In this document: positions 1 to 64,000 of the stretch, piece by piece | Numbering within the stretch: the first letter of the stretch is position 1 | Layout of the letters: each line of letters begins with the position of its first letter | IMG/VR virus record: IMGVR_UViG_3300001682_000284 | Source of the DNA: an uncultured virus (IMG/VR IMGVR_UViG_3300001682_000284) | Lineage: Duplodnaviria; Heunggongvirae; Uroviricota; Caudoviricetes | Length of the DNA: 64,000 bases | Direction: 5' to 3' (one strand) | Notes under the pieces: generated by a model | Databases searched by the model: none | What the model was told of the DNA's origin: nothing | What the model saw: the letters and a program-made list of their open reading frames with translations, nothing else | Position numbers and translations under genes: made by a program

Positions 1-115
1 ACCAATGAATTATAGGCAATCTACTATGCCATAATTCATTTAACATGCATGCTATTTGAGCTCGACACTATTCTACTATTATATCTTTTGGACTAAAATC
101 ATTTATCGTATTCAA
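1..115 (-). CDS. N-terminal part of a possible Mom-like/GNAT DNA-modification protein (runs off the window)
   Basis: TTG start after a GAGG RBS; ...IVE*CRAQIACMLNELWHSRLPIIHW, where the WHSRLP motif resembles phage Mom-like proteins; one in-frame TAG. Confidence 0.4.
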
Positions 116-147
116 TTAACACCTCATATTATAAATTTGAGTATGTG

Positions 148-223
148 TAGTCGGAGCGGGATTCGAACCCTCCTGATATCCTCCGTGACAGGGAGGCGAC
201 CACACCCAGCAGTCCCCACGTCT
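148..223 (-). tRNA. tRNA-Asp(GUC), imperfect acceptor stem
   Basis: Anticodon arm CCTCC-CTGTCAC-GGAGG; T-loop GGTTCGAATCC. Confidence 0.75.
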
Positions 224-242
224 ATATAATATATTATATAAA

Positions 243-318
243 TGGCCTGGAGCGTGGATTCGAACCACCATCTTCCGCATAAACTGTGCGGCTATTCTAC
301 CAATTAAACTAGGTCCAG
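243..318 (-). tRNA. Atypical tRNA, possibly Asn(GUU)
   Basis: D-arm TAGTTTAATTGGTAGAA, arm CCGCA-CAGTTTA-TGCGG (non-canonical A33), GTTCGAATC, CCA end. Confidence 0.55.
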
Positions 319-341
319 ATATTTAAAAATTGTGGATTTAA

Positions 342-399
342 CAGAGACACTTTTTTAGATTCAGTTTCAAGTGAATTTATTTTATTTGCTGTAAGTCTC
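342..399 (-). ncRNA. ACAGC-stem RNA motif copy
   Basis: GAGAC-TTACAGCAA...internal hairpin...GTCTC-TG; same architecture as copies at 4968 and 15059-15714. Confidence 0.55.
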
Positions 400-456
400 A
401 ACCACTTTGAATTTTTGGTGCAGGTGGCAGGACTTGAACCTGCATGATACCTTGAG

Positions 457-532
457 TGGTAGCACGGGCGAGACTCGAACTCGCATAGGCCAGTTCCCAA
501 AACTGGTGACTTAGCCATTAGTCAACCGCACT
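457..532 (-). tRNA. tRNA-Pro(UGG)
   Basis: Arm CCAGT-TTTGGGA-ACTGG, T-arm GCGAG-TTCGAGT-CTCGC, CCA end. Confidence 0.85.
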
Positions 533-1398
533 ATAAATTTATCAATCTTCTATTTCATTAACAGTTTACCATTCTAACTGTTAATTTCATTCCATTCTAT
601 TCTATATACTTCATATTTCTTTGATAGCAAGTCATCTCTTCGTTTATCATGTTCTACTCTATCTGGGTACTTATGTTGCTTACCATCGATCTATAAATCA
701 ATATTATATTTGGGTAAGTAAAAATCCAAGAAGAAGCAACTATTCAAAGACTAATCCAACTATCTTTGCAAAACCTTGTAGTTGTGAATATATTCTATTC
801 CGTTATTATCAAGAACCTTCATGAAGAATTTCTATGGGTAACTAATAATCTTCCGACTAGACCATCCTTTATGATTACCAGTTTGAACTCTTTTCTTAAC
901 AGTGATCGATATACGTTCTCGTATAGCAACATCCCTTCCATTCTATATGAGTCTTTGTGATAAACACTATTTCGAGCAGGTTATATTCCTCTTATGGTAA
1001 AACAATTTTCCACAAATAACACATTGTTTATAGTAGTTAATATTACCATCTTGTTTAAGAGTCTTTGCAATCTTATTCTTAGTCTATTCACTATGTATTC
1101 TACTATTCGCACATGCTCTAGAACAAAACCTCCCAGTTCCAATGTATTCCAAAATAGGGTTACCACATTTCTAACAAAGTTTTCCCTTAATAGAATACAT
1201 CTTTTTCTAAGACTAACAATGTGGACATTTAGTTCTGCTTAATTCTATTACTCTAACAATTTTAGAATAGTTATGTTTTTGACAAATAAACTAAACTTTA
1301 GTATTTCGGTTTTTCTAAACATTGTATCTTGCTTGGCATTGCTTAGAACAAAATTGCTAGTTTTTGGTTGTCTTGCCACAATATTTGCATTGATTCAT
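511..1398 (-). CDS. Zn-finger plus Vsr/DUF559-like (EDxHD-type) homing endonuclease, TAG-recoded
   Basis: Several CxxC/FCSxxC motifs, then SYP*KFF...LDFY...IDL*IDGKQH...HDKRRD; open from ATG 1398 to TAA 511 only if TAG is sense. Confidence 0.8.
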
Positions 1399-1723
1399 AT
1401 TTTAATCTCCTTACAATTATAATTACTGTCGGGAAATAAAAATCGAACCTTTATTTTCACTCTATATACTTAGCCAATTAGGCCACTACTTGAAAAACTA
1501 TAAAGTGGAACGCCTGCCAGATGCAATGATTGGTGTGAAAACCTCGAGGACTTTACGTGCTATCGGCTTATGTTAACGTAGTCAGTGACCCACCGACTAA
1601 ACGATACTTGAAAACTATTCTACCTTATCACCAATCTTCGGGAATAGTTTTCCCACTTTATAATTTTTCAAACAGTATAGCAACCTTTATTTTTTCACGC
1701 TATATTGTATATATAAATTAAAT

Positions 1724-1918
1724 TTACAAACTATTTAATATTTCAACCAAACTGTCAACAGATATAACTCTTATATCGTTAGTCCCGGTATCTCCAGTAT
1801 AAGGATCTTCCCAAATTTGATTCGCAATTTCTATCATATATTCTATATCCAATTTAGAATCATACAAAACAGGACGTTTATAAGTATCACTTATAATTAT
1901 GCAAAATCTTTTATCCAT
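1724..1918 (-). CDS. Hypothetical protein
   Basis: ORF with GAGG RBS. Confidence 0.6.
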   Translation of the reverse strand: MDKRFCIIISDTYKRPVLYDSKLDIEYMIEIANQIWEDPYTGDTGTNDIRVISVDSLVEILNSL

Positions 1919-1935
1919 AATAACCTCACTTTATT

Positions 1936-2009
1936 TGGCAGGGGCAACAGGATTTGAACCCACTCTAATAGATTTGGAGTTCATCGTGCTACCGTTACAC
2001 CATACCACT
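1936..2009 (-). tRNA. tRNA-Trp(CCA), several stem mismatches
   Basis: TGGTGTAACGGTAGCACG D-arm, CTCCAAA loop, GGTTCAAATCC, CCA end. Confidence 0.7.
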
Positions 2010-2055
2010 TTAATTATATTATAACGCAATTTTAAAAAAGTTATATTTTAATCTA

Positions 2056-2172
2056 TGAGGGAAGTGGGATTCGAACACCATGAAACAGAGTTTTACTTAG
2101 AGTAAATTGCTGTTAACATTCACAACAAAAACATTATGCATATCCTGCCTTGGACCACTTGGCTATTCCCTC
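2056..2172 (-). tRNA. tRNA-like gene (Leu/Ser-type D-arm) whose anticodon region is replaced by an insertion carrying an ACAGC motif
   Basis: Acceptor GAGGGAA/TTCCCTC, D-arm TAGCCAAGTGGTCCAAGGC, T-loop GTTCGAATC, about 70 nt between the D- and T-arms. Confidence 0.5.
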
Positions 2173-2185
2173 AATATAAATTACA

Positions 2186-3136
2186 TCATAACTCGATAAC
2201 ATTACCTTCGTTCCATGAAAGGCTAATATTTCCAGAGACTAAGCACTTAAAGGTATTTATCTTTCCGTTTTCATTTTCACACACTTGATCGGAAACCTTT
2301 GAATCTATATTACGATTTATTATTACAGTAGAACGCAATGGTATCATTATATAATCAACAAATCCTAGTGCCGTTGCATTATCTATACAAGTTAAATATC
2401 TAGAGTAATGATTAATATAGCTATCAAATAGTATATTATATTCTTCATCACTCATAATCATTTTGTCTACATCTCGATTATTTATTGAATTTACAGAAAA
2501 ATCATCTTTGAAAATAAGATTTGAAATTCGAACGGAGTCTGAACAAATCATAAAATTATCAATCCATTCTATTAAATCCTGCAAGTTATCATGATTACCC
2601 TTCCATATATTGGTATTTATACGAACTTTTGCTTCGGGATATTCAGATTTGATGCTAGTATAAATTTCCCGCATACTATCAATGGAAATAAATTCACGTT
2701 CATTATGAATAGACACATTGAGATGCGTCAAGCCATATTTGAAAAGATTTAAATACATAGGAACACCATTGTAAATTGTGCATAACTCTATTCCATTTGT
2801 CGTAAGTACTATCTTGTTAAAATTCATATTATGCAACCCATCTACCAACTTAAGTATGTCTTTGTATAATAGAGGCTCTCCACCAAGAATAACACACTCT
2901 TTAATATTATATTTATCAACAAGCTTTTTAATATTAACCAGAGCTTTGTCTAATGGAAGTGCCATTTGCCTATCTGTATTACTATTTATACAATATAAAC
3001 AATGCATTTGGCAATCATTGGTTGCAACTATTGATAAATATGAATTTGGATTGAGATATCTATTAAGATCTTCGTCCCAAATGTACTGTGAATTATCTTT
3101 CAATACTTCTAAATCTGTCAATTTAACTATTGGCAT
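2186..3136 (-). CDS. Radical SAM protein (no in-frame TAG)
   Basis: CQMHCLYC (CxxxCxxC), GGEPLL and LTTNG motifs. Confidence 0.9.
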   Translation of the reverse strand: MPIVKLTDLEVLKDNSQYIWDEDLNRYLNPNSYLSIVATNDCQMHCLYCINSNTDRQMALPLDKALVNIKKLVDKYNIKECVILGGEPLLYKDILKLVDGLHNMNFNKIVLTTNGIELCTIYNGVPMYLNLFKYGLTHLNVSIHNEREFISIDSMREIYTSIKSEYPEAKVRINTNIWKGNHDNLQDLIEWIDNFMICSDSVRISNLIFKDDFSVNSINNRDVDKMIMSDEEYNILFDSYINHYSRYLTCIDNATALGFVDYIMIPLRSTVIINRNIDSKVSDQVCENENGKINTFKCLVSGNISLSWNEGNVIEL

Positions 3137-3379
3137 ATTATATCCCTTCTTGAATCTTATTCTCTACTTAATCTATGCATAGATTATATTTTCAATAAAA
3201 TTAACAGTGGTTATAGGACTTGCACCTATTATTAGTACAGGAATCGAACCTGCGATATCACTAAATTGACACCCATCCCATCTGCCGATGATGCTCTTTG
3301 TTGAAACATATGAACCACTGTGAAATATTATAAAAACATATTAATAATTATATCAGAACATTCTTCGATCACATAATAA

Positions 3380-3568
3380 TTACGTATCATCACAAACAAT
3401 TTCAACTCTATCATTGTTATTTGTAAAACTGCAAATTCTAATTGCATTAACAGAGTCAATATCTAAATATCTTGTAGAGTTTGAAAAGATAGACGTCCTT
3501 AATGCTACATAAACATCCAAATCTTCATCAAATTTATATAACTGTTCTATTAGTTCTTTAATAGTCAT
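3380..3568 (-). CDS. Small hypothetical phage protein
   Basis: AGGAG RBS; MTIKELIEQL...DLDV type small phage ORF. Confidence 0.65.
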   Translation of the reverse strand: MTIKELIEQLYKFDEDLDVYVALRTSIFSNSTRYLDIDSVNAIRICSFTNNNDRVEIVCDDT

Positions 3569-3586
3569 TGCATAACTCCTTTAATA

Positions 3587-3662
3587 TGGTAGCGATGGAG
3601 AATTACGATATCTCGACACAAGGCTCTTCAAGCCTCTGCTCTACCATCTGAGCTACATCGCT
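3587..3662 (-). tRNA. tRNA-Phe(GAA)
   Basis: AGCGATG/CATCGCT acceptor, TAGCTCAGATGGTAGAGC, GAGGC-TTGAAGA-GCCTT, CCA end; unusual T-loop. Confidence 0.85.
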
Positions 3663-3693
3663 AAATCTAATATACTAGTGCGTATATAAAATG

Positions 3694-3774
3694 TGGAGCT
3701 TGGTGTGGGAATCGAACCCAGCTTCTGCCATTCCTATTCGTCAACAGGATAACACATATCCAATGAGACCAAGC
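3694..3774 (-). tRNA. Degenerate tRNA (possible GAC/Val anticodon)
   Basis: GCTTGGT/ACCAAGC acceptor, GGTTCGATTCC, CCA end; poor D-arm. Confidence 0.45.
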
Positions 3775-3971
3775 AAAAGATTAAGATGTGTTGAATTAAA
3801 TCAGGGTAATGAATCCTAAAGTTATTCAAGGTTAATCAACACAATTAACATATTCGGTATAGATGGGTCTCACTTGGAACGAGTCATTACCTCACGCTTT
3901 CGCATATTCCTCACCCTTCTGACCGTCATACCGATAGAGGTTTGAACCTTTATTTCACATCTATAAAATTT

Positions 3972-4047
3972 GTGACGACAGCGGGACTCAAACCCACACT
4001 CTTTGCATTGAAAGTGCAATGACTTAGTCTGTTAGTCGATGCCGTCA
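3972..4047 (-). tRNA. tRNA-Glu(UUC)
   Basis: Arm TTGCA-CTTTCAA-TGCAA; acceptor GACGGCA/TGTCGTC. Confidence 0.8.
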
Positions 4048-4186
4048 TACAATGCATAGGCAGTATTACACAACTTAACCAAGAAGTCTACTTGGATTAG
4101 ACCATTCTGTCACCTATGCCTATATTATTTAATTATTTATATGATGTACACTTTATATCTACATCTTTAACATCAACAGCTACATT

Positions 4187-4273
4187 TGGTACCGTCAAAA
4201 GGATTCGAACCTATTCAGCCTTACGGCACTGGAGCTACAATCCAGCCCAGATCACCATCTCTGGAGTGACGGC
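4187..4273 (-). tRNA. tRNA-Tyr(GUA)
   Basis: CTGGA-TTGTAGC-TCCAG, long variable arm GCCGTAAGGC, CCA end. Confidence 0.85.
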
Positions 4274-4431
4274 ACATTAGTCATACCAATTTAAACATAG
4301 TCCAACCATTACGTTTCATAATGGAAATGGCATCATTAACAGTCCAAGCTTTAATAGGAATGAATCTTTTAACATTAGATTCTACTACTTCGAATACGAA
4401 AGTCACTTTGTTTGTCATATACATTGTTATA

Positions 4432-4540
4432 TCTCCTTTTTTGCTGGGTTGTTTGTATTATAATCATAAATTAAAAAAACGTATAAACCATTATTTAGTG
4501 AACAAATAAAAAGGATGCCGAGTTATTTAAGTCAGCATCC
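4432..4540 (-). repeat. Terminator-promoter-RBS cassette, copy 1
   Basis: About 110 bp nearly identical to 7797-7902; hairpin GGATGCTGAC...CTCGGCATCC-TTTTT, then TATAAT, then AGGAG. Confidence 0.8.
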
Positions 4541-4786
4541 TAAGTATTTTGAGAATATGGTATTATTTTACATTAGGACACCTTCTATTTTGGTTCTCTT
4601 GAATTCAAGAGTGCAAAATAGCCAATGCTATCATGATAGCATTTATACCCTGCTGTATCTGGGTTAGTTAAATTGCGTCTCATTGTAATTTCCTTTTGGT
4701 TTGTTTTATTTTTCATTATAATTCTATTATAGCCATTTTTTAAAAAAGTGGCAAATAATTTTTGCCCATGAGCAAAATACTTATAT

Positions 4787-4860
4787 TGGTAGCGGGAGCA
4801 AGATTCGAACTTGCGTCTCGGGGATATGAACCCCACAAGGAACCACTCCTCTATCCCGCA
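4787..4860 (-). tRNA. Initiator-type tRNA-Met(CAU)
   Basis: GGGG-TTCATAT-CCCC anticodon arm (consecutive G:C pairs), unpaired 1:72, CCA end. Confidence 0.85.
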
Positions 4861-4967
4861 TCAAAATTCAATCTTTTGGTTAGAGATTGATAGAACTAAG
4901 GGTGGGAGTCTCGTACCCTCCACCATTCATTCCCTATGAATGAGATCTTAAAGTTTTGCGGACTTGA

Positions 4968-5032
4968 CAGGGACACTATTTGAGATTCTCAGTTTTTGGC
5001 GAGAATTTAATAAATTTTTGGCTGTTAGTCCC
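4968..5032 (-). ncRNA. ACAGC-stem RNA motif copy
   Basis: GGGAC-TAACAGCC...ATTCTC/GAGAAT hairpin...GTCCC-TG; near-identical to 15059-15121. Confidence 0.6.
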
Positions 5033-5224
5033 AACCGCTTAATAATGTTATTTCTTTTTGGTTTTGAATATCCTTTTAAAGATTTCAGGGAAATCACATA
5101 ATAAAATCATTAACACCAAGGTAGCTAACGCAATTACATCCAATATAATAGTTACATATATCATTGATAATCTCCTAAACAAGGTCAACCTTGCTATTAA
5201 TTATCAATGTCTAGTAGGATTACA

Positions 5225-5536
5225 TCAAAAACTTTTGAAAAGAATCAATGGAATAACAAAAACCACATTAACTGAAACAAAATGTAATAATTCCCATTTC
5301 CAATTATTTTTTATGTATATCCACCATGAAGAAGGTCTTGGATTATCAAGATATCCTATCTTCCAATTTCTAGCATAATTTAAAGTTAGCATTAAGCATA
5401 CGACTACTCCCATCCAAGCCATCTAAAATGAATTTGCTGGATTAGTTCTAGCCCAAGTGATTAGCAGTGCTAAAACTATGCTTATAATCAAAGCTATACT
5501 GCTATGTTTTAATGTGTCCTTAACATGTTTATTCAT
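5225..5536 (-). CDS. Small membrane protein (TAG-recoded)
   Basis: AGGAG RBS, three hydrophobic segments, one in-frame TAG joining to ORF 5225..5422. Confidence 0.6.
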
Positions 5537-5591
5537 ATACAGGTCTCCTTATATTAAGTATAATATAACCTGTTGTTTTTAAAAATGGTAT

Positions 5592-6971
5592 TTATTTTTT
5601 CTTCTTTGCAAAGTATTCTTTAGGGTTTATTGGTGAACGTACCAGCTTAACATTGCCAACTTTTTTCCATTTCCAAGATTTCTCAAAGTTTCCCTATTTA
5701 TCTCCATCTTGTATCCATCCACCTTTCCAAGTTCCACCTTTCCAAGTACCGTAATACCAAATGCCGTCCTACCATGTTCCATTATGCCATGTCGCCCCAA
5801 CCCAACTTCCATTTTTCCAAGTTCCATTATACCAATTTCCACCACTAAATTCTCCGTCATACCAAACACCATTCATCCATTTTCCACCAGACCATCTTCC
5901 ATCTTCCCAAGTACCTTTATTCCAAGTTCCCTGATGATGACTACCAAACTCCCAAGTTCCATCTTCCCATATGCCATTTTGCCAAACACCACCTTTCCAA
6001 GTACCACCCTTCCAAGTGCCATTTTGCCAATCACCCTCATGCCAAGTTCCATTAGTCCAAGTACCTTTTTTCCAAACACCATCGAGCCAAATTTTAGCCA
6101 TCCATATTCCATCTTTCCAAATGCCACCAAACCAATTTTTGGTTCTAGTTCCACCATTCCAAACTTCGTTACTATTCTTTCTTAAGAACTACGGATTATT
6201 GTCATTATATATGTCTGAATCTATCTTATATATTAAATCTTCAGGAGGTTCTAATGTTCCTTGTTTTTTAAATAACCAATCGGTAACAGTGGATATAAAT
6301 GCATTATAATTCACTCCAGCCTAACCATAGCACATCTTAGAAACATCAAATTTAATATCATTGGGATTTTCGATATTAACATATGGAATTATATTAATTC
6401 TCGCTATTGGATATTGGATATTGGTATCACCAGGATAAATAAGATATGCAATTAAAAGCTTATTAACCTACTATTTTACAAGATCAGAATAAATTCCAGG
6501 TTTTGGTCTTTGCGTTCCTTTGGAATATATTCTATTTGTTCCCAAGTCTTTACAACTCGTCCACCCTCTATCAGTAGACATACCAGCAATATCATATGGG
6601 TGTCTAGATATGCATACTATAGGTTTTTGTTTCGTAGTTTGTCTTGCAGGGTCGTTATTGAATGGTTGCAACAACTAGGGTTTAATCTTTTGAAGAACCT
6701 TTCCAACTTTCTAAGTTCTATTATACTTTTTGTTTTTAGCTAAGCCTTTTTCATAGTCTTCCAACTAATACTAATTAGAAGATAAAACCTTTTCTATTTC
6801 TTTTTCTATTTTGCTAGTTTGTTGAATTTTAACATTACCACTTAATGGAACATATACTCTACTTTTATTCCCAAACCAACTTGCAAGTCTCTTTTTATCC
6901 CAATTCTTACTATATTGTTTAGCAACACTTAAAGGAAGTGCCTAGTATATTAAATCCCCAAGTTTTATCAT
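5592..6971 (-). CDS. 459-aa protein with an ISRHPYDIAGMSTDRGWTSC domain and C-terminal GxWxxGxW repeats; probable virion-internal protein
   Basis: One frame joins ORF-track pieces 6471..6674 and 5769..6101 through TAGs; starts MIKLGDLIY*A and ends at TAA. Confidence 0.8.
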
Positions 6972-7047
6972 GTATAAATTTATCTCCTCGTTTAAAAGCG
7001 AATAGATCACTCATAAATCGCTGTTTAAAGGGTTATTTATTTTTCTT

Positions 7048-7403
7048 TGGTGGATCTGACGGGTACTGCCCCCGTGTCTTGACAATCTACTCTAAAGAAA
7101 TTATTTACAAGCTTAGTTTATTCCATCTTTAGTAATCTCTCGAATGGAGGACTTAAACAATCTCATTCGTTCGATATTCCATAATACTCTATTCAGCTAT
7201 TGGAACTCTTCACTGAAAGAGATTGATTATGGTCGTACTACCCTGAGGTACAAATCAATGAACCTCACTCAGAGTAGGCTGTCAATTAAGCAGCAATTTT
7301 GTATTCGTTGCCAGTTATTATACTGTTCGTTTTTTGACTATATAGTAGTCACTCTGCTTGTTTCTTTTATTCTCTTACACCCGTCGAAAGCCAATACAGC
7401 CCC
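7048..7403 (-). ncRNA. ssrA: tmRNA
   Basis: 5' GGGGCTGTATTGGCTTTCGAC, tag ORF GGC AAC GAA TAC AAA ATT GCT GCT TAA (GNEYKIAA), 3' GACACGGGGGCAGTACCCGTCAGATCCACCA. Confidence 0.92.
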
Positions 7404-7412
7404 AAAAATATG

Positions 7413-7787
7413 TTAGTTTATCTTTTCTAATGTTTCTTGCTGTGCGTATATTGTTTTGCCGTAATATGAAGTACCATGAAAATCAGTTTCCCCTTTCATT
7501 CCAGATCCTTTATTACAATAACCTCCATTAATCTTTACATCATAAAACACGTTAGTACCCTTTAGGGGAAGTGTAGGATTGTATGTCCTAATAATCGTGC
7601 CTGTAAGACCCTCGTAATCTCCGTCTATAAGTTTAACCTTTGTGCCTTTAGAAAATGCTCCATATCCATCTGTGTACTTAGCTAAGGACTGTTTCACATT
7701 TTTCATTTTCCTATTTCTAGTTTTTGCCGTGGATGTATTTCGTATCAACGATGCTTCCATTAGCATGTCTTTTAGTTTGATGCTCAT
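7413..7787 (-). CDS. Hypothetical (KOW/SH3-like) protein with MSIKLKDMLMEA leader
   Basis: ORF behind the repeated promoter cassette; KGTKVKLIDGDYEGLTGTI KOW-like segment. Confidence 0.7.
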   Translation of the reverse strand: MSIKLKDMLMEASLIRNTSTAKTRNRKMKNVKQSLAKYTDGYGAFSKGTKVKLIDGDYEGLTGTIIRTYNPTLPLKGTNVFYDVKINGGYCNKGSGMKGETDFHGTSYYGKTIYAQQETLEKIN

Positions 7788-7796
7788 AGTATGTTA

Positions 7797-7902
7797 TCTC
7801 CTTCTTTGCTAGGTTTTTTGTATTATAATCATAAATTAAAAAAACGTATAAGCCATTATTAGTGAACAAATAAAAAGGATGCCGAGTTATTTAAGTCAGC
7901 AT
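7797..7902 (-). repeat. Terminator-promoter-RBS cassette, copy 2
   Basis: Direct repeat of 4432-4540. Confidence 0.8.
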
Positions 7903-8080
7903 GTGGATGGAGTCAATTACGTCGCCTTATTGTCACAAACATCCTTCGTACGAACAACCTTCTGTTGCGTCCCTTACCTGGAGCACTCAAAGGGATTGCC
8001 TACACCAGTTACGGAATAAGCACTATTAAGCTTTGGTATTACTGATAAAAATTGGAACTTGCACCATAAAGAGGTTGATG

Positions 8081-8377
8081 TTAACGATATTTAGAATATA
8101 TATTTTCAAATTCTTTGAATCCTTGTATAAGGTTAAATCTTTTTTTGGCCGTATTGTGGTCTTCTGTTGCTAATACTTCGATATCATTGCGAGTAAAGCG
8201 TTTATTGTTATACATTTTCGAAAAATATGTATACATTCGCTTCTTATCATTGCTATTTATACTTGGATCATCGGCAATTATCCAGTTAAAAAAATCCCAA
8301 GATTTTTTTAATGTCTACACTCCATAGTAATCAGATTCTTTCTCTGTATACTACTTTAAAAGGGTTGATAATTTCAT
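8081..8377 (-). CDS. Hypothetical protein with MKLSTLLK*Y leader (TAG-recoded)
   Basis: GAGG RBS; open to TAA 8081 with TAG as sense. Confidence 0.65.
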
Positions 8378-8433
8378 ATTAATTAATCCTCTACGGGTAT
8401 ATCTCTTATACAAAAGTTAATTCTTGTTGAGTA

Positions 8434-9003
8434 TTATTCATTATTTAATAGCTCTCTTATGTATTCTACTAATTGCTATCTTGTCATTGGAGCCACAACT
8501 CTCCAATCCCTTTGTGGCTTAATATTAGGATTGAGCTTCTTTAATCCACTCATTACCCAATGTACGCTCATCATTGTTTTGGAGCCTTGTGAAAGTCTTG
8601 AACCATTACCACGACCAGAGGCTCTTCCATAATCGGCTTGGGAATTATGCTTCTATGCAACTAATATTCCGTTGACATAAATGTTAACAGAATTTCTATA
8701 AGTATTGGACTTCTTGAATGTAAATTTGTATTTATCAACAGTAGGATTATCTAGCTCCTATAAAAAGTTATTGGTTGTATCCAACATATAACTTTTAGGG
8801 TTAGCAACTTTAGCTCTGTTTTTAAACGAAGATTTAATTACCGTTGCTTTAACTCCGGGGAATAAATCTCCTATATAATTATGGTACCACCAAACCTTTC
8901 CTAGAGAATCACACCCACCAATCTACTTTCCATTAATATATATGTAGTAATCACTTTGTGTTACTTTGTATCCTTCTGTTAATAAAGATTTCAATTTTAT
9001 CAT
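8434..9003 (-). CDS. Hypothetical protein with MIKLKSLLTEG leader (TAG-recoded)
   Basis: Open for 189 codons with TAG as sense. Confidence 0.65.
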
Positions 9004-9011
9004 TTAGTTTC

Positions 9012-9275
9012 TTACCCCTAGATATACTCTTTATACGCCTTTCTTGCATCTATATTAGCCCACTATTTCGGAATAATAATTTTTGGAATATTATTTGTTT
9101 CAATATAATTAATTAACTATAATTTCGTACTATTATCTATGGGCTAATGATCTTTTAATACAAAGAAAAATGCTTCTCCAGAGTCACGGGACTTTTTATA
9201 CCGGTTCTTCCACTACCAATATAAAGTTGTGATGCTAGCATTGCCCTACGTGATTAAATCTTTTAGTTTTTTCAT
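9012..9275 (-). CDS. Hypothetical protein with MKKLKDLIT*G leader (TAG-recoded)
   Basis: Open for 87 codons with TAG as sense. Confidence 0.6.
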
Positions 9276-9350
9276 ATATTCATGTCCTTTATTCAAATTG
9301 TCTTTATATATTAATTACTATCGCGAGATATTAATACCTATTATTATTTT

Positions 9351-9836
9351 TCACAATTTCTACCACTTTTTCTAATACCATATCCATGTGCCACGCAGGA
9401 ATATACCATTCTTGTCTACTGGCATCTTTGATAGCTATTGTGCTGGACCAACTAGTAGATTAATACTATTACCAAATATATTAGCAATATCCATTGCGTT
9501 ATCTATATTATATTCATTGAACCAATGATAGTGCTTCATATAATATGATAGATCAAAATCAGGATATGTATTAGTGAGATATCGTAGCATGCGTATGGTG
9601 AACTGTCCACGACCTGCACATAGATCGATATTATATTTATTTGGTAATGGTGGACATAACTATATCATATGATCTACTATTTGCAATGGGGTGAATACCT
9701 ATCCCATCTATTTCTTATTCTTAGTATTAATAGCAAATGGTGTATGCTATAGTATTGGAAATATAGTCATATCTATATCTGGTGATAGTCCAGTATATTT
9801 CTTGAATCTAGTCTATAGTTCGGATAGTGGTTTCAT
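9351..9836 (-). CDS. Small N6-adenine-methyltransferase-like SAM-binding protein (TAG-recoded)
   Basis: MG*VFTPLQIVDHMI (GEVFTP motif) and IDLCAGRGQF (motif I); no NPPY seen. Confidence 0.7.
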
Positions 9837-12800
9837 AGTGGTTTGTGCCCACCATAAGTGGTTTGTGCCCACCATAAGTAACTTTTTCATTAATTAGATA
9901 TCGTTCTTTCTGTTCTGGATCAAAATATTTGGCATATCTTTCTGCATCTTCTGGATAATAGTCTGGTATCCAATTGATAGCCCACCGTAATTCTTCATCA
10001 GTTAATCCTAATTCTTTTGCTACCATTTCGTCTGTCCATTCGTGAGTATATGTTGGCATGTACGGGACTGAAGATAATATTACGTTCTTATTAACTTTAT
10101 ATATTGATAAAGAAAATCTCATTAGCTTCAAATATAAATATTTAAAAAATGATAATTGTTCATTTGGTGTTTTAAACAAGAAATTGTTGTTCTTTTTATA
10201 TCTATCTGTAAGATGACTGCTTGGATTCTTAAGTTGGATAAATGTAAAAAAATCCCGTTCTTTTGTATTCCCTATAATGGAAGCAAATCCAACATTATAT
10301 GTTGCATCGTCTTTAATATCCACATGCATAGCTAGATTACTTTTAGTGCAATAATGTAGTACTTTATTTAAAATTGATTTATATATATCAGTATTACCAT
10401 GTTGGTCTATGGTGGATATATCAATTGGATTTCCACAGTTTTTATCAAATATATTTATAAATATATCATTTGGTGTGCCAGCAATATTAAACAATTTATT
10501 TGCGTTAATAACAGACTCATATCGACAAAGATCATTTGAAATTAATCCCTTTACTGTTTCCCCAATTGTCTTAGTCTTTTTTTCATTTTTTGATAATAAC
10601 CATCCTGCAGGATGAATAAAACACATTCTACCATCATCTGATACCAGTGGATATACTTCCTTTATAATCTTAAGATCTAGATTATTAGGATTATACGGTG
10701 GGTTACTTATCATGTAGTCAAATTTCATATCTTTATATTCCTTATGTAATTTCAATGCATCTTTTTGACACAGATTACATTTATAATTATTCTTATTCAG
10801 TAATATATTAGCCATATTAACTCTTATTCTATCAATATCATAGCCAAATAATATATTTTCGAGTATATATTTTTCTCTTTCTATATCATCTTCTATATAT
10901 GATTTCAGACCAATCATATATTGCTCTTTGGCATATAGCAGAAAGCTACCAGTACCCATACAAGGATCAATTATGGTCTTATGAGGATTGGTGAAATCTA
11001 CATCTAGCAATTCAAACATCCTCTTGATAATGACTAAGGGAGTCTTGCAATATGCACCCTTCATATTAAGATTCTTCCGTACGAACTCATCATATGATTC
11101 ACTAGTAATATTTGATTCAAAATAATCAAGAGCGTCAGCAAAATTTAATATAGTACGATTAATATCAACAATATCTACAAATTCTTTGGCAAACCAATAT
11201 TTGAAATCCTCTAATGAAACTCCTGTGATATCTCTGAATAGTTCATCTTCAGGAGTATTCATTATATCATCAACAGTTTTCTCATTATTCGGTGTTATAA
11301 ACAAAAACTCTGGCAATTTAGATATTGCTGTTCTTATCTTCTTAATGGTCTCCATTAATGATTTCTTATCTATATCTTTATCTGCACTATACTCAGGCAT
11401 CATACCATCATTGACTTTTGTATTGGACATGGTCTTGCCTTTATTAGTATCATTACTATTGACATCTACATAATCACTCTTCTGTGCACTCTTAACCTTT
11501 GATACACTATTTATTATCTTATCATCAATATATTTCGGATTAAGCGGGATCGAATAAAACCTTTCAGAGAATTTTCCATGCTCTCTGAAATTATTAATGA
11601 CATCAGATATATTGATCTCATTCCAACTATTATCCGTATAGTCTAGTATTGGTGCATAGTTCAGATACTCTCTAATACTATCGCTAATATTACTATTGAT
11701 ATCTTTATTAGTTCTTTCGCATATATCATATACCATAGATAGACATCTCTCAGGATTGAAATCGAATACATGGCAGTATTGTTTATTAATACTCACATTT
11801 GGTGATTGAGCTCGGAATATTGCCTGAGTGTACTCTTCCAAGGATTGTCCACTATCCAGCATGAATACACCATTCCACTCAGGAATAGTCACTCCCTCTT
11901 TGAATCTCTGGCAAGTGAGTGTAATAGTCCCTCTATTGTTGGATTTGGCTCGATTAATCATATTCTTAACATCATCTATTTGAGTGATCTCATTTCCTGT
12001 TGCTATAATAATCTCATATCCTGAATACTCAGACATAGTCTTCATCAAATTAGCGAGAGCAATGATTCCTTTAGTATTCTTTGGTAATACCCATAGAGTA
12101 TGATCGAGTCCTGATACTAATCTATATGGTGATAATGAGTTGTGTCCATATCGTCCTGCTATTGATTTTAGTAATAGTTCTGCAGATCCTTTGTATAGTA
12201 AATCATGGTTGCTATCGTCATACGCAATAATCTTATCTAATGTCAATCCCTCAGCATCCGTATAGTATTGTTGGGACAGCTTAGCATCATTAGATATTCT
12301 TATAATATGAGTTTTCATCGTAGGCATAGATATATGTGCACCATGACCAATTTTCAACTCTTTTTCTTTTTCTCTTTGCTCATCTATATATGTCCATGAG
12401 TATATTTGATCATCATCAAATCGTCCTCTAGCTATATCCTTATAGGCGGTGCCTGATACATATATAGTCTTTTCATGAGGAATAGTATTCAATAGATCTC
12501 TGAATGATATAGTATCACCACCATAATGATACTCATCTGCGATGATTGCATCAAATGTAATATTCCGAGATAATAGATTTGTCAGATTTTTCTGAAATTT
12601 CTTCACAACATCATCTAAATTGCCATTTTCGGATTTGTTCATCATCAATTGAGCACTCGAAAGGAATATATTGCATTTGGTGTCGCTAATATGGTTTATC
12701 TCTCTGTTTGTCTTATAATCGATGATCTGGAAATTCTCAAAAGCTACGTGATCATTGATATCATCTTTTAGCGAATCAAACACATAAGGTTTATATGTCA

Positions 12801-13431
12801 ATACTAATACATTTTTCCATTGCAATGATTTAGCCACATTCAATATAGTAAAATTCTTACCAAATCTCATCTTTGCGGCCAATAGAAATTCATCATACCC
12901 AAATTTGAATGCGTCAATAATTTTATCATGTGCAATCTTTTGTTCATCTCTCATTGGATATGAGTGGATTCTCGATACTCCATATAGTATAGTATTAATT
13001 CTTTTAATAATAGTTTCAAGATTGGTATTAGTAAAGAACTCCGTACTACGTATATTATCTAGAGCTTTATCATTACGATATGCTCCATCTTTTAGTACTA
13101 TATCTGAATGGAGTATATGTTCAATGTCATATGCTGATTTATATTTAGATTGTGATTTTATATATTCAGTGAGGTCTATTGCATATAGTATTAGTGCTTG
13201 TGTATTATGAGTGCCAAGATATCCATCAATAGTAGAAACAGGATTAGTACCTTCACTAGCATTTGTTCCATATTGACCAATCTTATATTCTATACCATCA
13301 TAATTAGTTGGCTCTTTGCTATTCTTAATGGGTGTCCAGATATATAGACCCTCTCCATTGATATCAAAGTTAAATGATTTATGCAATTGCTCTGTAACAA
13401 ATATTCCACGACCTTTTGTCGGATATATCAT
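9808..13431 (-). CDS. Fused SF2 helicase/ATPase and N6-adenine DNA methyltransferase (type IIG/ISP-like restriction-modification protein); no internal TAG
   Basis: AKMRFGKN (Walker A-like), DEYHYG, SGT, QAIFRAQSP; DPCMGTGSF and SNPPY; ends in TAG at 9808 (read-through would extend it 27 codons to a TAA). Confidence 0.85.
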   Translation of the reverse strand: MIYPTKGRGIFVTEQLHKSFNFDINGEGLYIWTPIKNSKEPTNYDGIEYKIGQYGTNASEGTNPVSTIDGYLGTHNTQALILYAIDLTEYIKSQSKYKSAYDIEHILHSDIVLKDGAYRNDKALDNIRSTEFFTNTNLETIIKRINTILYGVSRIHSYPMRDEQKIAHDKIIDAFKFGYDEFLLAAKMRFGKNFTILNVAKSLQWKNVLVLTYKPYVFDSLKDDINDHVAFENFQIIDYKTNREINHISDTKCNIFLSSAQLMMNKSENGNLDDVVKKFQKNLTNLLSRNITFDAIIADEYHYGGDTISFRDLLNTIPHEKTIYVSGTAYKDIARGRFDDDQIYSWTYIDEQREKEKELKIGHGAHISMPTMKTHIIRISNDAKLSQQYYTDAEGLTLDKIIAYDDSNHDLLYKGSAELLLKSIAGRYGHNSLSPYRLVSGLDHTLWVLPKNTKGIIALANLMKTMSEYSGYEIIIATGNEITQIDDVKNMINRAKSNNRGTITLTCQRFKEGVTIPEWNGVFMLDSGQSLEEYTQAIFRAQSPNVSINKQYCHVFDFNPERCLSMVYDICERTNKDINSNISDSIREYLNYAPILDYTDNSWNEINISDVINNFREHGKFSERFYSIPLNPKYIDDKIINSVSKVKSAQKSDYVDVNSNDTNKGKTMSNTKVNDGMMPEYSADKDIDKKSLMETIKKIRTAISKLPEFLFITPNNEKTVDDIMNTPEDELFRDITGVSLEDFKYWFAKEFVDIVDINRTILNFADALDYFESNITSESYDEFVRKNLNMKGAYCKTPLVIIKRMFELLDVDFTNPHKTIIDPCMGTGSFLLYAKEQYMIGLKSYIEDDIEREKYILENILFGYDIDRIRVNMANILLNKNNYKCNLCQKDALKLHKEYKDMKFDYMISNPPYNPNNLDLKIIKEVYPLVSDDGRMCFIHPAGWLLSKNEKKTKTIGETVKGLISNDLCRYESVINANKLFNIAGTPNDIFINIFDKNCGNPIDISTIDQHGNTDIYKSILNKVLHYCTKSNLAMHVDIKDDATYNVGFASIIGNTKERDFFTFIQLKNPSSHLTDRYKKNNNFLFKTPNEQLSFFKYLYLKLMRFSLSIYKVNKNVILSSVPYMPTYTHEWTDEMVAKELGLTDEELRWAINWIPDYYPEDAERYAKYFDPEQKERYLINEKVTYGGHKPLMVGTNHYETTIRTID

Positions 13432-13502
13432 AAGTAACTCCTTAGTATACTATTTAATACAATTATTATAACCAAAATTGAAAAATAGTTTTCAATAAAA
13501 TT

Positions 13503-13535
13503 AAAGCACCTTTGATGTGATCTCAGGTGCCTTTT
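13503..13535 (-). terminator. Intrinsic terminator after the DUF2828-like gene
   Basis: GCACCT...AGGTGC hairpin flanked by T/A runs. Confidence 0.55.
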
Positions 13536-13554
13536 GTTGAGGTTACAAACAAAT

Positions 13555-15025
13555 TTATTTAATATGAGAGTATCTTTCATTATTAGTTACCTCTCTCACA
13601 AGAGAAAGTAAATCTTCGTATCCTTTTTTCAATACAAAGTTAATTGCATTCTGAGATGCACCAGAAACAAGTAATACATCTTTATCGTTCATTTGTGCTG
13701 GCAAATTCTTTAATCGTCCATTGACGTTCCAAAAGACAACAGTGGGCATAGTATAACCAGCATTAGCATATTCAGATTTAATCATTTCTAATGCATTCTG
13801 ATTTGGGTTCTGTGCACACTGGTCAAATTCCATATCAGAAATGATTACTACATGAGTAGGCATTTCATTCTCTGGAACTCTGTTAGCGTTAGCTCTGTCA
13901 AGAATCATACGGAAGACAGCCTCAAGGTTGGTATTCATGCCCCAAGGAGCATTCATGGTATTCTTTACCTTTTCTACGATGTCAGCACCAGTGATCTTTT
14001 GGAACTCTGGGCGATCGCTGAAAGTGATAAAGTAGTTACGGAAAGTCTCGTTAGGATTGTTCTCTGCCATGAACAGACCGATACCAATAGACATACTAAT
14101 TGGGATGTTCTGGTTGAATGTCATAGAACCGCTGACGTCGATGATAGGAATAGCTCTGAAGTCCTTTGGTAGGTCATCAAGTTGCTGTAATCCCTTCCAC
14201 TGCTCGTTTAGGAGCTGACGATTGGTGTCATTCATAGTGAATCTTGTGATACCACTATTCATGATTTCCTTAACGATTTCGTATGGGAATAGTCTCTTTG
14301 CATGAAGCTTAGCCTCGCCAGCAACTACCTTCTCCACGAATGGCTTAAGGATGTTGTGACGATGGAATGCCTTCTTGTACTTCTTCATTGCGATAGAAGG
14401 CACATGCTCGAGATTGATTTTGTCCCATTCCTTAGCAGACATGTTCTGCTCAACTACGTTAGTTAAGCTAACAATCTGGTGACGGTATTCGCTGTAAGAG
14501 TTGATGAATCCGTTGGAACGCATGTATCTTACGACCTTACCGTATTGGGAATTCTTACGAGGCATCCACTTAGCAACAATACCCTGAAGAGTCTTGTTCT
14601 TCATTAATTCGAATAGGAAGGTAATTATTGCGTCAGCTGACTCTTTCTTGTCGTTCTGAACAAAGTGATTTGCTAGATAGACTAGGTCGTCAACACGGAC
14701 TATGTTCTGGGTGAAGTTCTGATATTGTAGAACACTTTCTAAAATATTCTTATCGAGCCATTGTGCTACGACTCTGAAGAATCTACGTTCTCCAAGTCCC
14801 TTCTCAATGTCGCGAGCCCAGAATAGGATACGTAATGCTGAAGTTGCATCCTTCTGATATGCCTCGTTGAACACAGTAATTATATCGTTATCGGACATGT
14901 TACGTGCAGCTCCGCATAGGAAAAATAAATCTACAATAGGGTTACCACTTGAAGAGTTAGTAGCCATACCATTTGCAGTACTGGTGTTGTTCCTTAGATT
15001 TGCTTGAATGANTGAATGAGTTCAT
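13555..15025 (-). CDS. DUF2828/TROVE(Ro60)-like protein with a C-terminal VWA domain; no in-frame TAG
   Basis: FWARDI..GLGERRFF, AKWMPRK, DVSGSM (MIDAS), ISDMEFD, VFWNV; true ATG probably 15025 after AGGAG, with the frame broken at the N at 15012. Confidence 0.85.
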
Positions 15026-15058
15026 AACTTTTTTCTCCTTTATTTAGTTATAAATTGA

Positions 15059-15714
15059 CAGGGACATTATTAGTATTCTCATTTTCGGCAAGAATTAATA
15101 AGTATTTTGGCTGTTAGTCCCTAAAGGTTATCGTATTAACTTAAATTGAACCATTTCCGCATATATCAGACTGTAAATTACTTGGGCATCTAGTATATAC
15201 GTACTCAGGCTCTATAAGAGGAAGGCTCGGACGAACCAAAACCCACCGAATTGTTGGCTGTATGCCCAAATCCGTTAGGATATTAAAATTAATAGCGATC
15301 CCTTTCCCATATAGCTAGTTCATTTTCACAAGGTCAACTAGATATACAGTACTTAGGTCGCAGGTTGCTATCTCATTTATCAATTAAAAGAAATGTTGCT
15401 GCATGACCTTAACCATGTAGGTGTACTATCCAACATAGATATGCTGGGGGGTTTCTACAAAATTGAGTTACTACAATTTCCATACACTTTTTATTTGACA
15501 GAGACTAGCATATGTCGTCATAGTCACTCGAGTTTATACTCCAGTTGCCCAGAGTCTTGGTGTTTAACCAACGAAAACAGGTTATACCCGGTTTCCATTG
15601 CCTTTCGGCTTTGCTTTTGCTGTGAGCCTCAACCCCGAGGGTATAATTTTCAGGTCATTTACAAGGACGTTTAAGGGATATCCAATTATCATTTTTAACA
15701 TTGCTGTACGTCCT
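15059..15714 (-). ncRNA. Array of five ACAGC-stem RNA motifs upstream of the DUF2828-like gene
   Basis: Copies at about 15059-15121, 15181-15269, 15361-15409, 15499-15630 and 15662-15714, each with stem-(A/G)CAGC(A/C)A-insert-complementary stem. Confidence 0.6.
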
Positions 15715-15791
15715 AGACTGAGTTAAAAATTAATGTATCTCACGTATTAATAATCGGCTTGTCAACGTCCTTTCATCCTATGAAATACATA

Positions 15792-15868
15792 TGGCACCAC
15801 TAACGGGATTCGAACCCGTACAACCCGGTTTTAGAGACCGGTGTCCTAACCAATTAGACTATAGTGGC
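15792..15868 (-). tRNA. Amber-suppressor tRNA (anticodon CUA) with a tRNA-Glu-like body
   Basis: GCCACTA TA GTCT AATTGGTTA GGAC A CCGGT CT-CTA-AA ACCGG GTTGT ACGGG TTCGAAT CCCGT TAGTGGT G CCA; clean 77-nt cloverleaf. Confidence 0.93.
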
Positions 15869-15881
15869 ACAAAATTATTTT

Positions 15882-15953
15882 TGGAATAGATGAGATTCGA
15901 ACCATCACATCACAGATTTAGAGTCTGCCCACCTACCGTTAGGGTGCAGTGGC
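15882..15953 (-). tRNA. Second CUA-anticodon tRNA-like gene, degenerate acceptor (probable pseudogene)
   Basis: GCAGA-CTCTAAA-TCTGT arm, GGTTCGAATC, 5' GCCACTG without a matching 3' strand. Confidence 0.55.
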
Positions 15954-16009
15954 GTGACTCATTTTTAGCATACAATTATAATATAACTCATTTTTAAAAA
16001 ACTGCCAAA

Positions 16010-16597
16010 TTATTTTTTAATCTCTTCAAATACATCGGAGGCAATAATATCTGCCGATTGTAATAGAGTGGTCAACTTCGAGAACCTTCTTGCTTCATCA
16101 TAGATTTTGCCAGAAAAATAATCTGTCTCCATGAATGATCCCATATGGTAACGAATAGCTACTATTTCTTCATTAGTTAGAGCAACTAATGGTAATGCTA
16201 AAACTATTGATTTTGTAGCGTGTCCACAAGGAAAGGTTTCCTGTTCATCATATCCAGAATATTCCTACCATTTATTATTCTAATCCTTTTTCCACTTTTT
16301 GACAATTGTATAATGATTTATCTTACAAAGATCGTGACAGAATGCTACATAAAATATAGTTTCCTCTTGGAACTTATCAGAACCTAACATTTGATTTAGA
16401 TGGGATAGCACCTTGTAGACATTCTTACAATGCTGATATAGTCCACCCTCAAAGTTCCCGTGATTGTTTCTACTCGCAGGTGCGATAAAGAAGTCACCCT
16501 AAACTAAAAACTACAAGAATTTAGTGGGATCCCGTTTAAATTCAATGGTTTCTACTATTTCCATTAAATCCATAAAGTTCTTTGTTGCTAATGACAT
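16010..16597 (-). CDS. HD-domain phosphohydrolase (TAG-recoded)
   Basis: APAS..NHGNFEGGLYQH, CHDLCK, GHA, IRYHMG, LQSAD. Confidence 0.85.
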
Positions 16598-16615
16598 GTA
16601 TTCTCCTTAAATGTC

Positions 16616-16798
16616 CTATGTTTCTAAATATCTATCTAATCGATGTTTTCTGTTTCTTAAAAACTTCTCTTTCTTGGTTTCATAAGTCTTAGATCTAAAT
16701 CTTCCATCATAATAACCATCTGATTTGAGTTGTTCACGCATGTATCCTAATTCCTTTTTAGCCTTGTCCTTTGGAGTTTGAGGATGCTTGTGTTTCAT
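16616..16798 (-). CDS. Small basic hypothetical protein
   Basis: GYYDGRFR motif; terminal TAG would read through three more codons to a TAA at 16607. Confidence 0.6.
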   Translation of the reverse strand: MKHKHPQTPKDKAKKELGYMREQLKSDGYYDGRFRSKTYETKKEKFLRNRKHRLDRYLET

Positions 16799-16811
16799 GA
16801 TATTAATTCCT

Positions 16812-18143
16812 TTACATCTTTACAAGTGCAGTTTTTTCAAATATTTCTATTAGCTCTTCAATTGTTAGAATGATTAATAGGATTTCCGCAGGCAACCCCT
16901 TCGTTTCCTTTGTAAGAGTATCCCTAACCCATTCGTTTATTTCTTTATTAGAATAACCACAATCCGAAATATATTGCAAAATATTTTTTGCTTCTTTATC
17001 TCCCAGGAGAATACCAAATTCATTATTGAAATCTAGCTCCTTAACTTCCTTTAACTTTTCAACCAATTTTTTATAAAATGAAAGCTTGTGTGTGCTATAT
17101 AGTGGGACTTCAATATAACTAAATGCGTGTCGGATCTTATTCATTAATTGTTTGATATCCAAGCCAATTTGGTAAACGTATAAAAGATGATTTAATCTCC
17201 ATTTTGGAAATTCGTTTTTATATAATTCGTAATATTCTGCTATACCTTGCTCAGTTTTGGAATGCTTAAGATTAAGATTCTTCAGCTTCTTGGGATCATA
17301 ACACGCTGGAGATTTGACTAGTCTTTTTACTTCAAATTTCTCAATCAAATTCTGTTTAGTAAAGAACTCTTCATTTCCAGCAGGATGCCATCCCAACAGG
17401 GATATATAGTTGAGAATTGTGGATGGTAATAATCCCGTTTGTAACAAATGATTCACAGTAAAGTCTCCATCTCTCTTACTAAGTTTTTTACCCTCTTCAT
17501 TGCATATTAGAGACAAATGATAAAATTTAGGAATACAGAACCCCAATGCATTGTATATTAATTTATGATATGGAAATGAACTTAACCATTCATTTCCACG
17601 AAATACATCTGTAACCCCCATTAATCCGTCATCAACGATTGAGGCTAAATGGTAGGTGGGATATCCATCTGCCTTTAGTAAGACTATGTCATACAACTCT
17701 TTGGTATTATATTTAATAGTTCCTCGTAATTCATCTTTACAATTAATATAGTAATCTTCAGAATCCTTCACTCTTAATTTGATACAATAAGATTTGGAGA
17801 CATATGGGTTATTAGTTAAATTGCAGTTACATTCATCGGATTCTTTCTCACATTGACAAATGTAAGCACAGCCATTATTAACTAATTTGTGAGCATAATG
17901 TTGATATAGACCTAATCGTTCTGATTGTCTATAATACTCATCCCAATTTAACCCAAAGGTTTCAAGAGTAGACATTATCTCTTTGATATGCTTAGTCTTA
18001 CTACGTTTTTTATCAGTATCTTCAATCCTAAGGATGAATTTACCATTGTTTTGCTTAGCATACAACCAACTATATAGAGCAGTTCTTAAATTTCCTATAT
18101 GCATTTCTCCGGTTGGGCTGGGTGCAAATCTTGTAACAGTCAT
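16812..18143 (-). CDS. gltX: Glutamyl-tRNA synthetase (class Ib), TAG-free, divergent C-terminal anticodon-binding domain
   Basis: RFAPSPTG, HIGN, LRIEDTD, YRQSER, DGYPTYHLA, RGNEW, KLSKR, LLGWH; start MTVTRF at 18143 after AGGAG. Confidence 0.93.
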   Translation of the reverse strand: MTVTRFAPSPTGEMHIGNLRTALYSWLYAKQNNGKFILRIEDTDKKRSKTKHIKEIMSTLETFGLNWDEYYRQSERLGLYQHYAHKLVNNGCAYICQCEKESDECNCNLTNNPYVSKSYCIKLRVKDSEDYYINCKDELRGTIKYNTKELYDIVLLKADGYPTYHLASIVDDGLMGVTDVFRGNEWLSSFPYHKLIYNALGFCIPKFYHLSLICNEEGKKLSKRDGDFTVNHLLQTGLLPSTILNYISLLGWHPAGNEEFFTKQNLIEKFEVKRLVKSPACYDPKKLKNLNLKHSKTEQGIAEYYELYKNEFPKWRLNHLLYVYQIGLDIKQLMNKIRHAFSYIEVPLYSTHKLSFYKKLVEKLKEVKELDFNNEFGILLGDKEAKNILQYISDCGYSNKEINEWVRDTLTKETKGLPAEILLIILTIEELIEIFEKTALVKM

Positions 18144-18556
18144 TATATTGCTCCTTTTCCATGAATCCATTTGGCGATGTCTTCGGCAGGAACAAGATTA
18201 AATACTGATTCATTTACTGAACATATTGCCTCTATCATAGCCTTAATCCTTTCATCTGGATAAACTACTACAAATTTGTATGGACTTGAAATGGTACTGA
18301 CTTTATATTTGATAGCTATAGTGTAGTTTTCCATTCTATGAAATACGGCATCGTTTGAGAATGCTGGTGAAAATTTATCCCTGTTAGATCCGTGCCCGTA
18401 TTCAACATATAATCTTCCAGCCTTAATTTTATTAGTGGACTCATTAACTTCAATAATCTTGTAAAGAATCATTCCATATTCAGCGTTCACATTACCTTGT
18501 CCAGGATAAGCACAATACATTCCTGATTTAATTTCAGTTCCCAAGAAATCTGTCAT
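18143..18556 (-). CDS. Hypothetical protein
   Basis: ORF coupled to its neighbours by overlapping start/stop codons. Confidence 0.7.
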   Translation of the reverse strand: MTDFLGTEIKSGMYCAYPGQGNVNAEYGMILYKIIEVNESTNKIKAGRLYVEYGHGSNRDKFSPAFSNDAVFHRMENYTIAIKYKVSTISSPYKFVVVYPDERIKAMIEAICSVNESVFNLVPAEDIAKWIHGKGAI

Positions 18557-18750
18557 GACGTTTCAACCTCTTTAATTGCTTTCACAATTAATGTTGGACA
18601 ATTGTAATATTCCCGATAATCGTGGTCTCCTGCTTGTCCCGAAACTACTCCAATTTTCATTCCATCCATACTAAATCCAAAATAACTGCGCATGATGTGC
18701 TCTAATTGAGCCCCGTCTAACACTAATTTAACTTCTTTCTTAACCTTCAT
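18553..18750 (-). CDS. Hypothetical protein
   Basis: ATGA-coupled ORF. Confidence 0.65.
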   Translation of the reverse strand: MKVKKEVKLVLDGAQLEHIMRSYFGFSMDGMKIGVVSGQAGDHDYREYYNCPTLIVKAIKEVETS

Positions 18751-18917
18751 TTTATATCTCTCTTATAACTTATATTTGCATGTTTCATTATCTGTATAGG
18801 TTTATTATCAAATTGATCCAATGCTATTAATCCCGCAATGCATATCGCTGGGATTATTGCAAACGGAAATGCAATTATTACTAATATAACTCGTAATACT
18901 AAAATAACAAGTTTCAT
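18747..18917 (-). CDS. Small membrane protein
   Basis: AGGAG RBS, MKLVILVLRVILVIIAFPF hydrophobic stretch. Confidence 0.55.
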   Translation of the reverse strand: MKLVILVLRVILVIIAFPFAIIPAICIAGLIALDQFDNKPIQIMKHANISYKRDIK

Positions 18918-18927
18918 TTTGTACTCC

Positions 18928-19338
18928 TTAAAAACTCTATCTCCAAACAAGTGCCATATGGATATCCGTACTTTTACATTCAGGACAATATAGTCCATAT
19001 GTGCAAGTGTCCCATTCTGTTTTACAACTGTTACATTCCATATGTTTAAACACTGATTCCATATCTGGTCCAACTTCTGGATCATACCCTTTCAACTATT
19101 CTATATTTACCTTTTTACGCTATGGATAAACAACAAAAAAGTCTACTTCAGGATCGGCTTCATCGTTAGCCATATCTCTAATACCATTTAAGGTACAATG
19201 CACTAGATGTCCTTCAGCAAACCATGGAGACAACCCGTCTAACTTAATAGTAGCAGTGGGATAATCCCCATTAAATATCTTAACTACAGTTCCATATCCG
19301 TAGTTATTACTATGAACCCTGTCGCCTATTATTAACAT
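18928..19338 (-). CDS. Hypothetical protein with a C-terminal Zn ribbon (TAG-recoded)
   Basis: Read-through of the TAG at 19120 adds CNSC...CPEC and ends at TAA 18928. Confidence 0.65.
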
Positions 19339-19538
19339 GACTTCTCTTTTACTTCTGGAATGAATATACAATCACTATTAGTAGCATAGTTAACACCATA
19401 TTCTGCAGGCTCGATAAATCTGTAAATCCACCCGCCAGGAACTCTAGTAATACTAAACAAATTGTCATCAGCCTTGTAAATAGTGTTTAGTGGCATATCA
19501 AGCATTTCTTCGTAAGTCATAATATGTAACTCCTTCAA
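19332..19538 (-). CDS. Hypothetical protein (RVPGGWIY family)
   Basis: RVPGGWIY motif common in small phage proteins. Confidence 0.7.
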   Translation of the reverse strand: MKELHIMTYEEMLDMPLNTIYKADDNLFSITRVPGGWIYRFIEPAEYGVNYATNSDCIFIPEVKEKSC

Positions 19539-20542
19539 TATATTGTTAATTCGTAATCTTCGGCTAATTCAGCCATTTCCCTATTATACATGGAAACGAC
19601 TACTAGTAAATATGCCCTCTTAATTGATTCATAATCGGCAGTTTTAGGGAGAGTATGCACCTTCTCCAATTCAGAAAGTCTTTCCTTGTATTCGTTTACA
19701 ATCTCAGGAACATCCTCAACGGGAGTGTTTCCAAGTTTAATGGACATGATGTCATCATATGCTTGCCCTTTAAATGGAAATTCAATCTTGCCCGCTGTAA
19801 GTAATTGATATCCCTCCTCTAATAAACGGATAGTGTGGGACATGAACTTTGGCTCATATTTATTAATAAAGATACCTTCAATTCTATGTGAGGCTCTTGA
19901 AAATCTATCTTCAATTCGAGCAATTGCTTCTTTAATTGTAATGCCAGATGGAAACTTCATATCACCAATTTCGTATACAATGTCTACAGGATTTTGATTT
20001 GCTTGACCTTTAAATAGTTCAGGGTCTAGATGGAGAACAGCTTCTCGCATTTTAGCTTGCTTTGTTTTGAGCTTGGCTACTCTCTTTAGTGAGTTCAAAC
20101 CTGCATTTAGTAAGACATAATTCTCAGACTTAGTATAAGACTTCTGCTCTTGAGACTTAGCGTAGCCAATGAATCTGTCGATTAATTTGGCATTAACAAA
20201 CATTTCAGGATGGTCAAGGATAAGAGATTTAAAGTCAGGGTCTACATATTCAATGCAATCCTCTGGCGCAAACAGCATTTCGAGTACATTGGGATTATTG
20301 TCAGCACACAGTTTAATGAACTTTTTCAGATGAAAATACTTCTCATCTACGGCATCCTTATCGTTCTTTCCATTCTCTTTCTTGGATTTAATGGACGTAT
20401 CCATTTCGTCCTTAGTATTGAAAGGGTCTATAAAGTCTTCAAAGGTATCTTCTATGTATACTCCCACATAGTCCAAGTCGGAAGTGGGAGTATTAAGTCC
20501 GTAAAGGTGTGAACCTGATTTAATTTTAAACAAAACCTTCAT
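19535..20542 (-). CDS. Pol-beta-like nucleotidyltransferase (RNA-repair-associated Nuc-transf family); TAG-free
   Basis: SGSHLYGLNTPTSDLDYVGVY, NPNVLEMLF, GYA, HTIRLL. Confidence 0.88.
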   Translation of the reverse strand: MKVLFKIKSGSHLYGLNTPTSDLDYVGVYIEDTFEDFIDPFNTKDEMDTSIKSKKENGKNDKDAVDEKYFHLKKFIKLCADNNPNVLEMLFAPEDCIEYVDPDFKSLILDHPEMFVNAKLIDRFIGYAKSQEQKSYTKSENYVLLNAGLNSLKRVAKLKTKQAKMREAVLHLDPELFKGQANQNPVDIVYEIGDMKFPSGITIKEAIARIEDRFSRASHRIEGIFINKYEPKFMSHTIRLLEEGYQLLTAGKIEFPFKGQAYDDIMSIKLGNTPVEDVPEIVNEYKERLSELEKVHTLPKTADYESIKRAYLLVVVSMYNREMAELAEDYELTIY

Positions 20543-20598
20543 GCTAATTCCTTATTTTTAGATATAGTTATTATAACTGATTTTTGAAAAAATGGTGG

Positions 20599-21561
20599 TC
20601 ACTTTTTAATCTTGTAATACCTACGTTTTAGAGGTGTAGTTGCGAATTTAACCCTGTAGTATTTACTAAACTCACAAAAGCAGTTCTGGATGTTAGAAAG
20701 TGACAAATATCTCTTATCCTATGGTAAATCACACATTAATTCTTGCAAACTCACACCGTAATAATTCGTTAGCCAAGTGTTTAAATTCTCTTCAACGAAA
20801 TGTATGAACAAATATCTTTTGGTTACGGGAATCTTCGGACAAACGATGTCTACTCCCCTCAAAGCTCCCTCTCCCAGATGTACGAAGTCATTCTCCGTGA
20901 GTTTTGTCTAGGGACAATAAGTTAAATCTACATATATCTGGTAAGCCAAAAATGGTCCAATTCCCTTGATGGATAAAATCTCATCAAAGACTTTTGTTCT
21001 ATTATCATTTAATATGTGCTATACGATTGTCTAAATATTCTACTTATAGCATTTCCAAACGATATAGAATGGTCTTAGATTGGGTGGAATGCTCTAGGCA
21101 AAGGTATCGTGTGCCCTGACTGCTCCACTATGCATGTATGCGGGTCTATATAGAATTTCATCTGTGGCTATATTTTCTATGTGATAATTTAAGAATTCGT
21201 TGAAGTCTTCATTCTTAATAAATGACTACCTTATGGGAAGTTTAATTAGCTTATACTTTGATGGTTCATTAAAGATTCTAAATATAATGAGGTTAATTAC
21301 CTTCTATTTGAGAGTCAATTCCTTGTTTAAGCATATCTCATTAAGGGCGAACTTCGTAACAGTGTCCTAAATTCGTCTTACATTTGTAAAGGAATAGGAT
21401 TTAAGAATTTCATCTTCCGTCCACGGATAAGGTTTGCCCTCAACATCCTTTAATAAGTGAATCTTGTATCTCTATATAATCCAATAAAGAAATAGCTTAA
21501 GATTCTCCTCATTCAAATTCTAATCTATAATAGGTTTAATCCTTTCATAGATTTCACTCAT
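20599..21561 (-). CDS. alpha-glutamyl/putrescinyl thymine pyrophosphorylase clade 1-like (5hmU DNA kinase family)
   Basis: PYPWTEDEILKSYSFTNVRR, IIFRIFN, GIGPFLAYQICVD, QNCFCEFSKY. Confidence 0.8.
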
Positions 21562-22093
21562 TTATCAATTCCTTTAATTTCTATTTTAATTGATCATAGG
21601 CTTTGATATCGTCGCAACAGACATTAATAACATTCAATCCTAATTGTTCTGCATATCTTGCAATTCTAGCTGAACCAGCGGATTTAGTTATAAGATTCTG
21701 AGTTCTTTTGAGATTCTTGGGCTTACCCTTACTTCTATGAAAAACTCTTTCCTATAATGTATCCAAGGAACAGAACAGATGTATTATAGTAATATCTCTA
21801 TGAAATTTCTTTTGTAGTTCTAAAAAATAGTCAATATTTATAAGGGATAGAACTATCATACCCTACATTAAAACTATATCCTTATCACCCATCCAAATCT
21901 TTTTTAATACATCTCTTCTTTCATTATTTGTGGCTCTCATAGGGTCTGCACCTCCAGTGTAGACTCCCTATACCTATTTCTTTTTATATTCTCCTACAGC
22001 CTACGAACTTTTAAATGTATCTAAAATCCATCCAGCTGTAGAACTTTTACCGGTAGCGTTAGCTCCTATTAAGTGTATAAAGTGTTTCTTCAT
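21554..22093 (-). CDS. P-loop nucleotide kinase (hypermodification cluster)
   Basis: GANATGKSS, YTGGAD, VLM*G. Confidence 0.8.
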
Positions 22094-23115
22094 TTAGCCC
22101 AATCCTTGCATGGGGGTTTGTGCACCAGAGTCATATCTTCCAATGGTTGATCATCGCTCCACCATCCCACATCCTATTTTGTTATATAGCCTGTTTTAAT
22201 TAGGTTTTTAATGTTTTCTAAGGCAATCTTTCTCTTCTTGGTTCCGTAAACATCTGTATGTCTTCCGGTTAACTTGAATATCTTGAACATTTCAAGGTTA
22301 AAGGGTAAAGGTTTAGGGAATTTCAACCAAGGATTCTCTTCTATTATTTCTATGGGACTCTTGCCCGTATTAAGCATTGCATCTACTAATTCCTGACAAT
22401 AGAAGGTACAACTTCTAATTTCATCTAAATCTAGCGTTGGTTGAAAGTGCCTGAATTCTATTGTATTTGTTTGATCAAATAATTGCATAAAATTGACATG
22501 CAATCTACGGCACAATGAGTATATAGGTTTACCAGTAATTTTATTTCTGTTAAATCTAGACATGTAGAACTATTGAGGATCTTTTGATTTCATTGTAAAA
22601 TTATATTTATCCTAACTTAATTGAAATACAAAGCTATTCTAAAATCTATATGCTTCTTGTGCTAATTTGTAATCCTATTCGTTAGGAAACTATATTCTAG
22701 TGGGTTTTGGAAACACACTAAATGATAAATCCGCTATTTCCCTTTGCCACTTGTAGAAATAAGTCCATGCCTTTTTCAGGTATTCTATATCCTAAACAAG
22801 ACCTGGAACTCTTACATGAACATGGTGGAAACAGGAATAATTGATTGATAATTTACCCTGTTCTCTTAAAACCTTAAATATCTTATCACATTCCTGAACT
22901 TGCCCCTAGATTGTAGGAGTGGGTTTAACATTAACTTCTCCACCATATCTATTTAATATTTTCCAAGGATCATTTCCTATTCCATTGCTATTAGTTATAT
23001 CTACTTCTTTAGGGTTCCACTTATTTCCCTATGGTAATATAATTTTGGTATCAACATCTGCTAATTCCAACTCCGTTCCATAATCAAATGTCTATTTAGG
23101 ATATTTGTGATCCAT
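22090..23115 (-). CDS. Putative amidoligase (COOH-NH2 ligase)
   Basis: YGTELELAD, GGEVNVKPT, HHVHVRVPG, TIEFRHF. Confidence 0.8.
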
Positions 23116-23121
23116 CCGAGA

Positions 23122-23706
23122 TTATCCTCTCTAAGTTATTAATTCAACTATTTTCTGTCTAAAGACAGGGAAATCCTACTTGTTAGTAGTGTCATATTCG
23201 TGAATCTACAATTCTGTGCTATCTCTGAATTTAGCTAAATCTTGAACTGCGGATCTTGTTCTAATGCCCAATCTTTTTACTCTTACATCGGTAAGTTCTT
23301 TTCCACCACTTCTTTCAGTGATACGAACTCCCAGCTCTTCGATAGTGGCGTAGAGATGAATAACTAAAACTATTCTATCCTTCATCTTTTTCATATCGAT
23401 ATAATGCTGTAATTGCTTATGTCCGCTAAGGAACATCCCTTCACCAATGACTACATCAGCATCGGACATCCATTTCTATGTAATTAATGCCATTCTTTCG
23501 GCATCGTTCATACTAGCCTTTCTCTCTTTGGAATGGAGGGCATCGGCTCCACCAGTATGGTATGATCTACCATTTCTTATTCTGTATGTTCCTACAGTTT
23601 CTACTGTAATTCCATGTTTAGGGAGCTATTCCGATAGCCAACCTGCTGTTGAACTCTTGCCTGTTGCATTAGCTCCAAAAAAAGTGATGTAATACTTGCT
23701 TTTCAT
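23122..23706 (-). CDS. P-loop nucleotide kinase, paralog of 21554..22093
   Basis: GANATGKSS, HTGGADAL, VIGEG. Confidence 0.8.
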
Positions 23707-24764
23707 TTTGATTCCTTTTTTATTTTATTCTAGTAAATGTTTCCGATAGTAGGTACTGATACGCTGTGTAAATATGTTAATTCTTGAGGCAAAGAGGGAT
23801 TGAACATATGATCATCCGTAAACCATTTCATTGCTGGTTTTCTAATACCTTTCCAATTTTGTTTTTCACCTAATACTTCGTGAGGGAAGTATTCCTCTCT
23901 AAATTCCCAAAAAATATTCCAATTAATACCTTCCGTGATGTTCTTTTCGCTTGTTATAATCTACTATTGCTGACGATCGATATAGTAACCTAGATACCTT
24001 TTGTTCCAATATAGCTTTTTGTAAGCACATAATACTGTCTATATGTTCCAATATGTTACAGGCAATTCTGGAAGCACTTCCTTAAGATTATCGTAAAGTT
24101 CAACTAAATGAGTTTTTAAAAAGGGATAATCTATTGGTTTCTTAGAAGGTTTATGGTGCATGGTAATCATATCAAGTTCATCAAGAGCATAACATAATCC
24201 GTTTCTGCAACTCTAAGCCTATTTAAGTTCTAATCCTGTTGGATGTATGGGAATTTGAGTTAGTTCAAATACAGCCTATATTAGATTAAACAAACTGAAT
24301 CTTCCATAATAGAATAGCTTGGAAGTTTCTTTGTAAATTTTATTATAGCTTTCAGCCTAATTTCCTTCAATAATTAATTTGTGGTAAAAATTCTATTGGT
24401 TCTAGCCCATTATCTCTTTGTAACTTTTAATCATTTCGGGTACTTTGTTGAAGTTCTTAGCTTTAGCTCTATCCGTTTGGAAGAATAGCTTAGACTTCTT
24501 ATCGTTCCACCAGCGTTGTACTCTTTCTAAGTTTACATTTTCGAAGTCGGGGAATTCATTAAACATATAATAGGCTGTGGGTGCACAATAGGATATACTA
24601 TATAAATACGCCAGCCAATAGCGTTGCTATATGTTTAATTCATGCCTATCTGCAATGTATCTTAAAGAAGGATATGCTGGATCGCAGTCCCCTATGTACA
24701 TCATCAAGGCATAGTAGTTGATAAAATCCTGTTTACGATTTCCAGTAACCTTGAATTCATTCAT
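23703..24764 (-). CDS. alpha-glutamyl/putrescinyl thymine pyrophosphorylase clade 2-like (amino acid:DNA transferase)
   Basis: DCDPAY, LNI*QRYWLAYLY, FQTDR, YYGRFSLF, CRNGLC, NI*TVLCAYKK, RYLGYYIDRQ. Confidence 0.8.
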
Positions 24765-25396
24765 ATTATCTCCTAAATCTTAAAGGATTCAACCATAGTT
24801 AAGTTTTTAACTAGTGATGGACTTATTCTAGCTATAGGATCTACTGCTGAAATAAACATTTCTAAATCCCCATCCTAATAGTGGTAGAGGGGTCGTTTGT
24901 TATTTCTAAATCCTAGTAACTTATCGGGTGTCAACATACATGCAGCAAGACTCCAATTAGGATATCTTTTCAATAAATCCAATATGGAGTGTCCCTATTC
25001 CATTAACTTTAATAGTATTTGAACATCGTTATCATTGCTAGCATCAATATCGTATAGTCTATGCCAATTAGAGGAATCACTCTGTTCCAACACTCCATTA
25101 AAGGAAATGTACCCTAATTTCTCATCGCCTTGTGGTAAATTGTTATCCATATCATCATAGTTTCCACTAGTGGAGTACCTATTATGGAATAGAATCTTTG
25201 CACTGGGGACACAAACTATCTTTAGATATTCCTATATCTAATCCAAATCAAACGTCTTATAAAGATCATATTTACCATTAATTAATGATACTATCCCATA
25301 CGCATGCGTTCCTCTTATATTAAGAGTCTCAATAGCTCTTGACAATACCTAATATCCCTATGATCTTTTAACTTTTGCTCCAATTATGCCACACAT
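24761..25396 (-). CDS. Class II (Ntn) glutamine amidotransferase
   Basis: N-terminal MCGIIG, RGTHAYG, HNRYSTSG, FNG, RPLY. Confidence 0.85.
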
Positions 25397-25809
25397 TAAA
25401 TCTCCTATTTAGTAACCTAGTATTTTACATCTTTAATCTTTCTGTAGCAATTCAATATCATTTGCTTTAACTGCTTTTGAGGATCATTTTTAGATCTCTT
25501 GTATTTCAACCATTTAATCTTGTCTTCTGTGAAGGGAAAATAGATTTGAACTATATTTGGTTCAATTTGCTTGATATCGAATATTTCATAAGATTCAAGC
25601 ATATCCATTAATCCATGAATATCTTCCTATTTTGTTCCAAACGCAAAACTGATATAAGTTGGTCGAACTTTACAACCAAAATTAGAAAGTTGATACACCA
25701 TCTAATCGTGATCAATATTATAACCACCGAACTTATTCAAGTATGCGTTTAAGAAGAAATTGTAAAACTTCAACTTATATTTGGAGGAAATACGTTCATA
25801 ATCAGTCAT
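25396..25809 (-). CDS. Hypothetical protein (TAG-recoded)
   Basis: Extends ORF 25417..25608 both ways; TAATG coupling to the GATase gene. Confidence 0.6.
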
Positions 25810-26038
25810 GAAGAACCATCTTTTGATAAGATTTACTTTTAATGTTTTCTGTTAGATATTTACCTTTGGATTCTGCTTCCGTTAAAGCCTTCCATTCTGA
25901 GGGAGTTACTTGCTTGTATCGATATTGATCTCCACCCTTGTACTAAACAATAAGTTCCTGTTTTTCTTCAGAATACCACAAAGTTTGAATTGCGGAACTC
26001 TAAAAGCTGTCGAATTTAACAAAGTTAGTTTCGTTCAT
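25802..26038 (-). CDS. KTSC-domain protein
   Basis: SSAIQTLWY...LIV*YKGGDQYRY..V....W..L..AESKGKYL..NIK. Confidence 0.85.
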
Positions 26039-26059
26039 TTTTGATCTCCTTGGTTGTTT

Positions 26060-26155
26060 AAAATATTGTAACTCATTTTTGAAAAAACCTTGCACAATTT
26101 TTGCTTCATATTCCAAAAATTTATTTGGGTATTTTTTCTAAATTGGTTATAATTA
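26060..26155. promoter_or_regulatory. Divergent promoter pair at the strand switch
   Basis: Minus TTTTTCAAAAATGAGTTACAAT and plus TTTTTCTAAATTGGTTATAAT. Confidence 0.6.
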
Positions 26156-26211
26156 TTAATGGGTTGTCAAAAGGAAACCCGAAAATAAATTGCTCATAGG
26201 AGGATTTTAGC

Positions 26212-26724
26212 ATGTCTAAAAATGAAAACAAAAACTTAGTCCCAAGGCTTTACAGTCCATTTGTCTTAAGAAGAAATCTCGAATCTCCATTCGACGATAT
26301 GATTGACAACATGTTTAATGAGTTTTTTAACAAATTTATCCCATCAAAATCAGATTCCTTTAGTACTTTTCAAGGAAGTTATCCAAAATGTGATATTAAG
26401 GATTATCCGCAAAAATATCAAATATAGATGGAAATTCCTGGTATGAGTAAAGAGGACATTAAACTCGAATACAACAAGCAAGATCAAACATTAACAATTA
26501 GTGGGAAGAAACGATTAGAAAATAAGTAGTAGAATGTTAATTACTTACGTAAATAGCTTAAAAAATCTGAATTTATAAGAACATTTTATATCGCAAGTGA
26601 TTAGATTGAAGATGAATTTTATGCCTCATTTGAAAACGGAATATTAATAATTGACATTACAAAGAAAATTAATAAACCTTTAGAAGAATAGACAAAAAAA
26701 TCAAAAGAAATTCCTATCAACTAA
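26212..26724 (+). CDS. Small heat-shock protein (Hsp20)
   Basis: YPKCDI, I*MEIPG, LTISG, YLRK*L...FIRTF, ASFENGILII. Confidence 0.88.
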
Positions 26725-26798
26725 AAATAAGAAATGAAGTAATTATAGGCTGGTGAGAGAACTTCCGCCAGCCTAATTATTTATAAGGAGAATAAAGT

Positions 26799-27701
26799 AT
26801 GTCAGATCAAGACAACATTAAAAACGCAGGTTCCAGGGAAGACTTAGGAACAAAGAATTATGGCGATTTATTAACCACCAACAAGGGCATTTCCATGAAG
26901 GAAATACTTACTGATGGCGGTATTGCAGTTTCTAAATTGGAGGCAACCTCTAATTAGATGTTTGAAGTCGTTGATTTACCTTCTAAAGGATGGACTTATC
27001 CTGAGAATTCAGTATTAGCTTCAGGAAGAGTTAAAATCAAGATACCTACAGGTAGAAATTAGGCAATATTGAGTTCACAGAACTTGATAAGAAAGGGTAT
27101 TATGATAGATGAATTTCTCAAATCCCTTATCTTAGAAAACTACAAATTATAGGACTTATTAACAGGCGATAAAAACTATTTAATATTTGCTTCCAGAAGA
27201 ATGACTTATGGCAATAAATATGAAGTCAAAGTTGAATGTCCTAAGTGCAATCACGAATCAGATACTACATTTGATTTAGCAGTAATAACACCTAAAGAAA
27301 CCCCAGAATTATTCAATTATCCAAGAGAACAGGATGAATTCGAATTCGAAATGCCTATTAGCAAAAAACAAGTTAAGTTCCGCTTAAATAATGGACATAC
27401 AGAAAATTTAATGGACAAGAGAATGAAGACTAACAAGTATCCTGATCTATAGATTCTAATTAGAACTGCTTGTTTAATCAAAGAAATTGATGGGAAGACT
27501 TAGTTTGTAGACATCCTTAATGAATTACAAGATATATCAGCTAAGGATACTTTTGCATTAAGATCACATATTCAAACGCTTTCACCAGATATTAACATTA
27601 GAAGAATCCATGAATGCCCTAACTGTTACAGGGAACAGGAGGTGACGATACCGATTACGGTGGACTTCTTTTGGCCAAGTAACAAATAGTCAGTATTATA
27701 A
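26799..27701 (+). CDS. T4 gp26-like baseplate hub assembly / tail assembly chaperone
   Basis: VDLPSKGWTY, DLLTGD, R.MTYG, CPKC, CPNC, FFWP. Confidence 0.8.
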
Positions 27702-27720
27702 AGTAATCTCCGATAATGTT

Positions 27721-27897
27721 ATGTATCTTGCTTTAATGGCACAGGGAGCGATTTCCGTGAACGAATTAATGGATTTACCAGTGCCATTAAGGTAGAGATA
27801 TTCAAAAATAATCCAAGATTGGCATAAACAAGTAATGAAAATGTATCAACAAATGATGAAGTCTGGTCAATTTAAATGTCCATTCTTTGGAAAATAA
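27721..27897 (+). CDS. Small gp51-like / tail-chaperone extension ORF
   Basis: ISVNELMDLPVPLR motif; lies between the gp26-like gene and the tape measure gene. Confidence 0.55.
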
Positions 27898-27911
27898 GGA
27901 GACTCTTATAA

Positions 27912-28124
27912 ATGAATCAAAAAGAATTATTAACAGAAAGTACAATAGCGACAGTAATGGCTGGTATATTCCAAGCGTTAGGTGTTGATAAAGCTATTGC
28001 TGCACAAGTTATTAATGATCCTATAGTTAAAAAGGAAATTCAAAACTTGAAAAGATCTATGGAAGTGATCGCTGATGCAGGGGAAAGGCTCAAAAAGATT
28101 AGATCTCATAACAATATATTTTAA
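27912..28124 (+). CDS. Hypothetical protein
   Basis: AGGAG RBS; MNQKELLTES leader. Confidence 0.7.
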   Translation: MNQKELLTESTIATVMAGIFQALGVDKAIAAQVINDPIVKKEIQNLKRSMEVIADAGERLKKIRSHNNIF

Positions 28125-28154
28125 TTAGCGAATCTCTTAAGGAATTGAATATGA

Positions 28155-31100
28155 ATGGCAAAGGATAAAGACTTAGATCTAGAGTTAAGAGCTGAAGAAT
28201 TAGCATAGCAGTTAATATAGGTTAAATAGAGAACCAAAGAAGTTACAGAATAGTTCGAAAATGCAACAAAAATTGCTGACGATCTAGTTGAGAAGATACG
28301 TGAAGGTTCTGATTAGATAGATGATATATCTGCTGGAACATTACGTTGGAAAGTTGGTCTTTAGAAATTAACTAAACAAATAGGGTTCATTAACGACTAG
28401 GTTGTAGATCATTCTAAACATTTAATTCAAATAAAGCAAGAGTATTCTAAACTTGGTGATACAGCCAAAAAGTGGTTGACTTCCGTTAACTTTGGAGATA
28501 TTGTAGAGGGTTACAAAACTTCCCTTACTTAGTTTAGAGGTATGTTCTTTTCATCTTTTGCAAAAATGTCTCAAGTAGCATTAAATTTGGGGAAAAACTT
28601 TACTGAGTTAGGTCAACAGGGATTCAGTAATGCCACAAATGATTTAACGTCATTAGACTAGGCATTACAACAAACAGCTCAAGATTATTCTTTAATGGTA
28701 ACTAAAATCTAGTGGGATTCTGCAATCCTGCAACAGCAACAATTAAGAATTCAGTTAAGAGATATTGCTGATGAAATGGAAACCTTGGATAAAACAAATC
28801 AAGCCGATGTTGAAACTTACATAGAAAAGGTGACCATTACTAAGCAGTTGTAGAAATAGTTATAGAAGCAAAATAAAATAGTTCAATATGGTAGACTAGT
28901 TACAGATCAAATTAAAGAAGATGCTAAATAGCAATTGCAAATATTACAAAATCAAAGACAAGTAATGTATGATATGAACAAGTTACAGACAACTCTAAAT
29001 GAGAAATTGAAGCCTTATATGGATAAACTTGATTAGATGAGTGACATATTAGATAGTGCTAAACAGGGCTTTGCAGATTTATTTTAGGTTGTAGGATTTG
29101 ATTTAACTGGTATCAGTTAGATGATGAGACAAATAGACTTTAAGAAAGTTCTATAGCCCATGAAAAAGATGATAAGCGTTACTACTATGCAATTTTCTTT
29201 AGGATTTAAATCTATAAGAGAAAAAGGAATAGCATCATTTAAAGATATAGCCAAACATGGGCATACCGCATTCAGAGCGTTAATTGGTGGTATGACTAAA
29301 ATGTTTCTTGGTCTATTTGCTATAATAGGATTAGGGTTTATCGGTGCTATAGGAGCATTTGTTACTGCTGCCACACGAAGAAGTTAGTAGTTAGCACAAG
29401 CATTTAACAGTGCTCAACAATCTGCTGGAGCATTAAGCGGATAGTTGTCTAACTTTAGAGCCATTTATGATACCTTTGGCGGAGAATTAGGCGGATAGAA
29501 AGCATCTTAGTTATACTCCACGATGTTAAAGTTAAGAGATGTTACTGTTGCAACAGCTAAATAGGCACAACTATTATAGAGACATTATGCTGTATCAGTA
29601 ACTGAAAGTTCTGGTATGTTGCAAAATATGCGTCATATAATGGGTCTTACTGAAGAAACTAGCAATAATTTAGCAACAGCCACAGCTCAACTAGCAGTCC
29701 AAATGGGTATTCAACCTCAAAAGATGTTCACACAGCTTTCAAATCTAAGTGCGGATGTAGTTAAGCATTTTGGTGGTTCCACTAAACAATTATACAAGAC
29801 ATTAATATTTGCAAATAGATTGAATCTTACTATGTAGGATATGGCATCTACCGCTTAGGGTCTTATGGACATCTAGAGTTCTATTGCCAATGCTATGGAA
29901 ATTCAGGCATTAACTGGTAAGGAAATTGATATAGGATAGATTTTAAGATTATCTTATGATGGTAAGGAAAACTAGGCAGTTGCATTATATATCAAACAAT
30001 TAGGTTCTTCATTTAACACAAATAATAAGGTATTATTACAATCAATGTCTAAGGGATTAAACATGCCCGTAGACAAAATAAAGAGTGTTGCCCATGAAAT
30101 TCAAAAGAATGGTGGCGACATCATGCAAATGTTAGAATAGTCAAGTATGGCAAGTATGTCTACGGTAGAAGATGCAGCTAAAGGGGCAACTGGAGCTGTA
30201 AAAACCTCAGCTTATTCTATTATAACTCCATTTTAGGCTGTAAATAAGAGAATACAAAACATCATTTTTAGGAATTATCAACCTGTGGTTAACTACATTC
30301 TAAGAAAGGGTAGCTTAATATTAGGATTATTTGAAAAATTTGTTAAATTCACTGCAGATATAACTTTAGCATTTATTAAATTTTTAGAAAGACCATAGGT
30401 TCAACAAGGATTAGTGAAATTTTTCAAGTAGGCTTACAATTTTGGTAAACTATTATACTAGAAGATAGTAGTTCCAATATTTAAGGTACTTTGGAGTGTA
30501 TATCAAAAGGGTGGATTTGTTGGATTATTAGGGTTGTTTGCTTTAGTGAAAGTATTACTAAGTCTTCCTTCAATCATCAAAGGTATGAAGGGTATCTTTG
30601 GCATATTTGGACTAGGTAAGAAAAAGGTTCAAGAAGAAGCAATTCAAACTGTTAAGCCTAAAGGGTCTGGAAAATCTAACTTTAGTAAAATATTTGATGG
30701 TGCCAAAGGACTTGGCAAAATAACAGGTTAGGCATTATCTTAGACATTTGCAGATGAAATCAAACATACACAATCATTTATAGATACCATAAAGTTGAAA
30801 TTAATGTATCTTGGAGATGTTGTGAAATAGAAATTTTCTAAAGTAGGAGAAGTTTTTGCTCCTATGGCAAATAAGGTAAAAGGTGTATTTGATAAGGTTA
30901 AAGAGAGTGCAAGTAAAATTGCTACTCCGTTAATGAATGCGGGTGGTAAAGCCTTGAATTATTTGTCGGAAAAGGCAAGTAAATTCAAAGATTCATTTGT
31001 AGCTAAATTTGCTGAAAAGACAGGAATGTCAATTACTGCAGCACTTAAAAAGGGATTTGCAGGGGTAGCAGATGCTGCAGGTAAATTAGCAAGTTCTGCT

Positions 31101-32489
31101 GGTAGGGGTGCACTTAAGATTGCTAAGGGTGTCGGGAAGGGGTTATTAATTGGAGCTGGAGCATTATTAGCGGGATCAGTTGCAGGTGCTGGAATTAAGG
31201 CTATTGGATAGAAAGCTGGAATTAAGGTGGACCCTGCAGAAAAACTAAAAGAAATGGGAGACAATATGGGCGGAGTTATGGGGTTTCTATTATCCAACTT
31301 TGATAGGCTTCCTTAGATAGTTTCTAATTTTACTAAAAATTTACCAGCAATTATATAGGCTATTGTAGGTGTAATTCAACAAATAGCTAAAGATGCACCT
31401 GTTATATTGGTAAGCATTGTAAGTACCATTAAGTAGAATTTACCTGTATTATTAGGCGGTCTTACTTAGGTGCTAAAGGTTGTATTTACAACATTAGTTC
31501 CTGCTCTCATTAAGGGGTTAGCGGATATTCTTCCAGTTTTAGTTTCAGCACTTCTTGATGTATTTACAGCTATTATCGATGCATTACCTATCGTACTAGA
31601 AGGACTAGTTGGAATGATAGAGCCAATCATAAATGGAATTGTAGGATTATTTCTTGCAATTGTTAATAAATTGCCTCAAATTATACGGAGTATAATTAAA
31701 CTGTTACCAATTATAATCAAAGCTCTAGTAACAGTTATTACTGCGTTAGTTCCTCATTTACCTACTATTGTTAAAGCATTGATATCCGCAACAATAATAC
31801 TTCTGCCTATGTTAATAAAGGAAATAATCAAATTAATTCCCGTTGTAATAGGTGCTCTCGTTACGGTTGTAACTTCAGTTGGAAAGACATTATTAGAAAC
31901 AATAGGAGCAATATTAAAGGGAATATTTGATACTTTGAAATCTCTTGGGTCAGCTATTTGGTAGCCTATTAAGAGGGTTGCTTCAGGAATATGGTAGACA
32001 GTAAAGAATGCTGCAACTGGAATATGGGATGCTATTAAGAATACTGTAATAGGAGTGTGGGATTACATTTTAGGAAAGTTAATGGTAGCATTAATTCCTA
32101 TATTACTATTGTTAGACCATGGGAACAATAATGCTGGCACTATTAACATGGTTAGAAGTGCTAATTAGAAATTAAGTACCTACGGTGGATCGGGATATGG
32201 AATATCTGGTGGGAAGGTTGTTAAATTAGCCGCTGGAGGTATCGTTAATGCTCCTACCTACGCACTTGTTGGTTAGGAAGGACCAGAAGCAGTTATTCCA
32301 TTAAACGAATCACAATATTTTAATAGTCCCGACGTAAAGGAAAATAGCTCCTTTGCAGGAATGCAAGCATTGTTGGAATCTATTCAGGGTATAGCAAATA
32401 AACCTACACAAGTAATACTCAATGTTGATGGAAGAAAGATAGCCGAAGCAGTCGCTAATAATACTACTCCATCATATAATTTAAGTTGA
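28155..32489 (+). CDS. Tail tape-measure protein (1444 aa, TAG-recoded)
   Basis: Long helical/hydrophobic repeats, LAAGGIV.APT.ALVG*EGPEAVIPL, LNVDGRKIA. Confidence 0.9.
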
Positions 32490-32502
32490 TAAGGAATAGA
32501 TT

Positions 32503-34128
32503 ATGGATCAATTCATCCCAAAAAGACCATTAAATATAGACCATTATGACGAACACTAGTCGTTAATACCAATTAGAAAGTCTTATGCGGATTTGTATAA
32601 GGAAAAGGCTGAACTAATACCAATTGTAAAGACTCAAAATGATCTATTAAGAAAGGGTTTAGCACTCATCAAGATGAAACCATGGTTAGCAAGTTTAGAA
32701 GGTGTTTTACCGTTGCCACCAGTACTTAGTTCTCTTGCACCAAATGCATTATTACCCCCTTAGTTCGGAATGATTGCTAGAAGATATGAGGGATTAATAG
32801 CTGATCCCACTCCATTAAATCTTATCTCAGTCATGGCAGAATTACCTTTCATGGTAAGTAAACGAACTAAAGACAAGAATCCACAGTATGCCGTGTCTAC
32901 GCCAAAGATTAAAGATAGAATTAGTTCACAAGTTGATTCATTTTTAGGATAGCAAACAACTGCTGACGAAACTCCTACTAATTTAGCATTTGTCGTAAAG
33001 GGTGACGGAGGATTGCAATCTTCTGTAAAGGACAAATATCAATAGTATTAGAAAACCTTTAAAGACTCAACTTTAGCATACATTAAAAAGAGAAATTAGA
33101 ATTTCTCCAAATCAAGTTATATTAAAAACAATACGACACCACAAGGAGATTACTTTAAGCAGATTAACAATCCTGTTGGATTTGCATTCAGAACTTCGAG
33201 TCCAAATAGAAGCTTATCTTCATCTATACTTCAATATGGAATAGATAGAGATACATCTAATAGAGTAACCATTGTTGACCCATTATCTTATCAAATTTAG
33301 TCATATAGAACTCCAGTATTTCGGGGAGTTACTGGACCAGCTGAAAGTATAGCTGGATCAGATAAAGACATAAATTCGAACTTTAAGGGTAATTTGATAA
33401 AGTTTTGGATTAGAAATCTCAATGACGATTCTGTAATGACTACTCCAGCATTTATAAGTGAATTACAAGATAGCGGAGGCAATGGAACTTGGGATTAGGT
33501 ATCCTACGTTAACGCCTATTATCCTCAATTCATATACAAGGGTGCTGAAAAGAGAACAATAACCTTTACACTTAAATTAGCGTGTTTCGACAAGACCTAT
33601 TTGCCACAATATGTTGAAAAATTGAATTTCTTAAGAACTGTAGGATTTCCATATTATAAAGATGTTGAAATCCCAAGAACGAACAAACTAGGACAGGAAA
33701 GTAACAATGCTTCCGTAAGCGCATTAAAGGTATCATTGGCTAAAGCCCCAGTATTCGCCCTAACTTTAGGGGATATAATAAATTAGCAAAAAGGATACTT
33801 CTAGGCTTGTGACTTTACTTGGGACGACGAATAGACTACTTGGAATTTGAATCCAAAACGAATGTTTAGAACCTAGAATATTTCAGGAGGAGATAAGGTT
33901 CTCAACATTTTAAATGAACTCACAAATAACGCAGCACACGACTCCGAGTGGGAACTTCCTATAGTAACAACTATTACCTGCACATTTGTATGTATGTATG
34001 GAAGGGGACCAAGTAGCAACTACAAGGATGACGATCATTACATTTATGATACTGAAAATTTAAAGACGGCTAGAAGAAATTTAGAACGGCTAGAAGAAAT
34101 TAAGAAAGAACCAATGATTCAGCTATAA
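32503..34128 (+). CDS. Baseplate / tail-tube initiator-like structural protein
   Basis: PAFISELQDS..W..VSYV...FIYKG..RTITFTL, APVFALTLGD; follows the tape measure gene. Confidence 0.7.
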
Positions 34129-34141
34129 ATGGGGAAACAAT

Positions 34142-34417
34142 ATGAACAAATCAAGATATGATAAATACGCAAGATACAAGAATTCCAAAGAATATGGGTT
34201 TACCCTATTACCAAACATAGACATCAATAATACTGAATTTATAAAGATAACATTTAACCAAGGAGATCGCTTGGATTTATTAGCCAAGAAATATTTTAAA
34301 GACTCCACCCTTTGGTGGGTAATTGCAATCGTTAACAATTTAACAGGGGATTCATTGGTTTTAGAACCTGGGACAGAATTATATATCCCTAGAAGTCATC
34401 TAAAGTATGTTTACTAA
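34142..34417 (+). CDS. LysM-like baseplate wedge protein (gp53/tail X-like)
   Basis: GDRLDLLAKKYFKDSTLWWVIAIVN...GTELYIP. Confidence 0.9.
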   Translation: MNKSRYDKYARYKNSKEYGFTLLPNIDINNTEFIKITFNQGDRLDLLAKKYFKDSTLWWVIAIVNNLTGDSLVLEPGTELYIPRSHLKYVY

Positions 34418-36560
34418 TACATTTAAACAATACGTAATAGATTAGTTTGAAACTAGAAGTGCCATCAATGAAAAGATGGGAGATTCTGCTATTAATTGGA
34501 TTAACAGAACTCCATTCGTCTTTGCTTATTCCAATTTAAGATATGGCTAGTCTGGAAGTATTAATCTTCAAGAGAATATGAAGTGGTCTGTTCTATCTTC
34601 ATTTCATGTAACAGGTTCTTCTGACTACACTTACGGTAAGTACATATTACAAGATAATTCATCATTTTATGATCTCTATGAGAATAATACTAACTTTGGA
34701 ATTATACCTAAACCACATATCGTTTCATTAGATATAAGAGGAAGAGGAAATAATGGAACATTAAAAGATGTTAATATGTAGATAGTCTGTTACAGTTTTG
34801 ATCAATTCGAAAACATTAGGAGATACTTCTCCGTTCCTTGTACTTCTGTATTCTTGCAATTTGGATACTTCGTGTCTTAGTAGGATATAGCTAATTCCGT
34901 TCTACCACCATTAGTTTGTGGTTATAACTAGTTAACTAAGACAGATTAGAGAGCTCAACAAAGTTACATTAACATCAGTGCTTATTATAAAAGCATGGAT
35001 GAAAAGAAAATTGTTAATGCTGATGGAATTATTGGTATTGTATATGGATTTGATGTTAGTCAATAGCAGGGAAACATATTTAAATTGAGAGTAAGCATGA
35101 TGTGTAAGGGTAATTCAGAAATATTGAATTATATCAAGCCTGATTTAAAGTTAGCCTTTAATGACTTACCAAGCACAGCTACGGCTACAGAAGGAACATT
35201 CGAATCAAATAATTCAGAAGATGTACCCATAGAAAACAATCTAACTAATTATATTAGAGGGTTGTCACAAAGGATTCCTAGTGGTAAACATTCAGTTATA
35301 TTGAATAGTAATGGGTAGAGATACGTATCCTTTGATTGGATCAATTATACGATAGTCTACATACTAAGAAGGACAACTACAAAGGCATTTGTTAATTAGG
35401 ATTCCAATAGAATTCCAGTTGATGACATATACGAACCTCTATACTACTTTGATATTTAGCAGGATTTCGATGCTGAATTTTATTCAAATACACCTAATGT
35501 AGCTATTCTTCCTAGAAAAAATACAGTTGGATATCCATTTGTCTATGAAGCTGGCTCTAATGCTAGAGAGACATTAAATTCAAAGATTATAAATTTACAA
35601 ACATTGTATGCCGATGTCCATAGATACATTTAGGGAAATAGTGTATATCAATCCTATATAGTTCAAAATAGATTCTCAGATAAAATTGAAGAATATTACA
35701 ATAATAAGTATTCAGACCTAATCGATATGAGTACTAAACCATATATTGGATATCTCGGACATATATACTTCAATTTAGAATCTGTTCTACAATTGCTGAA
35801 GGATCAAGAAAAACTAACTCTTGATAACTTTATGTCTAATCTAACCGATATGATAACTTCTGCTACTAACAGGGGTTTAGTTTGTTCGACATCCTTTAAT
35901 CATAGAACTGAAAAATTTGCAATTTCTCAACATTCTTTGGCGTTTTTAACGGCTAAATCTATACACTACCTTCACAATTTTGGACCAGGATCAATAGTAA
36001 AACAAATTACTTATAACTTGAAGATGCCTGATGGTTACAAGGTTGCAATATTTCAAGCCTATGGAGCAAATGGTGGCATCATGACATAGTTGTTTAACAG
36101 TATGTTTAAAGGTGGATTACCTCAAGATATCTATCTTTACAAGGGTGTTTAGGGTTTAACCAATGCAAGTACTGGAGATAATACAAAGGTTGATTACACC
36201 AAACAATTAGATGATAATCGGGCTACAGCATTAACTTCAATTAGTAGTAATGGAAAATTAAACCTTACTGAGCTAGCAAAAGATAGTGTTAAGAAGTCCA
36301 TAGATTTATACAATTAGGCATTAACTTTAACTAAAAAGTAGACAATAGCAACGGAAACTGGACATAGATCCGTTTCTTCAATATATTCAACTTAGGTTGA
36401 AATAGTATTGGACTTCATTGCTAATATAGATTGGGGAGAAGTATTCAAATTAGAATATAATCCTCTAGGTTGGGAAACCAAATTCTATGTTTCAGATATC
36501 CAGCATAGGATACAGCAAGGAAATGCGTAGACTATTATCAAGGGAATCATGTTTGGATGA
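34407..36560 (+). CDS. Baseplate hub (gp27-like) structural protein
   Basis: PKPHIVSLDI.GRG..GTLK, VFLQFGY, GYLGHIYFN, FYVSDIQHRI; gene position. Confidence 0.7.
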
Positions 36561-37042
36561 ATACATACACTAAGGGTAAAGAGTATTACTTCTAGAATGG
36601 ATCATAGTATATTGGATACATCCATGTTATCAAGGGTAAGCCTTATACTGGTATTAAACATGTTTACAATGTATCAAAGAGATTGTATAAATTAACCAGT
36701 AAGAATAGGGTTTACACCTAGTAGGGAGTACCATACAAACCTATCATATAGGAACATTATTTAAATGGCAAAAAGATAGAATTAGCCAATGTTCCTTCGT
36801 TAAATTAGTATGCTAAGCCAACATACTCCATATACATTTTAAAACACATTAAAACCAAAAAAATATATGAAGTTACTAAGAAATGCTATTAGGAATTCGC
36901 TTCCAAACCTGAGTATGCAAGATTCATGGTTAAACGGAAAAATGGAAATGATATTACGGACACAGTATTCAATCTTAATCAGGTAAAGGGCGTTAAGGAT
37001 AAGTTAGTTCAAGCTTACCTCAAAGAAAGCAGAGGATTTTAA
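36557..37042 (+). CDS. Conserved hypothetical phage protein
   Basis: YTKGKEY....YIGYIH....YTG motif; ATGA coupling. Confidence 0.65.
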
Positions 37043-37113
37043 GCTCAAAATTTTATTTTTGGATTATTTTACCAACAGGTTATATTAACTAAAAAGGTTG
37101 TAAGGAGCAAAAA

Positions 37114-38355
37114 GTGTTTAAAGTTACGGACAAAATATAGATAATAGACGTGCTTCCAGAAACGATATATGAGAACTACACTCTTATTGTGCACAACGAG
37201 AACTGTAATTACATATGCATTCTGGATGATAAATTCAGTATAGTATAGTCCTACATCCATCTAGGCTACTTTTCTGTAAATCCATTTAAACTTCAGAAGT
37301 TAGTGTTTACCAATAACTTCTAGATGTGGAACGCCTTCAATAAAGCTAGACAATCTAAATACTTTTCGAATTTTCAGGAGTATTCACAATGGTTGACAGA
37401 TTTTTCAAAAGAATTGAAAATCATTAACTTTTGTTTTACATAGACTTTATCCGACTTAACCTTGGATTCTAAGTCGGAATTGAAAAATTTAGAAAAGATT
37501 TACATGTGGTGGGACATCAAGAGAACTTCAATATATAATAATATAGATAATTCTCTTTATATTTATAATATATATAATTATATACTCTATTTGTTATCTA
37601 ATAATTCTCCTAGATAGATATCTTCTAAATAGTGGAATAAATACTTTCAAAAACGCTTAATAAATCAGTCTTTGTCCATAGATATAGAGTCGAATAGGGC
37701 TAAAAGCAAAGGTGATCACATTAACTATTATTCCATATCTTCTAAATAGGAAAGATGGAAACATGTGAAACCTTCTAAGGGTAAGATGTTCTACAAGGTG
37801 GATTATAGATATTCTTACATAAACCTGCTATTCCAGATATTGGATATCGCCATATGTGAAGACCCATATCTGTATTTAGGTAAGGAATTAGGGATAAAAG
37901 AATTATCCAGAGATGAAATTAAGGCTACAGTATTCAAAATTTTGTTCTCTAATGAAATTAAGCAACATTTGAATATCAATGCACTTAATAAGATATACTA
38001 CTTTTCGGTATTTCTTGAAGAATAGTATAAGAAACAGGGATACATTCAATCATTGATTTCAGAAAAGAAGATAAGGTTTAAGGCTGGAGAGAAGTATTCT
38101 CGGTCTAAACTTTTAAACATGTTTATAATGTCATTAGAAAGCGAGGTCTACATAGGTTTACTATACCATTTACTTTTGTTTCCGAAGGAAAAAATAAAAC
38201 CCTTGTTTTTTATTTTCGATGCTATAATAATTTAGATGGATATAGAAAAATGCATGGACTAGATAGAAAATCTAGAAAGGATACTAACCTTGAACGGATT
38301 GTTTCCAATATCGAGGTATTTAGGAGTTAATTTATACGAATGGGAAAACATATGA
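37114..38355 (+). CDS. Degenerate family-A DNA polymerase-like protein
   Basis: GTG start after AGGAG; KVDYRYSY, DPY..LG, KATVFKILFS, FIFDAII echo PolA motifs A/B/C. Confidence 0.6.
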
Positions 38356-38367
38356 AGGAGATTAGTC

Positions 38368-38763
38368 ATGGAAGACATTAAAACATCGTTGTTATTAGGA
38401 ATAGTTAAGAAGGAAAATCTTTGGAAGTTGATATAGTTTCTAAAACAGAATACTAAGTGTTAGAAATATCTAGTTCTTAAGACCGCTTTAGAAGAATACG
38501 AAGACTTCTTTTTTGTAATATTTGAATCAAGCAACCCGTAGTTGGGGAATGATAAATTCAAGTTTACAGTTATTCACAAGAAGGGAAGATGCTATTACAC
38601 CATTAATGCGTTGAATAGCGTAATTTACTAGGAAAACCATGGAATATTAGATAAGGAATATCTAATCGATTGGGAATTGTTCCAAAATATGATTCTGTTT
38701 TTGAACAAAGAGAAGGAACTTATCAAGTTACCAACTAAGCTACATAGAATTATAAAACAATAA
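38368..38763 (+). CDS. Conserved hypothetical protein
   Basis: HKKGRCYYTINALN...NHGILDKEY.IDW. Confidence 0.7.
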
Positions 38764-38861
38764 CTATCAAAGAAAGGCATTGAAACGATAAGGAAATCGT
38801 GCAAATATTAGGCACATAATTCCAAATTATAACGAATTTCGATGCAAAAGGAGAAAAAGAC

Positions 38862-39608
38862 ATGATAGACATGAACAAAGCAAAGAAAAGATTGGACTAG
38901 CTCCAAACAACTCGTAAGGACTATAGCAAGATCAGCTATTCTCTAAAGTAGGGAGATCAAACATTAAGATTCATAACTAAACCTGGTGAAGATTATCCTT
39001 TCATCGCTGGACAGATTTACTACAAACTTCAAAAACAATTTTTCATCTCTAATGAAATGTATGATGAAGTAGACCCAATAATGGAAGAATTGAATGCATT
39101 AAGAGACACTGGCTTAGAAGCTAATGTTGAATTCGCTAAGAAACTTTATCCTAGCAGAAGAATCTTTGCATTAGCAATTGTAAGGGAACAAGAAGACAAG
39201 GGTGCTGTATGGGTTGACTTTCCACCTAAAATTGAAAAGGAACTTGTAAAGTACATTCTTAATCCTGAATATGGGGACATCACTGACCCTGAGACTGGAA
39301 CAGATTTCATTATCACCAAGACCAAGGGTGCACCATGGCCAGAATATTCCGTAACTCCAAAACGTAAATCCTCTACTCTAATGAAGACTCCCGAAGAAAC
39401 GGCTGAGATCTTTGAAAATCTTCCTGACTTTAAAGAGGCATACAAGCATTATACCAAGGAAGAAATGAAAGAAATTTGGGACAGATACCTTAACACCGAT
39501 TAGAATGAATCCAAGGATGTAAAGGAATAGGAAGTTATTCCTGAAGAAGAAGAAAAGATCGACATTTCAAGTGCTTTATAGAAATTCAGAAAAAAGAATA
39601 TAAAGTGA
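38862..39608 (+). CDS. T4 gp32-like single-stranded DNA-binding protein
   Basis: DPI.E, KKLYPSRR, YGDITDPETGTDF, acidic C-terminal tail. Confidence 0.85.
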
Positions 39609-39629
39609 TTTTGATTAAGTCCAATAATT

Positions 39630-39662
39630 AGGGAGAGGTAGCGATATCTCTCCCCTATTTTC
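39630..39662 (+). terminator. Intrinsic terminator
   Basis: GGGAGAG-GTAGCGATAT-CTCTCCC followed by TATTTT. Confidence 0.6.
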
Positions 39663-39675
39663 ATTAGGGGGAAAT

Positions 39676-39948
39676 ATGCCAAAAGAACTAAAAGAATAGA
39701 AAGTGTAGAAGATAGATTTTTAGAAATTAGTAAAGACTCTTAGTAAGAATAAGGATCATGAAGATGCTAAGCTTATTAAGGATTTAGGGGACGCACCATT
39801 CTGGTTAAGTACTGGTGACGACATATTAGATTTATACATATCTAATAGAAAGCATGGCGGAATACCAGGTGGAAGGATCACAGAACTTAGTGGTCTGCCA
39901 GGATGTGTGACGGAAGATACTTTAGTAAAGGTTAAAATAAAATAGTAA
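39676..39948 (+). CDS. recA: RecA/UvsX N-terminal half plus a 14-aa N-intein
   Basis: WLSTGDDILD.YISNR.HGGIPGGRITELSGLPG|CVTEDTLVKVKIK* then TAA. Confidence 0.85.
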
Positions 39949-39993
39949 GTTTTCCAGGAAGGTAGTAATTAGAGTTGAAAGGAATTTAATAAT

Positions 39994-41370
39994 ATGATTA
40001 AAAACAATAATTACTATCTTCAGGAAAAACAAAAATTTATTAACAATAATGAAAAGGATATATTGAATTATATCAATTCTTTATTAACTAGTACTGATAT
40101 TGTGAAGAAATTTTCAAATTGTGGCATATCGGAAAGAAGATTAAGGCGTTATATATATTAGGTGGCTAAAGGTAATGGATTAAGTTAGTTGTTGGAAAGT
40201 TCTACAAGAAAATATACTAATTGCAATTTATTAGTAAAAAATGATTTAGTTAGTAAGGCTATTACTAAAAAGTATGAGGCAAGTAAATCGTTAATTTTTA
40301 AAAAGATTGAAGAAGGTCTACCATTATCGAGTTTATCCAAATTTATCGGTATCGAATCGAGGTCAATATTTAGTAGATTACCTTAGAATTATAAAGCTTT
40401 AATAGTTAAAAATAATAAATTTCATAAATCCAAATCCAGTAAATTATATCATCAATTAAAGAGAGATGAAGATTATTAGCGGTATTAGAAGTTGATATTG
40501 GAGTATGTGATGCAAAATAATTGTAAAGTTTCTATTGGAGATTTAGAAAGGCATTTTGGTCAATTAAATTGCATTAAAAGAGTATTAATTAACAATAAAT
40601 TATACGATGTAATTAGGTAGTATGGGAAAGAGTTAATGCTGCATGCGTCCAAAAGGGCTTCAATAAAGGGAGCTAATAAAATAAAAGAGTTGTATAGGGC
40701 TGTAAGGGAAGAATAGATTCAGAAATACGAAAAGACTTTTTTATAGCTGATAAAGGATGAACGTCCGTTATCCTTTATAGAGAAAGATGCTATATCAAAA
40801 TCTATATCAATTGCTACGGTTGAATATCTTTTTAAAAAGTATAAAGATATTAGGTGTAAATGGGAAAATTCTAAATATTACAAAAATCCTATGTATGGTA
40901 AACAACCATCTTTAAAAGCTGGAATTGGTTCTTCTGGTTGGATAGTGATTGAAAATCGTAAGATTTTCTTTAGAAGTACATTATAGTGTCAAATTTATTG
41001 TTATTTGTTAATGAATGACATAGAGTTTTAGTTATCCAAACACAAAATTCCATATTGGTTCGAAGGAAAGGTTAGGAACTATTTTCCTGATATTAATATT
41101 GGAAAGACCATTTTTTAGATAAAGCCAAAAGGACTTATTAATTTAAAACAAAATTTAGCTAAATTTTAGGCAGCAAGAATTTATTGCAAGAAGCATTATT
41201 TAGAATTTGGGGTATTGACTTAGTAGAATTATCCCATATATGAAAGGAATGTTAATGAGTATATTTCTGCACTCGTTAATGAAAAAGCTATCATTTTTAC
41301 AAATGAAAGAAGTAAATTAAAATTTATTAATGCAAGGAAAGAATATGAAAGAACAAGTTATACCAATTAA
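39994..41370 (+). CDS. Free-standing PD-(D/E)xK (TnsA-like) homing endonuclease inside the fractured recA
   Basis: NPMYGK, FFRSTL*, IPY...RNYFPD, IF*IKP, K..AA..YC. Confidence 0.8.
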
Positions 41371-42631
41371 GTAGATTAAATAGCTCTTATCGCAAGGTAA
41401 ATAGATCTATATATAGAGTTTAGGTGGGTATTAGAAAGTATCCAATTATATTTAGAAAGGAACATTAAAAACTTATAAAGTTACTGTTGATAATGGATAT
41501 TTTGTTAAAGTTTCTGCAAAACATTTATTCTTTTAGATGTCTAAAGGGTGGATATTTTGTAAAGATCTAATTGTTAATAGTTCTATGATATTATGTGATG
41601 ACGAACAATATCATAAAGTTCAGTTTATAGAGGAAATAGGATATCATAAAATAGTAGATATAACAGTTTAGAACACCTAGTGTTATTTTGGTAATGGGAT
41701 ATTACATCATAATAGCGGGAAAAGCTTAGTATGTTCTCACTTAATTAAGTCCTGTCAAGACATGGGTGGAATCCCAGTATTAATATAGACGTAGGCAGCA
41801 ACTAGTTTACCATTTTTGTAGGCTATTGGTGTAGATCTAAATAAATTGATACATTATAGATTCCAAACAGTTTAGAAGATTCATAAAGTAACAGAATAGT
41901 TAATGTATTCTGTAAAATTATAGATGCCTGATGTTCCTATGTTAATTGTTGTTGATAGTTTAACTGCTGCAACAACATAGGCTTAGCTTAAGAATACCGA
42001 CTATTAGAATAAGGGATACAATGCAGCACTAAAGGCAAGAATGAATTCCCAAGCATTCTCTAAGTTAACAATGATGGCAGCACAACAGAAGGTAGCATTA
42101 GTATACACTACCCAAGTTAGAGCTAATATGAATATGGCTAATCCTTATATGGATCCATATGAAACCTCAAGCGGCGGGATGGCTCTTCCATTCTATGCTA
42201 GTATTAGAATTAGATTACATAGATCTTCTAAATTAAAATAGAATATACATGGAGTTCCAACAGTTGTAGGCTCCACTGTTAGGGCTAGAATTGATAAATC
42301 TAGATTAGGTGCAACCTTTAGATAGTGTACTTTTGATGTGTATTATGATTGTGGTATCAATAATTATACTAACTGGCTATCCACTTTAAAGGCTTATAAA
42401 GCGATAGAAGGAAAGGGTACAGTTAATATTCCTTGGATAATCAAAACTGAAGGCAAGTAGATTAACTTAGGGAGAGACTTCTTTAAGACAATAAGAAGTG
42501 ATGCATAGATAAGATAGAAAGTATACAATATAATTGCTGATCTTTTGATTCTTAAATATAAGAAGGTTTAGGATACTGATAATAGATAGATAATTTCTGA
42601 ACCAGATTAGGGAATGACTGTAGATTAGTAA
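41345..42631 (+). CDS. recA: C-intein (about 123 aa) plus RecA/UvsX C-terminal half
   Basis: ...IVDITV*NT*CYFGNGILHHN|SGKS...VLI*T*AA...IVVDSL...TQVR...SGGMALPFYASIRIRL. Confidence 0.88.
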
Positions 42632-42648
42632 TAAGGAGAAATTTCAAT

Positions 42649-44691
42649 ATGAAAGAAGTTGAAAAACTTATGAAAGAGATATTAACAGAAGCATCAACTG
42701 GTAAGGTTTAGATTATTAATATTGGTTCTGGTAAAAGGTATTAGGTAACAAAAAAGACTGCTCAAAGGGGTCTTAAAGATGGAACTTATAAGTTACCTTA
42801 GAAAGATAAGCAATCTCCCCCTTAGAAACCTATTAAAAAATCAACTTTCTCTGTTGATAAGGATGGCATTAAGGATACTAACAATCCAAAATAGGCTGAT
42901 CAAGAAGAATAGAAATAGTAGAAAACTGTAGACCCTAAAGTTGCTGTTGCTAAAATTAGAGACAGTAAACCCCCAATTGAAAATGTTTTAGGAGTTGATT
43001 TAACTTAGGATGATATGGTCATCGCCAATGCCTTATTAGCATTAGGACCAAAAGATTTTCAAAAGCTATGTGGCGGAAAGGCAGCACCTGGTAGTGCGGG
43101 ATCAAATTTTAATGAAATTATTTCTATAGTTATAGCTAAGTATATGGGAGAAAATCCTAATACTAATAAAGACGAAATAATTAATAAGTTTCATGGATTA
43201 TTAAAAGACTCAGGAATTTCTAAATAGTTAGCCGTCAGTAAAGGTGTTTCAGTTCCCGCTCCATTAAAGAAGACAGATGGACTAGCCACTAAATTAGTTT
43301 AGGCATATAACGCTGCGTATGTGAAACAGAAACGATTAATGGGAAAGATTGGAAAAATGGAAAAATCTGGAGAAATGAAACCTCCTTATAAACAATATCC
43401 TCTCTGGGGTGATAAATCTGGTTTGCGTAAACAAGAAGAATTAGTTAAATCTCTACCATTTGTTTTATTACCAGATGGTACTAAAGTATCTCCAAAAGAT
43501 GCTATAGCTTTGATAAGAGAAGGAGGGGGAGGGATAAATCCTTCCGATACCGCTATGTTCGTTTAGGATAGTCAAGGAAACATTGTTATGATGTTTTGGT
43601 CAGATAAAATGAATACTAAAGCAATTCAGGCTAATACCACTATTTCTAAGGCTTTAAGGGATAAATTAAAAACTTTAGAAGATTCTGAATTTTCATCCCC
43701 ATAGGAAAAAGAAAAATGTTTAAATATGGGAAAGGATTATGACGATCGCCTTGAAGCCAATTAGGGACGTTATAGAAATGCGATAGTTTAGGTTGCATAG
43801 GCAACAAAAAATGTTCCTAAAGAAGTACTTGATAGAATTGTAAAAGATAAGGTAAAGTCTGAAAGATTACAATCTAGTTTAGATTTAGCCATTTATGGTA
43901 GAGATATTAAAAAATCTAAGCCTAATAGAGTTATGGTTTAGATGGCAAAATAGAGAGGATTTGATTTAACAAAGGCTAATCCGGAACAACAATTTTAGAT
44001 TGTAAGAGATTATGGGGCAGCAGGAAATACAAATCCAGGGGTTAAACGAGTTATGGAAAAAGTAACAGAATCGTTGAAAGAATACCCAGAAGCAAATTTA
44101 GGTAAAATGTTAAGTTCAATAAGAAAAACCTCAATTGATTTATTACAAGAAAGAACTAGAGAAATGAATAAATTTAATGTCATGTATAAGGGACACCCCT
44201 TCCCAGCAGGAAGCTTTGAAGAAGCTAAATCGTCTTGGGATTTATTACATTTAGGATTAGTTGAACCTCATGAATATAAAGAGGGGGATCCCCATAGTAT
44301 GCTTTCTCACTGTTTTGAAGTACAAATGGGTTAGTATGTGGTTAATGGGAAGATTCTTCAACATTGTTTAGGAATAAATTCTTTTGACGATTATCTAGAT
44401 AAATTTCAAGTTTAGGAAGATGGTAAAGAAATATTGAATACCGAAGGGGATGTAACTGGTCAAAATGTGTTCTTATATACTCTAAATGAAAAGGGAGAAA
44501 AAGTTAAAATGGCTAGAGTTACATACAGAGCTAAAAGCGGACAAACTGGTAAAACCAATATTACCCTACAATGGGAAAAAGAAACACAATAGTGCTTCAA
44601 AAAGAATCAAAATTTACTAAATTAGTCCAAAAATAAACATGAAAAGGGAATAAACGAATTATTATATTAGTTATTGAAAGGAAAAGGATGA
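42649..44691 (+). CDS. Large hypothetical protein with an ...EILTEA leader (possible virion protein)
   Basis: One frame joins ORF pieces 43015, 43321 and 44053 through TAGs. Confidence 0.7.
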
Positions 44692-44694
44692 TAA

Positions 44695-45636
44695 GTGTTT
44701 GATAATTTAGAAAAGGTAACAACAGCAAAACGAATATTGATCATAGACGGCACGAATAACCTAATTCGTGCTGTTTCTGTCGCATAGAATTACAATTTAA
44801 ATGGTTTTGGTGTATTCTTCAAGATTCTAGGTAATTTAATATCCCAGTTTAAACCTGCGTAGTGTTATATTATATTTGATGGTGAAGGCGGAAATACAAC
44901 TAAGAGACTGCTTTTACCAGAATACAAAATGAACAGAAGTTCAGTTTCAAAGATCCAAACAGAGGACTATTAGAAACTGTTTTAGATATTGAAGCATACC
45001 CCTATTATAACTCTAAGATTAAATGGAGTTTAGGGTGACAATGTAATAGGGCATATTGCTGTTAAGAACTAGCATTTAGGTAATAGAGTAACAATTGCTT
45101 CATCGGATAAAGACTTTTACCAATTATGTTCTAAAACAACTCAAGTATGGTAGCCTATAAGAAAGATATTAATAACCTAGGGAACTGTTCTACAGAAGTA
45201 CAATTGTCACCCCGTCAACTTCCCAATTTACAAATGTTTAGTAGGCGATGCTTCTGATAACATTTCAGGTGTAAAGGGATTAGGGTAGAAAACGATTATT
45301 AAGCATTTCGGAGACCTATTTAAGAATGAATTACCATTATAGGGTGATGTAAACAATTTCGAATAGCATGTTAGAGGTATGGTTCATTCCGACATGAAGT
45401 TAAAGTTATTGTAGAACCTTCCATTAATATTAAAATTATATAAAATTGTTAACCTTAGGTCTGGTTGTATCATATCCCCTCAAATTGGGATGAAGATCGA
45501 CTAGATTATAAACTGCAAGAAAAGGAACTTAGAATTCGATAAGGTTTAGTTTATTACTGAGTGCAAAAAATATTTTGTGGATACGGAAAACCAATCTATA
45601 TTATATACAGCACTTCATTTGATTGCAAAAAAATAA
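44695..45636 (+). CDS. 5'-3' exonuclease / flap endonuclease (T4 RNase H-like)
   Basis: LIIDGTN, FDG, YKMNR, GV*GD, SSDKDFYQL, GDASDNISGVKGLG. Confidence 0.9.
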
Positions 45637-45655
45637 ACAAATATAGGAGTTTTTG

Positions 45656-47047
45656 ATGCCCGTAAAAAGGTAGAAATTTTAGTATAACGCTTAGTTCTTA
45701 AACAAATTAATCGTTTCAATTATAACAGATCAACGATTCTTGCTTAAAGCAATAGACTTATAGGTGGATACTTATATTGAAAGTTAGCCACATGAATGGC
45801 TTGTAAAGTTCATATTTGACTTTTACAAGGATTACAAGGTTATGCCTACTATGGATTCCATACGGGTCAAGATATAGTAGAAAAAGTAGCCACTATTTAA
45901 ACAATCCCTTTCGACAACATTTATTTCTGTTTTAAATGCATTTTAGTAGGAAAACCTAGAATTCGTTAAGGATTCCGTTATCAATTTTTGTCGATTCCAA
46001 TAGCTTAAGAAAGCAATCACCAAGTCCATAGATTATCTCCAAGAATAGAGTTTTGAACAAATTTATGAATTAATCAACAAAACAAGATACAAGGGGATGG
46101 AGACGGATTTTGGCGTTTAGTATGTATCTTCCTTTGAAGACCGATATACACAATAGTCTCTTTCTTGGGTGGAAACCCCATGGAAGGTCGTTAACAATGT
46201 TCTACGTGGAGGATTACGACAGACTAAATTAGGAGTAATATTAGCTCCACCAGGTGTTGGTAAAAGTTGGGTTCTTTGTAATTTAGCTACGCACGCAATC
46301 AAAACTGGTAAGAAGGTAATTTACTATTCATTGGAAATGACTGAATAGGAAATCGGTAGTAGAGTAGACTCTATGCTATGTAAGAAACCTGTTTAGTATA
46401 TAGAAATGAAGGCAAATTGGGATAAGGTTAAGAAGTTGATTGAACCCTACAGGAATAACCTTAGAATTAAATAGTTTTTACCCAACATGACTAAGGTTGG
46501 GGACATTTAGAATCATATGAACCAATTGGTTCTCTTTTAGAAATTTGATCCTGATCTAATAATTGTTGATTATGGAGATATTCTTAAGAAGGAATCTAGT
46601 TTGAATGATTTATACACTGCTTATGGTGATGCTTACACTAATCTGAAAAGATTGGCTAAACAATATAGAAAGGTAGTGTGGACAGCAAGTCAGGGAAATA
46701 GAAATTCTTTGCAATCTTAGTTTGTTTTAGGTGATAATATAGCTCATTCCTTGGGTAAGTTATAGATAGCAGACTTTGTTTTCTCTATGAGCAGAAAGCA
46801 ATAGGATAAGATGTCTAATACTGCTAGGTTTGTTGTAGTTAAAAACAGAGGTGGAAGGGATGGCAATGTTTACAATGCTATCGTTGATTTTGATATTGGT
46901 TCCATATAGATTTTTGATAATTTCACGCAAAATAGTATAGAAACAAGACAAAAAATGGACAATAACGATAAACTAATGAAACAAACTATTAAAGAAAGAT
47001 TATAGATATTGAGAAAAAATAAAGAGCAATAGGAGAACAAGATATGA
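45656..47047 (+). CDS. DnaB/gp41-like replicative helicase
   Basis: APPGVGKSW, YSLEM, IIVDYGD, WTASQGNR, KNRGG. Confidence 0.9.
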
Positions 47048-47244
47048 ATATTAGTAAAGGTGTAAATCGCTAGTTCACAGATGAATTAGAAGGATTGCTA
47101 AATAAGTATGGAGTAGATGCATTAGTTGGGGTTCAAGACTTTGTTTTGGCTCATACTATAGAACGGATTTTAAATGCGTTAGCCTGGCAAAATGAAGAAG
47201 TTAAAAGATTAAGGGGATCTGGAATGGAGGATAAAGTAATATGA
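47044..47244 (+). CDS. Hypothetical protein
   Basis: F..EL..LLNKY.......DFVLA; ATGA couplings on both sides. Confidence 0.65.
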
Positions 47245-48860
47245 AGATGATAAAGACTTCAGATGAAGCAAGAAATTCGATTAAAACCGGAATTGACAAA
47301 CTAGCAGACTTAGTAAAGGTTACAATCGGACCAAAGGGTAGGAATGTCATTATTTCGAAAAACTATGGTAAGCCAGTTATAACCAATGATGGTGTAACTA
47401 TTGCAAAACAAGTGTAGTTGTAGGACTAGTTTGAAGATTTAGGTGCAAGAATATGTAGGCAGGTAGCAGAAAGGACAAATGAACAGGCTGGGGATGGAAC
47501 CACAACTGCTACTATTTTAGCTCAAGCCATTATTCAATAGGGTAACAATCACTTACAGAAGGGAGTAAATTCTATATTTTTGCAACGCTCCCTTGAAAAG
47601 TATGGGAATGAAATAGTAACATATATTAAGACTCTGGCTAAAGACATATCCAGCCAGCAATAGATTGAGCAGATTGCTTCTATCTCAGCTAATAATGATT
47701 CTTAGATAGGTAAGATTATCTCCATGGCTATTAAGTAGGCGGGAATTTAGGGAGTTATTAATGTTGAAGATTCTAAAACTATGTAGACTTGGCTTGAAAA
47801 GGTAGAAGGAATGTAGATTAATAACGGGTTTATATCCCCTTATTTTATATCTGATTCTGTTAAAATGCAAGTAGAATTAGAAAATGCCTATGTGTTAGTA
47901 TTCAATTCTAAATTATTCAATCCTCAAGAGATGCTTAATATATTGAAACAAGTAGCCGAAAAGAATGTTGCATTACTTATGTTGGTTGAAGATCTTTAGG
48001 GTCAAGCATTAGCGACATTAGTAGTTAACAAAGTTAAGGGAATACTTAATGTTTGTGCAGTAAAGATACCTGGAATGGGTTAGAATAAGAAGGAAATTGC
48101 CATGGACATATGTGCAATTACTGGAGCCGAATACCTTTCTAAGGATTTAGGTCATAAGTTAGAAGATGTCAAACTCTCCCAGTTAGGATTTGCTAAGAAG
48201 GTTATCGTTTCCTAGAACTCCACGATTATAAGAGAGGGTTCAGGAGAAAGAGCTAAATTAGAATAGCGTATTTAGTCTATTAAGTATAAGATTGATAAGT
48301 CTTCATCCTTTTCAGAACAAGAGAGATTACAAAAAAGAATTGCTAGAATATTAGGCGGAATATCAATCGTTCACGTCGGTGCGCAAACCTAGATGCAATT
48401 GAAATAGAAGAAATATAGAATTGAGGACTCATTGCACGCTACTAAGGCTGCAATCGAATAGGGTATTGTACCTGGTGCAGGCAACACTTTACTTCAGTCT
48501 TATCAATATCTTATGACACTAGTGCCTAATACTTAGGAAGAAAGAATAGCTATCTAGATTCTAAAGCAGGCAGTATTATCGCCAACAAAACAGATTATTT
48601 ATAATACAGGTGTGGAAGATACAAAAGAGATAATATCGTAGATTCTAGCCAAGAATGATTTTAATTGGGGCTACAATGCATTAAATAATAAAGTTGAAAA
48701 CTTGTTAGAAGCAGGTGTAATAGATCCAGTTAAGGTAGTTCGTTCAGCTTTGCAAAATGCTATTAGTATTGCAGGCTTGTTCTTAACTACTGAAGGTATC
48801 ATTCTATAGAAGAGAACTTAGGAAAGTGAACAACAAAGTTCAATGTTTAGCGGGATGTGA
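47241..48860 (+). CDS. groEL: Chaperonin GroEL
   Basis: [50 protein letters not shown]. Confidence 0.95.
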
Positions 48861-48862
48861 TA

Positions 48863-49087
48863 ATGGCAGAAATATATAAATACATTATAGGTAAATTAAA
48901 TGTTAATGGGGTAAAGAAATAGAATATTGATTCTTATCTTTAGATGGTTAGTAATAATCTCAAATTAACACAGGGATTTAATAATGTAATTGTAGTTCCA
49001 ACAACTTAGACCGAAAGCAGATTTAAGATTATATATTAGATTAAGGATAATAACGGCAATTACCACATTTAGGATGTTGAAATATGA
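48863..49087 (+). CDS. Hypothetical protein (TAG-recoded)
   Basis: Fills the gap between groEL and nrdJ, ATGA-coupled. Confidence 0.55.
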
Positions 49088-51327
49088 ATGATTTTCAAGT
49101 TTAGATTTGGAAAAATAACTATAAAGCACCGCAAGATAAAACTATTTAGGATACATTCTTAAGGGTTGCTGCCGCAGTAGCTAAGGCAGAGCCTGATAAG
49201 GAAACGAGGGAGCTATTGGCTACTTAGTTTTATAAGATTATGTCCTAGTGGAAGTTTATACCAGGTGGAAGAATCATTGCTAATGCGGGTTCTGGGAATA
49301 AGAAGGCTACGCTATATAATTGCTATGTATATCATCCATATGATTTTGGTATAAGAGACATAGATAGTATGTAGGGAATATTTTAGACTCTTAAGAAGTC
49401 TGCCAAGATTTTAGCATCTTAGGGTGGATTGGGAGTAAACTTATCATTTATAAGACCAAATGGTTCATATATAGTTGGAACAGGGGCTAGAACGCCTGGT
49501 GTTGTTAAGTTCATGGAGCTTTGGGATAAGGCTAGTGATGTTATTACTATGGGTTCTAGTAAAGTTATTCATGATAAGTTCACTAGTAAGGCAAAGAAAA
49601 AGATCCGTAAAGGTGCAATGCTCTGTTTTTCTTAGAATACATTGATATTGACAAACAATGGTTGGATTCCAATAAAATAGGTAATTTAGAAGCTTTAGAA
49701 TGGTGAAGAAGTGTTTGCTATTTTTTAGGATGGAAGGCAATATAAGGCAAAAAATCCAATAATTAATGAACCTTCAGAGATTTATGAAGTTTAGGCTGAA
49801 GATGGTACTAAAATATAGTGCACAGCTGATCATAGATTTGTTGTTTATAATACAAAAACTAATTAGTAGTATTTGAAAGCGGTTTGTGATATTAATCCTT
49901 AGTATTAGCTTATTAAGATCGTTAAAAATAACGATGGCAAATATGCTGACAATCTAGTGGAAATGAACTAGACAAAATTAGAAACACAATATGTGAAATT
50001 AAAGAGTATTACCTTAAAAAGAGTTGAAAAATCGTATGATTTTTAGGTGGAAGAAACTCATCGAATAATAGCTAAGCACCCAGATAGTGAAAACGCATTT
50101 GTAACCAGCAATTGTGCAATGGATATATCTCATCCAGAGATTAAGGATTTCATTATTGCAAAACAGACTTCAAATAGATTGACTAAATTCAATTTATCTG
50201 TGTTAGTTCCTGATAGATTTATGAAAGCACTTGATGCTAATTAGATGTGGAAGTTGTGTTTCCCAGACATTGAGTATGCCAATTATAAAGAATAGTGGGA
50301 TGGCGATTTGTAGAGATGGATTTCTCAAGGCAAGCCTATTGTAGTGTATGAATAGATTCCTGCAAGAGAATTGTGGGATATGATAATGTTATCTACATAC
50401 AACAGAAATGAGCCTGGAATATTGTTCTACGATACCATTAATGATTTGAATCCTGTGGGCTATTGTTAGAGAATACTTACAACTAATCCATGTGGAGAAA
50501 TACCACAGCCTTCAAATGTATGTAATCTTGGCTCTTTGAATTTAGTTCGATTCGTTAATGACGGAAAATTCGATTGGGAAGAGTTTTAGAAGGTAATCAA
50601 GTTAGCGGTCTGTTTTTTAGATAACGTAGCGGATATATCTTTTGTTCCATTAAGCGAATATGAGCAGAAAATAAAATAGAAGCGTAGGATTGGCTTAGGG
50701 GTCATGGGTTTGGGTTCTCTTTTAATGATGATGAAGCTAAAGTTTGGCTCCCATGAAGCTATTGAGTTCGTAGATGAACTGTTTAAATTCAAGGCAGAAG
50801 TATAGCTCATGACGTCAGCATTTTTAGGCAAATCAAAAGGTTCATTTACAGCCTTTGATAGGGAACAATACTTTACTAGTCGTTGGTGGTATGAACTACC
50901 TATTTCTTATAAGATCAAGAGAGAAATAGAAAATATAGGTTAGATGCGTAATAGTGTTCATAGTGATACAGCTCCAACAGGAAATTGTGTTATTAAAGAT
51001 ACAAAAATTAGAACTGAATAGGGTATTAAATCAATTAAAGATATTTTTGAAGAAAATTAGATTGTTTTAAATTAGAATATTAACCAATGGTATTTACCTG
51101 TAAAATAGTTGAAGGTTTTAACTTTAAATGGTTATAAGAGAATAACGGGGTTGTATAACAATAATATTAATAGAGTGTATTAGATTGGTACTAAGGACGA
51201 ACAAATTTCAGGAACGGCTTAGCATAAGGTCTTAGTAAAGGTTAATGATAGTCAAGCTAAATGGGTGAAATTATCTTAGTTGAAATTAGGGGAAAAAATA
51301 TTAATTAAAAAAGATTGCTCCTAGTAA
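49084..51327 (+). CDS. nrdJ: Class II ribonucleotide reductase, N-part, with a mini-intein and a terminal N-intein
   Basis: PGGRI.ANAG, LYNCYV, EPG, TNPCGE, CNLGSLNL, RRIGLG, RNS, APTGN|CVIKDT. Confidence 0.9.
49624..50112 (+). mobile_element. Mini-intein in nrdJ (163 aa)
   Basis: GAML|CFS*NTLILT...CTADHRF...SYDF*VEETH...FVTSN|CAMD. Confidence 0.85.
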
Positions 51328-51370
51328 TTATAATTGATATTAATTAATAGTAATTAGGAGCAAACATTGT

Positions 51371-52408
51371 ATGACATACAAGTAGAAGGTATTTAACGAA
51401 CACCCCTTATAGGAAGCATAGAAAATCTGGAAGAATTATCTATTAAGTATTTCACAATCTAAGTAGGGGTTTATCCATAGATATGGGAAATAGGAGGGGA
51501 TTAAACGATATGAAGTTTTTAAAGAAAAATCTATGCAAACTTAGAAAAATTTCATTAAAAGGTGGGGTGAGGAATAGGGAAGAAGGCGATGGCAAAATTG
51601 TATAAGGAAACGTAATGCAAAAAATCCTAGAAGATTAGAATATTGGTTAGATTGTAGCGATGGAGATTATTAGTTGGCTAAATAGAAATTATCTTAGTAT
51701 CAATCCCACTCAAAAGAATGGTTTATTGAACAATACGGAAAATAGTTGGGATTTAAAAAATATAATTCATGGAGCGTTAATCAAAAGAAGGCTATAACAC
51801 TTGCGCATTAGCAAAATCCAGAAATTGCAGAACGTACTTCGAAAACTTTGAAAATGATTAATAATAAATTAACTAGCTAGTAGAGAAAATAGTTATATAG
51901 TGTAAAACGTAATTACATCAAACAATATGGTTAGGCTTAGGGGTTGATAAGATTTTTTGATATTTACAAATGCAGAAACCATAGAGCTACAAAGTATTCT
52001 TTAATGGGTGTTGAATTTTGTGAATAGATTATTTTGTTATTAACTTCAGATATTAAATTTGATAGCATTAGGTATGGAGCATGTGAGAAATTTTTGTGTA
52101 ATGAATCTGGGAGATTGTATTTCTATGATTTATATTTTAGACTTGGAAGTACACAATTAATTGTTGAATTTAATGGCGATTTTTGGCATGCAAACCCATA
52201 GATTTACACAGAAAATTATATGCATCCCGTTTGTAAAAAAACAGCTAAAGAAATTTGGGAAGAGGATTGCCAAAAATTAGAATTAGCAAAGAAGAATAAT
52301 ATTGAGGTTTATGTGGTTTGGTAGAAGGATTTTATAAATCATAAATAGCGAACAATAGAAAACACAATTAAAATCATAAAGGACGTTTTTAATGGAAGAA
52401 TTGATTAA
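51371..52408 (+). CDS. Free-standing Vsr-like (EDxHD) homing endonuclease inside the fractured nrdJ
   Basis: F..RYG repeats, FYDLYF, IVEFNGDFWHANP, IWEED..K..LA, VW*KDF. Confidence 0.85.
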
Positions 52409-53717
52409 TATTGATAGTTCTCAATTTGAATAGAAAATTGTATCAAAGATTCAAATGTTAGAAGATTACACATATGACATATAGGTAGAAGACTAGCATC
52501 ACTATATTTTAGATAATGGAATAATAAGCCATAATTCAGCTATATTTGCAGGTCAGGTATCTAATGGTATTTAGCCTGTATTTATGAAGGAATACACTCG
52601 TTGGGTTACTATGACTGATTAGTAGGTTGAATAGTTGCAACATAGGCATCAAGACTATTAGATGGATAAATTTACAAGTGGTTATGAGTTATAGAACCAT
52701 ATTTATTAGAAAATTCCAAATCCTAAATTGGGATAGTGGTATTAGACAGCTATTTTCAAGTTTGCTGAAAGAGGTAACGAGCAAATTCTCAGGGGATAGG
52801 TAGATGGAGTAATCTATGAAATTGATAAAAATCGTGGATTAATCAAACCAATGTAGGTTATAGATTATGGTTGGAAATATGTTAAAGAAAACATTTAGAG
52901 TGAAAATTATGATTGGTGTGTAACCACAAACGAATTGACAGTTGAGGATCACATTAATATGCTTGCAACCTCAGCCAAATACATTAACCAGAATCAATCA
53001 AAGACTATTAACATAGTAGAAGACTATTCTTACTAGTAGTTTAAAAATGTCTATACTTCAGCTTGGAAAAAGAAGATAAAGGGTGTAACCTCTTATCGTG
53101 CTGGAACTATGACTGTTGTATTAGAATAGAAAAAGAAGTTATAGGAATAGCAGACTTAGTTGGAGAAGTTATTCAAGGGAAATAATGGGGACATAATATT
53201 CCAAGATGTTAAACTTCCTGAAAAGTCATATGCTCTACAATATAAGGTGAAGGACAAGTATAAGAAGAAATGGTATTTTACCATATCGTTTGCCGATAAA
53301 GAGTTAACCAAGCCTTTTGCTTTCTTCATTAGAACCAACAATAGATAGAGTAATGAAGTAGCAGATTTAGTAATACAGTCCATGTAGGAACTTCTCATAT
53401 CCTTGGGTATTAGAGAAGATTTAATTGCCGATCAGAGATAGAAATATAAAGATCAAACGAATGTAGATAAAATTGGAAGAGCAATAGGAATGGCATTAAG
53501 GCACAATATACCTATTGTAAAAATTGTAGAAACATTGAATACCCATAATGATGGATTATCGACATTAATGTTCCACGTAAAAAAGATTCTTTCTGGATTC
53601 ATTAAGGATGGAACGAAGGTGGCTGGGGGAAATTGTGAAATTTGTGGTAGTACTGAATTAGTTTACCAATCTGGATGTTCAACTTGTAATAATTGCGGGA
53701 GTTCAAAATGTCAATGA
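52392..53717 (+). CDS. nrdJ: C-intein (48 aa) plus class II RNR C-part with a TSCPD-like/Zn-ribbon tail
   Basis: YDI*VED*HHYILDNGIISHN|SAIFAGQVSNGI*PVF, SKTIN, KGVTSYRAG, CEICG...GC..C..CG.SKC. Confidence 0.9.
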
Positions 53718-54349
53718 AAGTTATTAAGAGAAAGTTTATGAGGGCTATTGAAGAATAGCCCCAAAAGGTGGTGTCTGCATCTAATTCTGTTGGGGTTTAG
53801 ATTAAGGATACTGAAAAGGTTAGAACCAATAACAATTAGATATGGTTATACGATGATATTTCCGACCAAAGTCTATATACACTTAAAACCTCAATATATT
53901 CCATAAATCAATTGTATGATCTAATAAAGCTACAATATGGTGGAATGTTAAAGTTTTAGCCAGTAATACATTTACATATAGCTAGCAATGGGGGATGTTG
54001 TTTTTCGGGACTACACATGTATGATATTATTAAACATAACAAGTACCCCATATACACTTATGTGGATGGATTTATAGCATCTGCTGCATCACTTCCATTT
54101 TTGGCTGGTGCTAAGAGATATATGAGTCCTAATGCGTTTATGATGATACATCAATTAAGTACTTGGTTTATTGGAACATTCTAGAATCTAAAAGATTAGT
54201 ACGAAAGCAGTGCTAAAGTAATGAATAAATTCAAATAGGTCTATAAATTCGAATTAAATATGGATGCAGATAAGTTGTAGGAATTGCTAAAAAGGGATAT
54301 ATGGCTTGATAGGTAGTAGGCAAATGCCTTAGGATTCATTAGAGAATGA
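53714..54349 (+). CDS. ClpP-like protease
   Basis: HIASNGG, VDGFIASAAS, MMIHQ, RDIWLD. Confidence 0.85.
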
Positions 54350-54418
54350 ACCAAAATAGCGTGAAGGTTTTTTAGTAAACCAGTTATAATAAAGACAAAG
54401 TTAAAAGGAGAAGTTGTA

Positions 54419-54700
54419 ATGAAAAAGTTTAAGTTTCCTGATTCAACAGTTTGGTTTCTTACTGAAGATGAATACAAAGTCTTTGTTCCGTTCGATATCG
54501 TGAAAGATTTTGAGAAATTTGCAGATAAAAATAAGTTTGCCATTAAAGAGTGTGGAGTATATAATTATACGAATAACAAAAAAAGAATTAACGACAGAAA
54601 TAAAGGAATATTAGCAGATGGCAAAGATTACATTGTTAAAAGAGAATCTAAAGATCTCATTGTATCTTGGTTAAAGTCTGCTTATAAGGAGATTAATTAA
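54419..54700 (+). CDS. Hypothetical protein
   Basis: ORF with RBS, coupled to the next gene. Confidence 0.65.
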   Translation: MKKFKFPDSTVWFLTEDEYKVFVPFDIVKDFEKFADKNKFAIKECGVYNYTNNKKRINDRNKGILADGKDYIVKRESKDLIVSWLKSAYKEIN

Positions 54701-55512
54701 TGGCACAAAAACTATTTGCTTCGCCAGCTATACAATCCATATTGAGAAAGTACAAACCCTTAACAAAGGAATAGGAAATTAAATATACAGAATAGTATAA
54801 AAAGACAAAATCCGATAAATCTGCAACCGCATTGTTAAATGGTGTTTCTCATCTATTTGCCAATAAGATTAACAAGAACTAGGGAGCATTTTTAAAGTAT
54901 GTTCCTGAAGCAACTTATGATGATATATTTAATGCCATGGTATTGCAATTTTTCAAGTTTATCCATGAGTTCAATCCTAAGAAGTCTAAGCTTAATACTT
55001 GGACTGAATATACCATTATGCCAGTTTACAAGGATCCACTAAGGCACATGGGAAATAAGTTTTCTGCAAAGCATAAAACAGTAGATATAGATAAACCCTT
55101 TGCTGGGACAGAAGATACTATAGCAGATATACTTCCAGATGGTAGCGTAGACATATAGGCATAGTGGGAAAGAGGCATTAAAAACCGTAAACTACAGAAC
55201 GCCATAAAAAAGTTAAACTCCCAAGATAGAGATATAATATTGAATCTGATGGGTTATGTTAAACCTCCAAAGAAAGAATGGTCTAAGGTTTTAAAGGATG
55301 GCACTGTTTCAATTAATGCCACCACCATTGCAAGAGGTCTTAACATATCCCCAGATAGAGTAAGAACTCGTGTTGCCAATATCCTCAAAAAACTTAGAAC
55401 GGAATTGGCGTAGAGTAAATTTGATAGATATTTCTAGTTGAACAGGTTAATAGAAAGGTATGATAATCCTAAACGAAAATATTCTAAATATGATATATTA
55501 AACAAGGAGTAA
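54700..55512 (+). CDS. Divergent sigma70-family RNA polymerase sigma factor
   Basis: PLTKE*E (region 1.2), DDIFN, FNPKKSKLNTW (region 2), IDKP...TIADILPD (region 3), IARGLNISPDRVR...LKKLR (region 4). Confidence 0.75.
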
Positions 55513-55516
55513 TGTT

Positions 55517-56236
55517 TTGAACAAGAATTAGTTAACAATATATGAATTATACAGAAAGTTATATAGCAAAATGAAAAATGAAGAATTTGTTATAGATAAA
55601 ACAGGTGCCAAGATGGTTTAGTTGATGCATTGCGCATTTGATTTAGATCCAACTTTGGGTGGTCATTTAAATATAGCAGATATTGCAATAACAAATGAGG
55701 ATTATGTTTAGAGAGAGATTAAGTGGTGCTTAAGCCAGAATTTAGATGTCAGTGAGTTAGTTCCTTATGCTAAGATTTGGAACGAGTGCAAGGGAAATGA
55801 TGATACGGTAAATTCAAATTATGGATGGTGCGTGTATTCCCCTGACAATCATAATCAATTTTAGAAGGCGTATCAAGCATTAGTAGAACAGAAGTAGACT
55901 AGACGTGGTATGTTAATTTATACCAGACCTACTATGCATGAAGATTATAAATAGAATGGAAAGAATGACTTTCTATGTACTCAATTTAATCAGTTCTTGA
56001 TAAGAAACAATAAATTGTAGATGTTCTATGTTATGCGTAGTAATGATGCAAGATATGGTCTATTTATCAATTTCCCATGGGCTTGTTATGTGTATGGGGA
56101 AATGTTGCAGAAACTTCAATTGACTTATCCTGAATTGGAATCAGGAATGATTCATTGGTATAGCACTAGTTTTCATTTGTATTAGAGGCATTTCAAGATG
56201 CTTAAGAAGATGTTTAAAGAATAGGAGAAGGCATGA
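55517..56236 (+). CDS. Thymidylate synthase-fold enzyme (dUMP methylase or hydroxymethylase)
   Basis: NSNYG, DFLCT, MRSNDARYGLFIN (Asn at the dUMP-specificity position), SFHLY*RHF; TTG start after AGGAG. Confidence 0.85.
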
Positions 56237-56742
56237 ATTTTAGTTTAACACGATAGACAAAGAGTCCCAGCAGAGGTCATAAAGAAGATGCGGGAATAGA
56301 TATTTATGTACCAAAACTTACTGATGAATATTGTAAAGATTTCCATTCAATGAATCTAAATTCTTAGTACACATTAGACAGACCACACAATAGAATTATA
56401 ATTAATCCTCATAGTAGAATAAAGCTTCCTACTGGGGTGTATTTCAATATACCAGAAAATAATATGCTTTTGGTGCTAGAAAAGACGAGTGTTCCAAATA
56501 AAACTGGAATTATTAGTGGTGCTAGGGTGATCGATGAAAATTATCAAGGTGAATTTATTGCCTCATTAATTAATACGTCTGATAATGAAGCAATTTTGCA
56601 ATAGGGACAAAAGTTTATACAATTAGTTTTAACTCCCATTCATTAGGATAGAGAATTACAACAAATTAATTTTGAATAGCTATTTACGAATAAACAAACA
56701 ACTCGTGGTAGTGGTGCATTTGGTTCAACAGGATTACATTAA
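56233..56742 (+). CDS. dut: Trimeric dUTPase
   Basis: DAGIDI, PTG, VIDENYQGE, FIQL, RGSGAFGSTG. Confidence 0.9.
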
Positions 56743-56755
56743 GGAGATTATATAA

Positions 56756-56968
56756 ATGAAGATAAGATTAACCCCAATTAAACCAATTTAGGAAGTAAAG
56801 GTCAAAAAAGATTAGAAGAAAGATAAAGCTTAGGTTCTTGAAAAATAGATAATATAGCCAGAAAGAGAAATTTAGACAATTGAAATTCCTAAAGAATAGA
56901 AAATATAGAAAAAAATTGAATAGCCAAAACCTAAAAAAAGGTCTTATAATAAGAAGACTACAGAATAA
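56756..56968 (+). CDS. Small Lys/Glu/Pro-rich protein
   Basis: AGGAG RBS; many TAG codons interspersed with GAA. Confidence 0.55.
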
Positions 56969-56991
56969 TCAAACCCACCAAAGGAGATAAA

Positions 56992-59955
56992 GTGGAAGTT
57001 TCAAGGATAACAAGGTTAAGGAATAACGGACAAGATTACATTAGAGTCTTCGGTTACAATTAGAACGGAGAACCAATTAAGCAACTAAAGGATTTCAAAA
57101 ATTACATATTTATATAGAAAAAGTACCTAAAGGACATTAAGTACACCGTAAGGGTGTAGGATTAGCTATATAAATCATACGACCACAATATTACCTCAAA
57201 ATACCTTAAGAAGGTCATATTAACAGGGTCTAAGACCTTCATGGTTTCAAAGAAATTGCAGGATATAGCATATCAATCAGATATTACTCCTGAAACAAAA
57301 TATATGTTGGATAATAACTTGTAGTTTTCAAGAAAAAGACATATAGCATTCTTTGACATTGAAACTTTCTATGATATAGAAAATGACCCAGAAGGAAATA
57401 GCGTAGATAACGCAGATTCCCCAATCACATCAATATGTTTCTATTCTAACTTTTTAAGTAGATACTTTGTATTAGCGTGGCATCCTGATCAGGATACTGG
57501 TGACGATCCATTTATAATCAAAGAATTAGGAAAGGATAAAGACCTTTATCTGTGTAAGAATGAAGCAGTTGTATTGGATACATTTTGTTACCTTATTAAG
57601 GAATTAAATGTTGATATTATAACTGGTTGGTATTCTCACGGATATGACGTACCTTACATCATGAAGAGATTAGTTAAGTTATTTGGCACTGCCGACAAAC
57701 TTTCTCCCGTTGGAAATACTTGGTTAGGAAATAAGGGAGTATATGATGGTTACTTTAAGATAAAGATTAGAGGATTAGACAGTATTGACCTCATGTAGGT
57801 CGTTCAATCGCTTAATTACAATCTCCAAAATAATAAACTCGATACTGCTGCAGCATAGATCTTAGGTGGTAAATACAGAAAGTTGAAAACTTCCAGTTGG
57901 AGAGACTGGCAGGACAACTTTAATGGGTTTATCAAGTATGCTATCCGAGATGTCGAGATTTTGTATTTAATTGATAAAAAACTAAAGGTGTTTGAATATC
58001 TCATTCAGATGCAAATTCTTTCAGGTATTAATAGTTTAAATGATATTATGTCCGTAACTAGACTAATTGATGCTATGTTTATTAAGAAGTTTTGGAATAA
58101 ATTAGTGTTCCCAGACAACAAAGAGTCTAAGAGAGTTAGCTTTAAGGGTGGGTTAACAATAGATCCCACATCCCCTGGTGTTCATGAAGGTGTAGCGGTA
58201 TTGGACTATGCGTCTCTTTATCCTACCACGATTATGGCTTATAACATTAGTCCTTAGACATTTCTGTTTTCTAAGGAACAATTAGGGTAGGAACAATTCC
58301 AAAAGGAACTTCAATTCTTGAAGGATAATGATATATCCTTTGTAGATACTGGAGAAAGCTAGGAATTGTTTGGTGGAAGATACATATTCTTATCCCATAA
58401 GGAACACATTGGTTGTCTACCTTCATTATCGTATGAATTGTATACAATGAGAAAGCAATTCAAGAAGATAGCTAAAAACGGAGCTACAGCTGACGAGAGA
58501 TTGGTTGCGGATAAAAAGCAATACGCTATTAAGATCATATTAAACTCTATCTATGGAGCTATGGGATTCCCATTCTTTAGATTGTTCGTTCCAGAATGCG
58601 CAGATGCTGTAACATTCTTTGGGAGAAAGGCACTTAGATTTGCAATGGACAAGATGAGTCCTTGCGGATTAGTATTATATGGAGATACGGATTCGGTTAC
58701 ATAGGATTCAATGATTAGATATAGAATAAGAGATAATATGATAAAAAGTTGCGAGATAAAGGGTTTGTTTGATATGATGGCAAAAGATGTGTTTATTACT
58801 AAAGATAATAGATATATAGGTAGTTTACCAGATATTGAATTATAGTATTATGATGAAAAAACTGGATAGGTTAGATGGGGCTAGGTTGATTTTATTTAGA
58901 AACATTTTGTAGATAAACCTACATTTTAGATAAGTTTTGAGAATGGCAGTTTTGTGGCGGTTACTGAAGATCATTCTTTGGTTGTTAAAAGAAATGAAAA
59001 TGTTGTTTAGACTAAGGTTTATTAGTTGCAATAGAATGATCAATTTTATACTTTAAATGGATGGACTAAAATGAATAAAATAACCCCCCAAGAACGATAT
59101 GCTAGGTGGGTTTATGATATCCAAATGAAGGATAACCCTCATACATTTTTTGCTAATGGGGTGTTAGTCCATAACAGCGTATTCATTAAGTTGAAAGTGG
59201 ACGAGAACACCCTCAAGGAACAGTTGGAATAGTTCAATAAGGAAGTATTACCAGACCAGTTGATTAAGAGATTTAATCCTTGCATTGATCTAAAGTATCT
59301 TCAATATGAATTGGAGCATGAAAAGAACCTTTCATATTTATACTTGGGAGATAGAAAGAAACGGTATTATTCAATTCAACAAGACGGAAGCAAGTATATT
59401 CATGGGTTAAACATCATAAAGAAAGACACTCCCGCATATATAAAACAATTACTTGACCAACTTTGTGAACGAGCGGTAACAGGCAAGTTTTCGGTCAGCG
59501 ATTTGGAATAGGTTTACAATAAAATTAAGACAGCGGAGTTGGACGAAATAGCCGTTCACAAATCCATAACAAAGAGATTTGAAAAGTACAACAAAACTAT
59601 TCCACAGCATGTATCGGGAGCATTATTTGCTAATGAGCATTTGGGTGTGAAGATTAAGCATAGCGATGTCGTTTACTTGTTCTACATTAATAGCTTTTGC
59701 GAACCAGAAATTAAACCTGGTGATCGTAAGAATGTGGTATGCCTAAGAAAGGAAGATTTCCCATTAATAGCTACTACTGATAAATTTTAGATAGATTATA
59801 ATGAGTTGATGGAGAAACAATTTATTCAACCATTAAGAGAATTTAATAAGATACCTCAAGTACAGAAGGCAATAGATGATTGGGGTAAGTTATTTAATGA
59901 CAATTACAGAATGAACAATAAAGGTTAGTTTGTATTTAAAAAGAGAAAGTTCTAA
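56992..59955 (+). CDS. polB: Family B DNA polymerase with a mini-intein
   Basis: FDIET, GWYSHGYDVPY, DYASLYPT, NISP*T, KIILNSIYG, YGDTD, KKRY. Confidence 0.95.
58693..59175 (+). mobile_element. Mini-intein at the PolB YGDTD|S site (161 aa)
   Basis: YGDTD|SVT*DSMI...VTEDHSL...VYDIQM...FFANGVLVHN|SVF. Confidence 0.9.
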
Positions 59956-60142
59956 ATTAGGAGAATACACGCTTGAAACTAGAAAAACATTAGGAAAAAT
60001 AGCTTTCACTATGCTTTAGAATGGTGTAGGATTTGCAGTATAAACAGTCTAGAGAAGGTCTAAATTAGCAATAGAAAAAGGATTTACAACATTACAGTCA
60101 GAGAAAGAGAGATTTATTAATTAAAATGGACAAGGAATAGGA

Positions 60143-61729
60143 ATGAACGAGTGGAGTAAGTATTTCCCCAAGAAATACAAACCTAGATAGTTGCAGATAT
60201 AGGCTATATAGTTTGTAAGGGATACATTTTTTGTCAAGAATAAGAAGTTTGCTATATTGTAGTCTCCCGTAGGTTCGGGGAAATCCTTTATAGCATCAAC
60301 TATAGCTAACTATGTAAACTCATTATATGAGTTCAATAGGAGCTATATATTAACAACCCAGATAATTCTACAAAATCAATACAAGAAAGAGTTCGAATAG
60401 TTCGCCAATGTTAGCTCAAAGGCAAACTATTATTGTAGTATGTTCAAAGATTCAACATGTGGAGACATGAAATGGCTCCATTAGTATGGTGGAGTACCCA
60501 CATGTAAGAATTGCGTCTTCGAACGAGAAAAACAGAATTTCCTCAACAATAAGGTGTCCATAACCAATACCGCATTCTTTATGACTAATCTTCAATACAA
60601 TGAAGACCTAATAAAGGACAGGGAATTTTTAGCTATTGATGAAGCCCACAATTTAGAATAGTAGATTATCAAGTATAAATCTATATAGATAGATTGTGCA
60701 ACTTTAGTTAAAGAATATGCGTTTAATGAATCTTATTGGGTTAAGGAAAGAGAAGATGTATTTAAGTGGTTAATATAGACATTATATTACTGGCTGCAAG
60801 AGAAAGCTACAACTTTGAAGTCTTTCATAGAGAACAATAATAAGGGGTTAAATCTCTCCCGTTCCAAGGTGATTGATGTTAGTAAGAAGTATGATTTCCT
60901 AGATAAACTTTTATGTCAATTAGATAGATCTATAGACGTATTTGATCCTAACAGATGGGTAGTTTAGAATGATACTGAAAATAAAGTTATAAAGATCACT
61001 CCTTTATTTGCTTATGATTTCGCTCAGAGCATGGTATTCAAAAAGGCAAATAAAGTGTTGTTAATGAGTGGTACCATATTGAATAAATTTGATTATTGCA
61101 AGAACTTAGGGATTCCAATCGACGATTGTTAGTTCCTGAGTTTGGATAGCCCATTTCCCGTTGAAAATAGAAGAATATTCCTGTTGGATTCGGGATCTAT
61201 GTCTAAAAAGAATATATAGAAAACTATGCCTAATCTAATTAGGGACATCAAGAAGATTTTAGAATTACACAAACATTAGAAGGGCATAATACACGTGTCT
61301 TCACATCATATCGCCAATTTAATATTTGATGCTTTACAAAACTCTCGATTAGCCATATCCAGTGAGTTTAATAATAGAGACGAAATGTTGTAGTATCATT
61401 CAGATAACGATAATAGCGTATTAATTTCTCCATCGATGATGGAAGGGGTTGATCTAAAATAGGACTTAAGTAGATTCCAAATTATAGCTAAGGTTCCATT
61501 CCCCAATCTAGGAAACAAGTATATCTCGACTAAGAAGGATTTGGTAAATCATTGGTATTAGTATCAAACGGCTAAGGCGATAGTGCAAGCATATGGTAGG
61601 AGCATAAGATCCTAGTAGGACTACGCAGTAACATATATTTTGGATAGCGATTTTGGTTGGTATTATAAGCAAAACAAATAGTTGTTCCCTAAATATTTTA
61701 AACAAGCAATTTCATACGGCAAGTTATAA
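60143..61729 (+). CDS. DinG/XPD-like SF2 helicase with Fe-S cysteines
   Basis: IL*SPVGSGKS, LQNQY, NYYC...C...C, IDEAHN, MSGT, SPF, EGVD, KVPFP, QAYGRSIRS. Confidence 0.9.
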
Positions 61730-61755
61730 TAAAAGAAATCGACAAGGAGTATATT

Positions 61756-62220
61756 ATGCCAAGAGGAAGACCAAAAAAATAGGTGCAGTAGGTTGTATTC
61801 GAAATGAAACAATCTCAAGAAATTTAGAATTTAATCAAAGAAATGATTGAAGAAAACAATATTGATACGGGAACAGCAAAACTTTGCGGATTAATGGTAA
61901 CTCCATGCATTAACAAGACTACTGCTGGAAGATGTATTAAAGCGGGAAAGGAATTGAAGTTCTTTTCTGATTACGACTATATTATCTAGATATCACAAGA
62001 ATATTGGGATAATTTAACAGACTAGGCTAGAAAGATCTTAGTTTTACACGAAGTAATGCATATCGATATCCGCTATACTAAATAGGGTAAAGAGGTATTT
62101 GGAATGAGGCAACATGATGTGGAAGATTTTGCAGTGTTGCTTGAAAAGTATGGATTGCACTGGTTAAGAGAAGTTAAACTAGTTTAGGAGCATTTGAAGG
62201 ACAAAGCATAGGACGAATAA
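61756..62220 (+). CDS. Putative phage metallopeptidase
   Basis: HEVMH, RQHDVEDF...KYG. Confidence 0.8.
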
Positions 62221-62222
62221 TT

Positions 62223-62408
62223 ATGGAGCAGATGACGTATTATTGGGTTTGCCCAAGATGTAAGAAACAATATGAAACACCGCAGCCAATACCAATAATT
62301 AGCAATCATTACATTTGTCCAGAATGTTATTATAAGTATGGCAATTCTTAGGTGAATTAGTGTGCTCCCGTTATAACTAATGAAAGGAAGGAAAGATTAT
62401 GGGATTGA
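62223..62408 (+). CDS. Small Zn-ribbon protein
   Basis: CPRC...CPEC. Confidence 0.55.
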
Positions 62409-62890
62409 AAGGTTTAGTTGACAAGGAAACAATAATAGAACGCAGTAATAGTTATGGAAATAACTTTCCATATCTTGTTGAGATTTGGAAAAACTTTTTG
62501 AAGCAGAGATATGATATGGATGTTCCTTTAACGCCAGGCGATGTGGCATTTATGTTTGCATTGCATAAGATTAGTAGATTAGCTAATAATCCTGGCGATG
62601 AAGATACATTAAGAGACATGATCAATTATGCTTGGTTGGGAATAGATTATGATGATTATGTTGAATAGCTTAAATCTGCCAGCAATAACAATGATATTGT
62701 TGATAATTTAATAGCTGAAATTAAGGAATTATAGTCTCCAAAAGAATAGGATTAGCAACTTTATTGTTTCTGGTATAAGAGAGATTGTATTTATGACGAG
62801 AATGCCGATTGGGGATCAGTAACAAAATGCCCAATGGGGTATTAGACATGGAACGATTGCGATTTTAATTCTCCTATTGAAATAAATTGA
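62399..62890 (+). CDS. DUF6378-like protein (extended through TAG)
   Basis: ER..SYG..F...W......DVA.M..L.KISR.....D...D.INYA. Confidence 0.7.
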
Positions 62891-62891
62891 T

Positions 62892-63770
62892 ATGTTGTCT
62901 GATTACATAGAAAAGGTTAGTTATTCTAATATTAGCACTTTTTTGCAATGTCAAAGAAAGTGGAAGTTAACTTATATTGATAAATTAGATAAGAAATAGG
63001 ATTCTGCAGATACCATTTATGGCACTGTAATCCATGAAGCTATTCAGAAGTTTTTGCACTATTACTATTCAAACACTTTAACGACTTTACAAGCCAATAA
63101 ATAGAAGTTATTAGAGTAGTATTCGATCTTTATAATGAAGGGTTTAGAATAGGGATTTATCAAGAAGTTGAATTTATCATATTAGATTACTGAACAGTAT
63201 TTGGGTTATGGAATGGAACTTATTAAATAGTTTATACCGAATGTTAATAAATGGTTTCCAAAATCAGGAATGGAACTGTAGGGGACAGAAATTTAGTTGA
63301 ATGTCAATGAGCCTAATTGGAAAGTTAGATTTAACGGCTATATTGACATATTATTGCATGACAAGAAGAATGATAGATATAAGATTATAGATTTGAAAAC
63401 TTCTAGAACCAGTTGGAACGACAACCAAAAAAATGATTAGGTAAAAAGATTGCAATTGTTGCTTTATAAGATCTTTTTATCGCAATTAAAATCTATCCCC
63501 CTTTAGAATATAGATATAGAGTTCTTGATTCTAAAGAAGATAGTATTTTAGGGTCAATACAAGGTTAGTAGAATTCAAAAATATTAGCCACCTCACGGTA
63601 AGGCGACAATAAACAAAGCTGTTAAGTTATTCAATGAAACTTTGAAAGAAATGGAAATTTTATGCGAAAGTAAATTGTAGGGAGAAATGAATCCCACTAA
63701 TTATTGCAATTGGTGTTCATTCTATAAGGAGAAACAGTTATGTAGTAGAAAAAGAACCATCAAAAAATAA
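62892..63770 (+). CDS. PD-(D/E)xK RecB/Cas4-like exonuclease
   Basis: SYS.I..F..C.RKW, GTVIHE, GYID, IIDLKTS, QLLLY, CNWCSF....C. Confidence 0.88.
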
Positions 63771-64000
63771 AGTATTTCAATATACTAATAACAGGCGATA
63801 ACAACTATAATAATTTATCTAAATTCAACATCCTAATGACATAGATTAGTCAAGAAATAGAACAAGTTAAGTGTATTGGAACTTTTGGTGGAAAGTATGG
63901 AGCTTAGGTTCTAGCACAATTATTTGCCTAGCAATAGGGCATCAAGTTTAAAGAGTTTAGTACGTCAATGTTTAAGAACGTAAAAAGACCCGAAGGTCAA
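63740..64000 (+). CDS. SLOG/YspA-like protein, partial
   Basis: ILITGD, GGKYGA*VLAQLFA*Q*GI; begins ATG TAG TAG. Confidence 0.55.

Follow-up and report, generated by a model that had tools for sequence, protein, structure and literature searches.

The amber codon TAG stands inside most of the predicted genes of this stretch of viral DNA, which raises the question of which amino acid it specifies there and how such a meaning could be imposed on a host cell. The whole stretch analysed, hereafter the window, is 64,000 nucleotides long and comes from an uncultured virus of the Caudoviricetes; an earlier note on it had proposed that TAG is read as Glu and not as Gln.

When coding under code 11 was compared with TAG read-through, a check proposed with that reading, the number of ORFs of at least 100 aa rose from 25 to 65. 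Shadow ORFs were left out and 48 non-overlapping ORFs were kept out of the 65, of which 40 carry a total of 525 in-frame TAGs and eight are TAG-free. These 48 ORFs end in TAA (26), TGA (21) or TAG (1), the ORF at 9808-13431 having a TAG terminator under code 11; the claim that TAG-filled genes are closed by TAA or TGA holds for the 40 TAG-carrying ORFs. Likewise, the eight positions checked among those previously listed (58255, 52572, 41786, 41792, 56183, 48459, 32274 and 691) are all in-frame TAGs. A measure of recoding based on ORF coverage was dropped, as it had no meaning for control loci rich in GC. TAG is a sense codon in the window, and, as in the phages with code 15, in-frame TAGs are numerous and their read-through restores full-length genes. 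The following regions were delimited:

9808..20542, minus strand, block of mostly TAG-free genes (ORF lists, TAG counts, Pfam, PHROG)
20599..63770, no strand given, TAG-containing genes, with TAG at 1.9-6.2% of codons (ORF lists, TAG counts, Pfam)

The first region encodes a ResIII/N6-methylase, a vWA 'RNA-binding protein' (DUF2828/DUF7788), a glutamyl-tRNA synthetase (GluRS), two small ORFs and a RlaP nucleotidyltransferase, and probably represents early genes, readable in the host's code. The second covers DNA hypermodification, baseplate, tape measure, RecA, exonuclease, DnaB, GroEL, ribonucleotide reductase (RNR), ClpP, a thymidylate-synthase-like protein, dUTPase, PolB and a DinG-like helicase.

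The residue that best fits TAG was assayed by a Codetta-like profile test, profile-based codon decoding having been named in the earlier note as a check, with TAG columns of at least eight homologues from 202 bacterial loci (n = 75, so that the test reaches 14% of the 525 TAGs, all bacterial homologues being the sample of one phylum). The log-odds at these columns were -14.4 for Glu, -100.6 for Lys, -105.8 for Asp, -113.3 for Ala and -118.5 for Gln, and Glu won 1992 of 2000 bootstraps; Gln, the residue of code 15, thus took fifth place, at a distance of 104 nats from Glu. The control comprised the 47 sense codons represented by 10 or more columns each; 44 of them were decoded correctly, the three misses being I/V, Y/F and V/I. 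GAA and GAG columns decoded as Glu, and CAA and CAG columns as Gln, in agreement with the earlier statement that conserved Gln sites use CAA/CAG. Among the 17 TAG columns conserved at 80% or more, the residue was Glu in 10, Asp in four, and Gly, Pro and Lys in one each, with Gln in none, so the dominance of Gln that would have spoken against TAG=Glu was not seen. For the GroEL TAG columns compared with 149 representative GroELs, the scores were 25.8 for Glu, 3.0 for Gln and 2.0 for Asp. Glu is the best-fitting residue at TAG.

Individual motif positions were then compared with homologues, with the following two genes contributing several of them:

41330..42631, plus strand, RecA with intein, 27 TAGs (bacterial RecA columns)
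47241..48860, plus strand, GroEL, 23 TAGs (bacterial GroEL columns)

The GroEL TAG at 48459 lies, as had been claimed, in a column that is Glu in 30 of 30 bacterial GroELs, and the columns of the TAGs at 48390 and 48405 are likewise Glu (30/30). In RecA, the TAG at 41792 corresponds to the expected Glu (35/35), as does that at 41873 (35/35), whereas 41786, which had also been assigned to Glu, falls in a column of Asp (35/35). Glu was confirmed at the 5'-3' exonuclease TAG in the motif 'GV*GD' (45031; 30/30) and at the NrdJ TAG (52572), opposite Glu of the Thermotoga class II RNR. In the three archaeal PolB chains that matched best, the residue opposite the PolB TAG at 58255 is Asp and not Glu. 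The motif assignments of the earlier note were thus partly imprecise, RecA 41786 and PolB 58255 aligning to Asp.

Per-gene exceptions were ClpP, in which Gln scored 3.7 versus -1.3 for Glu (6 columns), and the second RNR ORF, in which Thr, Gln and Lys lay within 3 nats (9 columns); dUTPase contributes only 3 TAG columns. A majority residue was absent from 30 of the 75 TAG columns and several conserved columns hold Asp, Lys, Gly or Pro, as might be expected if TAG were ambiguous, read chiefly as Glu but to an appreciable extent as another residue or as a stop, giving statistical proteins or acting as an expression throttle. The TAG closing ORF 9808-13431 under code 11 would also fit. However, GAA/GAG columns spread equally (Glu 29, Asp 6, no majority 34, n = 85), so the spread at TAG columns is ordinary divergence, and a mixture of residues would be incompatible with catalytic sites, RecA 41792 among them. 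Ambiguous decoding is judged very unlikely, and a single meaning, Glu, is the reading followed below.

Codon exchange with related phage contigs, an independent test, gave the same residue. Non-TAG partners of TAG were counted in both directions, with HSPs binned by identity, and TAG was paired with GAA/GAG 181 times versus 25 times with CAA/CAG. Where the identity of the HSP was 70% or more, the partners of window TAGs in the relative were Glu (30), Asp (6), Val (5), Lys (2), Gln (1) and Asn (1), and the reverse direction gave Glu 14, Asp 8, Gln 4 and Lys 4. In HSPs of 40-70% identity, the counts were Glu 57, Lys 14 and Gln 6 from window TAG to relative and Glu 80, Thr 15 and Gln 14 in reverse. 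The ORFs of the related contigs have no homologues in the bacterial set used for the profile test, so codon exchange is the one source of the Glu assignment in the relatives, and this support leaves out three loci with a 39%-identical GluRS.

Composition was weakly informative. TAG-free genes contain 6.3% Glu and 2.5% Gln, and TAG genes 3.5% TAG, 5.1% Glu and 3.0% Gln; the fractions of GAA+GAG and of TAG across genes gave a Spearman coefficient of -0.24 (p 0.09).

The question of how Glu could be inserted at TAG leads to the following genes. The tRNA(CUA) and the GluRS gene are both absent from the earlier note.

3972..4046, minus strand, second tRNA, called tRNA-Glu(UUC), with an atypical D arm (ARAGORN; conserved in relative L099)
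15792..15868, minus strand, tRNA with anticodon CUA (amber suppressor) (ARAGORN)
16010..16597, minus strand, HD-domain metal-dependent phosphohydrolase, 4 TAGs, between GluRS and tRNA(CUA) (Pfam HD, E 1.9e-4)
16607..16798, minus strand, small ORF of 63 aa, 1 TAG, between GluRS and the HD gene (tblastn)
16812..18170, minus strand, phage glutamyl-tRNA synthetase of 452 aa, no in-frame TAG (Pfam PF00749, E 3e-85)

The synthetase is a GluRS. It scored 363.2 bits against NCBIfam TIGR00464 (gltX_bact), above the equivalog cut-off of 289.95, versus 51.6 bits against glnS (cut-off 425.8), and also stayed below the cut-offs of the GluQRS models. Residues 24-27 (HIGN) and 229-233 (KLSKR), which we take to be the class I HIGH-type and KMSKS-type motifs, show little or no variation across the alignment of its clade. 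Its AlphaFold model has a pLDDT of 90, and Foldseek matched it full-length to the bacterial GluRS 3afh (TM 0.81). The helical C-terminal anticodon-binding fold is kept, judging from the 3afh match and from the profile alignment to the C-terminus of 6b1p. Pfam PF19269 was not detected in this C-terminal domain, the sequence of which has therefore strongly diverged from ordinary GluRS; an alignment to Thermus GluRS, made to locate the anticodon-reading residues, ends near residue 331.

This GluRS belongs to a distinct clade (P0001-P0031) seen only on metagenome contigs, and clade and tRNA(CUA) occur together. Among the 12 clade loci with a length of 7 kb or more, 10 have the tRNA, the other two showing none within the available sequence, versus 0 of 67 IMG/VR phage loci with an ordinary GluRS, and in three clade loci it lies ~47 bp from the GluRS gene. 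Of 14 clade GluRS genes of nearly full length, 13 lack in-frame stops, and the neighbouring genes are TAG-rich. Related loci keep the gene order GluRS, small ORF, HD protein: the small ORF, without a PHROG match, occupies the same position in 11 of them (tblastn), and the HD protein (phrog_28876, E 2.9e-32) adjoins GluRS in 14. No clade member was found among the best 80 of at least 600 matches in the genomes of 185,579 species. An IMG/VR scan with the single GluRS protein gave no match, and a scan with the alignment gave only ordinary GluRS of at most 44% identity plus one 67-residue fragment at 54%. In the phage GenBank collection there was no near relative, a 20-kb megablast being without match, and the best identities were 43% for GroEL and 44% for GluRS.

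The tRNA(CUA), whose anticodon is a further trait of code 15 phages, combines a body like that of tRNA-Glu with a G1·U72 first pair, G73 as discriminator and a CCA included in the gene. Because the tRNA library for isotype assignment by global alignment over-represents tRNA-Glu owing to how it was retrieved, genome-wide BLAST was relied on; against 61 Bacillota genomes, it gave 22 matches, to tRNAs for Glu (16), Trp (3), Gly (1) and Lys (1), with one uncalled and none for Gln. The tRNA(CUA) resembles tRNA-Glu. G1·U72 is kept in 10 of 10 clade tRNA(CUA) genes, and the other acceptor-stem pairs show compensatory changes. At the three loci with a 39%-identical GluRS, the tRNA(CUA) has a Trp-like body according to the global-alignment ranking.

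These data also bear on TAG as Gln, which could result if Glu-tRNA were amidated by the host GatCAB or if GlnRS charged the tRNA directly. The published recoded phages in the literature searched use TAG=Gln, Glu-tRNA(Gln) is a normal intermediate in bacteria without GlnRS (PMC9976931), and the ClpP columns slightly favour Gln. Against this stand the profile and codon-exchange results (104 nats; no conserved TAG column with Gln; 181 versus 25 pairs), and the Gln content that TAG genes would reach, 6.6% versus 2.5% in TAG-free genes. Moreover, the Gln amidotransferase relies on U1-A72, which GlnRS uses too (PMC9976931), whereas G1·U72 differs both from that pair and from the G1-C72 of tRNA-Glu. 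Gln at TAG is thus extremely unlikely. The profile columns, codon exchange, the Glu-type suppressor tRNA and an apparently dedicated GluRS support the earlier note's reading of TAG as Glu.

As a whole, the data are probably best explained by TAG=Glu, inserted by a tRNA(CUA) charged by the phage's own GluRS. Early in infection, the host ribosome, still stopping at TAG, would translate the TAG-free block, including the bacterial-type GluRS. We infer that this enzyme, whose C-terminal anticodon-binding domain has diverged strongly in sequence, would charge with Glu the tRNA(CUA), which has a tRNA-Glu-like body and is encoded by the same strand ~1 kb downstream. The charged tRNA would put Glu at the 525 TAGs of the genes for replication, chaperone, DNA modification and virion, and only after this insertion would these genes yield full-length protein. 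G1·U72 probably marks the tRNA as a substrate of the phage GluRS and blocks conversion of Glu to Gln; this role is an inference, as is the timing. With somewhat less confidence, we lean towards an uncultured-phage clade that carries a natural, self-contained orthogonal pair, a GluRS re-specified in its anticodon-binding domain plus a G1·U72 tRNA(CUA), imposing TAG=Glu on the cell upon infection.

TAG could also mean Glu if the host GluRS charged tRNA(CUA), the phage GluRS being a general helper, for example for tRNA-Glu(UUC), which the window also has. Many phage contigs indeed encode an ordinary GluRS without recoding, and tRNA(CUA) is not visible at 2 of 12 clade loci. This is nevertheless improbable in view of the association of tRNA(CUA) with the clade GluRS (10/12 versus 0/67 for ordinary GluRS), their direct adjacency in three loci and the species-genome search, in which no clade member appeared among the best 80 matches. 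In addition, the anticodon is the main identity element and strongest determinant for GluRS (PMC9976931), so a host GluRS should read a CUA tRNA poorly. Charging by the phage GluRS remains the preferred reading.

The earlier note had called TAG=Glu undescribed in phages, and the literature searched, outside subscription journals, indeed gave only TAG=Gln. In the Borges et al. preprint, only TAG>Gln and TGA>Trp are listed for phages whose code differs from that of the host, and for one tRNA(CUA) of the phage literature a cell-free assay showed insertion of Ala. According to the published view, phages are limited to exploiting the natural sloppiness of host GlnRS and TrpRS; the present locus suggests that a phage can give a codon a new meaning by means of an enzyme that it encodes itself.

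For annotation, gene callers and databases translate TAG-recoded phages by table 15 (Gln), which on this lineage gives the wrong residue at ~3.5% of positions, catalytic glutamates included; no NCBI table combines TAG=Glu with stops at TAA and TGA. For genetic-code expansion, the natural GluRS/tRNA(CUA) pair is a candidate orthogonal pair, having been selected to work in a foreign cell. If the clade-wide orthogonal pair is true, it would amount to a code new among prokaryotic viruses and would supply a ready-made Glu amber-suppressor pair ignored by host GluRS, GlnRS and GatCAB.

Among known systems, the peritrich ciliate nuclear code (NCBI table 30) reads UAA and UAG as Glu. In the Blastocrithidia nuclear code, UAG and also UAA mean Glu (PMC12153298). 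These codes share with the window the meaning of UAG, but in them UAA is Glu too, whereas here TAA is the commonest terminator (26/48 ORFs), and they belong to cellular nuclear genomes, in contrast to a virus that would override its host's code. The H. pylori GluRS2 and non-discriminating GluRS are specialised paralogues for which the first acceptor pair discriminates between tRNAs (PMC9976931). GluRS2 resembles the proposed phage enzyme as a paralogue dedicated to one tRNA with a non-Glu anticodon, the 1-72 pair of which determines the enzyme that acts on it, but it serves tRNA-Gln (U1-A72) towards Gln, whereas here the tRNA reads a stop, carries G1·U72 and its product is proposed to stay Glu.

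The code 15 phages (Lak, crAss-like, phAss-1 group) are alike in their many late or structural TAGs, TAG-free early genes and phage tRNA(CUA) (PMC8346664, PMC10607447, bioRxiv 10.1101/2021.08.26.457843). They differ in that TAG is Gln and the host GlnRS is thought to be borrowed, whereas here TAG fits Glu, with a Glu-like tRNA and the phage's own GluRS. The 'code change module' of the TGA-recoded Jade phages comprises TrpRS, RF1 and a suppressor tRNA (Borges et al. preprint). It differs in codon (TGA), amino acid (Trp) and synthetase (TrpRS). As to a release factor, which for TAG recoding would be RF2, no such family appeared among the Pfam matches of the 48 ORFs in the window, which covers part of the genome. 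Like that module, the window encodes together a synthetase, free of the recoded stop, and a suppressor tRNA, both in the standard code and so placed that their expression would switch on the recoded genes.

Reading TAG through raised the number of ORFs of at least 100 aa in the 64-kb window (33% G+C) from 25 under the bacterial code (code 11) to 65, and made gene-to-gene spacing tight. In the 48 non-overlapping ORFs analysed, from which overlapping shadow ORFs were left out, 525 in-frame TAGs were detected; they were distributed over 40 ORFs, where they accounted for 1.9–6.2% of codons, and eight ORFs had none. Terminators were TAA (26), TGA (21) and TAG (one). These data confirmed the read-through described in the earlier note, and all eight of its TAG coordinates that were checked corresponded to in-frame TAGs. 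The sole ORF ending in TAG under code 11 encodes a ResIII helicase/N6-methylase (9727–13431, 1207 codons) and would be 27 codons longer with its terminal TAG as Glu, giving early and late forms. The window is phage DNA, with the genes listed below.

Genes of the window assigned by Pfam
Replication, metabolism and chaperone: RecA, DnaB, GroEL, class II-like ribonucleotide reductase (RNR), ClpP, thymidylate-synthase-like enzyme, dUTPase
Polymerase, helicase and nuclease: family B polymerase, DinG-like helicase, 5'-3' exonuclease
Virion and DNA modification: T4-type baseplate protein, thymidine-hypermodification enzyme set

RecA (41330–42631) and the family B DNA polymerase (PolB, 56992–59955) carry one intein each (Pfam Intein_splicing). 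The RNR is split over two ORFs (49084–53717), the first ending in an apparent N-terminal intein part and the second starting with the motif of an intein C-terminus. Between the two is a free-standing ORF with 21 TAGs (51371–52408) that resembles an endonuclease, and a complete intein is also present inside the first RNR ORF (Pfam, residues 207–330). Judged from sequence, the arrangement resembles a 'fractured gene' containing a split intein. The thymidine hypermodification cluster (20599–25396 and 55517–56236; Pfam) comprises a 5-hmdU DNA kinase, an amino-acid:DNA transferase, an amidoligase, two P-loop kinase-like ORFs, an N-terminal-Cys amidotransferase-like ORF and the thymidylate-synthase-like enzyme, which may make 5-hmdUMP. 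The C-terminal half of a 472-codon ORF without a Pfam family match (5592–7010) is a long Trp/Gly-rich repeat run (GTW..G.W).

To assay the meaning of TAG, the codon was rendered as X in the phage proteins, which were then aligned by tblastn, with X scored equally against all residues, to 202 homologous loci from sampled Bacillota genomes. The log-odds of the 20 amino acids were summed per codon type over columns with at least eight homologues, following the same logic as Codetta. This profile-based decoding, which the earlier note had proposed, used 75 TAG columns, 14% of the 525 in-frame TAGs, and ranked Glu best (−14.4), followed by Lys (−100.6), Asp (−105.8), Ala (−113.3) and Gln (−118.5). 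When the TAG columns were bootstrapped, Glu came first in 1992 of 2000 resamples, and in every resample it was at least 8.5 nats ahead of Gln. In the control, 47 sense codons had 10 or more columns, and 44 of these took their standard meaning (the misses being Ile/Val, Tyr/Phe and Val/Ile). The critical pair was resolved, with GAA and GAG decoded as Glu and CAA and CAG as Gln, bearing out the earlier statement that conserved Gln is written CAA/CAG.

Where at least 80% of homologues agreed (17 TAG columns), the residue was Glu in 10, Asp in four, Gly, Pro and Lys in one each and Gln in none. Glu was present in 30/30 homologues at three GroEL sites, in 35/35 at RecA TAGs 41792 and 41873 and in 30/30 at exonuclease TAG 45031. 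Against 149 representative GroELs from a 1.8-billion-protein library, the GroEL TAGs gave Glu 25.8, Gln 3.0 and Asp 2.0. The majority residues at TAG columns (Glu 21, Asp 7, Gln 1) resembled those at GAA/GAG columns (Glu 29, Asp 6, Gln 1), unlike those at CAA/CAG columns (Gln 12, Glu 8). Against Glu, the six ClpP columns slightly favoured Gln, and RecA 41786 and PolB 58255 aligned to Asp columns, so that among the Glu motifs proposed earlier GroEL 48459, RecA 41792 and exonuclease 45031 held and these two did not. No clear residue call was obtained at the TAG columns of the second RNR ORF (nine) and the dUTPase (three).

A second assay, independent of distant homology, employed metagenome contigs scanned with a motif specific to the clade of the phage glutamyl-tRNA synthetase (GluRS), which yielded 28 loci, 25 of them encoding the enzyme. 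Codons opposite TAG were counted wherever window ORFs aligned to these contigs.

Codons or residues opposite TAG, by HSP identity
At least 70%, window TAG against relative: TAG 98, GAA 27, GAG 3, GAT 6, GTC 5, AAA 2, CAA 1, AAT 1
At least 70%, relative TAG against window: Glu 14, Asp 8, Gln 4, Lys 4
40–70%, window TAG against relative: Glu 57, Lys 14, Gln 6
40–70%, relative TAG against window: Glu 80, Thr 15, Gln 14

Over all classes TAG was exchanged with 181 Glu codons and 25 Gln codons, which, together with the lead of Glu in the profile columns, supports the earlier reading of TAG as Glu; this exchange suggests that the related contigs share it.

ARAGORN detected eight tRNA genes in the window, including an amber suppressor.

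Suppressor tRNA and synthetase genes
15792–15868, minus strand: tRNA(CUA) (ARAGORN)
16812–18170, minus strand: GluRS, 452 codons, TAG-free, about 1 kb upstream of tRNA(CUA)

BLAST of tRNA(CUA) against 61 whole Bacillota genomes gave 22 matches, labelled by ARAGORN as tRNA-Glu (16), Trp (three), Gly (one), Lys (one) or not called (one), and never Gln. U11-A24 and U13·G22, which PMC9976931 lists among the E. coli tRNA-Glu identity elements, both occur in the D arm of tRNA(CUA), and residue 47 is present. G1·U72 and the loop YUCUAAA were common to 10/10 different tRNA(CUA) genes, with compensatory changes at 13 of 20 stem pairs. Three related contigs (L074:6859–6934, L080:6831–6906 and L089:5560–5635) carry a tRNA(CUA) whose D arm is tRNA-Trp-like but which shares its anticodon arm and G1·U72 with the window's tRNA(CUA), each adjoining a 39%-identical GluRS; they also encode normal tRNA-Gln(CUG) and tRNA-Gln(UUG). 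Another, L082, has two different tRNA(CUA) genes (2546–2620 and 8321–8398). A window tRNA called Glu(UUC) (3972–4046), conserved in the related contig L099, has an odd D arm and is unlike any bacterial tRNA-Glu in the comparison set (best global score 14 vs. 32 for tRNA(CUA)).

The GluRS scored 363 bits against the NCBI gltX equivalog model (cut-off 290), with GluQRS and GlnRS far under their cut-offs, and its AlphaFold model (pLDDT 90) could be superposed along its entire length on structures of bacterial GluRS. Searching 5.8 billion proteins revealed a distinct clade of 31 cluster representatives (P0001–P0031; 42–98% identity), all with at least 93% query coverage except P0015, a 298-residue fragment (63%), and all with the catalytic domain as their only Pfam domain. 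Most ordinary bacterial GluRS have the usual anticodon-domain family and align over the catalytic two-thirds only. A few align over 85–97% of the phage enzyme (38% identity) and the clade profile extends to the C-terminus of H. pylori GluRS1, so the C-terminal domain is homologous but strongly diverged. No clade member was found in IMG/VR, nor, in a search of one genome from each of 185,579 species, among the best 80 of the 600 or more matches.

Twelve clade loci span 7 kb or more; 10 of them had a tRNA(CUA) and all 12 gained long ORFs by TAG read-through. About 47 bp separate the tRNA from the GluRS gene in three clade loci. The 67 IMG/VR loci of this minimum length that encode an ordinary GluRS, used as a control, contained 50 tRNAs, none of them tRNA(CUA). 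Of the 14 clade GluRS genes that are nearly full length, 13 lacked stop codons of any kind. Relatives whose GluRS is as little as 47% identical retain the order GluRS, 63-codon ORF and HD-domain phosphohydrolase, in many cases with the tRNA and a vWA 'RNA-binding protein' coming next. In the window, one TAG-free RNA-related gene lies on either side of this module: that at 13555–14967 encodes a vWA 'RNA-binding protein' (DUF2828/DUF7788, phrog_850) and that at 19535–20542 a nucleotidyltransferase of the RlaP type, which belongs to RNA-repair systems. The two may serve tRNA repair or protection.

As the anticodon is the strongest GluRS determinant according to PMC9976931, a tRNA with CUA and G1·U72 is expected to be poor for the host GluRS, GlnRS and Gln amidotransferase GatCAB. 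The phage GluRS, with a remodelled anticodon-binding domain, would be its obvious partner and presumably charges it. The host should be able to express both genes, since the block that holds them is free of TAG; the pair would be made first and the TAG-laden genes would then become readable. We regard TAG as Glu with high confidence, and the whole model, including charging by the phage's own GluRS, as probable.

UAG is read as Glu in eukaryotic nuclear codes, where UAA has the same meaning; in contrast, TAA is the main terminator in the window. The earlier note had proposed an undescribed prokaryotic-virus code, in agreement with the open-access literature searched on phage stop-codon recoding with GluRS/glutamate, which treats phage TAG as Gln and in which TAG as Glu was not found. 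The Borges et al. preprint describes only TAG>Gln and TGA>Trp in phages departing from the host code, and a TrpRS, RF1 and tRNA module in Jade phages; a dedicated synthetase was not found according to the phAss-1 paper; and code 15 (TAG as Gln) is assumed in a 2026 jumbo-phage survey. A 2025 preprint reports that 28 of 29 phage tRNA(CUA) tested in E. coli extract insert Gln and one Ala, and the Lak study noted some TAGs aligned with Glu yet concluded Gln. Expression of a TAG-free pair first and of TAG-rich genes afterwards would fit the early/late scheme that the Borges et al. preprint puts forward for other phages with recoded stops. Within phage stop-codon recoding, the codon meaning and the kind of code-change module would be new.

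Follow-up and report, generated by a model that had tools for sequence, protein, structure and literature searches.

A TAG-free glutamyl-tRNA synthetase gene lies upstream of a CUA suppressor tRNA gene in a T4-like phage in which TAG most likely encodes glutamate

Gene content of the window and use of TAG

The window, by which we mean the whole 64 kb stretch of DNA that was analysed, is a segment of a T4-like phage with a G+C content of approximately 33 %. Pfam matches identified genes for a T4-type baseplate protein, a RecA-like recombinase, a DnaB-like helicase, a family B polymerase, a ribonucleotide reductase, GroEL, ClpP and thymidine-hypermodification enzymes, and the nearest phage records in GenBank share no greater than 32.5 % identity with it in the helicase. 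Near-identical DNA was found in activated-sludge, digester, wastewater and landfill sequencing runs (20 runs with part of the stretch, from 17 studies); a contig over the stretch came from an RNA library, and no sign of transcription is to be read from it.

TAG is a sense codon in this phage. Translation with code 11 yields seven ORFs of at least 150 aa versus 44 when TAG is read through, and 37 of the 42 tabulated ORFs contain TAG (515 TAG in 14,438 codons, 3.57 %). These 37 genes end in TAA (20) or TGA (17) and never in TAG. The other five tabulated ORFs are TAG-free, and one of them has a TAG stop.

Several further features were recorded in the window. A gene for a helicase/N6-methyltransferase of 1207 aa (9808–13431, minus strand) is TAG-free and ends in TAG, and reading that codon as sense would add 27 codons, to position 9727. 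A phage tmRNA at 7048–7403 on the minus strand (Rfam RF00023, 66 bits, gathering score 47) was not called by ARAGORN. Intein splicing-domain matches fall in the RecA-like gene (41330–42631, plus strand), in the family B polymerase gene (56992–59955, plus strand) and at two places in the ribonucleotide reductase gene (49084–53717, plus strand), which is split around a 345 aa ORF (51371–52408). The thymidine hypermodification cluster (20599–25396, minus strand) encodes a 5-hmdU DNA kinase, an amino acid:DNA transferase and an amidoligase-like protein.

The CUA tRNA gene

ARAGORN found eight tRNA genes in the window, one of them with the anticodon CUA (cta) at 15792–15868 on the minus strand. The initial annotation, which gave no strand for this gene, had described a clean 77 nt cloverleaf with anticodon CUA, an encoded CCA and discriminator G, and all of these features are present. 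The label 'tRNA-Pyl' assigned by ARAGORN derives from the anticodon alone. The gene is the top of six window matches to the Rfam tRNA model RF00005 (68.4 bits, gathering score 29, E=8.8e-13) and at minimum energy it folds into a full cloverleaf (stems of 7, 4, 5 and 5 pairs); the fold energy does not mark it out (z=−1.51, with 15 of 200 shuffles equally stable).

The acceptor stem consists of G1•U72, C2:G71, C3:G70, A4:U69, C5:G68, U6:A67 and A7:U66, and the first pair is hence G1•U72 rather than U1:A72, as had been noted before. It is followed by U8 and A9 and by a D-stem (GUCU/GGAC) made up of G10:C25, U11:A24, C12:G23 and U13:G22, which encloses a D-loop of 9 bases, one of them an extra U that follows G18-G19. 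Position 26 is A, the anticodon stem CCGGU/ACCGG carries the loop CUCUAAA, the variable loop has 5 bases (GUUGU), and G73 precedes the encoded CCA.

A second, degenerate tRNA-like sequence, also on the minus strand at 15889–15945, lies between the suppressor and the next gene upstream, which encodes an HD-domain protein. It shares the CUCUAAA loop of the suppressor but lacks an acceptor stem, matches the Rfam tRNA model at 17.2 bits (E=2.9) over model positions 9–63 only, and was not called by ARAGORN. In other strains it carries 1-base deletions at 15891 or 15899, and it is probably a decayed duplicate. The phage also encodes an ordinary tRNA-Glu(UUC), called by ARAGORN at 3972–4046 on the minus strand, which has A73, no CCA and an unusual D-stem (GACU/AGUC) that differs from that of the CUA tRNA.

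The adjacent glutamyl-tRNA synthetase gene

A gene 940 bases upstream of the CUA tRNA gene on the same strand (16812–18170, minus strand), unmentioned in the initial annotation, encodes a bacterial-type glutamyl-tRNA synthetase (GluRS) of 452 aa and contains no TAG. The product, which is the proposed charging enzyme, matches PF00749 (E=3.3e-85) and TIGR00464 (gltX_bact; 363.2 bits against a cut-off of 289.95), and scores just 52 bits with the GlnRS model. Among PDB entries, GluRS chains match at E=9e-66, and GlnRS chains at 1e-9 or weaker. An AlphaFold model made with 30 sequences (pLDDT 89.9) aligns with full-length bacterial GluRS, both discriminating and non-discriminating, at TM 0.72–0.78, and the profile alignment extends through the C-terminal helical domain. 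The Pfam anticodon-binding domain PF19269 was not detected in the phage enzyme at E values up to 0.001, though the helical fold is still present. Thermus GluRS reads C36 of its tRNA through an arginine (Arg358), and the matching residue was not found in the phage protein, the alignments to the Thermus chain stopping at residue 331.

The protein database contains 31 full-length relatives that share 42–98 % identity and have PF00749 alone. PF19269 is missing from all 31 members of this clade, while 86 of the 89 next matches, which are cellular GluRS, carry it. In a FastTree tree of 118 rows, which left out three sequences shorter than 400 aa, a branch supported at 95 % separates the 31 clade rows (the window and 30 others) from the rest; the tool warns of long branches meeting at this point. 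Two clade members, P0130 and P0511, are filed in public MAGs named Tissierellia bacterium and Candidatus Diapherotrites archaeon, and are probably phage contigs that were binned with cells. A single-query GluRS search of viral contigs gave no match. The GluRS alignment gave 71 loci in viral contigs, none of which exceeded 54 % identity or belonged to the GluRS clade; in metagenome contigs, cellular GluRS were among the matches listed (at least 80 loci) at no more than 44 % identity, and the alignment patterns were the universal GluRS motifs.

Between the GluRS and CUA tRNA genes lies the gene for the HD-domain protein (16010–16597, minus strand; PF01966, E=1.9e-4, 22.2 bits, cut-off 22), which contains 4 TAG. 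The flanking genes on either side are TAG-free: one (13555–14967, minus strand) encodes a DUF2828/DUF7788/vWA protein and the other (19535–20542, minus strand) a nucleotidyltransferase of the RlaP type found in RNA-repair systems. Together with the HD protein, the two suggest an RNA-maintenance neighbourhood. None of eight small neighbouring ORFs matched a Pfam family, a promoter/terminator scan gave no signal (14 promoter-like sites versus 15.6 expected), and no release factor gene was found among the ORFs of at least 150 aa in the 64 kb window.

The CUA tRNA and GluRS genes are linked in the window and in near-identical strains, as contigs from two other runs span both genes at approximately 98 % identity. 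Within the CUA tRNA gene, four runs showed three differences. Two of them (A4 to G and A24 to G) preserve the pairing through G•U, and the third (G44 to A) falls in the variable loop. Two relatives further removed may likewise combine a member of the GluRS clade with a recoded GroEL.

The amino acid encoded by TAG

The meaning of TAG was examined using the GroEL gene (47241–48860, plus strand), which has 23 in-frame TAG, and the intein-bearing gene for the ribonucleotide reductase large subunit (49084–51327, plus strand), in which 17 of the 37 TAG fall in usable extein columns. In a log-odds test, column scores were summed for each codon over the 20 amino acids, with GroEL aligned to 78 cellular homologues and the reductase exteins to 95 distant ones. 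For the 40 TAG columns, Glu scored +40 bits, Asp −50 and Lys −87, with Gln below all three. As a control, the test was applied to the 40 sense codons that had 8 or more columns. It identified 39 of them correctly and failed only for CAA, where Lys and Gln were almost tied.

Cellular GroEL proteins have E in 49 % of cases at the TAG columns, which is close to the 53 % found at Glu-codon columns and unlike the Gln-codon columns (E 22 %, Q 20 %). Both results count against the alternative that TAG is Gln, as published for the phages with 'genetic code 15', the tRNA then being charged by the host GlnRS or glutamylated and subsequently amidated by GatCAB. That alternative is in line with papers on recoded phages, which in their accessible text report reassignment of TAG to Gln alone (10.1101/2021.08.26.457843, PMC11210395), and TAG does occupy one invariant Gln column of GroEL.

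At the 19 TAG columns that are strongly conserved (one residue at 80 % or more), the residue is Glu in 13, Asp in 2, Lys in 2, Gln in 1 and Thr in 1. Such a spread, like the mixed identity features of the CUA tRNA described below, could reflect ambiguous decoding, in which TAG usually gives Glu but Gln or another amino acid is inserted at a considerable rate, owing to several charging enzymes or partial amidation. However, strongly conserved GAA columns scatter in the same way (17 of 21 are Glu, and the others include Asp, Gln and Ala), so ambiguous decoding is not needed to explain the pattern and appears most improbable.

Other proteins were less informative. In the helicase (144 homologues at approximately 30 % identity, 24 TAG columns), Asn scored +14, Glu +8 and Asp +1 with Gln outside the top four, and we consider this alignment uninformative rather than contrary. 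The TAG codon for residue 155 of the RecA-like protein (41792–41794, plus strand) faces the Glu of the IDAEHA stretch in E. coli RecA, which we take to be the catalytic Glu96. Aligned by eye, 4 of 10 TAG in this protein face Glu in E. coli RecA, and the remaining six lie opposite D, K, R, A, G and Q, once each; in ClpP, just 2 of 6 aligned TAG face Glu.

Database translations of phage relatives show Q at the TAG columns of the window (98 % in the ten closest). We take these proteins to have been translated with table 15, and the Q then is no evidence for Gln. When relatives were pooled (32 for GroEL, 25 for the reductase and 6 for the helicase), 695 of the 1251 cells in the TAG columns of the window held Q and 330 held E, and columns with Glu codons in the window held 'Q' in 494 of 1763 cells (28 %), whereas E was present in merely 59 of 1073 cells where the window has true Gln codons. 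Hence, it is TAG, rather than CAA or CAG, that exchanges with Glu. Considered alone, this pattern would fit TAG as Gln with very frequent replacement between Glu and Gln, but it no longer does when combined with the columns that are invariantly Glu in cellular proteins.

The GluRS gene stands apart. At its 37 Glu columns, 'Q' fills 33 of the 1057 cells from 29 clade relatives (3.1 %), compared to the 28 % for GroEL, reductase and helicase, and avoidance of TAG in this gene is conserved over the clade. For the window gene, the chance of containing no TAG is 7e-8 at the genome TAG rate and 2.5e-9 given its 37 Glu codons. Amino acid composition agrees weakly with Glu, in that Glu plus TAG makes up 8.6 % of TAG-bearing genes versus 6.6 % Glu in TAG-free genes, the corresponding values for Gln being 6.5 % (Gln plus TAG) and 2.5 %.

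Judged from these alignments, TAG most likely encodes Glu in this phage. The proposal in the initial annotation that the CUA tRNA is the decoder of TAG as Glu is thus supported by independent protein evidence, namely the log-odds test on GroEL and the reductase, the relatives and RecA, and the presence of a TAG-free GluRS gene beside the CUA tRNA gene reinforces it.

Isotype of the CUA tRNA

The CUA tRNA had been described as built on a tRNA-Glu body, and this description has moderate support. A BLASTN search of 50,697 phage records gave seven matches at 76–77 % identity, and all six that are annotated are tRNA-Glu. No match was found in E. coli genomes at E values up to 10, and proteobacterial-type tRNA-Glu from the loci analysed stood in for E. 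coli tRNA-Glu in the comparison. Isotype profiles were built without the anticodon from 231 ARAGORN tRNAs in these loci, including 14 tRNA-Glu and 25 tRNA-Gln. The Glu-versus-Gln profile, which was correct for 39 of 39 tRNAs in a leave-one-out trial, gave the CUA tRNA +14.5 bits in favour of Glu, compared to +17.9 for the phage tRNA-Glu(UUC) and +43 to +73 for bacterial tRNA-Glu. A classifier for 16 isotypes, with an accuracy of just 90 of 150 held-out tRNAs, also placed Glu at the top, but with a negative score (−10.0), ahead of Ile (−16.7), Gln (−24.9) and Trp (−25.9).

The largest contributors to the Glu-over-Gln score were position 1 and the extra D-loop base. Position 1 is G in the CUA tRNA and in 14 of 14 reference tRNA-Glu, while the 25 reference tRNA-Gln have U (21) or A (4), and the extra D-loop base of the CUA tRNA is missing from all 25 tRNA-Gln. 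The CUA tRNA also lacks the U1-A72, G2-C71, G3-C70 and U38 and the short D-loop of tRNA-Gln. On the other hand, passages of PMC9976931 list a GlnRS identity set with which the CUA tRNA shares, fully or approximately, G73, G10, U35, A37 and a weak first pair. With the log-odds ranking, the GroEL columns and the tRNA features all pointing away from Gln, we regard TAG as Gln as very unlikely.

The likeness of the D-arm to that of E. coli tRNA-Glu, which the initial annotation had stressed, stands only in part. Both U11:A24 and U13:G22 are present. However, by our own count the D-stem GUCU/GGAC occurs in 11 of the 25 reference tRNA-Gln and hence does not tell Glu from Gln, and in contigs from four other runs position 24 is G, so that U11•G24 replaces U11:A24. 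In the passages of PMC9976931 on E. coli tRNA-Glu, the identity set includes U11-A24, U13-G22, the A46 triple, the absence of residue 47 and C36, with weak contributions from G1-C72 and U2-A71. The CUA tRNA has kept U11-A24, U13-G22, U35 and A37. It lacks A46, G1-C72, U2-A71 (C2:G71 instead) and C36 (A36 instead), and with a variable loop of 5 bases the absence of residue 47 is missing too. Of the anticodon pattern YUC followed by A37, C34, U35 and A37 are kept, and position 36 is A. Overall, the sequence places the CUA tRNA closer to tRNA-Glu than to tRNA-Gln, though not strongly, and it appears idiosyncratic.

Two other origins were considered and rejected. The anticodon arm and A9 resemble those of E. 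coli tRNA-Trp, but the CUA tRNA scores −25.9 against the profile of six tRNA-Trp, compared to −10.0 for Glu, and the TAG columns are not Trp. The hallmarks of tRNA-Pyl are a short D-loop, a 3-base variable loop and pyl genes nearby. Here, the D-loop has 9 bases and the variable loop 5, no Pyl family is among the Pfam matches, and the TAG columns point to Glu.

Glutamate attached to a tRNA can be amidated to Gln, and the initial annotation argued from the first pair that this should not happen here. According to passages of PMC9976931, U1-A72 is the pair on which amidotransferases depend, whereas G1-C72 and U20a are antideterminants. The CUA tRNA has neither U1-A72 nor G1-C72 and carries the extra U after G19. 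With no U1-A72 and with the extra D-loop base of the tRNA-Glu type, a host amidotransferase should leave Glu-tRNA(CUA) unchanged, and escape from GatCAB is a reasonable prediction. The Glu outcome at TAG supports this.

Related CUA tRNAs in other genomes

A degenerate pattern combining the Glu-type D-arm with CUCUAAA was searched for in public contigs, and the matches included two kinds of CUA tRNA. Glu-type tRNAs (L183, L190 and L189, all on MAG contigs) have G1•U72, G73 and a long D-loop and score +30 to +35 bits for Glu over Gln. Gln-type tRNAs (L097, L101, L102, L192, L098 and L106) begin with U, have a short D-loop and score −37 to −62 bits; a U1-A72 pair is present in the first four, and L098 and L106 have U at position 72 as well. 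The three Glu-type suppressors share G1•U72, G73, GUCU/GGAC, the long D-loop and CUCUAAA with the CUA tRNA of the window, and differ from it in having a 4-base variable loop and other acceptor sequences. In L189, a tRNA-Glu(UUC) with G1•U72 adjoins the suppressor. This tRNA and that of L126 (CUC) are the 2 of the 14 reference tRNA-Glu with G1•U72, so that the pair recurs in phage-associated tRNA-Glu and in their CUA derivatives and may offer a handle on how amidotransferases distinguish Glu-tRNA from Gln-tRNA.

No GluRS gene was found on the L183, L190 and L189 loci, and five viral records with related CUA tRNAs gave no GluRS match; such tRNAs can thus work with host enzymes. On the L097, L101, L102, L183 and L190 loci, no homologues of the reference proteins were found, and there were too few TAG exchanges to separate Gln from Glu.

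An exact 22-base tRNA pattern had no match in genome contigs. The 17-base anticodon arm of the CUA tRNA has an exact match in 16 viral loci (L001–L016), at 11 of which ARAGORN called a CUA tRNA. The bodies of these tRNAs, long-arm tRNAs included, are unrelated, which suggests convergence on one suppressor anticodon arm. Two further loci (L100, 8001–8030; L107, 8001–8028) combine the Glu-type D-arm with the CUCUAAA loop, have an unpaired acceptor stem and were not called by ARAGORN; L107 is a 192 kb viral record with a tmRNA and tRNA array like those of the window. On a 376 kb Chloroflexia MAG contig (L192), the CUA tRNA at 9965–10037 is almost identical to the tRNA-Gln(CUG) of L057 and L086 and may be a bacterial amber suppressor or a variant. 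A GluRS match (11960–13426) lies approximately 1.9 kb from it.

A proposed mechanism for the code switch

We consider it likely that the CUA tRNA decodes TAG as Glu and is charged by the adjacent phage GluRS, GluRS and tRNA(CUA) together forming a code-change module. Both the identity of the charging enzyme and the order of events in the code switch are points that we infer. Early in infection, the host would stop at TAG, and only TAG-free genes, including the GluRS gene and the block up to 20542, would be completed. As the GluRS gene contains no TAG, the enzyme could be produced while the host still terminates at this codon, and the CUA tRNA gene itself would require no translation. GluRS would charge tRNA(CUA) with Glu, and the amidotransferase would ignore the product. 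As GluRS and tRNA(CUA) accumulate, the TAG-bearing genes, approximately 90 % of the total, would become fully translatable.

The weak link in this scheme would be the pairing of GluRS with the CUA tRNA, given the five viral records without a GluRS match and the existence of tRNA-Glu(UUC) as an alternative substrate. The same two observations, the latter strengthened by the unusual D-stem of tRNA-Glu(UUC), favour a scheme in which TAG is Glu and the CUA tRNA decodes it, but the host GluRS does the charging, the phage GluRS serving tRNA-Glu(UUC) or simply boosting translation. Synthetases of other large phages are thought to boost translation, and GluRS homologues are present in many unrelated large phages. 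Against charging by the host, the phage GluRS gene is 940 bases from the CUA tRNA gene and 12.8 kb from that for tRNA-Glu(UUC), it is TAG-free across the clade, and a recognisable Pfam anticodon-binding domain is missing in 31 of 31 clade members. In addition, GluRS depends strongly on the anticodon, including C36, in the passages of PMC9976931 that deal with it, and A36 should therefore be a poor fit for a host enzyme. We therefore regard charging by the host GluRS as unlikely, though far less so than TAG as Gln or ambiguous decoding.

Charging by the phage GluRS is thus the reading we favour, and a bolder form of it, to which we give roughly even weight, is that the GluRS clade represents a synthetase dedicated to the amber suppressor, with a remodelled anticodon-binding domain that recognises CUA, and that this self-contained pair switches a standard-code cell to TAG as Glu. 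If so, the clade-wide lack of TAG in the GluRS gene would be the bootstrap signature of the switch.

Comparison with known systems

What is new here is the TAG-free gene for a bacterial-type GluRS upstream of a CUA suppressor tRNA gene. In full-text searches of the literature, and as far as the retrieved text extends, UAG as Glu appeared only for ciliates and in general papers on the code, TAG as Gln was the only meaning given for phages, and nothing was found on a phage GluRS paired with a suppressor; supplementary files (Table S2 of 10.1101/2021.08.26.457843) might list synthetases. Phage papers and gene callers take a sense TAG as Gln, and the database proteins of the relatives consequently show Q where the evidence says E. 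Wrong residues at approximately 3.6 % of positions in most genes would distort annotation, structure prediction and proteomics searches. If the module is real, GluRS and tRNA(CUA) would do for TAG what the TGA/TrpRS module described below does for TGA and would provide a testable account of how a phage imposes its code on a host, and a natural GluRS/tRNA(CUA) pair would be of interest for genetic code engineering.

Compared to bacterial GluRS (TIGR00464; PDB 1j09, 2cfo, 3afh and 6b1p), the phage enzyme keeps the catalytic domain, the overall fold and the C-terminal helical domain, but it belongs to a separate clade (95 % support) in which PF19269 was not detected. Its presumed substrate has A36, in contrast to C36 in tRNA-Glu and G36 in tRNA-Gln.

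Some ciliates have nuclear codes in which UAG is Glu (PMC11687900). The codon meaning is the same as that proposed here, but those codes are eukaryotic and nuclear, with no phage, no conflict between host and parasite codes and no known dedicated synthetase gene.

Among phages with a code unlike that of their host, the accessible text of the preprint by Borges et al. (10.1101/2021.08.26.457843) gives only TAG to Gln and TGA to Trp. For the 'genetic code 15' phages, which include crAss-like and Lak phages and others, TAG is reported or assumed to be Gln by Borges et al. and by Peters et al. (PMC9523058). The phage examined here resembles them in encoding a CUA tRNA, in its heavy use of TAG as a sense codon and in having a subset of genes in the standard code. 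It differs in that TAG aligns with Glu and in that the CUA tRNA is Glu-like rather than Gln-like.

The closest parallel is found in the Jade phages, for which the same preprint, in its accessible part, describes a TGA 'code change module' comprising a suppressor tRNA, TrpRS and RF1, all in the standard code. The mechanism proposed above copies the logic that Borges et al. applied to that module and is drawn by analogy with it. Here, the codon would be TAG instead of TGA, the amino acid Glu instead of Trp and the enzyme GluRS instead of TrpRS, and there is no release factor among the window ORFs of at least 150 aa and no recognisable lysis cassette adjoining. In both cases, as far as the preprint describes the Jade module, the suppressor tRNA gene has beside it a gene for the synthetase of the same amino acid, and this synthetase gene avoids the recoded codon.

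Follow-up and report, generated by a model that had tools for sequence, protein, structure and literature searches.

A phage glutamyl-tRNA synthetase encoded beside a glutamate-type amber tRNA: a candidate pair for reading TAG as glutamate

The window analyzed here, a 64-kb stretch of DNA, carries on its minus strand the gene for a phage glutamyl-tRNA synthetase (GluRS; 16812..18170). Read from its first ATG, the ORF encodes 452 aa and ends in TAA; an internal ATG at 18143, which shares bases with the stop codon of the ORF upstream (18143-18556), is the likely start and gives 443 aa. The gene of 443 codons proposed in the first-pass annotation is real. On the same strand, 944 bp from the GluRS stop, lies a tRNA(CUA) gene with an encoded CCA (15792..15868; ARAGORN; Rfam, 68.4 bits), and a contig of sequencing run X19 covers 15792-17642, taking in this tRNA and part of the GluRS gene. 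The annotation had placed two CUA tRNA genes about 950 bp away; one is present at that distance, but the second is a degenerate remnant (about 15889..15945, minus strand) in which the hairpin of the CUA anticodon and another resembling a T-arm survive while the acceptor stem is missing. ARAGORN missed it even at 80% thresholds; Infernal matched no more than model positions 9-63, with 17.2 bits (gathering score, 29) and E 1.5. A tRNA-Glu(UUC) gene was found where it had been reported (3972..4046, minus strand; ARAGORN); its D-stem, GACU/AGUC, is unlike that of the suppressor, and it is a possible second substrate of the phage GluRS.

The window has 42 recoded ORFs, in which TAG makes up 530 of 1303 Glu-equivalent codons (41%; 530 TAG to 773 GAR). 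The GluRS gene had been described as free of TAG, and there is indeed none among its 37 Glu codons; at the rate of the recoded ORFs the probability of this is ~4e-9, and the absence is thus beyond chance. The gene belongs to a mostly TAG-free block on the minus strand (9808..20542) whose eight TAG-free ORFs also include a protein of 1207 aa joining a ResIII helicase to an N6-methylase (no match in IMG/VR), a DUF2828/DUF7788 protein, a 60-aa ORF directly downstream of GluRS (16616..16798, minus strand), three small ORFs and an RlaP-type nucleotidyltransferase. Two TAG-free ORFs, those of 60 and 1207 aa, end in TAG, which in the 60-aa ORF is a stop under the standard code only. The block is interrupted by the tRNA(CUA) gene, by a gene for an HD-domain phosphohydrolase between the tRNA and GluRS (16010..16597, minus strand; phrog_28876, 3.8e-30), which with four in-frame TAG codons is recoded as first described, and by a candidate ORF of 147 aa (18928-19371) that has 3 TAG and overlaps two TAG-free small ORFs. 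A 5-hmdU DNA kinase gene cluster begins at 20599. Comparison of 46 ORFs of the window with PHROGs brought up no release-factor family, and the DNA of 56992-63770 had no match in a search of GenBank phages.

The GluRS translation contains the class I motifs HIGN and KLSKR, as had been noted, and residues H24, G26, N27, K229, S231, K232 and R233 are invariant in a 30-member GluRS clade to which it belongs. It scored 363.2 bits against the gltX equivalog model TIGR00464 (cut-off, 289.95), with residues 12-427 aligned to model positions 3-446 of 470. In Pfam, the catalytic domain PF00749 was the sole match (E 3.3e-85); at E<=0.1 none of the anticodon-domain families appeared, which implies sequence divergence of the C-terminal part. 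The AF2 model (pLDDT 89.9, pTM 0.86) aligned in Foldseek with 2cfo, 3afh and 1j09 at TM 0.72-0.78 over 476-500 columns; the top match was 2cfo, the nondiscriminating GluRS of T. elongatus, although many GluRS structures scored almost equally. By this model the protein is a full-length bacterial-type GluRS, alpha-helical anticodon-binding domains included, and is predicted to glutamylate tRNA. The C terminus had been called strongly diverged and its motif unusual. The missing Pfam match bears out a divergence in sequence, but its degree is tempered by the span of the TIGR00464 alignment, by the fold of the whole protein and by the finding that the usual R..LTG...G.P is the consensus of the clade.

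It is very improbable that the enzyme works outside translation, whether in glutamylation of a tRNA base in the manner of GluQRS or with the neighboring DNA-hypermodification genes. GluQRS models do fit the catalytic half, at 212 bits, and the 5-hmdU DNA kinase cluster is close by, but every GluQRS model stayed below its cut-off (212.5 versus 256), the gltX equivalog model was passed, and the protein has a complete C-terminal anticodon-binding fold, which GluQRS lacks. Given these scores and the full anticodon-binding fold, we rejected a GluQRS or DNA-modification identity.

The main evidence on the meaning of TAG comes from GroEL (47241..48860, plus strand), which has 23 in-frame TAG codons. 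In 78 cellular GroELs the TAG columns hold E in 49%, D in 14%, K in 12% and Q in 5%, much as the columns with phage GAR codons do (E 53%, D 20%, Q 5%), whereas the CAR (Gln) columns hold E in 22%, Q in 20% and K in 19%. Where conservation is >=90%, E occupies 9/13 of the TAG columns and 13/19 of the GAR columns, with Q in 1/13 of the former. One TAG matches a residue that is Q in all 78 cellular GroELs, as would suit a glutamine meaning, but 18/42 phage relatives have E there. Among these 42 full-length phage GroELs, most TAG columns show “Q” or E exclusively. Furthermore, relatives that are 78-87% identical have “Q” in 76/374 cells of the phage E columns, and those that are 56-65% identical in 250/680, while E fills only 11/286 and 34/520 cells, respectively, of the true Q columns. 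This asymmetry fits a “Q” that is TAG translated with code 15 by gene-calling pipelines, and we infer that “Q” in the database relatives stands for TAG and that TAG and GAR interchange freely there. A search of IMG/VR with the GroEL alignment gave no close relative (best, 48% among the matches listed).

The RecA-like gene (41330..42631, plus strand) carries 27 TAG codons. Of 10 TAG sites that align with E. coli RecA, four fall on E, among them the Glu of FIDAE, and one falls on Q, a point in favor of glutamine; the protein would, however, be 8.8% Gln and 2.1% Glu if TAG meant Gln. An alignment of DnaB at ~30% identity barely separates four residues (logL: N, -66.7; E, -66.9; K, -68.9; Q, -69.0), and one of dCMP-hydroxymethylase, with E at 1/9 TAG sites, is uninformative. 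Among the 40 listed of 1840 differences between sequencing reads and the window, none lies on a TAG codon. From GroEL and RecA, glutamate rather than glutamine is the most likely meaning of TAG, in agreement with the first-pass reading of TAG as E. In the E columns of the GluRS clade, “Q” occupies 1/147, 18/407 and 14/503 cells, so that the clade, like the window, keeps this gene free of TAG, in keeping with the proposal that it is translatable in the host code.

The tRNA(CUA) has a G1.U72 pair, G73, a D-stem GUCU/GGAC (U11-A24, U13.G22), an anticodon loop CU-CUA-AA and a 5-nt variable loop GUUGU. The nearest single tRNA in the compared set is a tRNA-Trp (76.6% identity, identical anticodon arm), which leaves the ancestry ambiguous; we therefore used identity marks instead of overall similarity. 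The fetched loci supplied 152 distinct tRNAs, of which 10/15 tRNA-Glu, 10/22 tRNA-Gln, 1/12 tRNA-Ser and none of any other isotype have the D-stem GUCU/GGAC; the first base is U1 in 22/22 tRNA-Gln and G1 in 15/15 tRNA-Glu; the suppressor has G1. BLAST against GenBank phages gave seven matches, and the six annotated ones are all tRNA-Glu. The determinants of E. coli tRNA-Glu include U11-A24 and U13-G22 (PMC9976931). From the E. coli identity set the suppressor has these two pairs, A37 and U35; it has A36, C34, G1.U72 and C2-G71 where that set has C36, U34, G1-C72 and U2-A71, and its variable loop, without A46 and without the deletion of 47, is also unlike the set. The G1 and the D-stem support, indirectly, a Glu-type body for this tRNA.

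We consider it improbable that TAG is nonetheless read as Gln, either through charging of the suppressor by a host GlnRS or through amidation of the GluRS product by a host GatCAB. Precedent speaks for it: the Borges preprint reports TAG→Gln and TGA→Trp as the sole changes among phages that do not share the code of their host, and 28/29 phage tRNA(CUA) species are reported to have given Gln in E. coli extract (10.1101/2025.10.30.685624). The suppressor also has a weak pair at 1-72, together with G73, G10 and U35. Against this stand the TAG columns described above and the acceptor stem itself, which has G1, C2-G71 and C3-G70 rather than the U1-A72, G2-C71 and G3-C70 of tRNA-Gln (PMC3927822), and amidotransferases are said to require U1-A72 (PMC9976931). 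Among IMG/VR CUA tRNAs with the D-stem GUCU/GGAC, 10/10 begin with U. No GluRS lay within 6 kb of the IMG/VR CUA tRNAs (0/12 loci), and the anticodon-arm pattern of our tRNA had no matches in IMG/VR.

The GluRS clade is monophyletic in our tree (30/30 members; support, 0.94), and its 30 proteins are probably all phage-borne. Midpoint rooting sets it, together with P0034 and L110, apart from all other sequences, and the tree holds no cellular sister group. Structure prediction and alignment of the anticodon-contact residues, proposed as checks on the enzyme, drew attention to three positions: G336, G425 and L426 occupy the columns of T. thermophilus R358, T444 and P445 (mapped via P0041 to 1j09). 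The column of G336 is G in 27/30 clade members (L in 2, S in 1), while the base-36-reading Arg, absent here, is kept by 86/87 of the nearest cellular GluRSs. G425 is present in 30/30 clade members where cellular enzymes have T (75), S (8), G (3) or P (1), and position 426 is L/I in the clade versus P in 87/87 cellular GluRSs. Arg358 binds nucleotide 36, and the R358Q change yields a nondiscriminating enzyme (PMC12088422, PMC2978374); with G336 in place of this Arg, the phage enzyme does not have the residue that marks a discriminating GluRS. Base 36 is the sole difference between the anticodons CUC and CUA. The effect of the residue at the Arg358 position is reported to depend on lineage (PMC3927822), and a lost Arg may mean a relaxed rather than a retargeted enzyme. 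Gly at this column also occurs in 7/70 other IMG/VR GluRS loci and, among the matches listed, in 1/81 further loci, none of them with a CUA tRNA nearby.

Relatives of the enzyme are distant. The clade alignment found 71 loci in IMG/VR, the best with 54% identity on a fragment and otherwise <=44%; generic GluRS patterns found at least 80 loci in a metagenome scan, none above 44% among the matches listed; and GenBank phages contributed 44 records, all <60% identical to the GluRS over the catalytic part. A clade-specific degenerate pattern had 0 matches in IMG/VR and one in genome contigs, on a Pelagibacteraceae contig from a genome whose gltX lies on another contig. Two clade GluRS proteins are weakly linked to recoded GroEL by contigs of equal size (60319 and 61608).

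An ordinary auxiliary role is possible but rather unlikely for this GluRS, one in which it would serve tRNA-Glu(UUC) or the supply of Glu-tRNA while the host GluRS charged the tRNA(CUA). Many unrelated phage contigs carry a GluRS without a CUA tRNA nearby, and among the matches listed the 95 tRNAs in 152 loci plus the window include CUA in the window only; 151 of the loci had been fetched for a GluRS. The unusual D-stem of the tRNA-Glu(UUC) might, moreover, require an enzyme of its own. However, the synthetase gene is 944 bp from the suppressor and ~12.8 kb from the tRNA-Glu(UUC), and its clade has given up the Arg that reads base 36. E. coli GluRS relies strongly on C36 as a determinant (PMC9976931), so that a host GluRS would be expected to charge an A36 tRNA poorly.

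Taken together, these observations make it reasonably probable that this large phage reads TAG as Glu and that it is its own GluRS that most likely charges the Glu-type tRNA(CUA); the two would then probably be the pair that installs the new code. In this scheme the TAG-free block, GluRS included, would be translatable under the standard code of the host. The phage GluRS would load the tRNA(CUA) with Glu, and possibly an ordinary tRNA-Glu too, loss of the base-36-checking Arg admitting the A36 of CUA. Once both partners had been made, TAG would be decoded as Glu and the recoded genes would become translatable. We infer the charging of the tRNA(CUA) by this enzyme, the timing of expression and any orthogonality. 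A stronger proposal, that the 30-member clade and its Glu-type tRNA(CUA) evolved together into a natural, bacterial-type pair specific for amber and Glu, able by itself to make TAG a Glu codon in a standard-code host and with little cross-reaction toward host tRNAs, we regard as tentative and doubtful. If it held, TAG→Glu would be a third phage stop reassignment, as yet unpublished, equipped with a dedicated synthetase.

The phage is widespread: near-identical DNA occurred in 20 runs from 15 studies, which sampled landfill, sludge, digesters, wastewater and groundwater. Literature searches found no published report of TAG→Glu in phages, although preprint supplements may list further synthetases, and synthetases for suppressor tRNAs are described by Borges et al. 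as rarely found in recoded phages. If true, TAG→Glu in a phage whose GluRS gene neighbors a Glu-type amber tRNA would be a new reassignment, and the GluRS would be the first candidate amber-switch enzyme. Because GluRS is strongly anticodon dependent (PMC9976931), the natural origin of a Glu-inserting amber suppressor has been a long-standing puzzle, and G336 with G425-L426, two or three residues of the pocket, may hold the answer. There is also a consequence for annotation, since public pipelines appear to use code 15 for such phages, which would put Gln where Glu belongs.

In the nuclear code of peritrich ciliates (NCBI table 30), TAA and TAG mean Glu. The phage would share with them the reading of TAG as Glu, although theirs are eukaryotic nuclear genomes, and we know of no dedicated synthetase in peritrichs. 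A GluRS paired with an amber-reading tRNA also has a laboratory counterpart, as Santoro et al. reportedly engineered in 2003 an archaeal GluRS/tRNA(CUA) pair that is orthogonal in E. coli; the phage pair is natural and bacterial in type, and its orthogonality is putative.

Like the nondiscriminating GluRSs and the GluRS2 of H. pylori, the phage enzyme is of bacterial type and lacks an Arg358-type check of base 36 (PMC2978374, PMC9976931, PMC3927822). Those enzymes, however, accept the G36 of tRNA-Gln and feed an amidotransferase, whereas the candidate substrate here has A36 and a G1 of the kind that amidotransferases reject; the clade also differs from them in having G-L/I for T/S-P in the 444-445 loop. 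With the code 15 phages that read TAG as Gln and carry a tRNA(CUA) (crAss-like, Lak and the phAss-1 group; PMC10607447, PMC9523058), our phage shares TAG recoding of most genes, early genes in the standard code and a phage-borne CUA tRNA. It differs in that its TAG columns match Glu and in that its tRNA begins with G1, unlike the U1 of all the IMG/VR suppressors with the same D-stem. The phAss-1 authors state that they found no specific synthetase (PMC10607447).

The closest parallel is the code change module of the TGA-recoded Jade phages, which consists of a TrpRS, a tRNA(UCA) and RF1 (10.1101/2021.08.26.457843); TrpRS:tRNA(UCA) pairs from operons of TGA-recoded phages later served as orthogonal systems (10.1101/2025.10.30.685624). 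The present locus differs in codon (TAG, not TGA), amino acid (Glu, not Trp) and enzyme (GluRS, not TrpRS), and the module's release factor has no counterpart within the 64-kb window (46 ORFs compared with PHROGs). In both, a phage synthetase adjoins a suppressor tRNA, here at 944 bp, and the synthetase gene is kept in the standard code among neighbors in which a stop codon has been reassigned. The amino acid of the synthetase also matches the apparent meaning of the reassigned codon, Glu in our case, and the role that we propose for the pair, as for the Jade module, would be to switch the code in the infected cell.

When the window was translated with table 11, most of it fell into short ORFs; reading through TAG gave 65 ORFs of at least 100 amino acids, including tail, replication, nucleotide-metabolism, GroEL, and RecA genes. 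We tabulated codons in 52 ORFs and found that 42 contained TAG (530 TAG versus 773 GAA plus GAG codons) and that the other 10 were TAG free (0 TAG versus 210 GAA or GAG [GAR] codons). Eight of these 10 lay in a block at 9808-20542, which carries GluRS, a ResIII helicase/N6-methylase, a DUF2828/DUF7788 protein, a 60-amino-acid ORF downstream of GluRS, three small ORFs, and an RlaP-type nucleotidyltransferase. Two of them, 9808-13431 and 16616-16798 (both minus strand), terminate in TAG, which fits translation under a standard-code host; a later reading of TAG as Glu would lengthen them by 27 and 3 residues, respectively, and such extension could yield early and late protein forms. GluRS itself, noted from the sequence alone to lack TAG, has 0 TAG to 37 Glu codons (P about 4e-9).

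To assign a meaning to TAG, we used GroEL (47241-48860, plus strand; 23 TAG) as a ruler, aligned with 42 full-length phage relatives (95 to 56% identity) and 78 cellular GroELs. In the cellular proteins, residues at the TAG columns (E 49%, D 14%, K 12%, Q 5%) resembled those at GAR columns (E 53%, D 20%, Q 5%) more than those at the Gln (CAR) columns (E 22%, Q 20%, K 19%). Where cellular conservation was at least 90%, the 13 TAG columns held E in 9, K in 2, and D and Q in 1 each, compared with E in 13 of 19 GAR columns and Q and E in 4 each of 13 CAR columns. The phage relatives gave an independent signal: at TAG columns they had “Q” or E almost exclusively, and “Q” filled 76/374 cells of true E columns in relatives 78 to 87% identical and 250/680 in those 56 to 65% identical, against E in 11/286 and 34/520 cells of true Q columns. 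Because a genuine Glu-to-Gln change cannot be six times commoner than its reverse, these counts fit a “Q” that would be TAG, translated with code 15 by gene-calling pipelines and exchanging freely with GAR. Composition was about 15 Q and 50 E in cellular GroEL and 26 Q, 34 E, and 23 TAG in the phage protein, with Q plus E roughly constant. Other proteins supported TAG as Glu more weakly or not at all. In RecA, 10 TAG sites aligned to the Escherichia coli protein: 4 faced E, one of them the catalytic Glu of FIDAE, and 1 faced Q; a T4-gp42-like hydroxymethylase had E at 1 of 9 TAG sites; and DnaB, at 30% identity, gave log-likelihoods of −66.7 for N, −66.9 for E, −68.9 for K, and −69.0 for Q. 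Summed over GroEL and DnaB, E was ahead of Q by about 5 natural-log units. The predicted proteins of this group of phages in public databases (P0122-P0163) were apparently translated with code 15 and would, if so, have Gln in place of each TAG, a codon for which the evidence favors Glu.

Of the eight tRNAs that ARAGORN called in the window, one alone had a CUA anticodon. This tRNA(CUA) (15792-15868, minus strand; Rfam, 68.4 bits) lies 944 bp from the GluRS stop codon. The first-pass annotation had placed two CUA tRNAs near GluRS; the second, at about 15889-15945, was not a gene by the tests applied. Infernal scored it at 17.2 bits, under the gathering score of 29 (E, 1.5 for the 901 bases searched), with a match to model positions 9 to 63 only; ARAGORN made no call even with thresholds lowered to 80%; and when folded it formed a hairpin bearing CUA and a T-arm with mismatches, but no acceptor stem. 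We treat it as a decayed tRNA copy. Downstream of tRNA(CUA), one contig of sequencing run X1 skips exactly a 220-bp stretch (15406-15627) of an ORF-free, GC-richer region; it matched no Rfam family and is possibly an optional insertion or else a small mobile element. Position 15012 is a single N.

We then compared tRNA(CUA) with 152 distinct tRNAs from all fetched loci. Its acceptor stem reads G1·U72, C2-G71, C3-G70, and G73-CCA; its D-stem reads G10-C25, U11-A24, C12-G23, and U13·G22; and its anticodon loop is CU-CUA-AA. The D-stem (GUCU/GGAC) occurred in 10 of 15 tRNA-Glu, 10 of 22 tRNA-Gln, 1 of 12 tRNA-Ser, and no other isotype, and base 1 was U in 22/22 tRNA-Gln, G in 15/15 tRNA-Glu, and A in 4/4 tRNA-Trp. 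Major determinants of E. coli tRNA-Glu include U11-A24 and U13-G22, and amidotransferases rely on U1-A72 (PMC9976931), so that a route to Gln by charging with Glu and then amidating is disfavored. BLAST against GenBank phages gave seven matches, six of them annotated, all six as tRNA-Glu. When IMG/VR was scanned by pattern for CUA tRNAs sharing this D-stem, 12 loci were found, none with GluRS within 6 kb; ARAGORN called a CUA tRNA in 10, and all 10 had the Gln mark U at base 1. Against simple Glu ancestry stand the 5-nucleotide variable loop without A46, the G·U pair at 1-72, and the closest single tRNA in the set, a Pelagibacteraceae tRNA-Trp (76.6%) with an identical anticodon arm. Judged by its identity marks, tRNA(CUA) is nevertheless built like a tRNA-Glu, not like a tRNA-Gln.

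GluRS had been placed at 16812..18143; the gene is there, on the minus strand, in an ORF of 452 amino acids (16812..18170) whose internal ATG at 18143, overlapping the stop of the ORF upstream (18143-18556), gives 443 codons. The claim of an intact catalytic core was borne out, with HIGN and KLSKR both in the translation and a score of 363.2 bits over residues 12 to 427 for TIGR00464, the NCBI equivalog for bacterial glutamate-tRNA ligase (cutoff, 289.95). All GluQRS and GlnRS models scored below their cutoffs. The C-terminal anticodon-binding region, described as strongly diverged, is so in sequence over the last third of the protein, because the catalytic domain (PF00749; E, 3.3e-85) was the only Pfam match and no anticodon-domain family matched at an E of ≤0.1; yet an AlphaFold2 model built from 30 relatives (mean pLDDT, 89.9; pTM, 0.86) keeps the whole GluRS fold (TM, 0.72 to 0.78 over 476 to 500 columns against the complete structures 2cfo, 3afh, and 1j09), and the region is thus not lost. 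At 17393-17460 (about residues 238 to 260), the X19 and X12 contigs have an equal-length but diverged segment of 66 bases, which hints at mosaic exchange among strains.

A protein search found about 30 full-length GluRS relatives (98 to 42% identity), some on contigs of up to 262 kb and none with a precomputed anticodon-domain Pfam match, followed by cellular GluRS, mostly from Patescibacteria, that matched only over the catalytic 64 to 75%. In a tree of 250 sequences, the 30 relatives formed one clade (support, 0.94) with no clear cellular sister. We aligned these 30 jointly with the 87 nearest cellular GluRS and mapped pocket columns to Thermus thermophilus through one cellular member (P0041) aligned to 1j09. 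At G336 (R358 in T. thermophilus), the clade has G in 27, L in 2, and S in 1, versus R in 86/87 cellular proteins; at R416 (R435), R is kept in all 30 and in 86/87; at G425 (T444), G in all 30 replaces cellular T (75), S (8), G (3), or P (1); and at L426 (P445), L (23), I (3), P (2), or Y (2) replaces P in all 87. Arg358 binds nucleotide 36 (PMC12088422), and loss of this Arg is the expected change because base 36 alone separates CUA from the Glu anticodon CUC. R358Q yields a nondiscriminating GluRS, and E334R plus G417T shift the preference of Helicobacter pylori GluRS2 from tRNA-Gln to tRNA-Glu (PMC2978374); we infer that G417 corresponds to T444. Since Gly also occurs at the R358 column elsewhere (7/70 IMG/VR GluRS loci and 1/81 other loci among the matches listed) and the effect of this residue varies by lineage (PMC3927822), the pocket is at least relaxed, and specificity for A36 is putative.

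Across identity tiers, “Q” filled 1/147, 18/407, and 14/503 cells at E columns of the GluRS clade, versus 6/374, 76/374, and 250/680 in GroEL relatives of similar divergence. These low counts serve both as a control for reading “Q” as TAG and as evidence of selection against TAG in GluRS.

Near-identical DNA was present in 20 runs of 15 studies, from landfill, sludge, digester, wastewater, and groundwater samples. Four runs, each from a different study, had contigs covering the region; single X19 and X12 contigs span 15792-17642 and 15962-18014, respectively. Among deeper relatives, the length of the longest contig coincided for two combinations of a GluRS and a GroEL (60319 bp for each of P0018 and P0139; 61608 bp for each of P0395 and P0131). 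Among cellular GroELs, those of Cloacimonadota are closest to the phage protein (49 to 50% identity), which, with the digester, sludge, and landfill occurrence, is a weak hint of the host group.

Several other features of the window were recorded. A full-length phage tmRNA at 7048-7403 (minus strand; RF00023, 66 bits; gathering score, 47), absent from the ARAGORN report, may be relevant to how ribosomes are rescued at TAG in early infection by a stop-reassigning phage. Genes at 20599-26116 (minus strand) and 55517-56236 (plus strand) likely form a thymidine or pyrimidine hypermodification pathway, with a 5-hmdU DNA kinase helical domain (PF18723, 6.4e-50), two P-loop kinase paralogs, an amidotransferase-like protein, and the T4-gp42-like deoxynucleotide hydroxymethylase (PDB 6l18, 5.5e-44). 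Inteins and homing endonucleases likely lie within core genes at 41330-42631, 49084-53717, and 56992-59955 (plus strand): the N terminus of RecA (gene at 41330-42631) matches a gp41-1-type intein (PDB 6qaz, residues 6 to 128), ribonucleotide reductase is split around an endonuclease-like ORF (51371-52408), and a Hint-like segment is inserted into the gene for DNA polymerase B. A 472-amino-acid recoded protein (5592-7010, minus strand), whose C-terminal half is made up of many G-x-W-x-x-G-x-W repeats, matched no Pfam or PHROG family.

Taken together, the first-pass observation was largely right, and its interpretation as a phage GluRS serving an amber Glu tRNA is plausible and draws real support from four independent lines: the meaning of TAG, the tRNA marks, the TAG-free conservation of GluRS, and the pocket change. 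Its central step, in which GluRS would charge tRNA(CUA), is predicted, and any orthogonality of the pair is putative. A full-text literature search found no report of TAG-to-Glu reassignment in phages. In a 2025 preprint (10.1101/2025.10.30.685624), 28 of 29 phage tRNA(CUA) inserted Gln and 1 inserted Ala in E. coli extract. Borges et al. (bioRxiv 10.1101/2021.08.26.457843) report only TAG-to-Gln and TGA-to-Trp changes in phages whose code is unlike that of the host and state that synthetases for the suppressors are seldom found, and the phAss-1 study (PMC10607447) found none. The closest known arrangement is the “code change module” of Borges et al., TrpRS with tRNA(UCA) and RF1 in standard code, and TrpRS:tRNA(UCA) pairs are exploited in the 2025 preprint.
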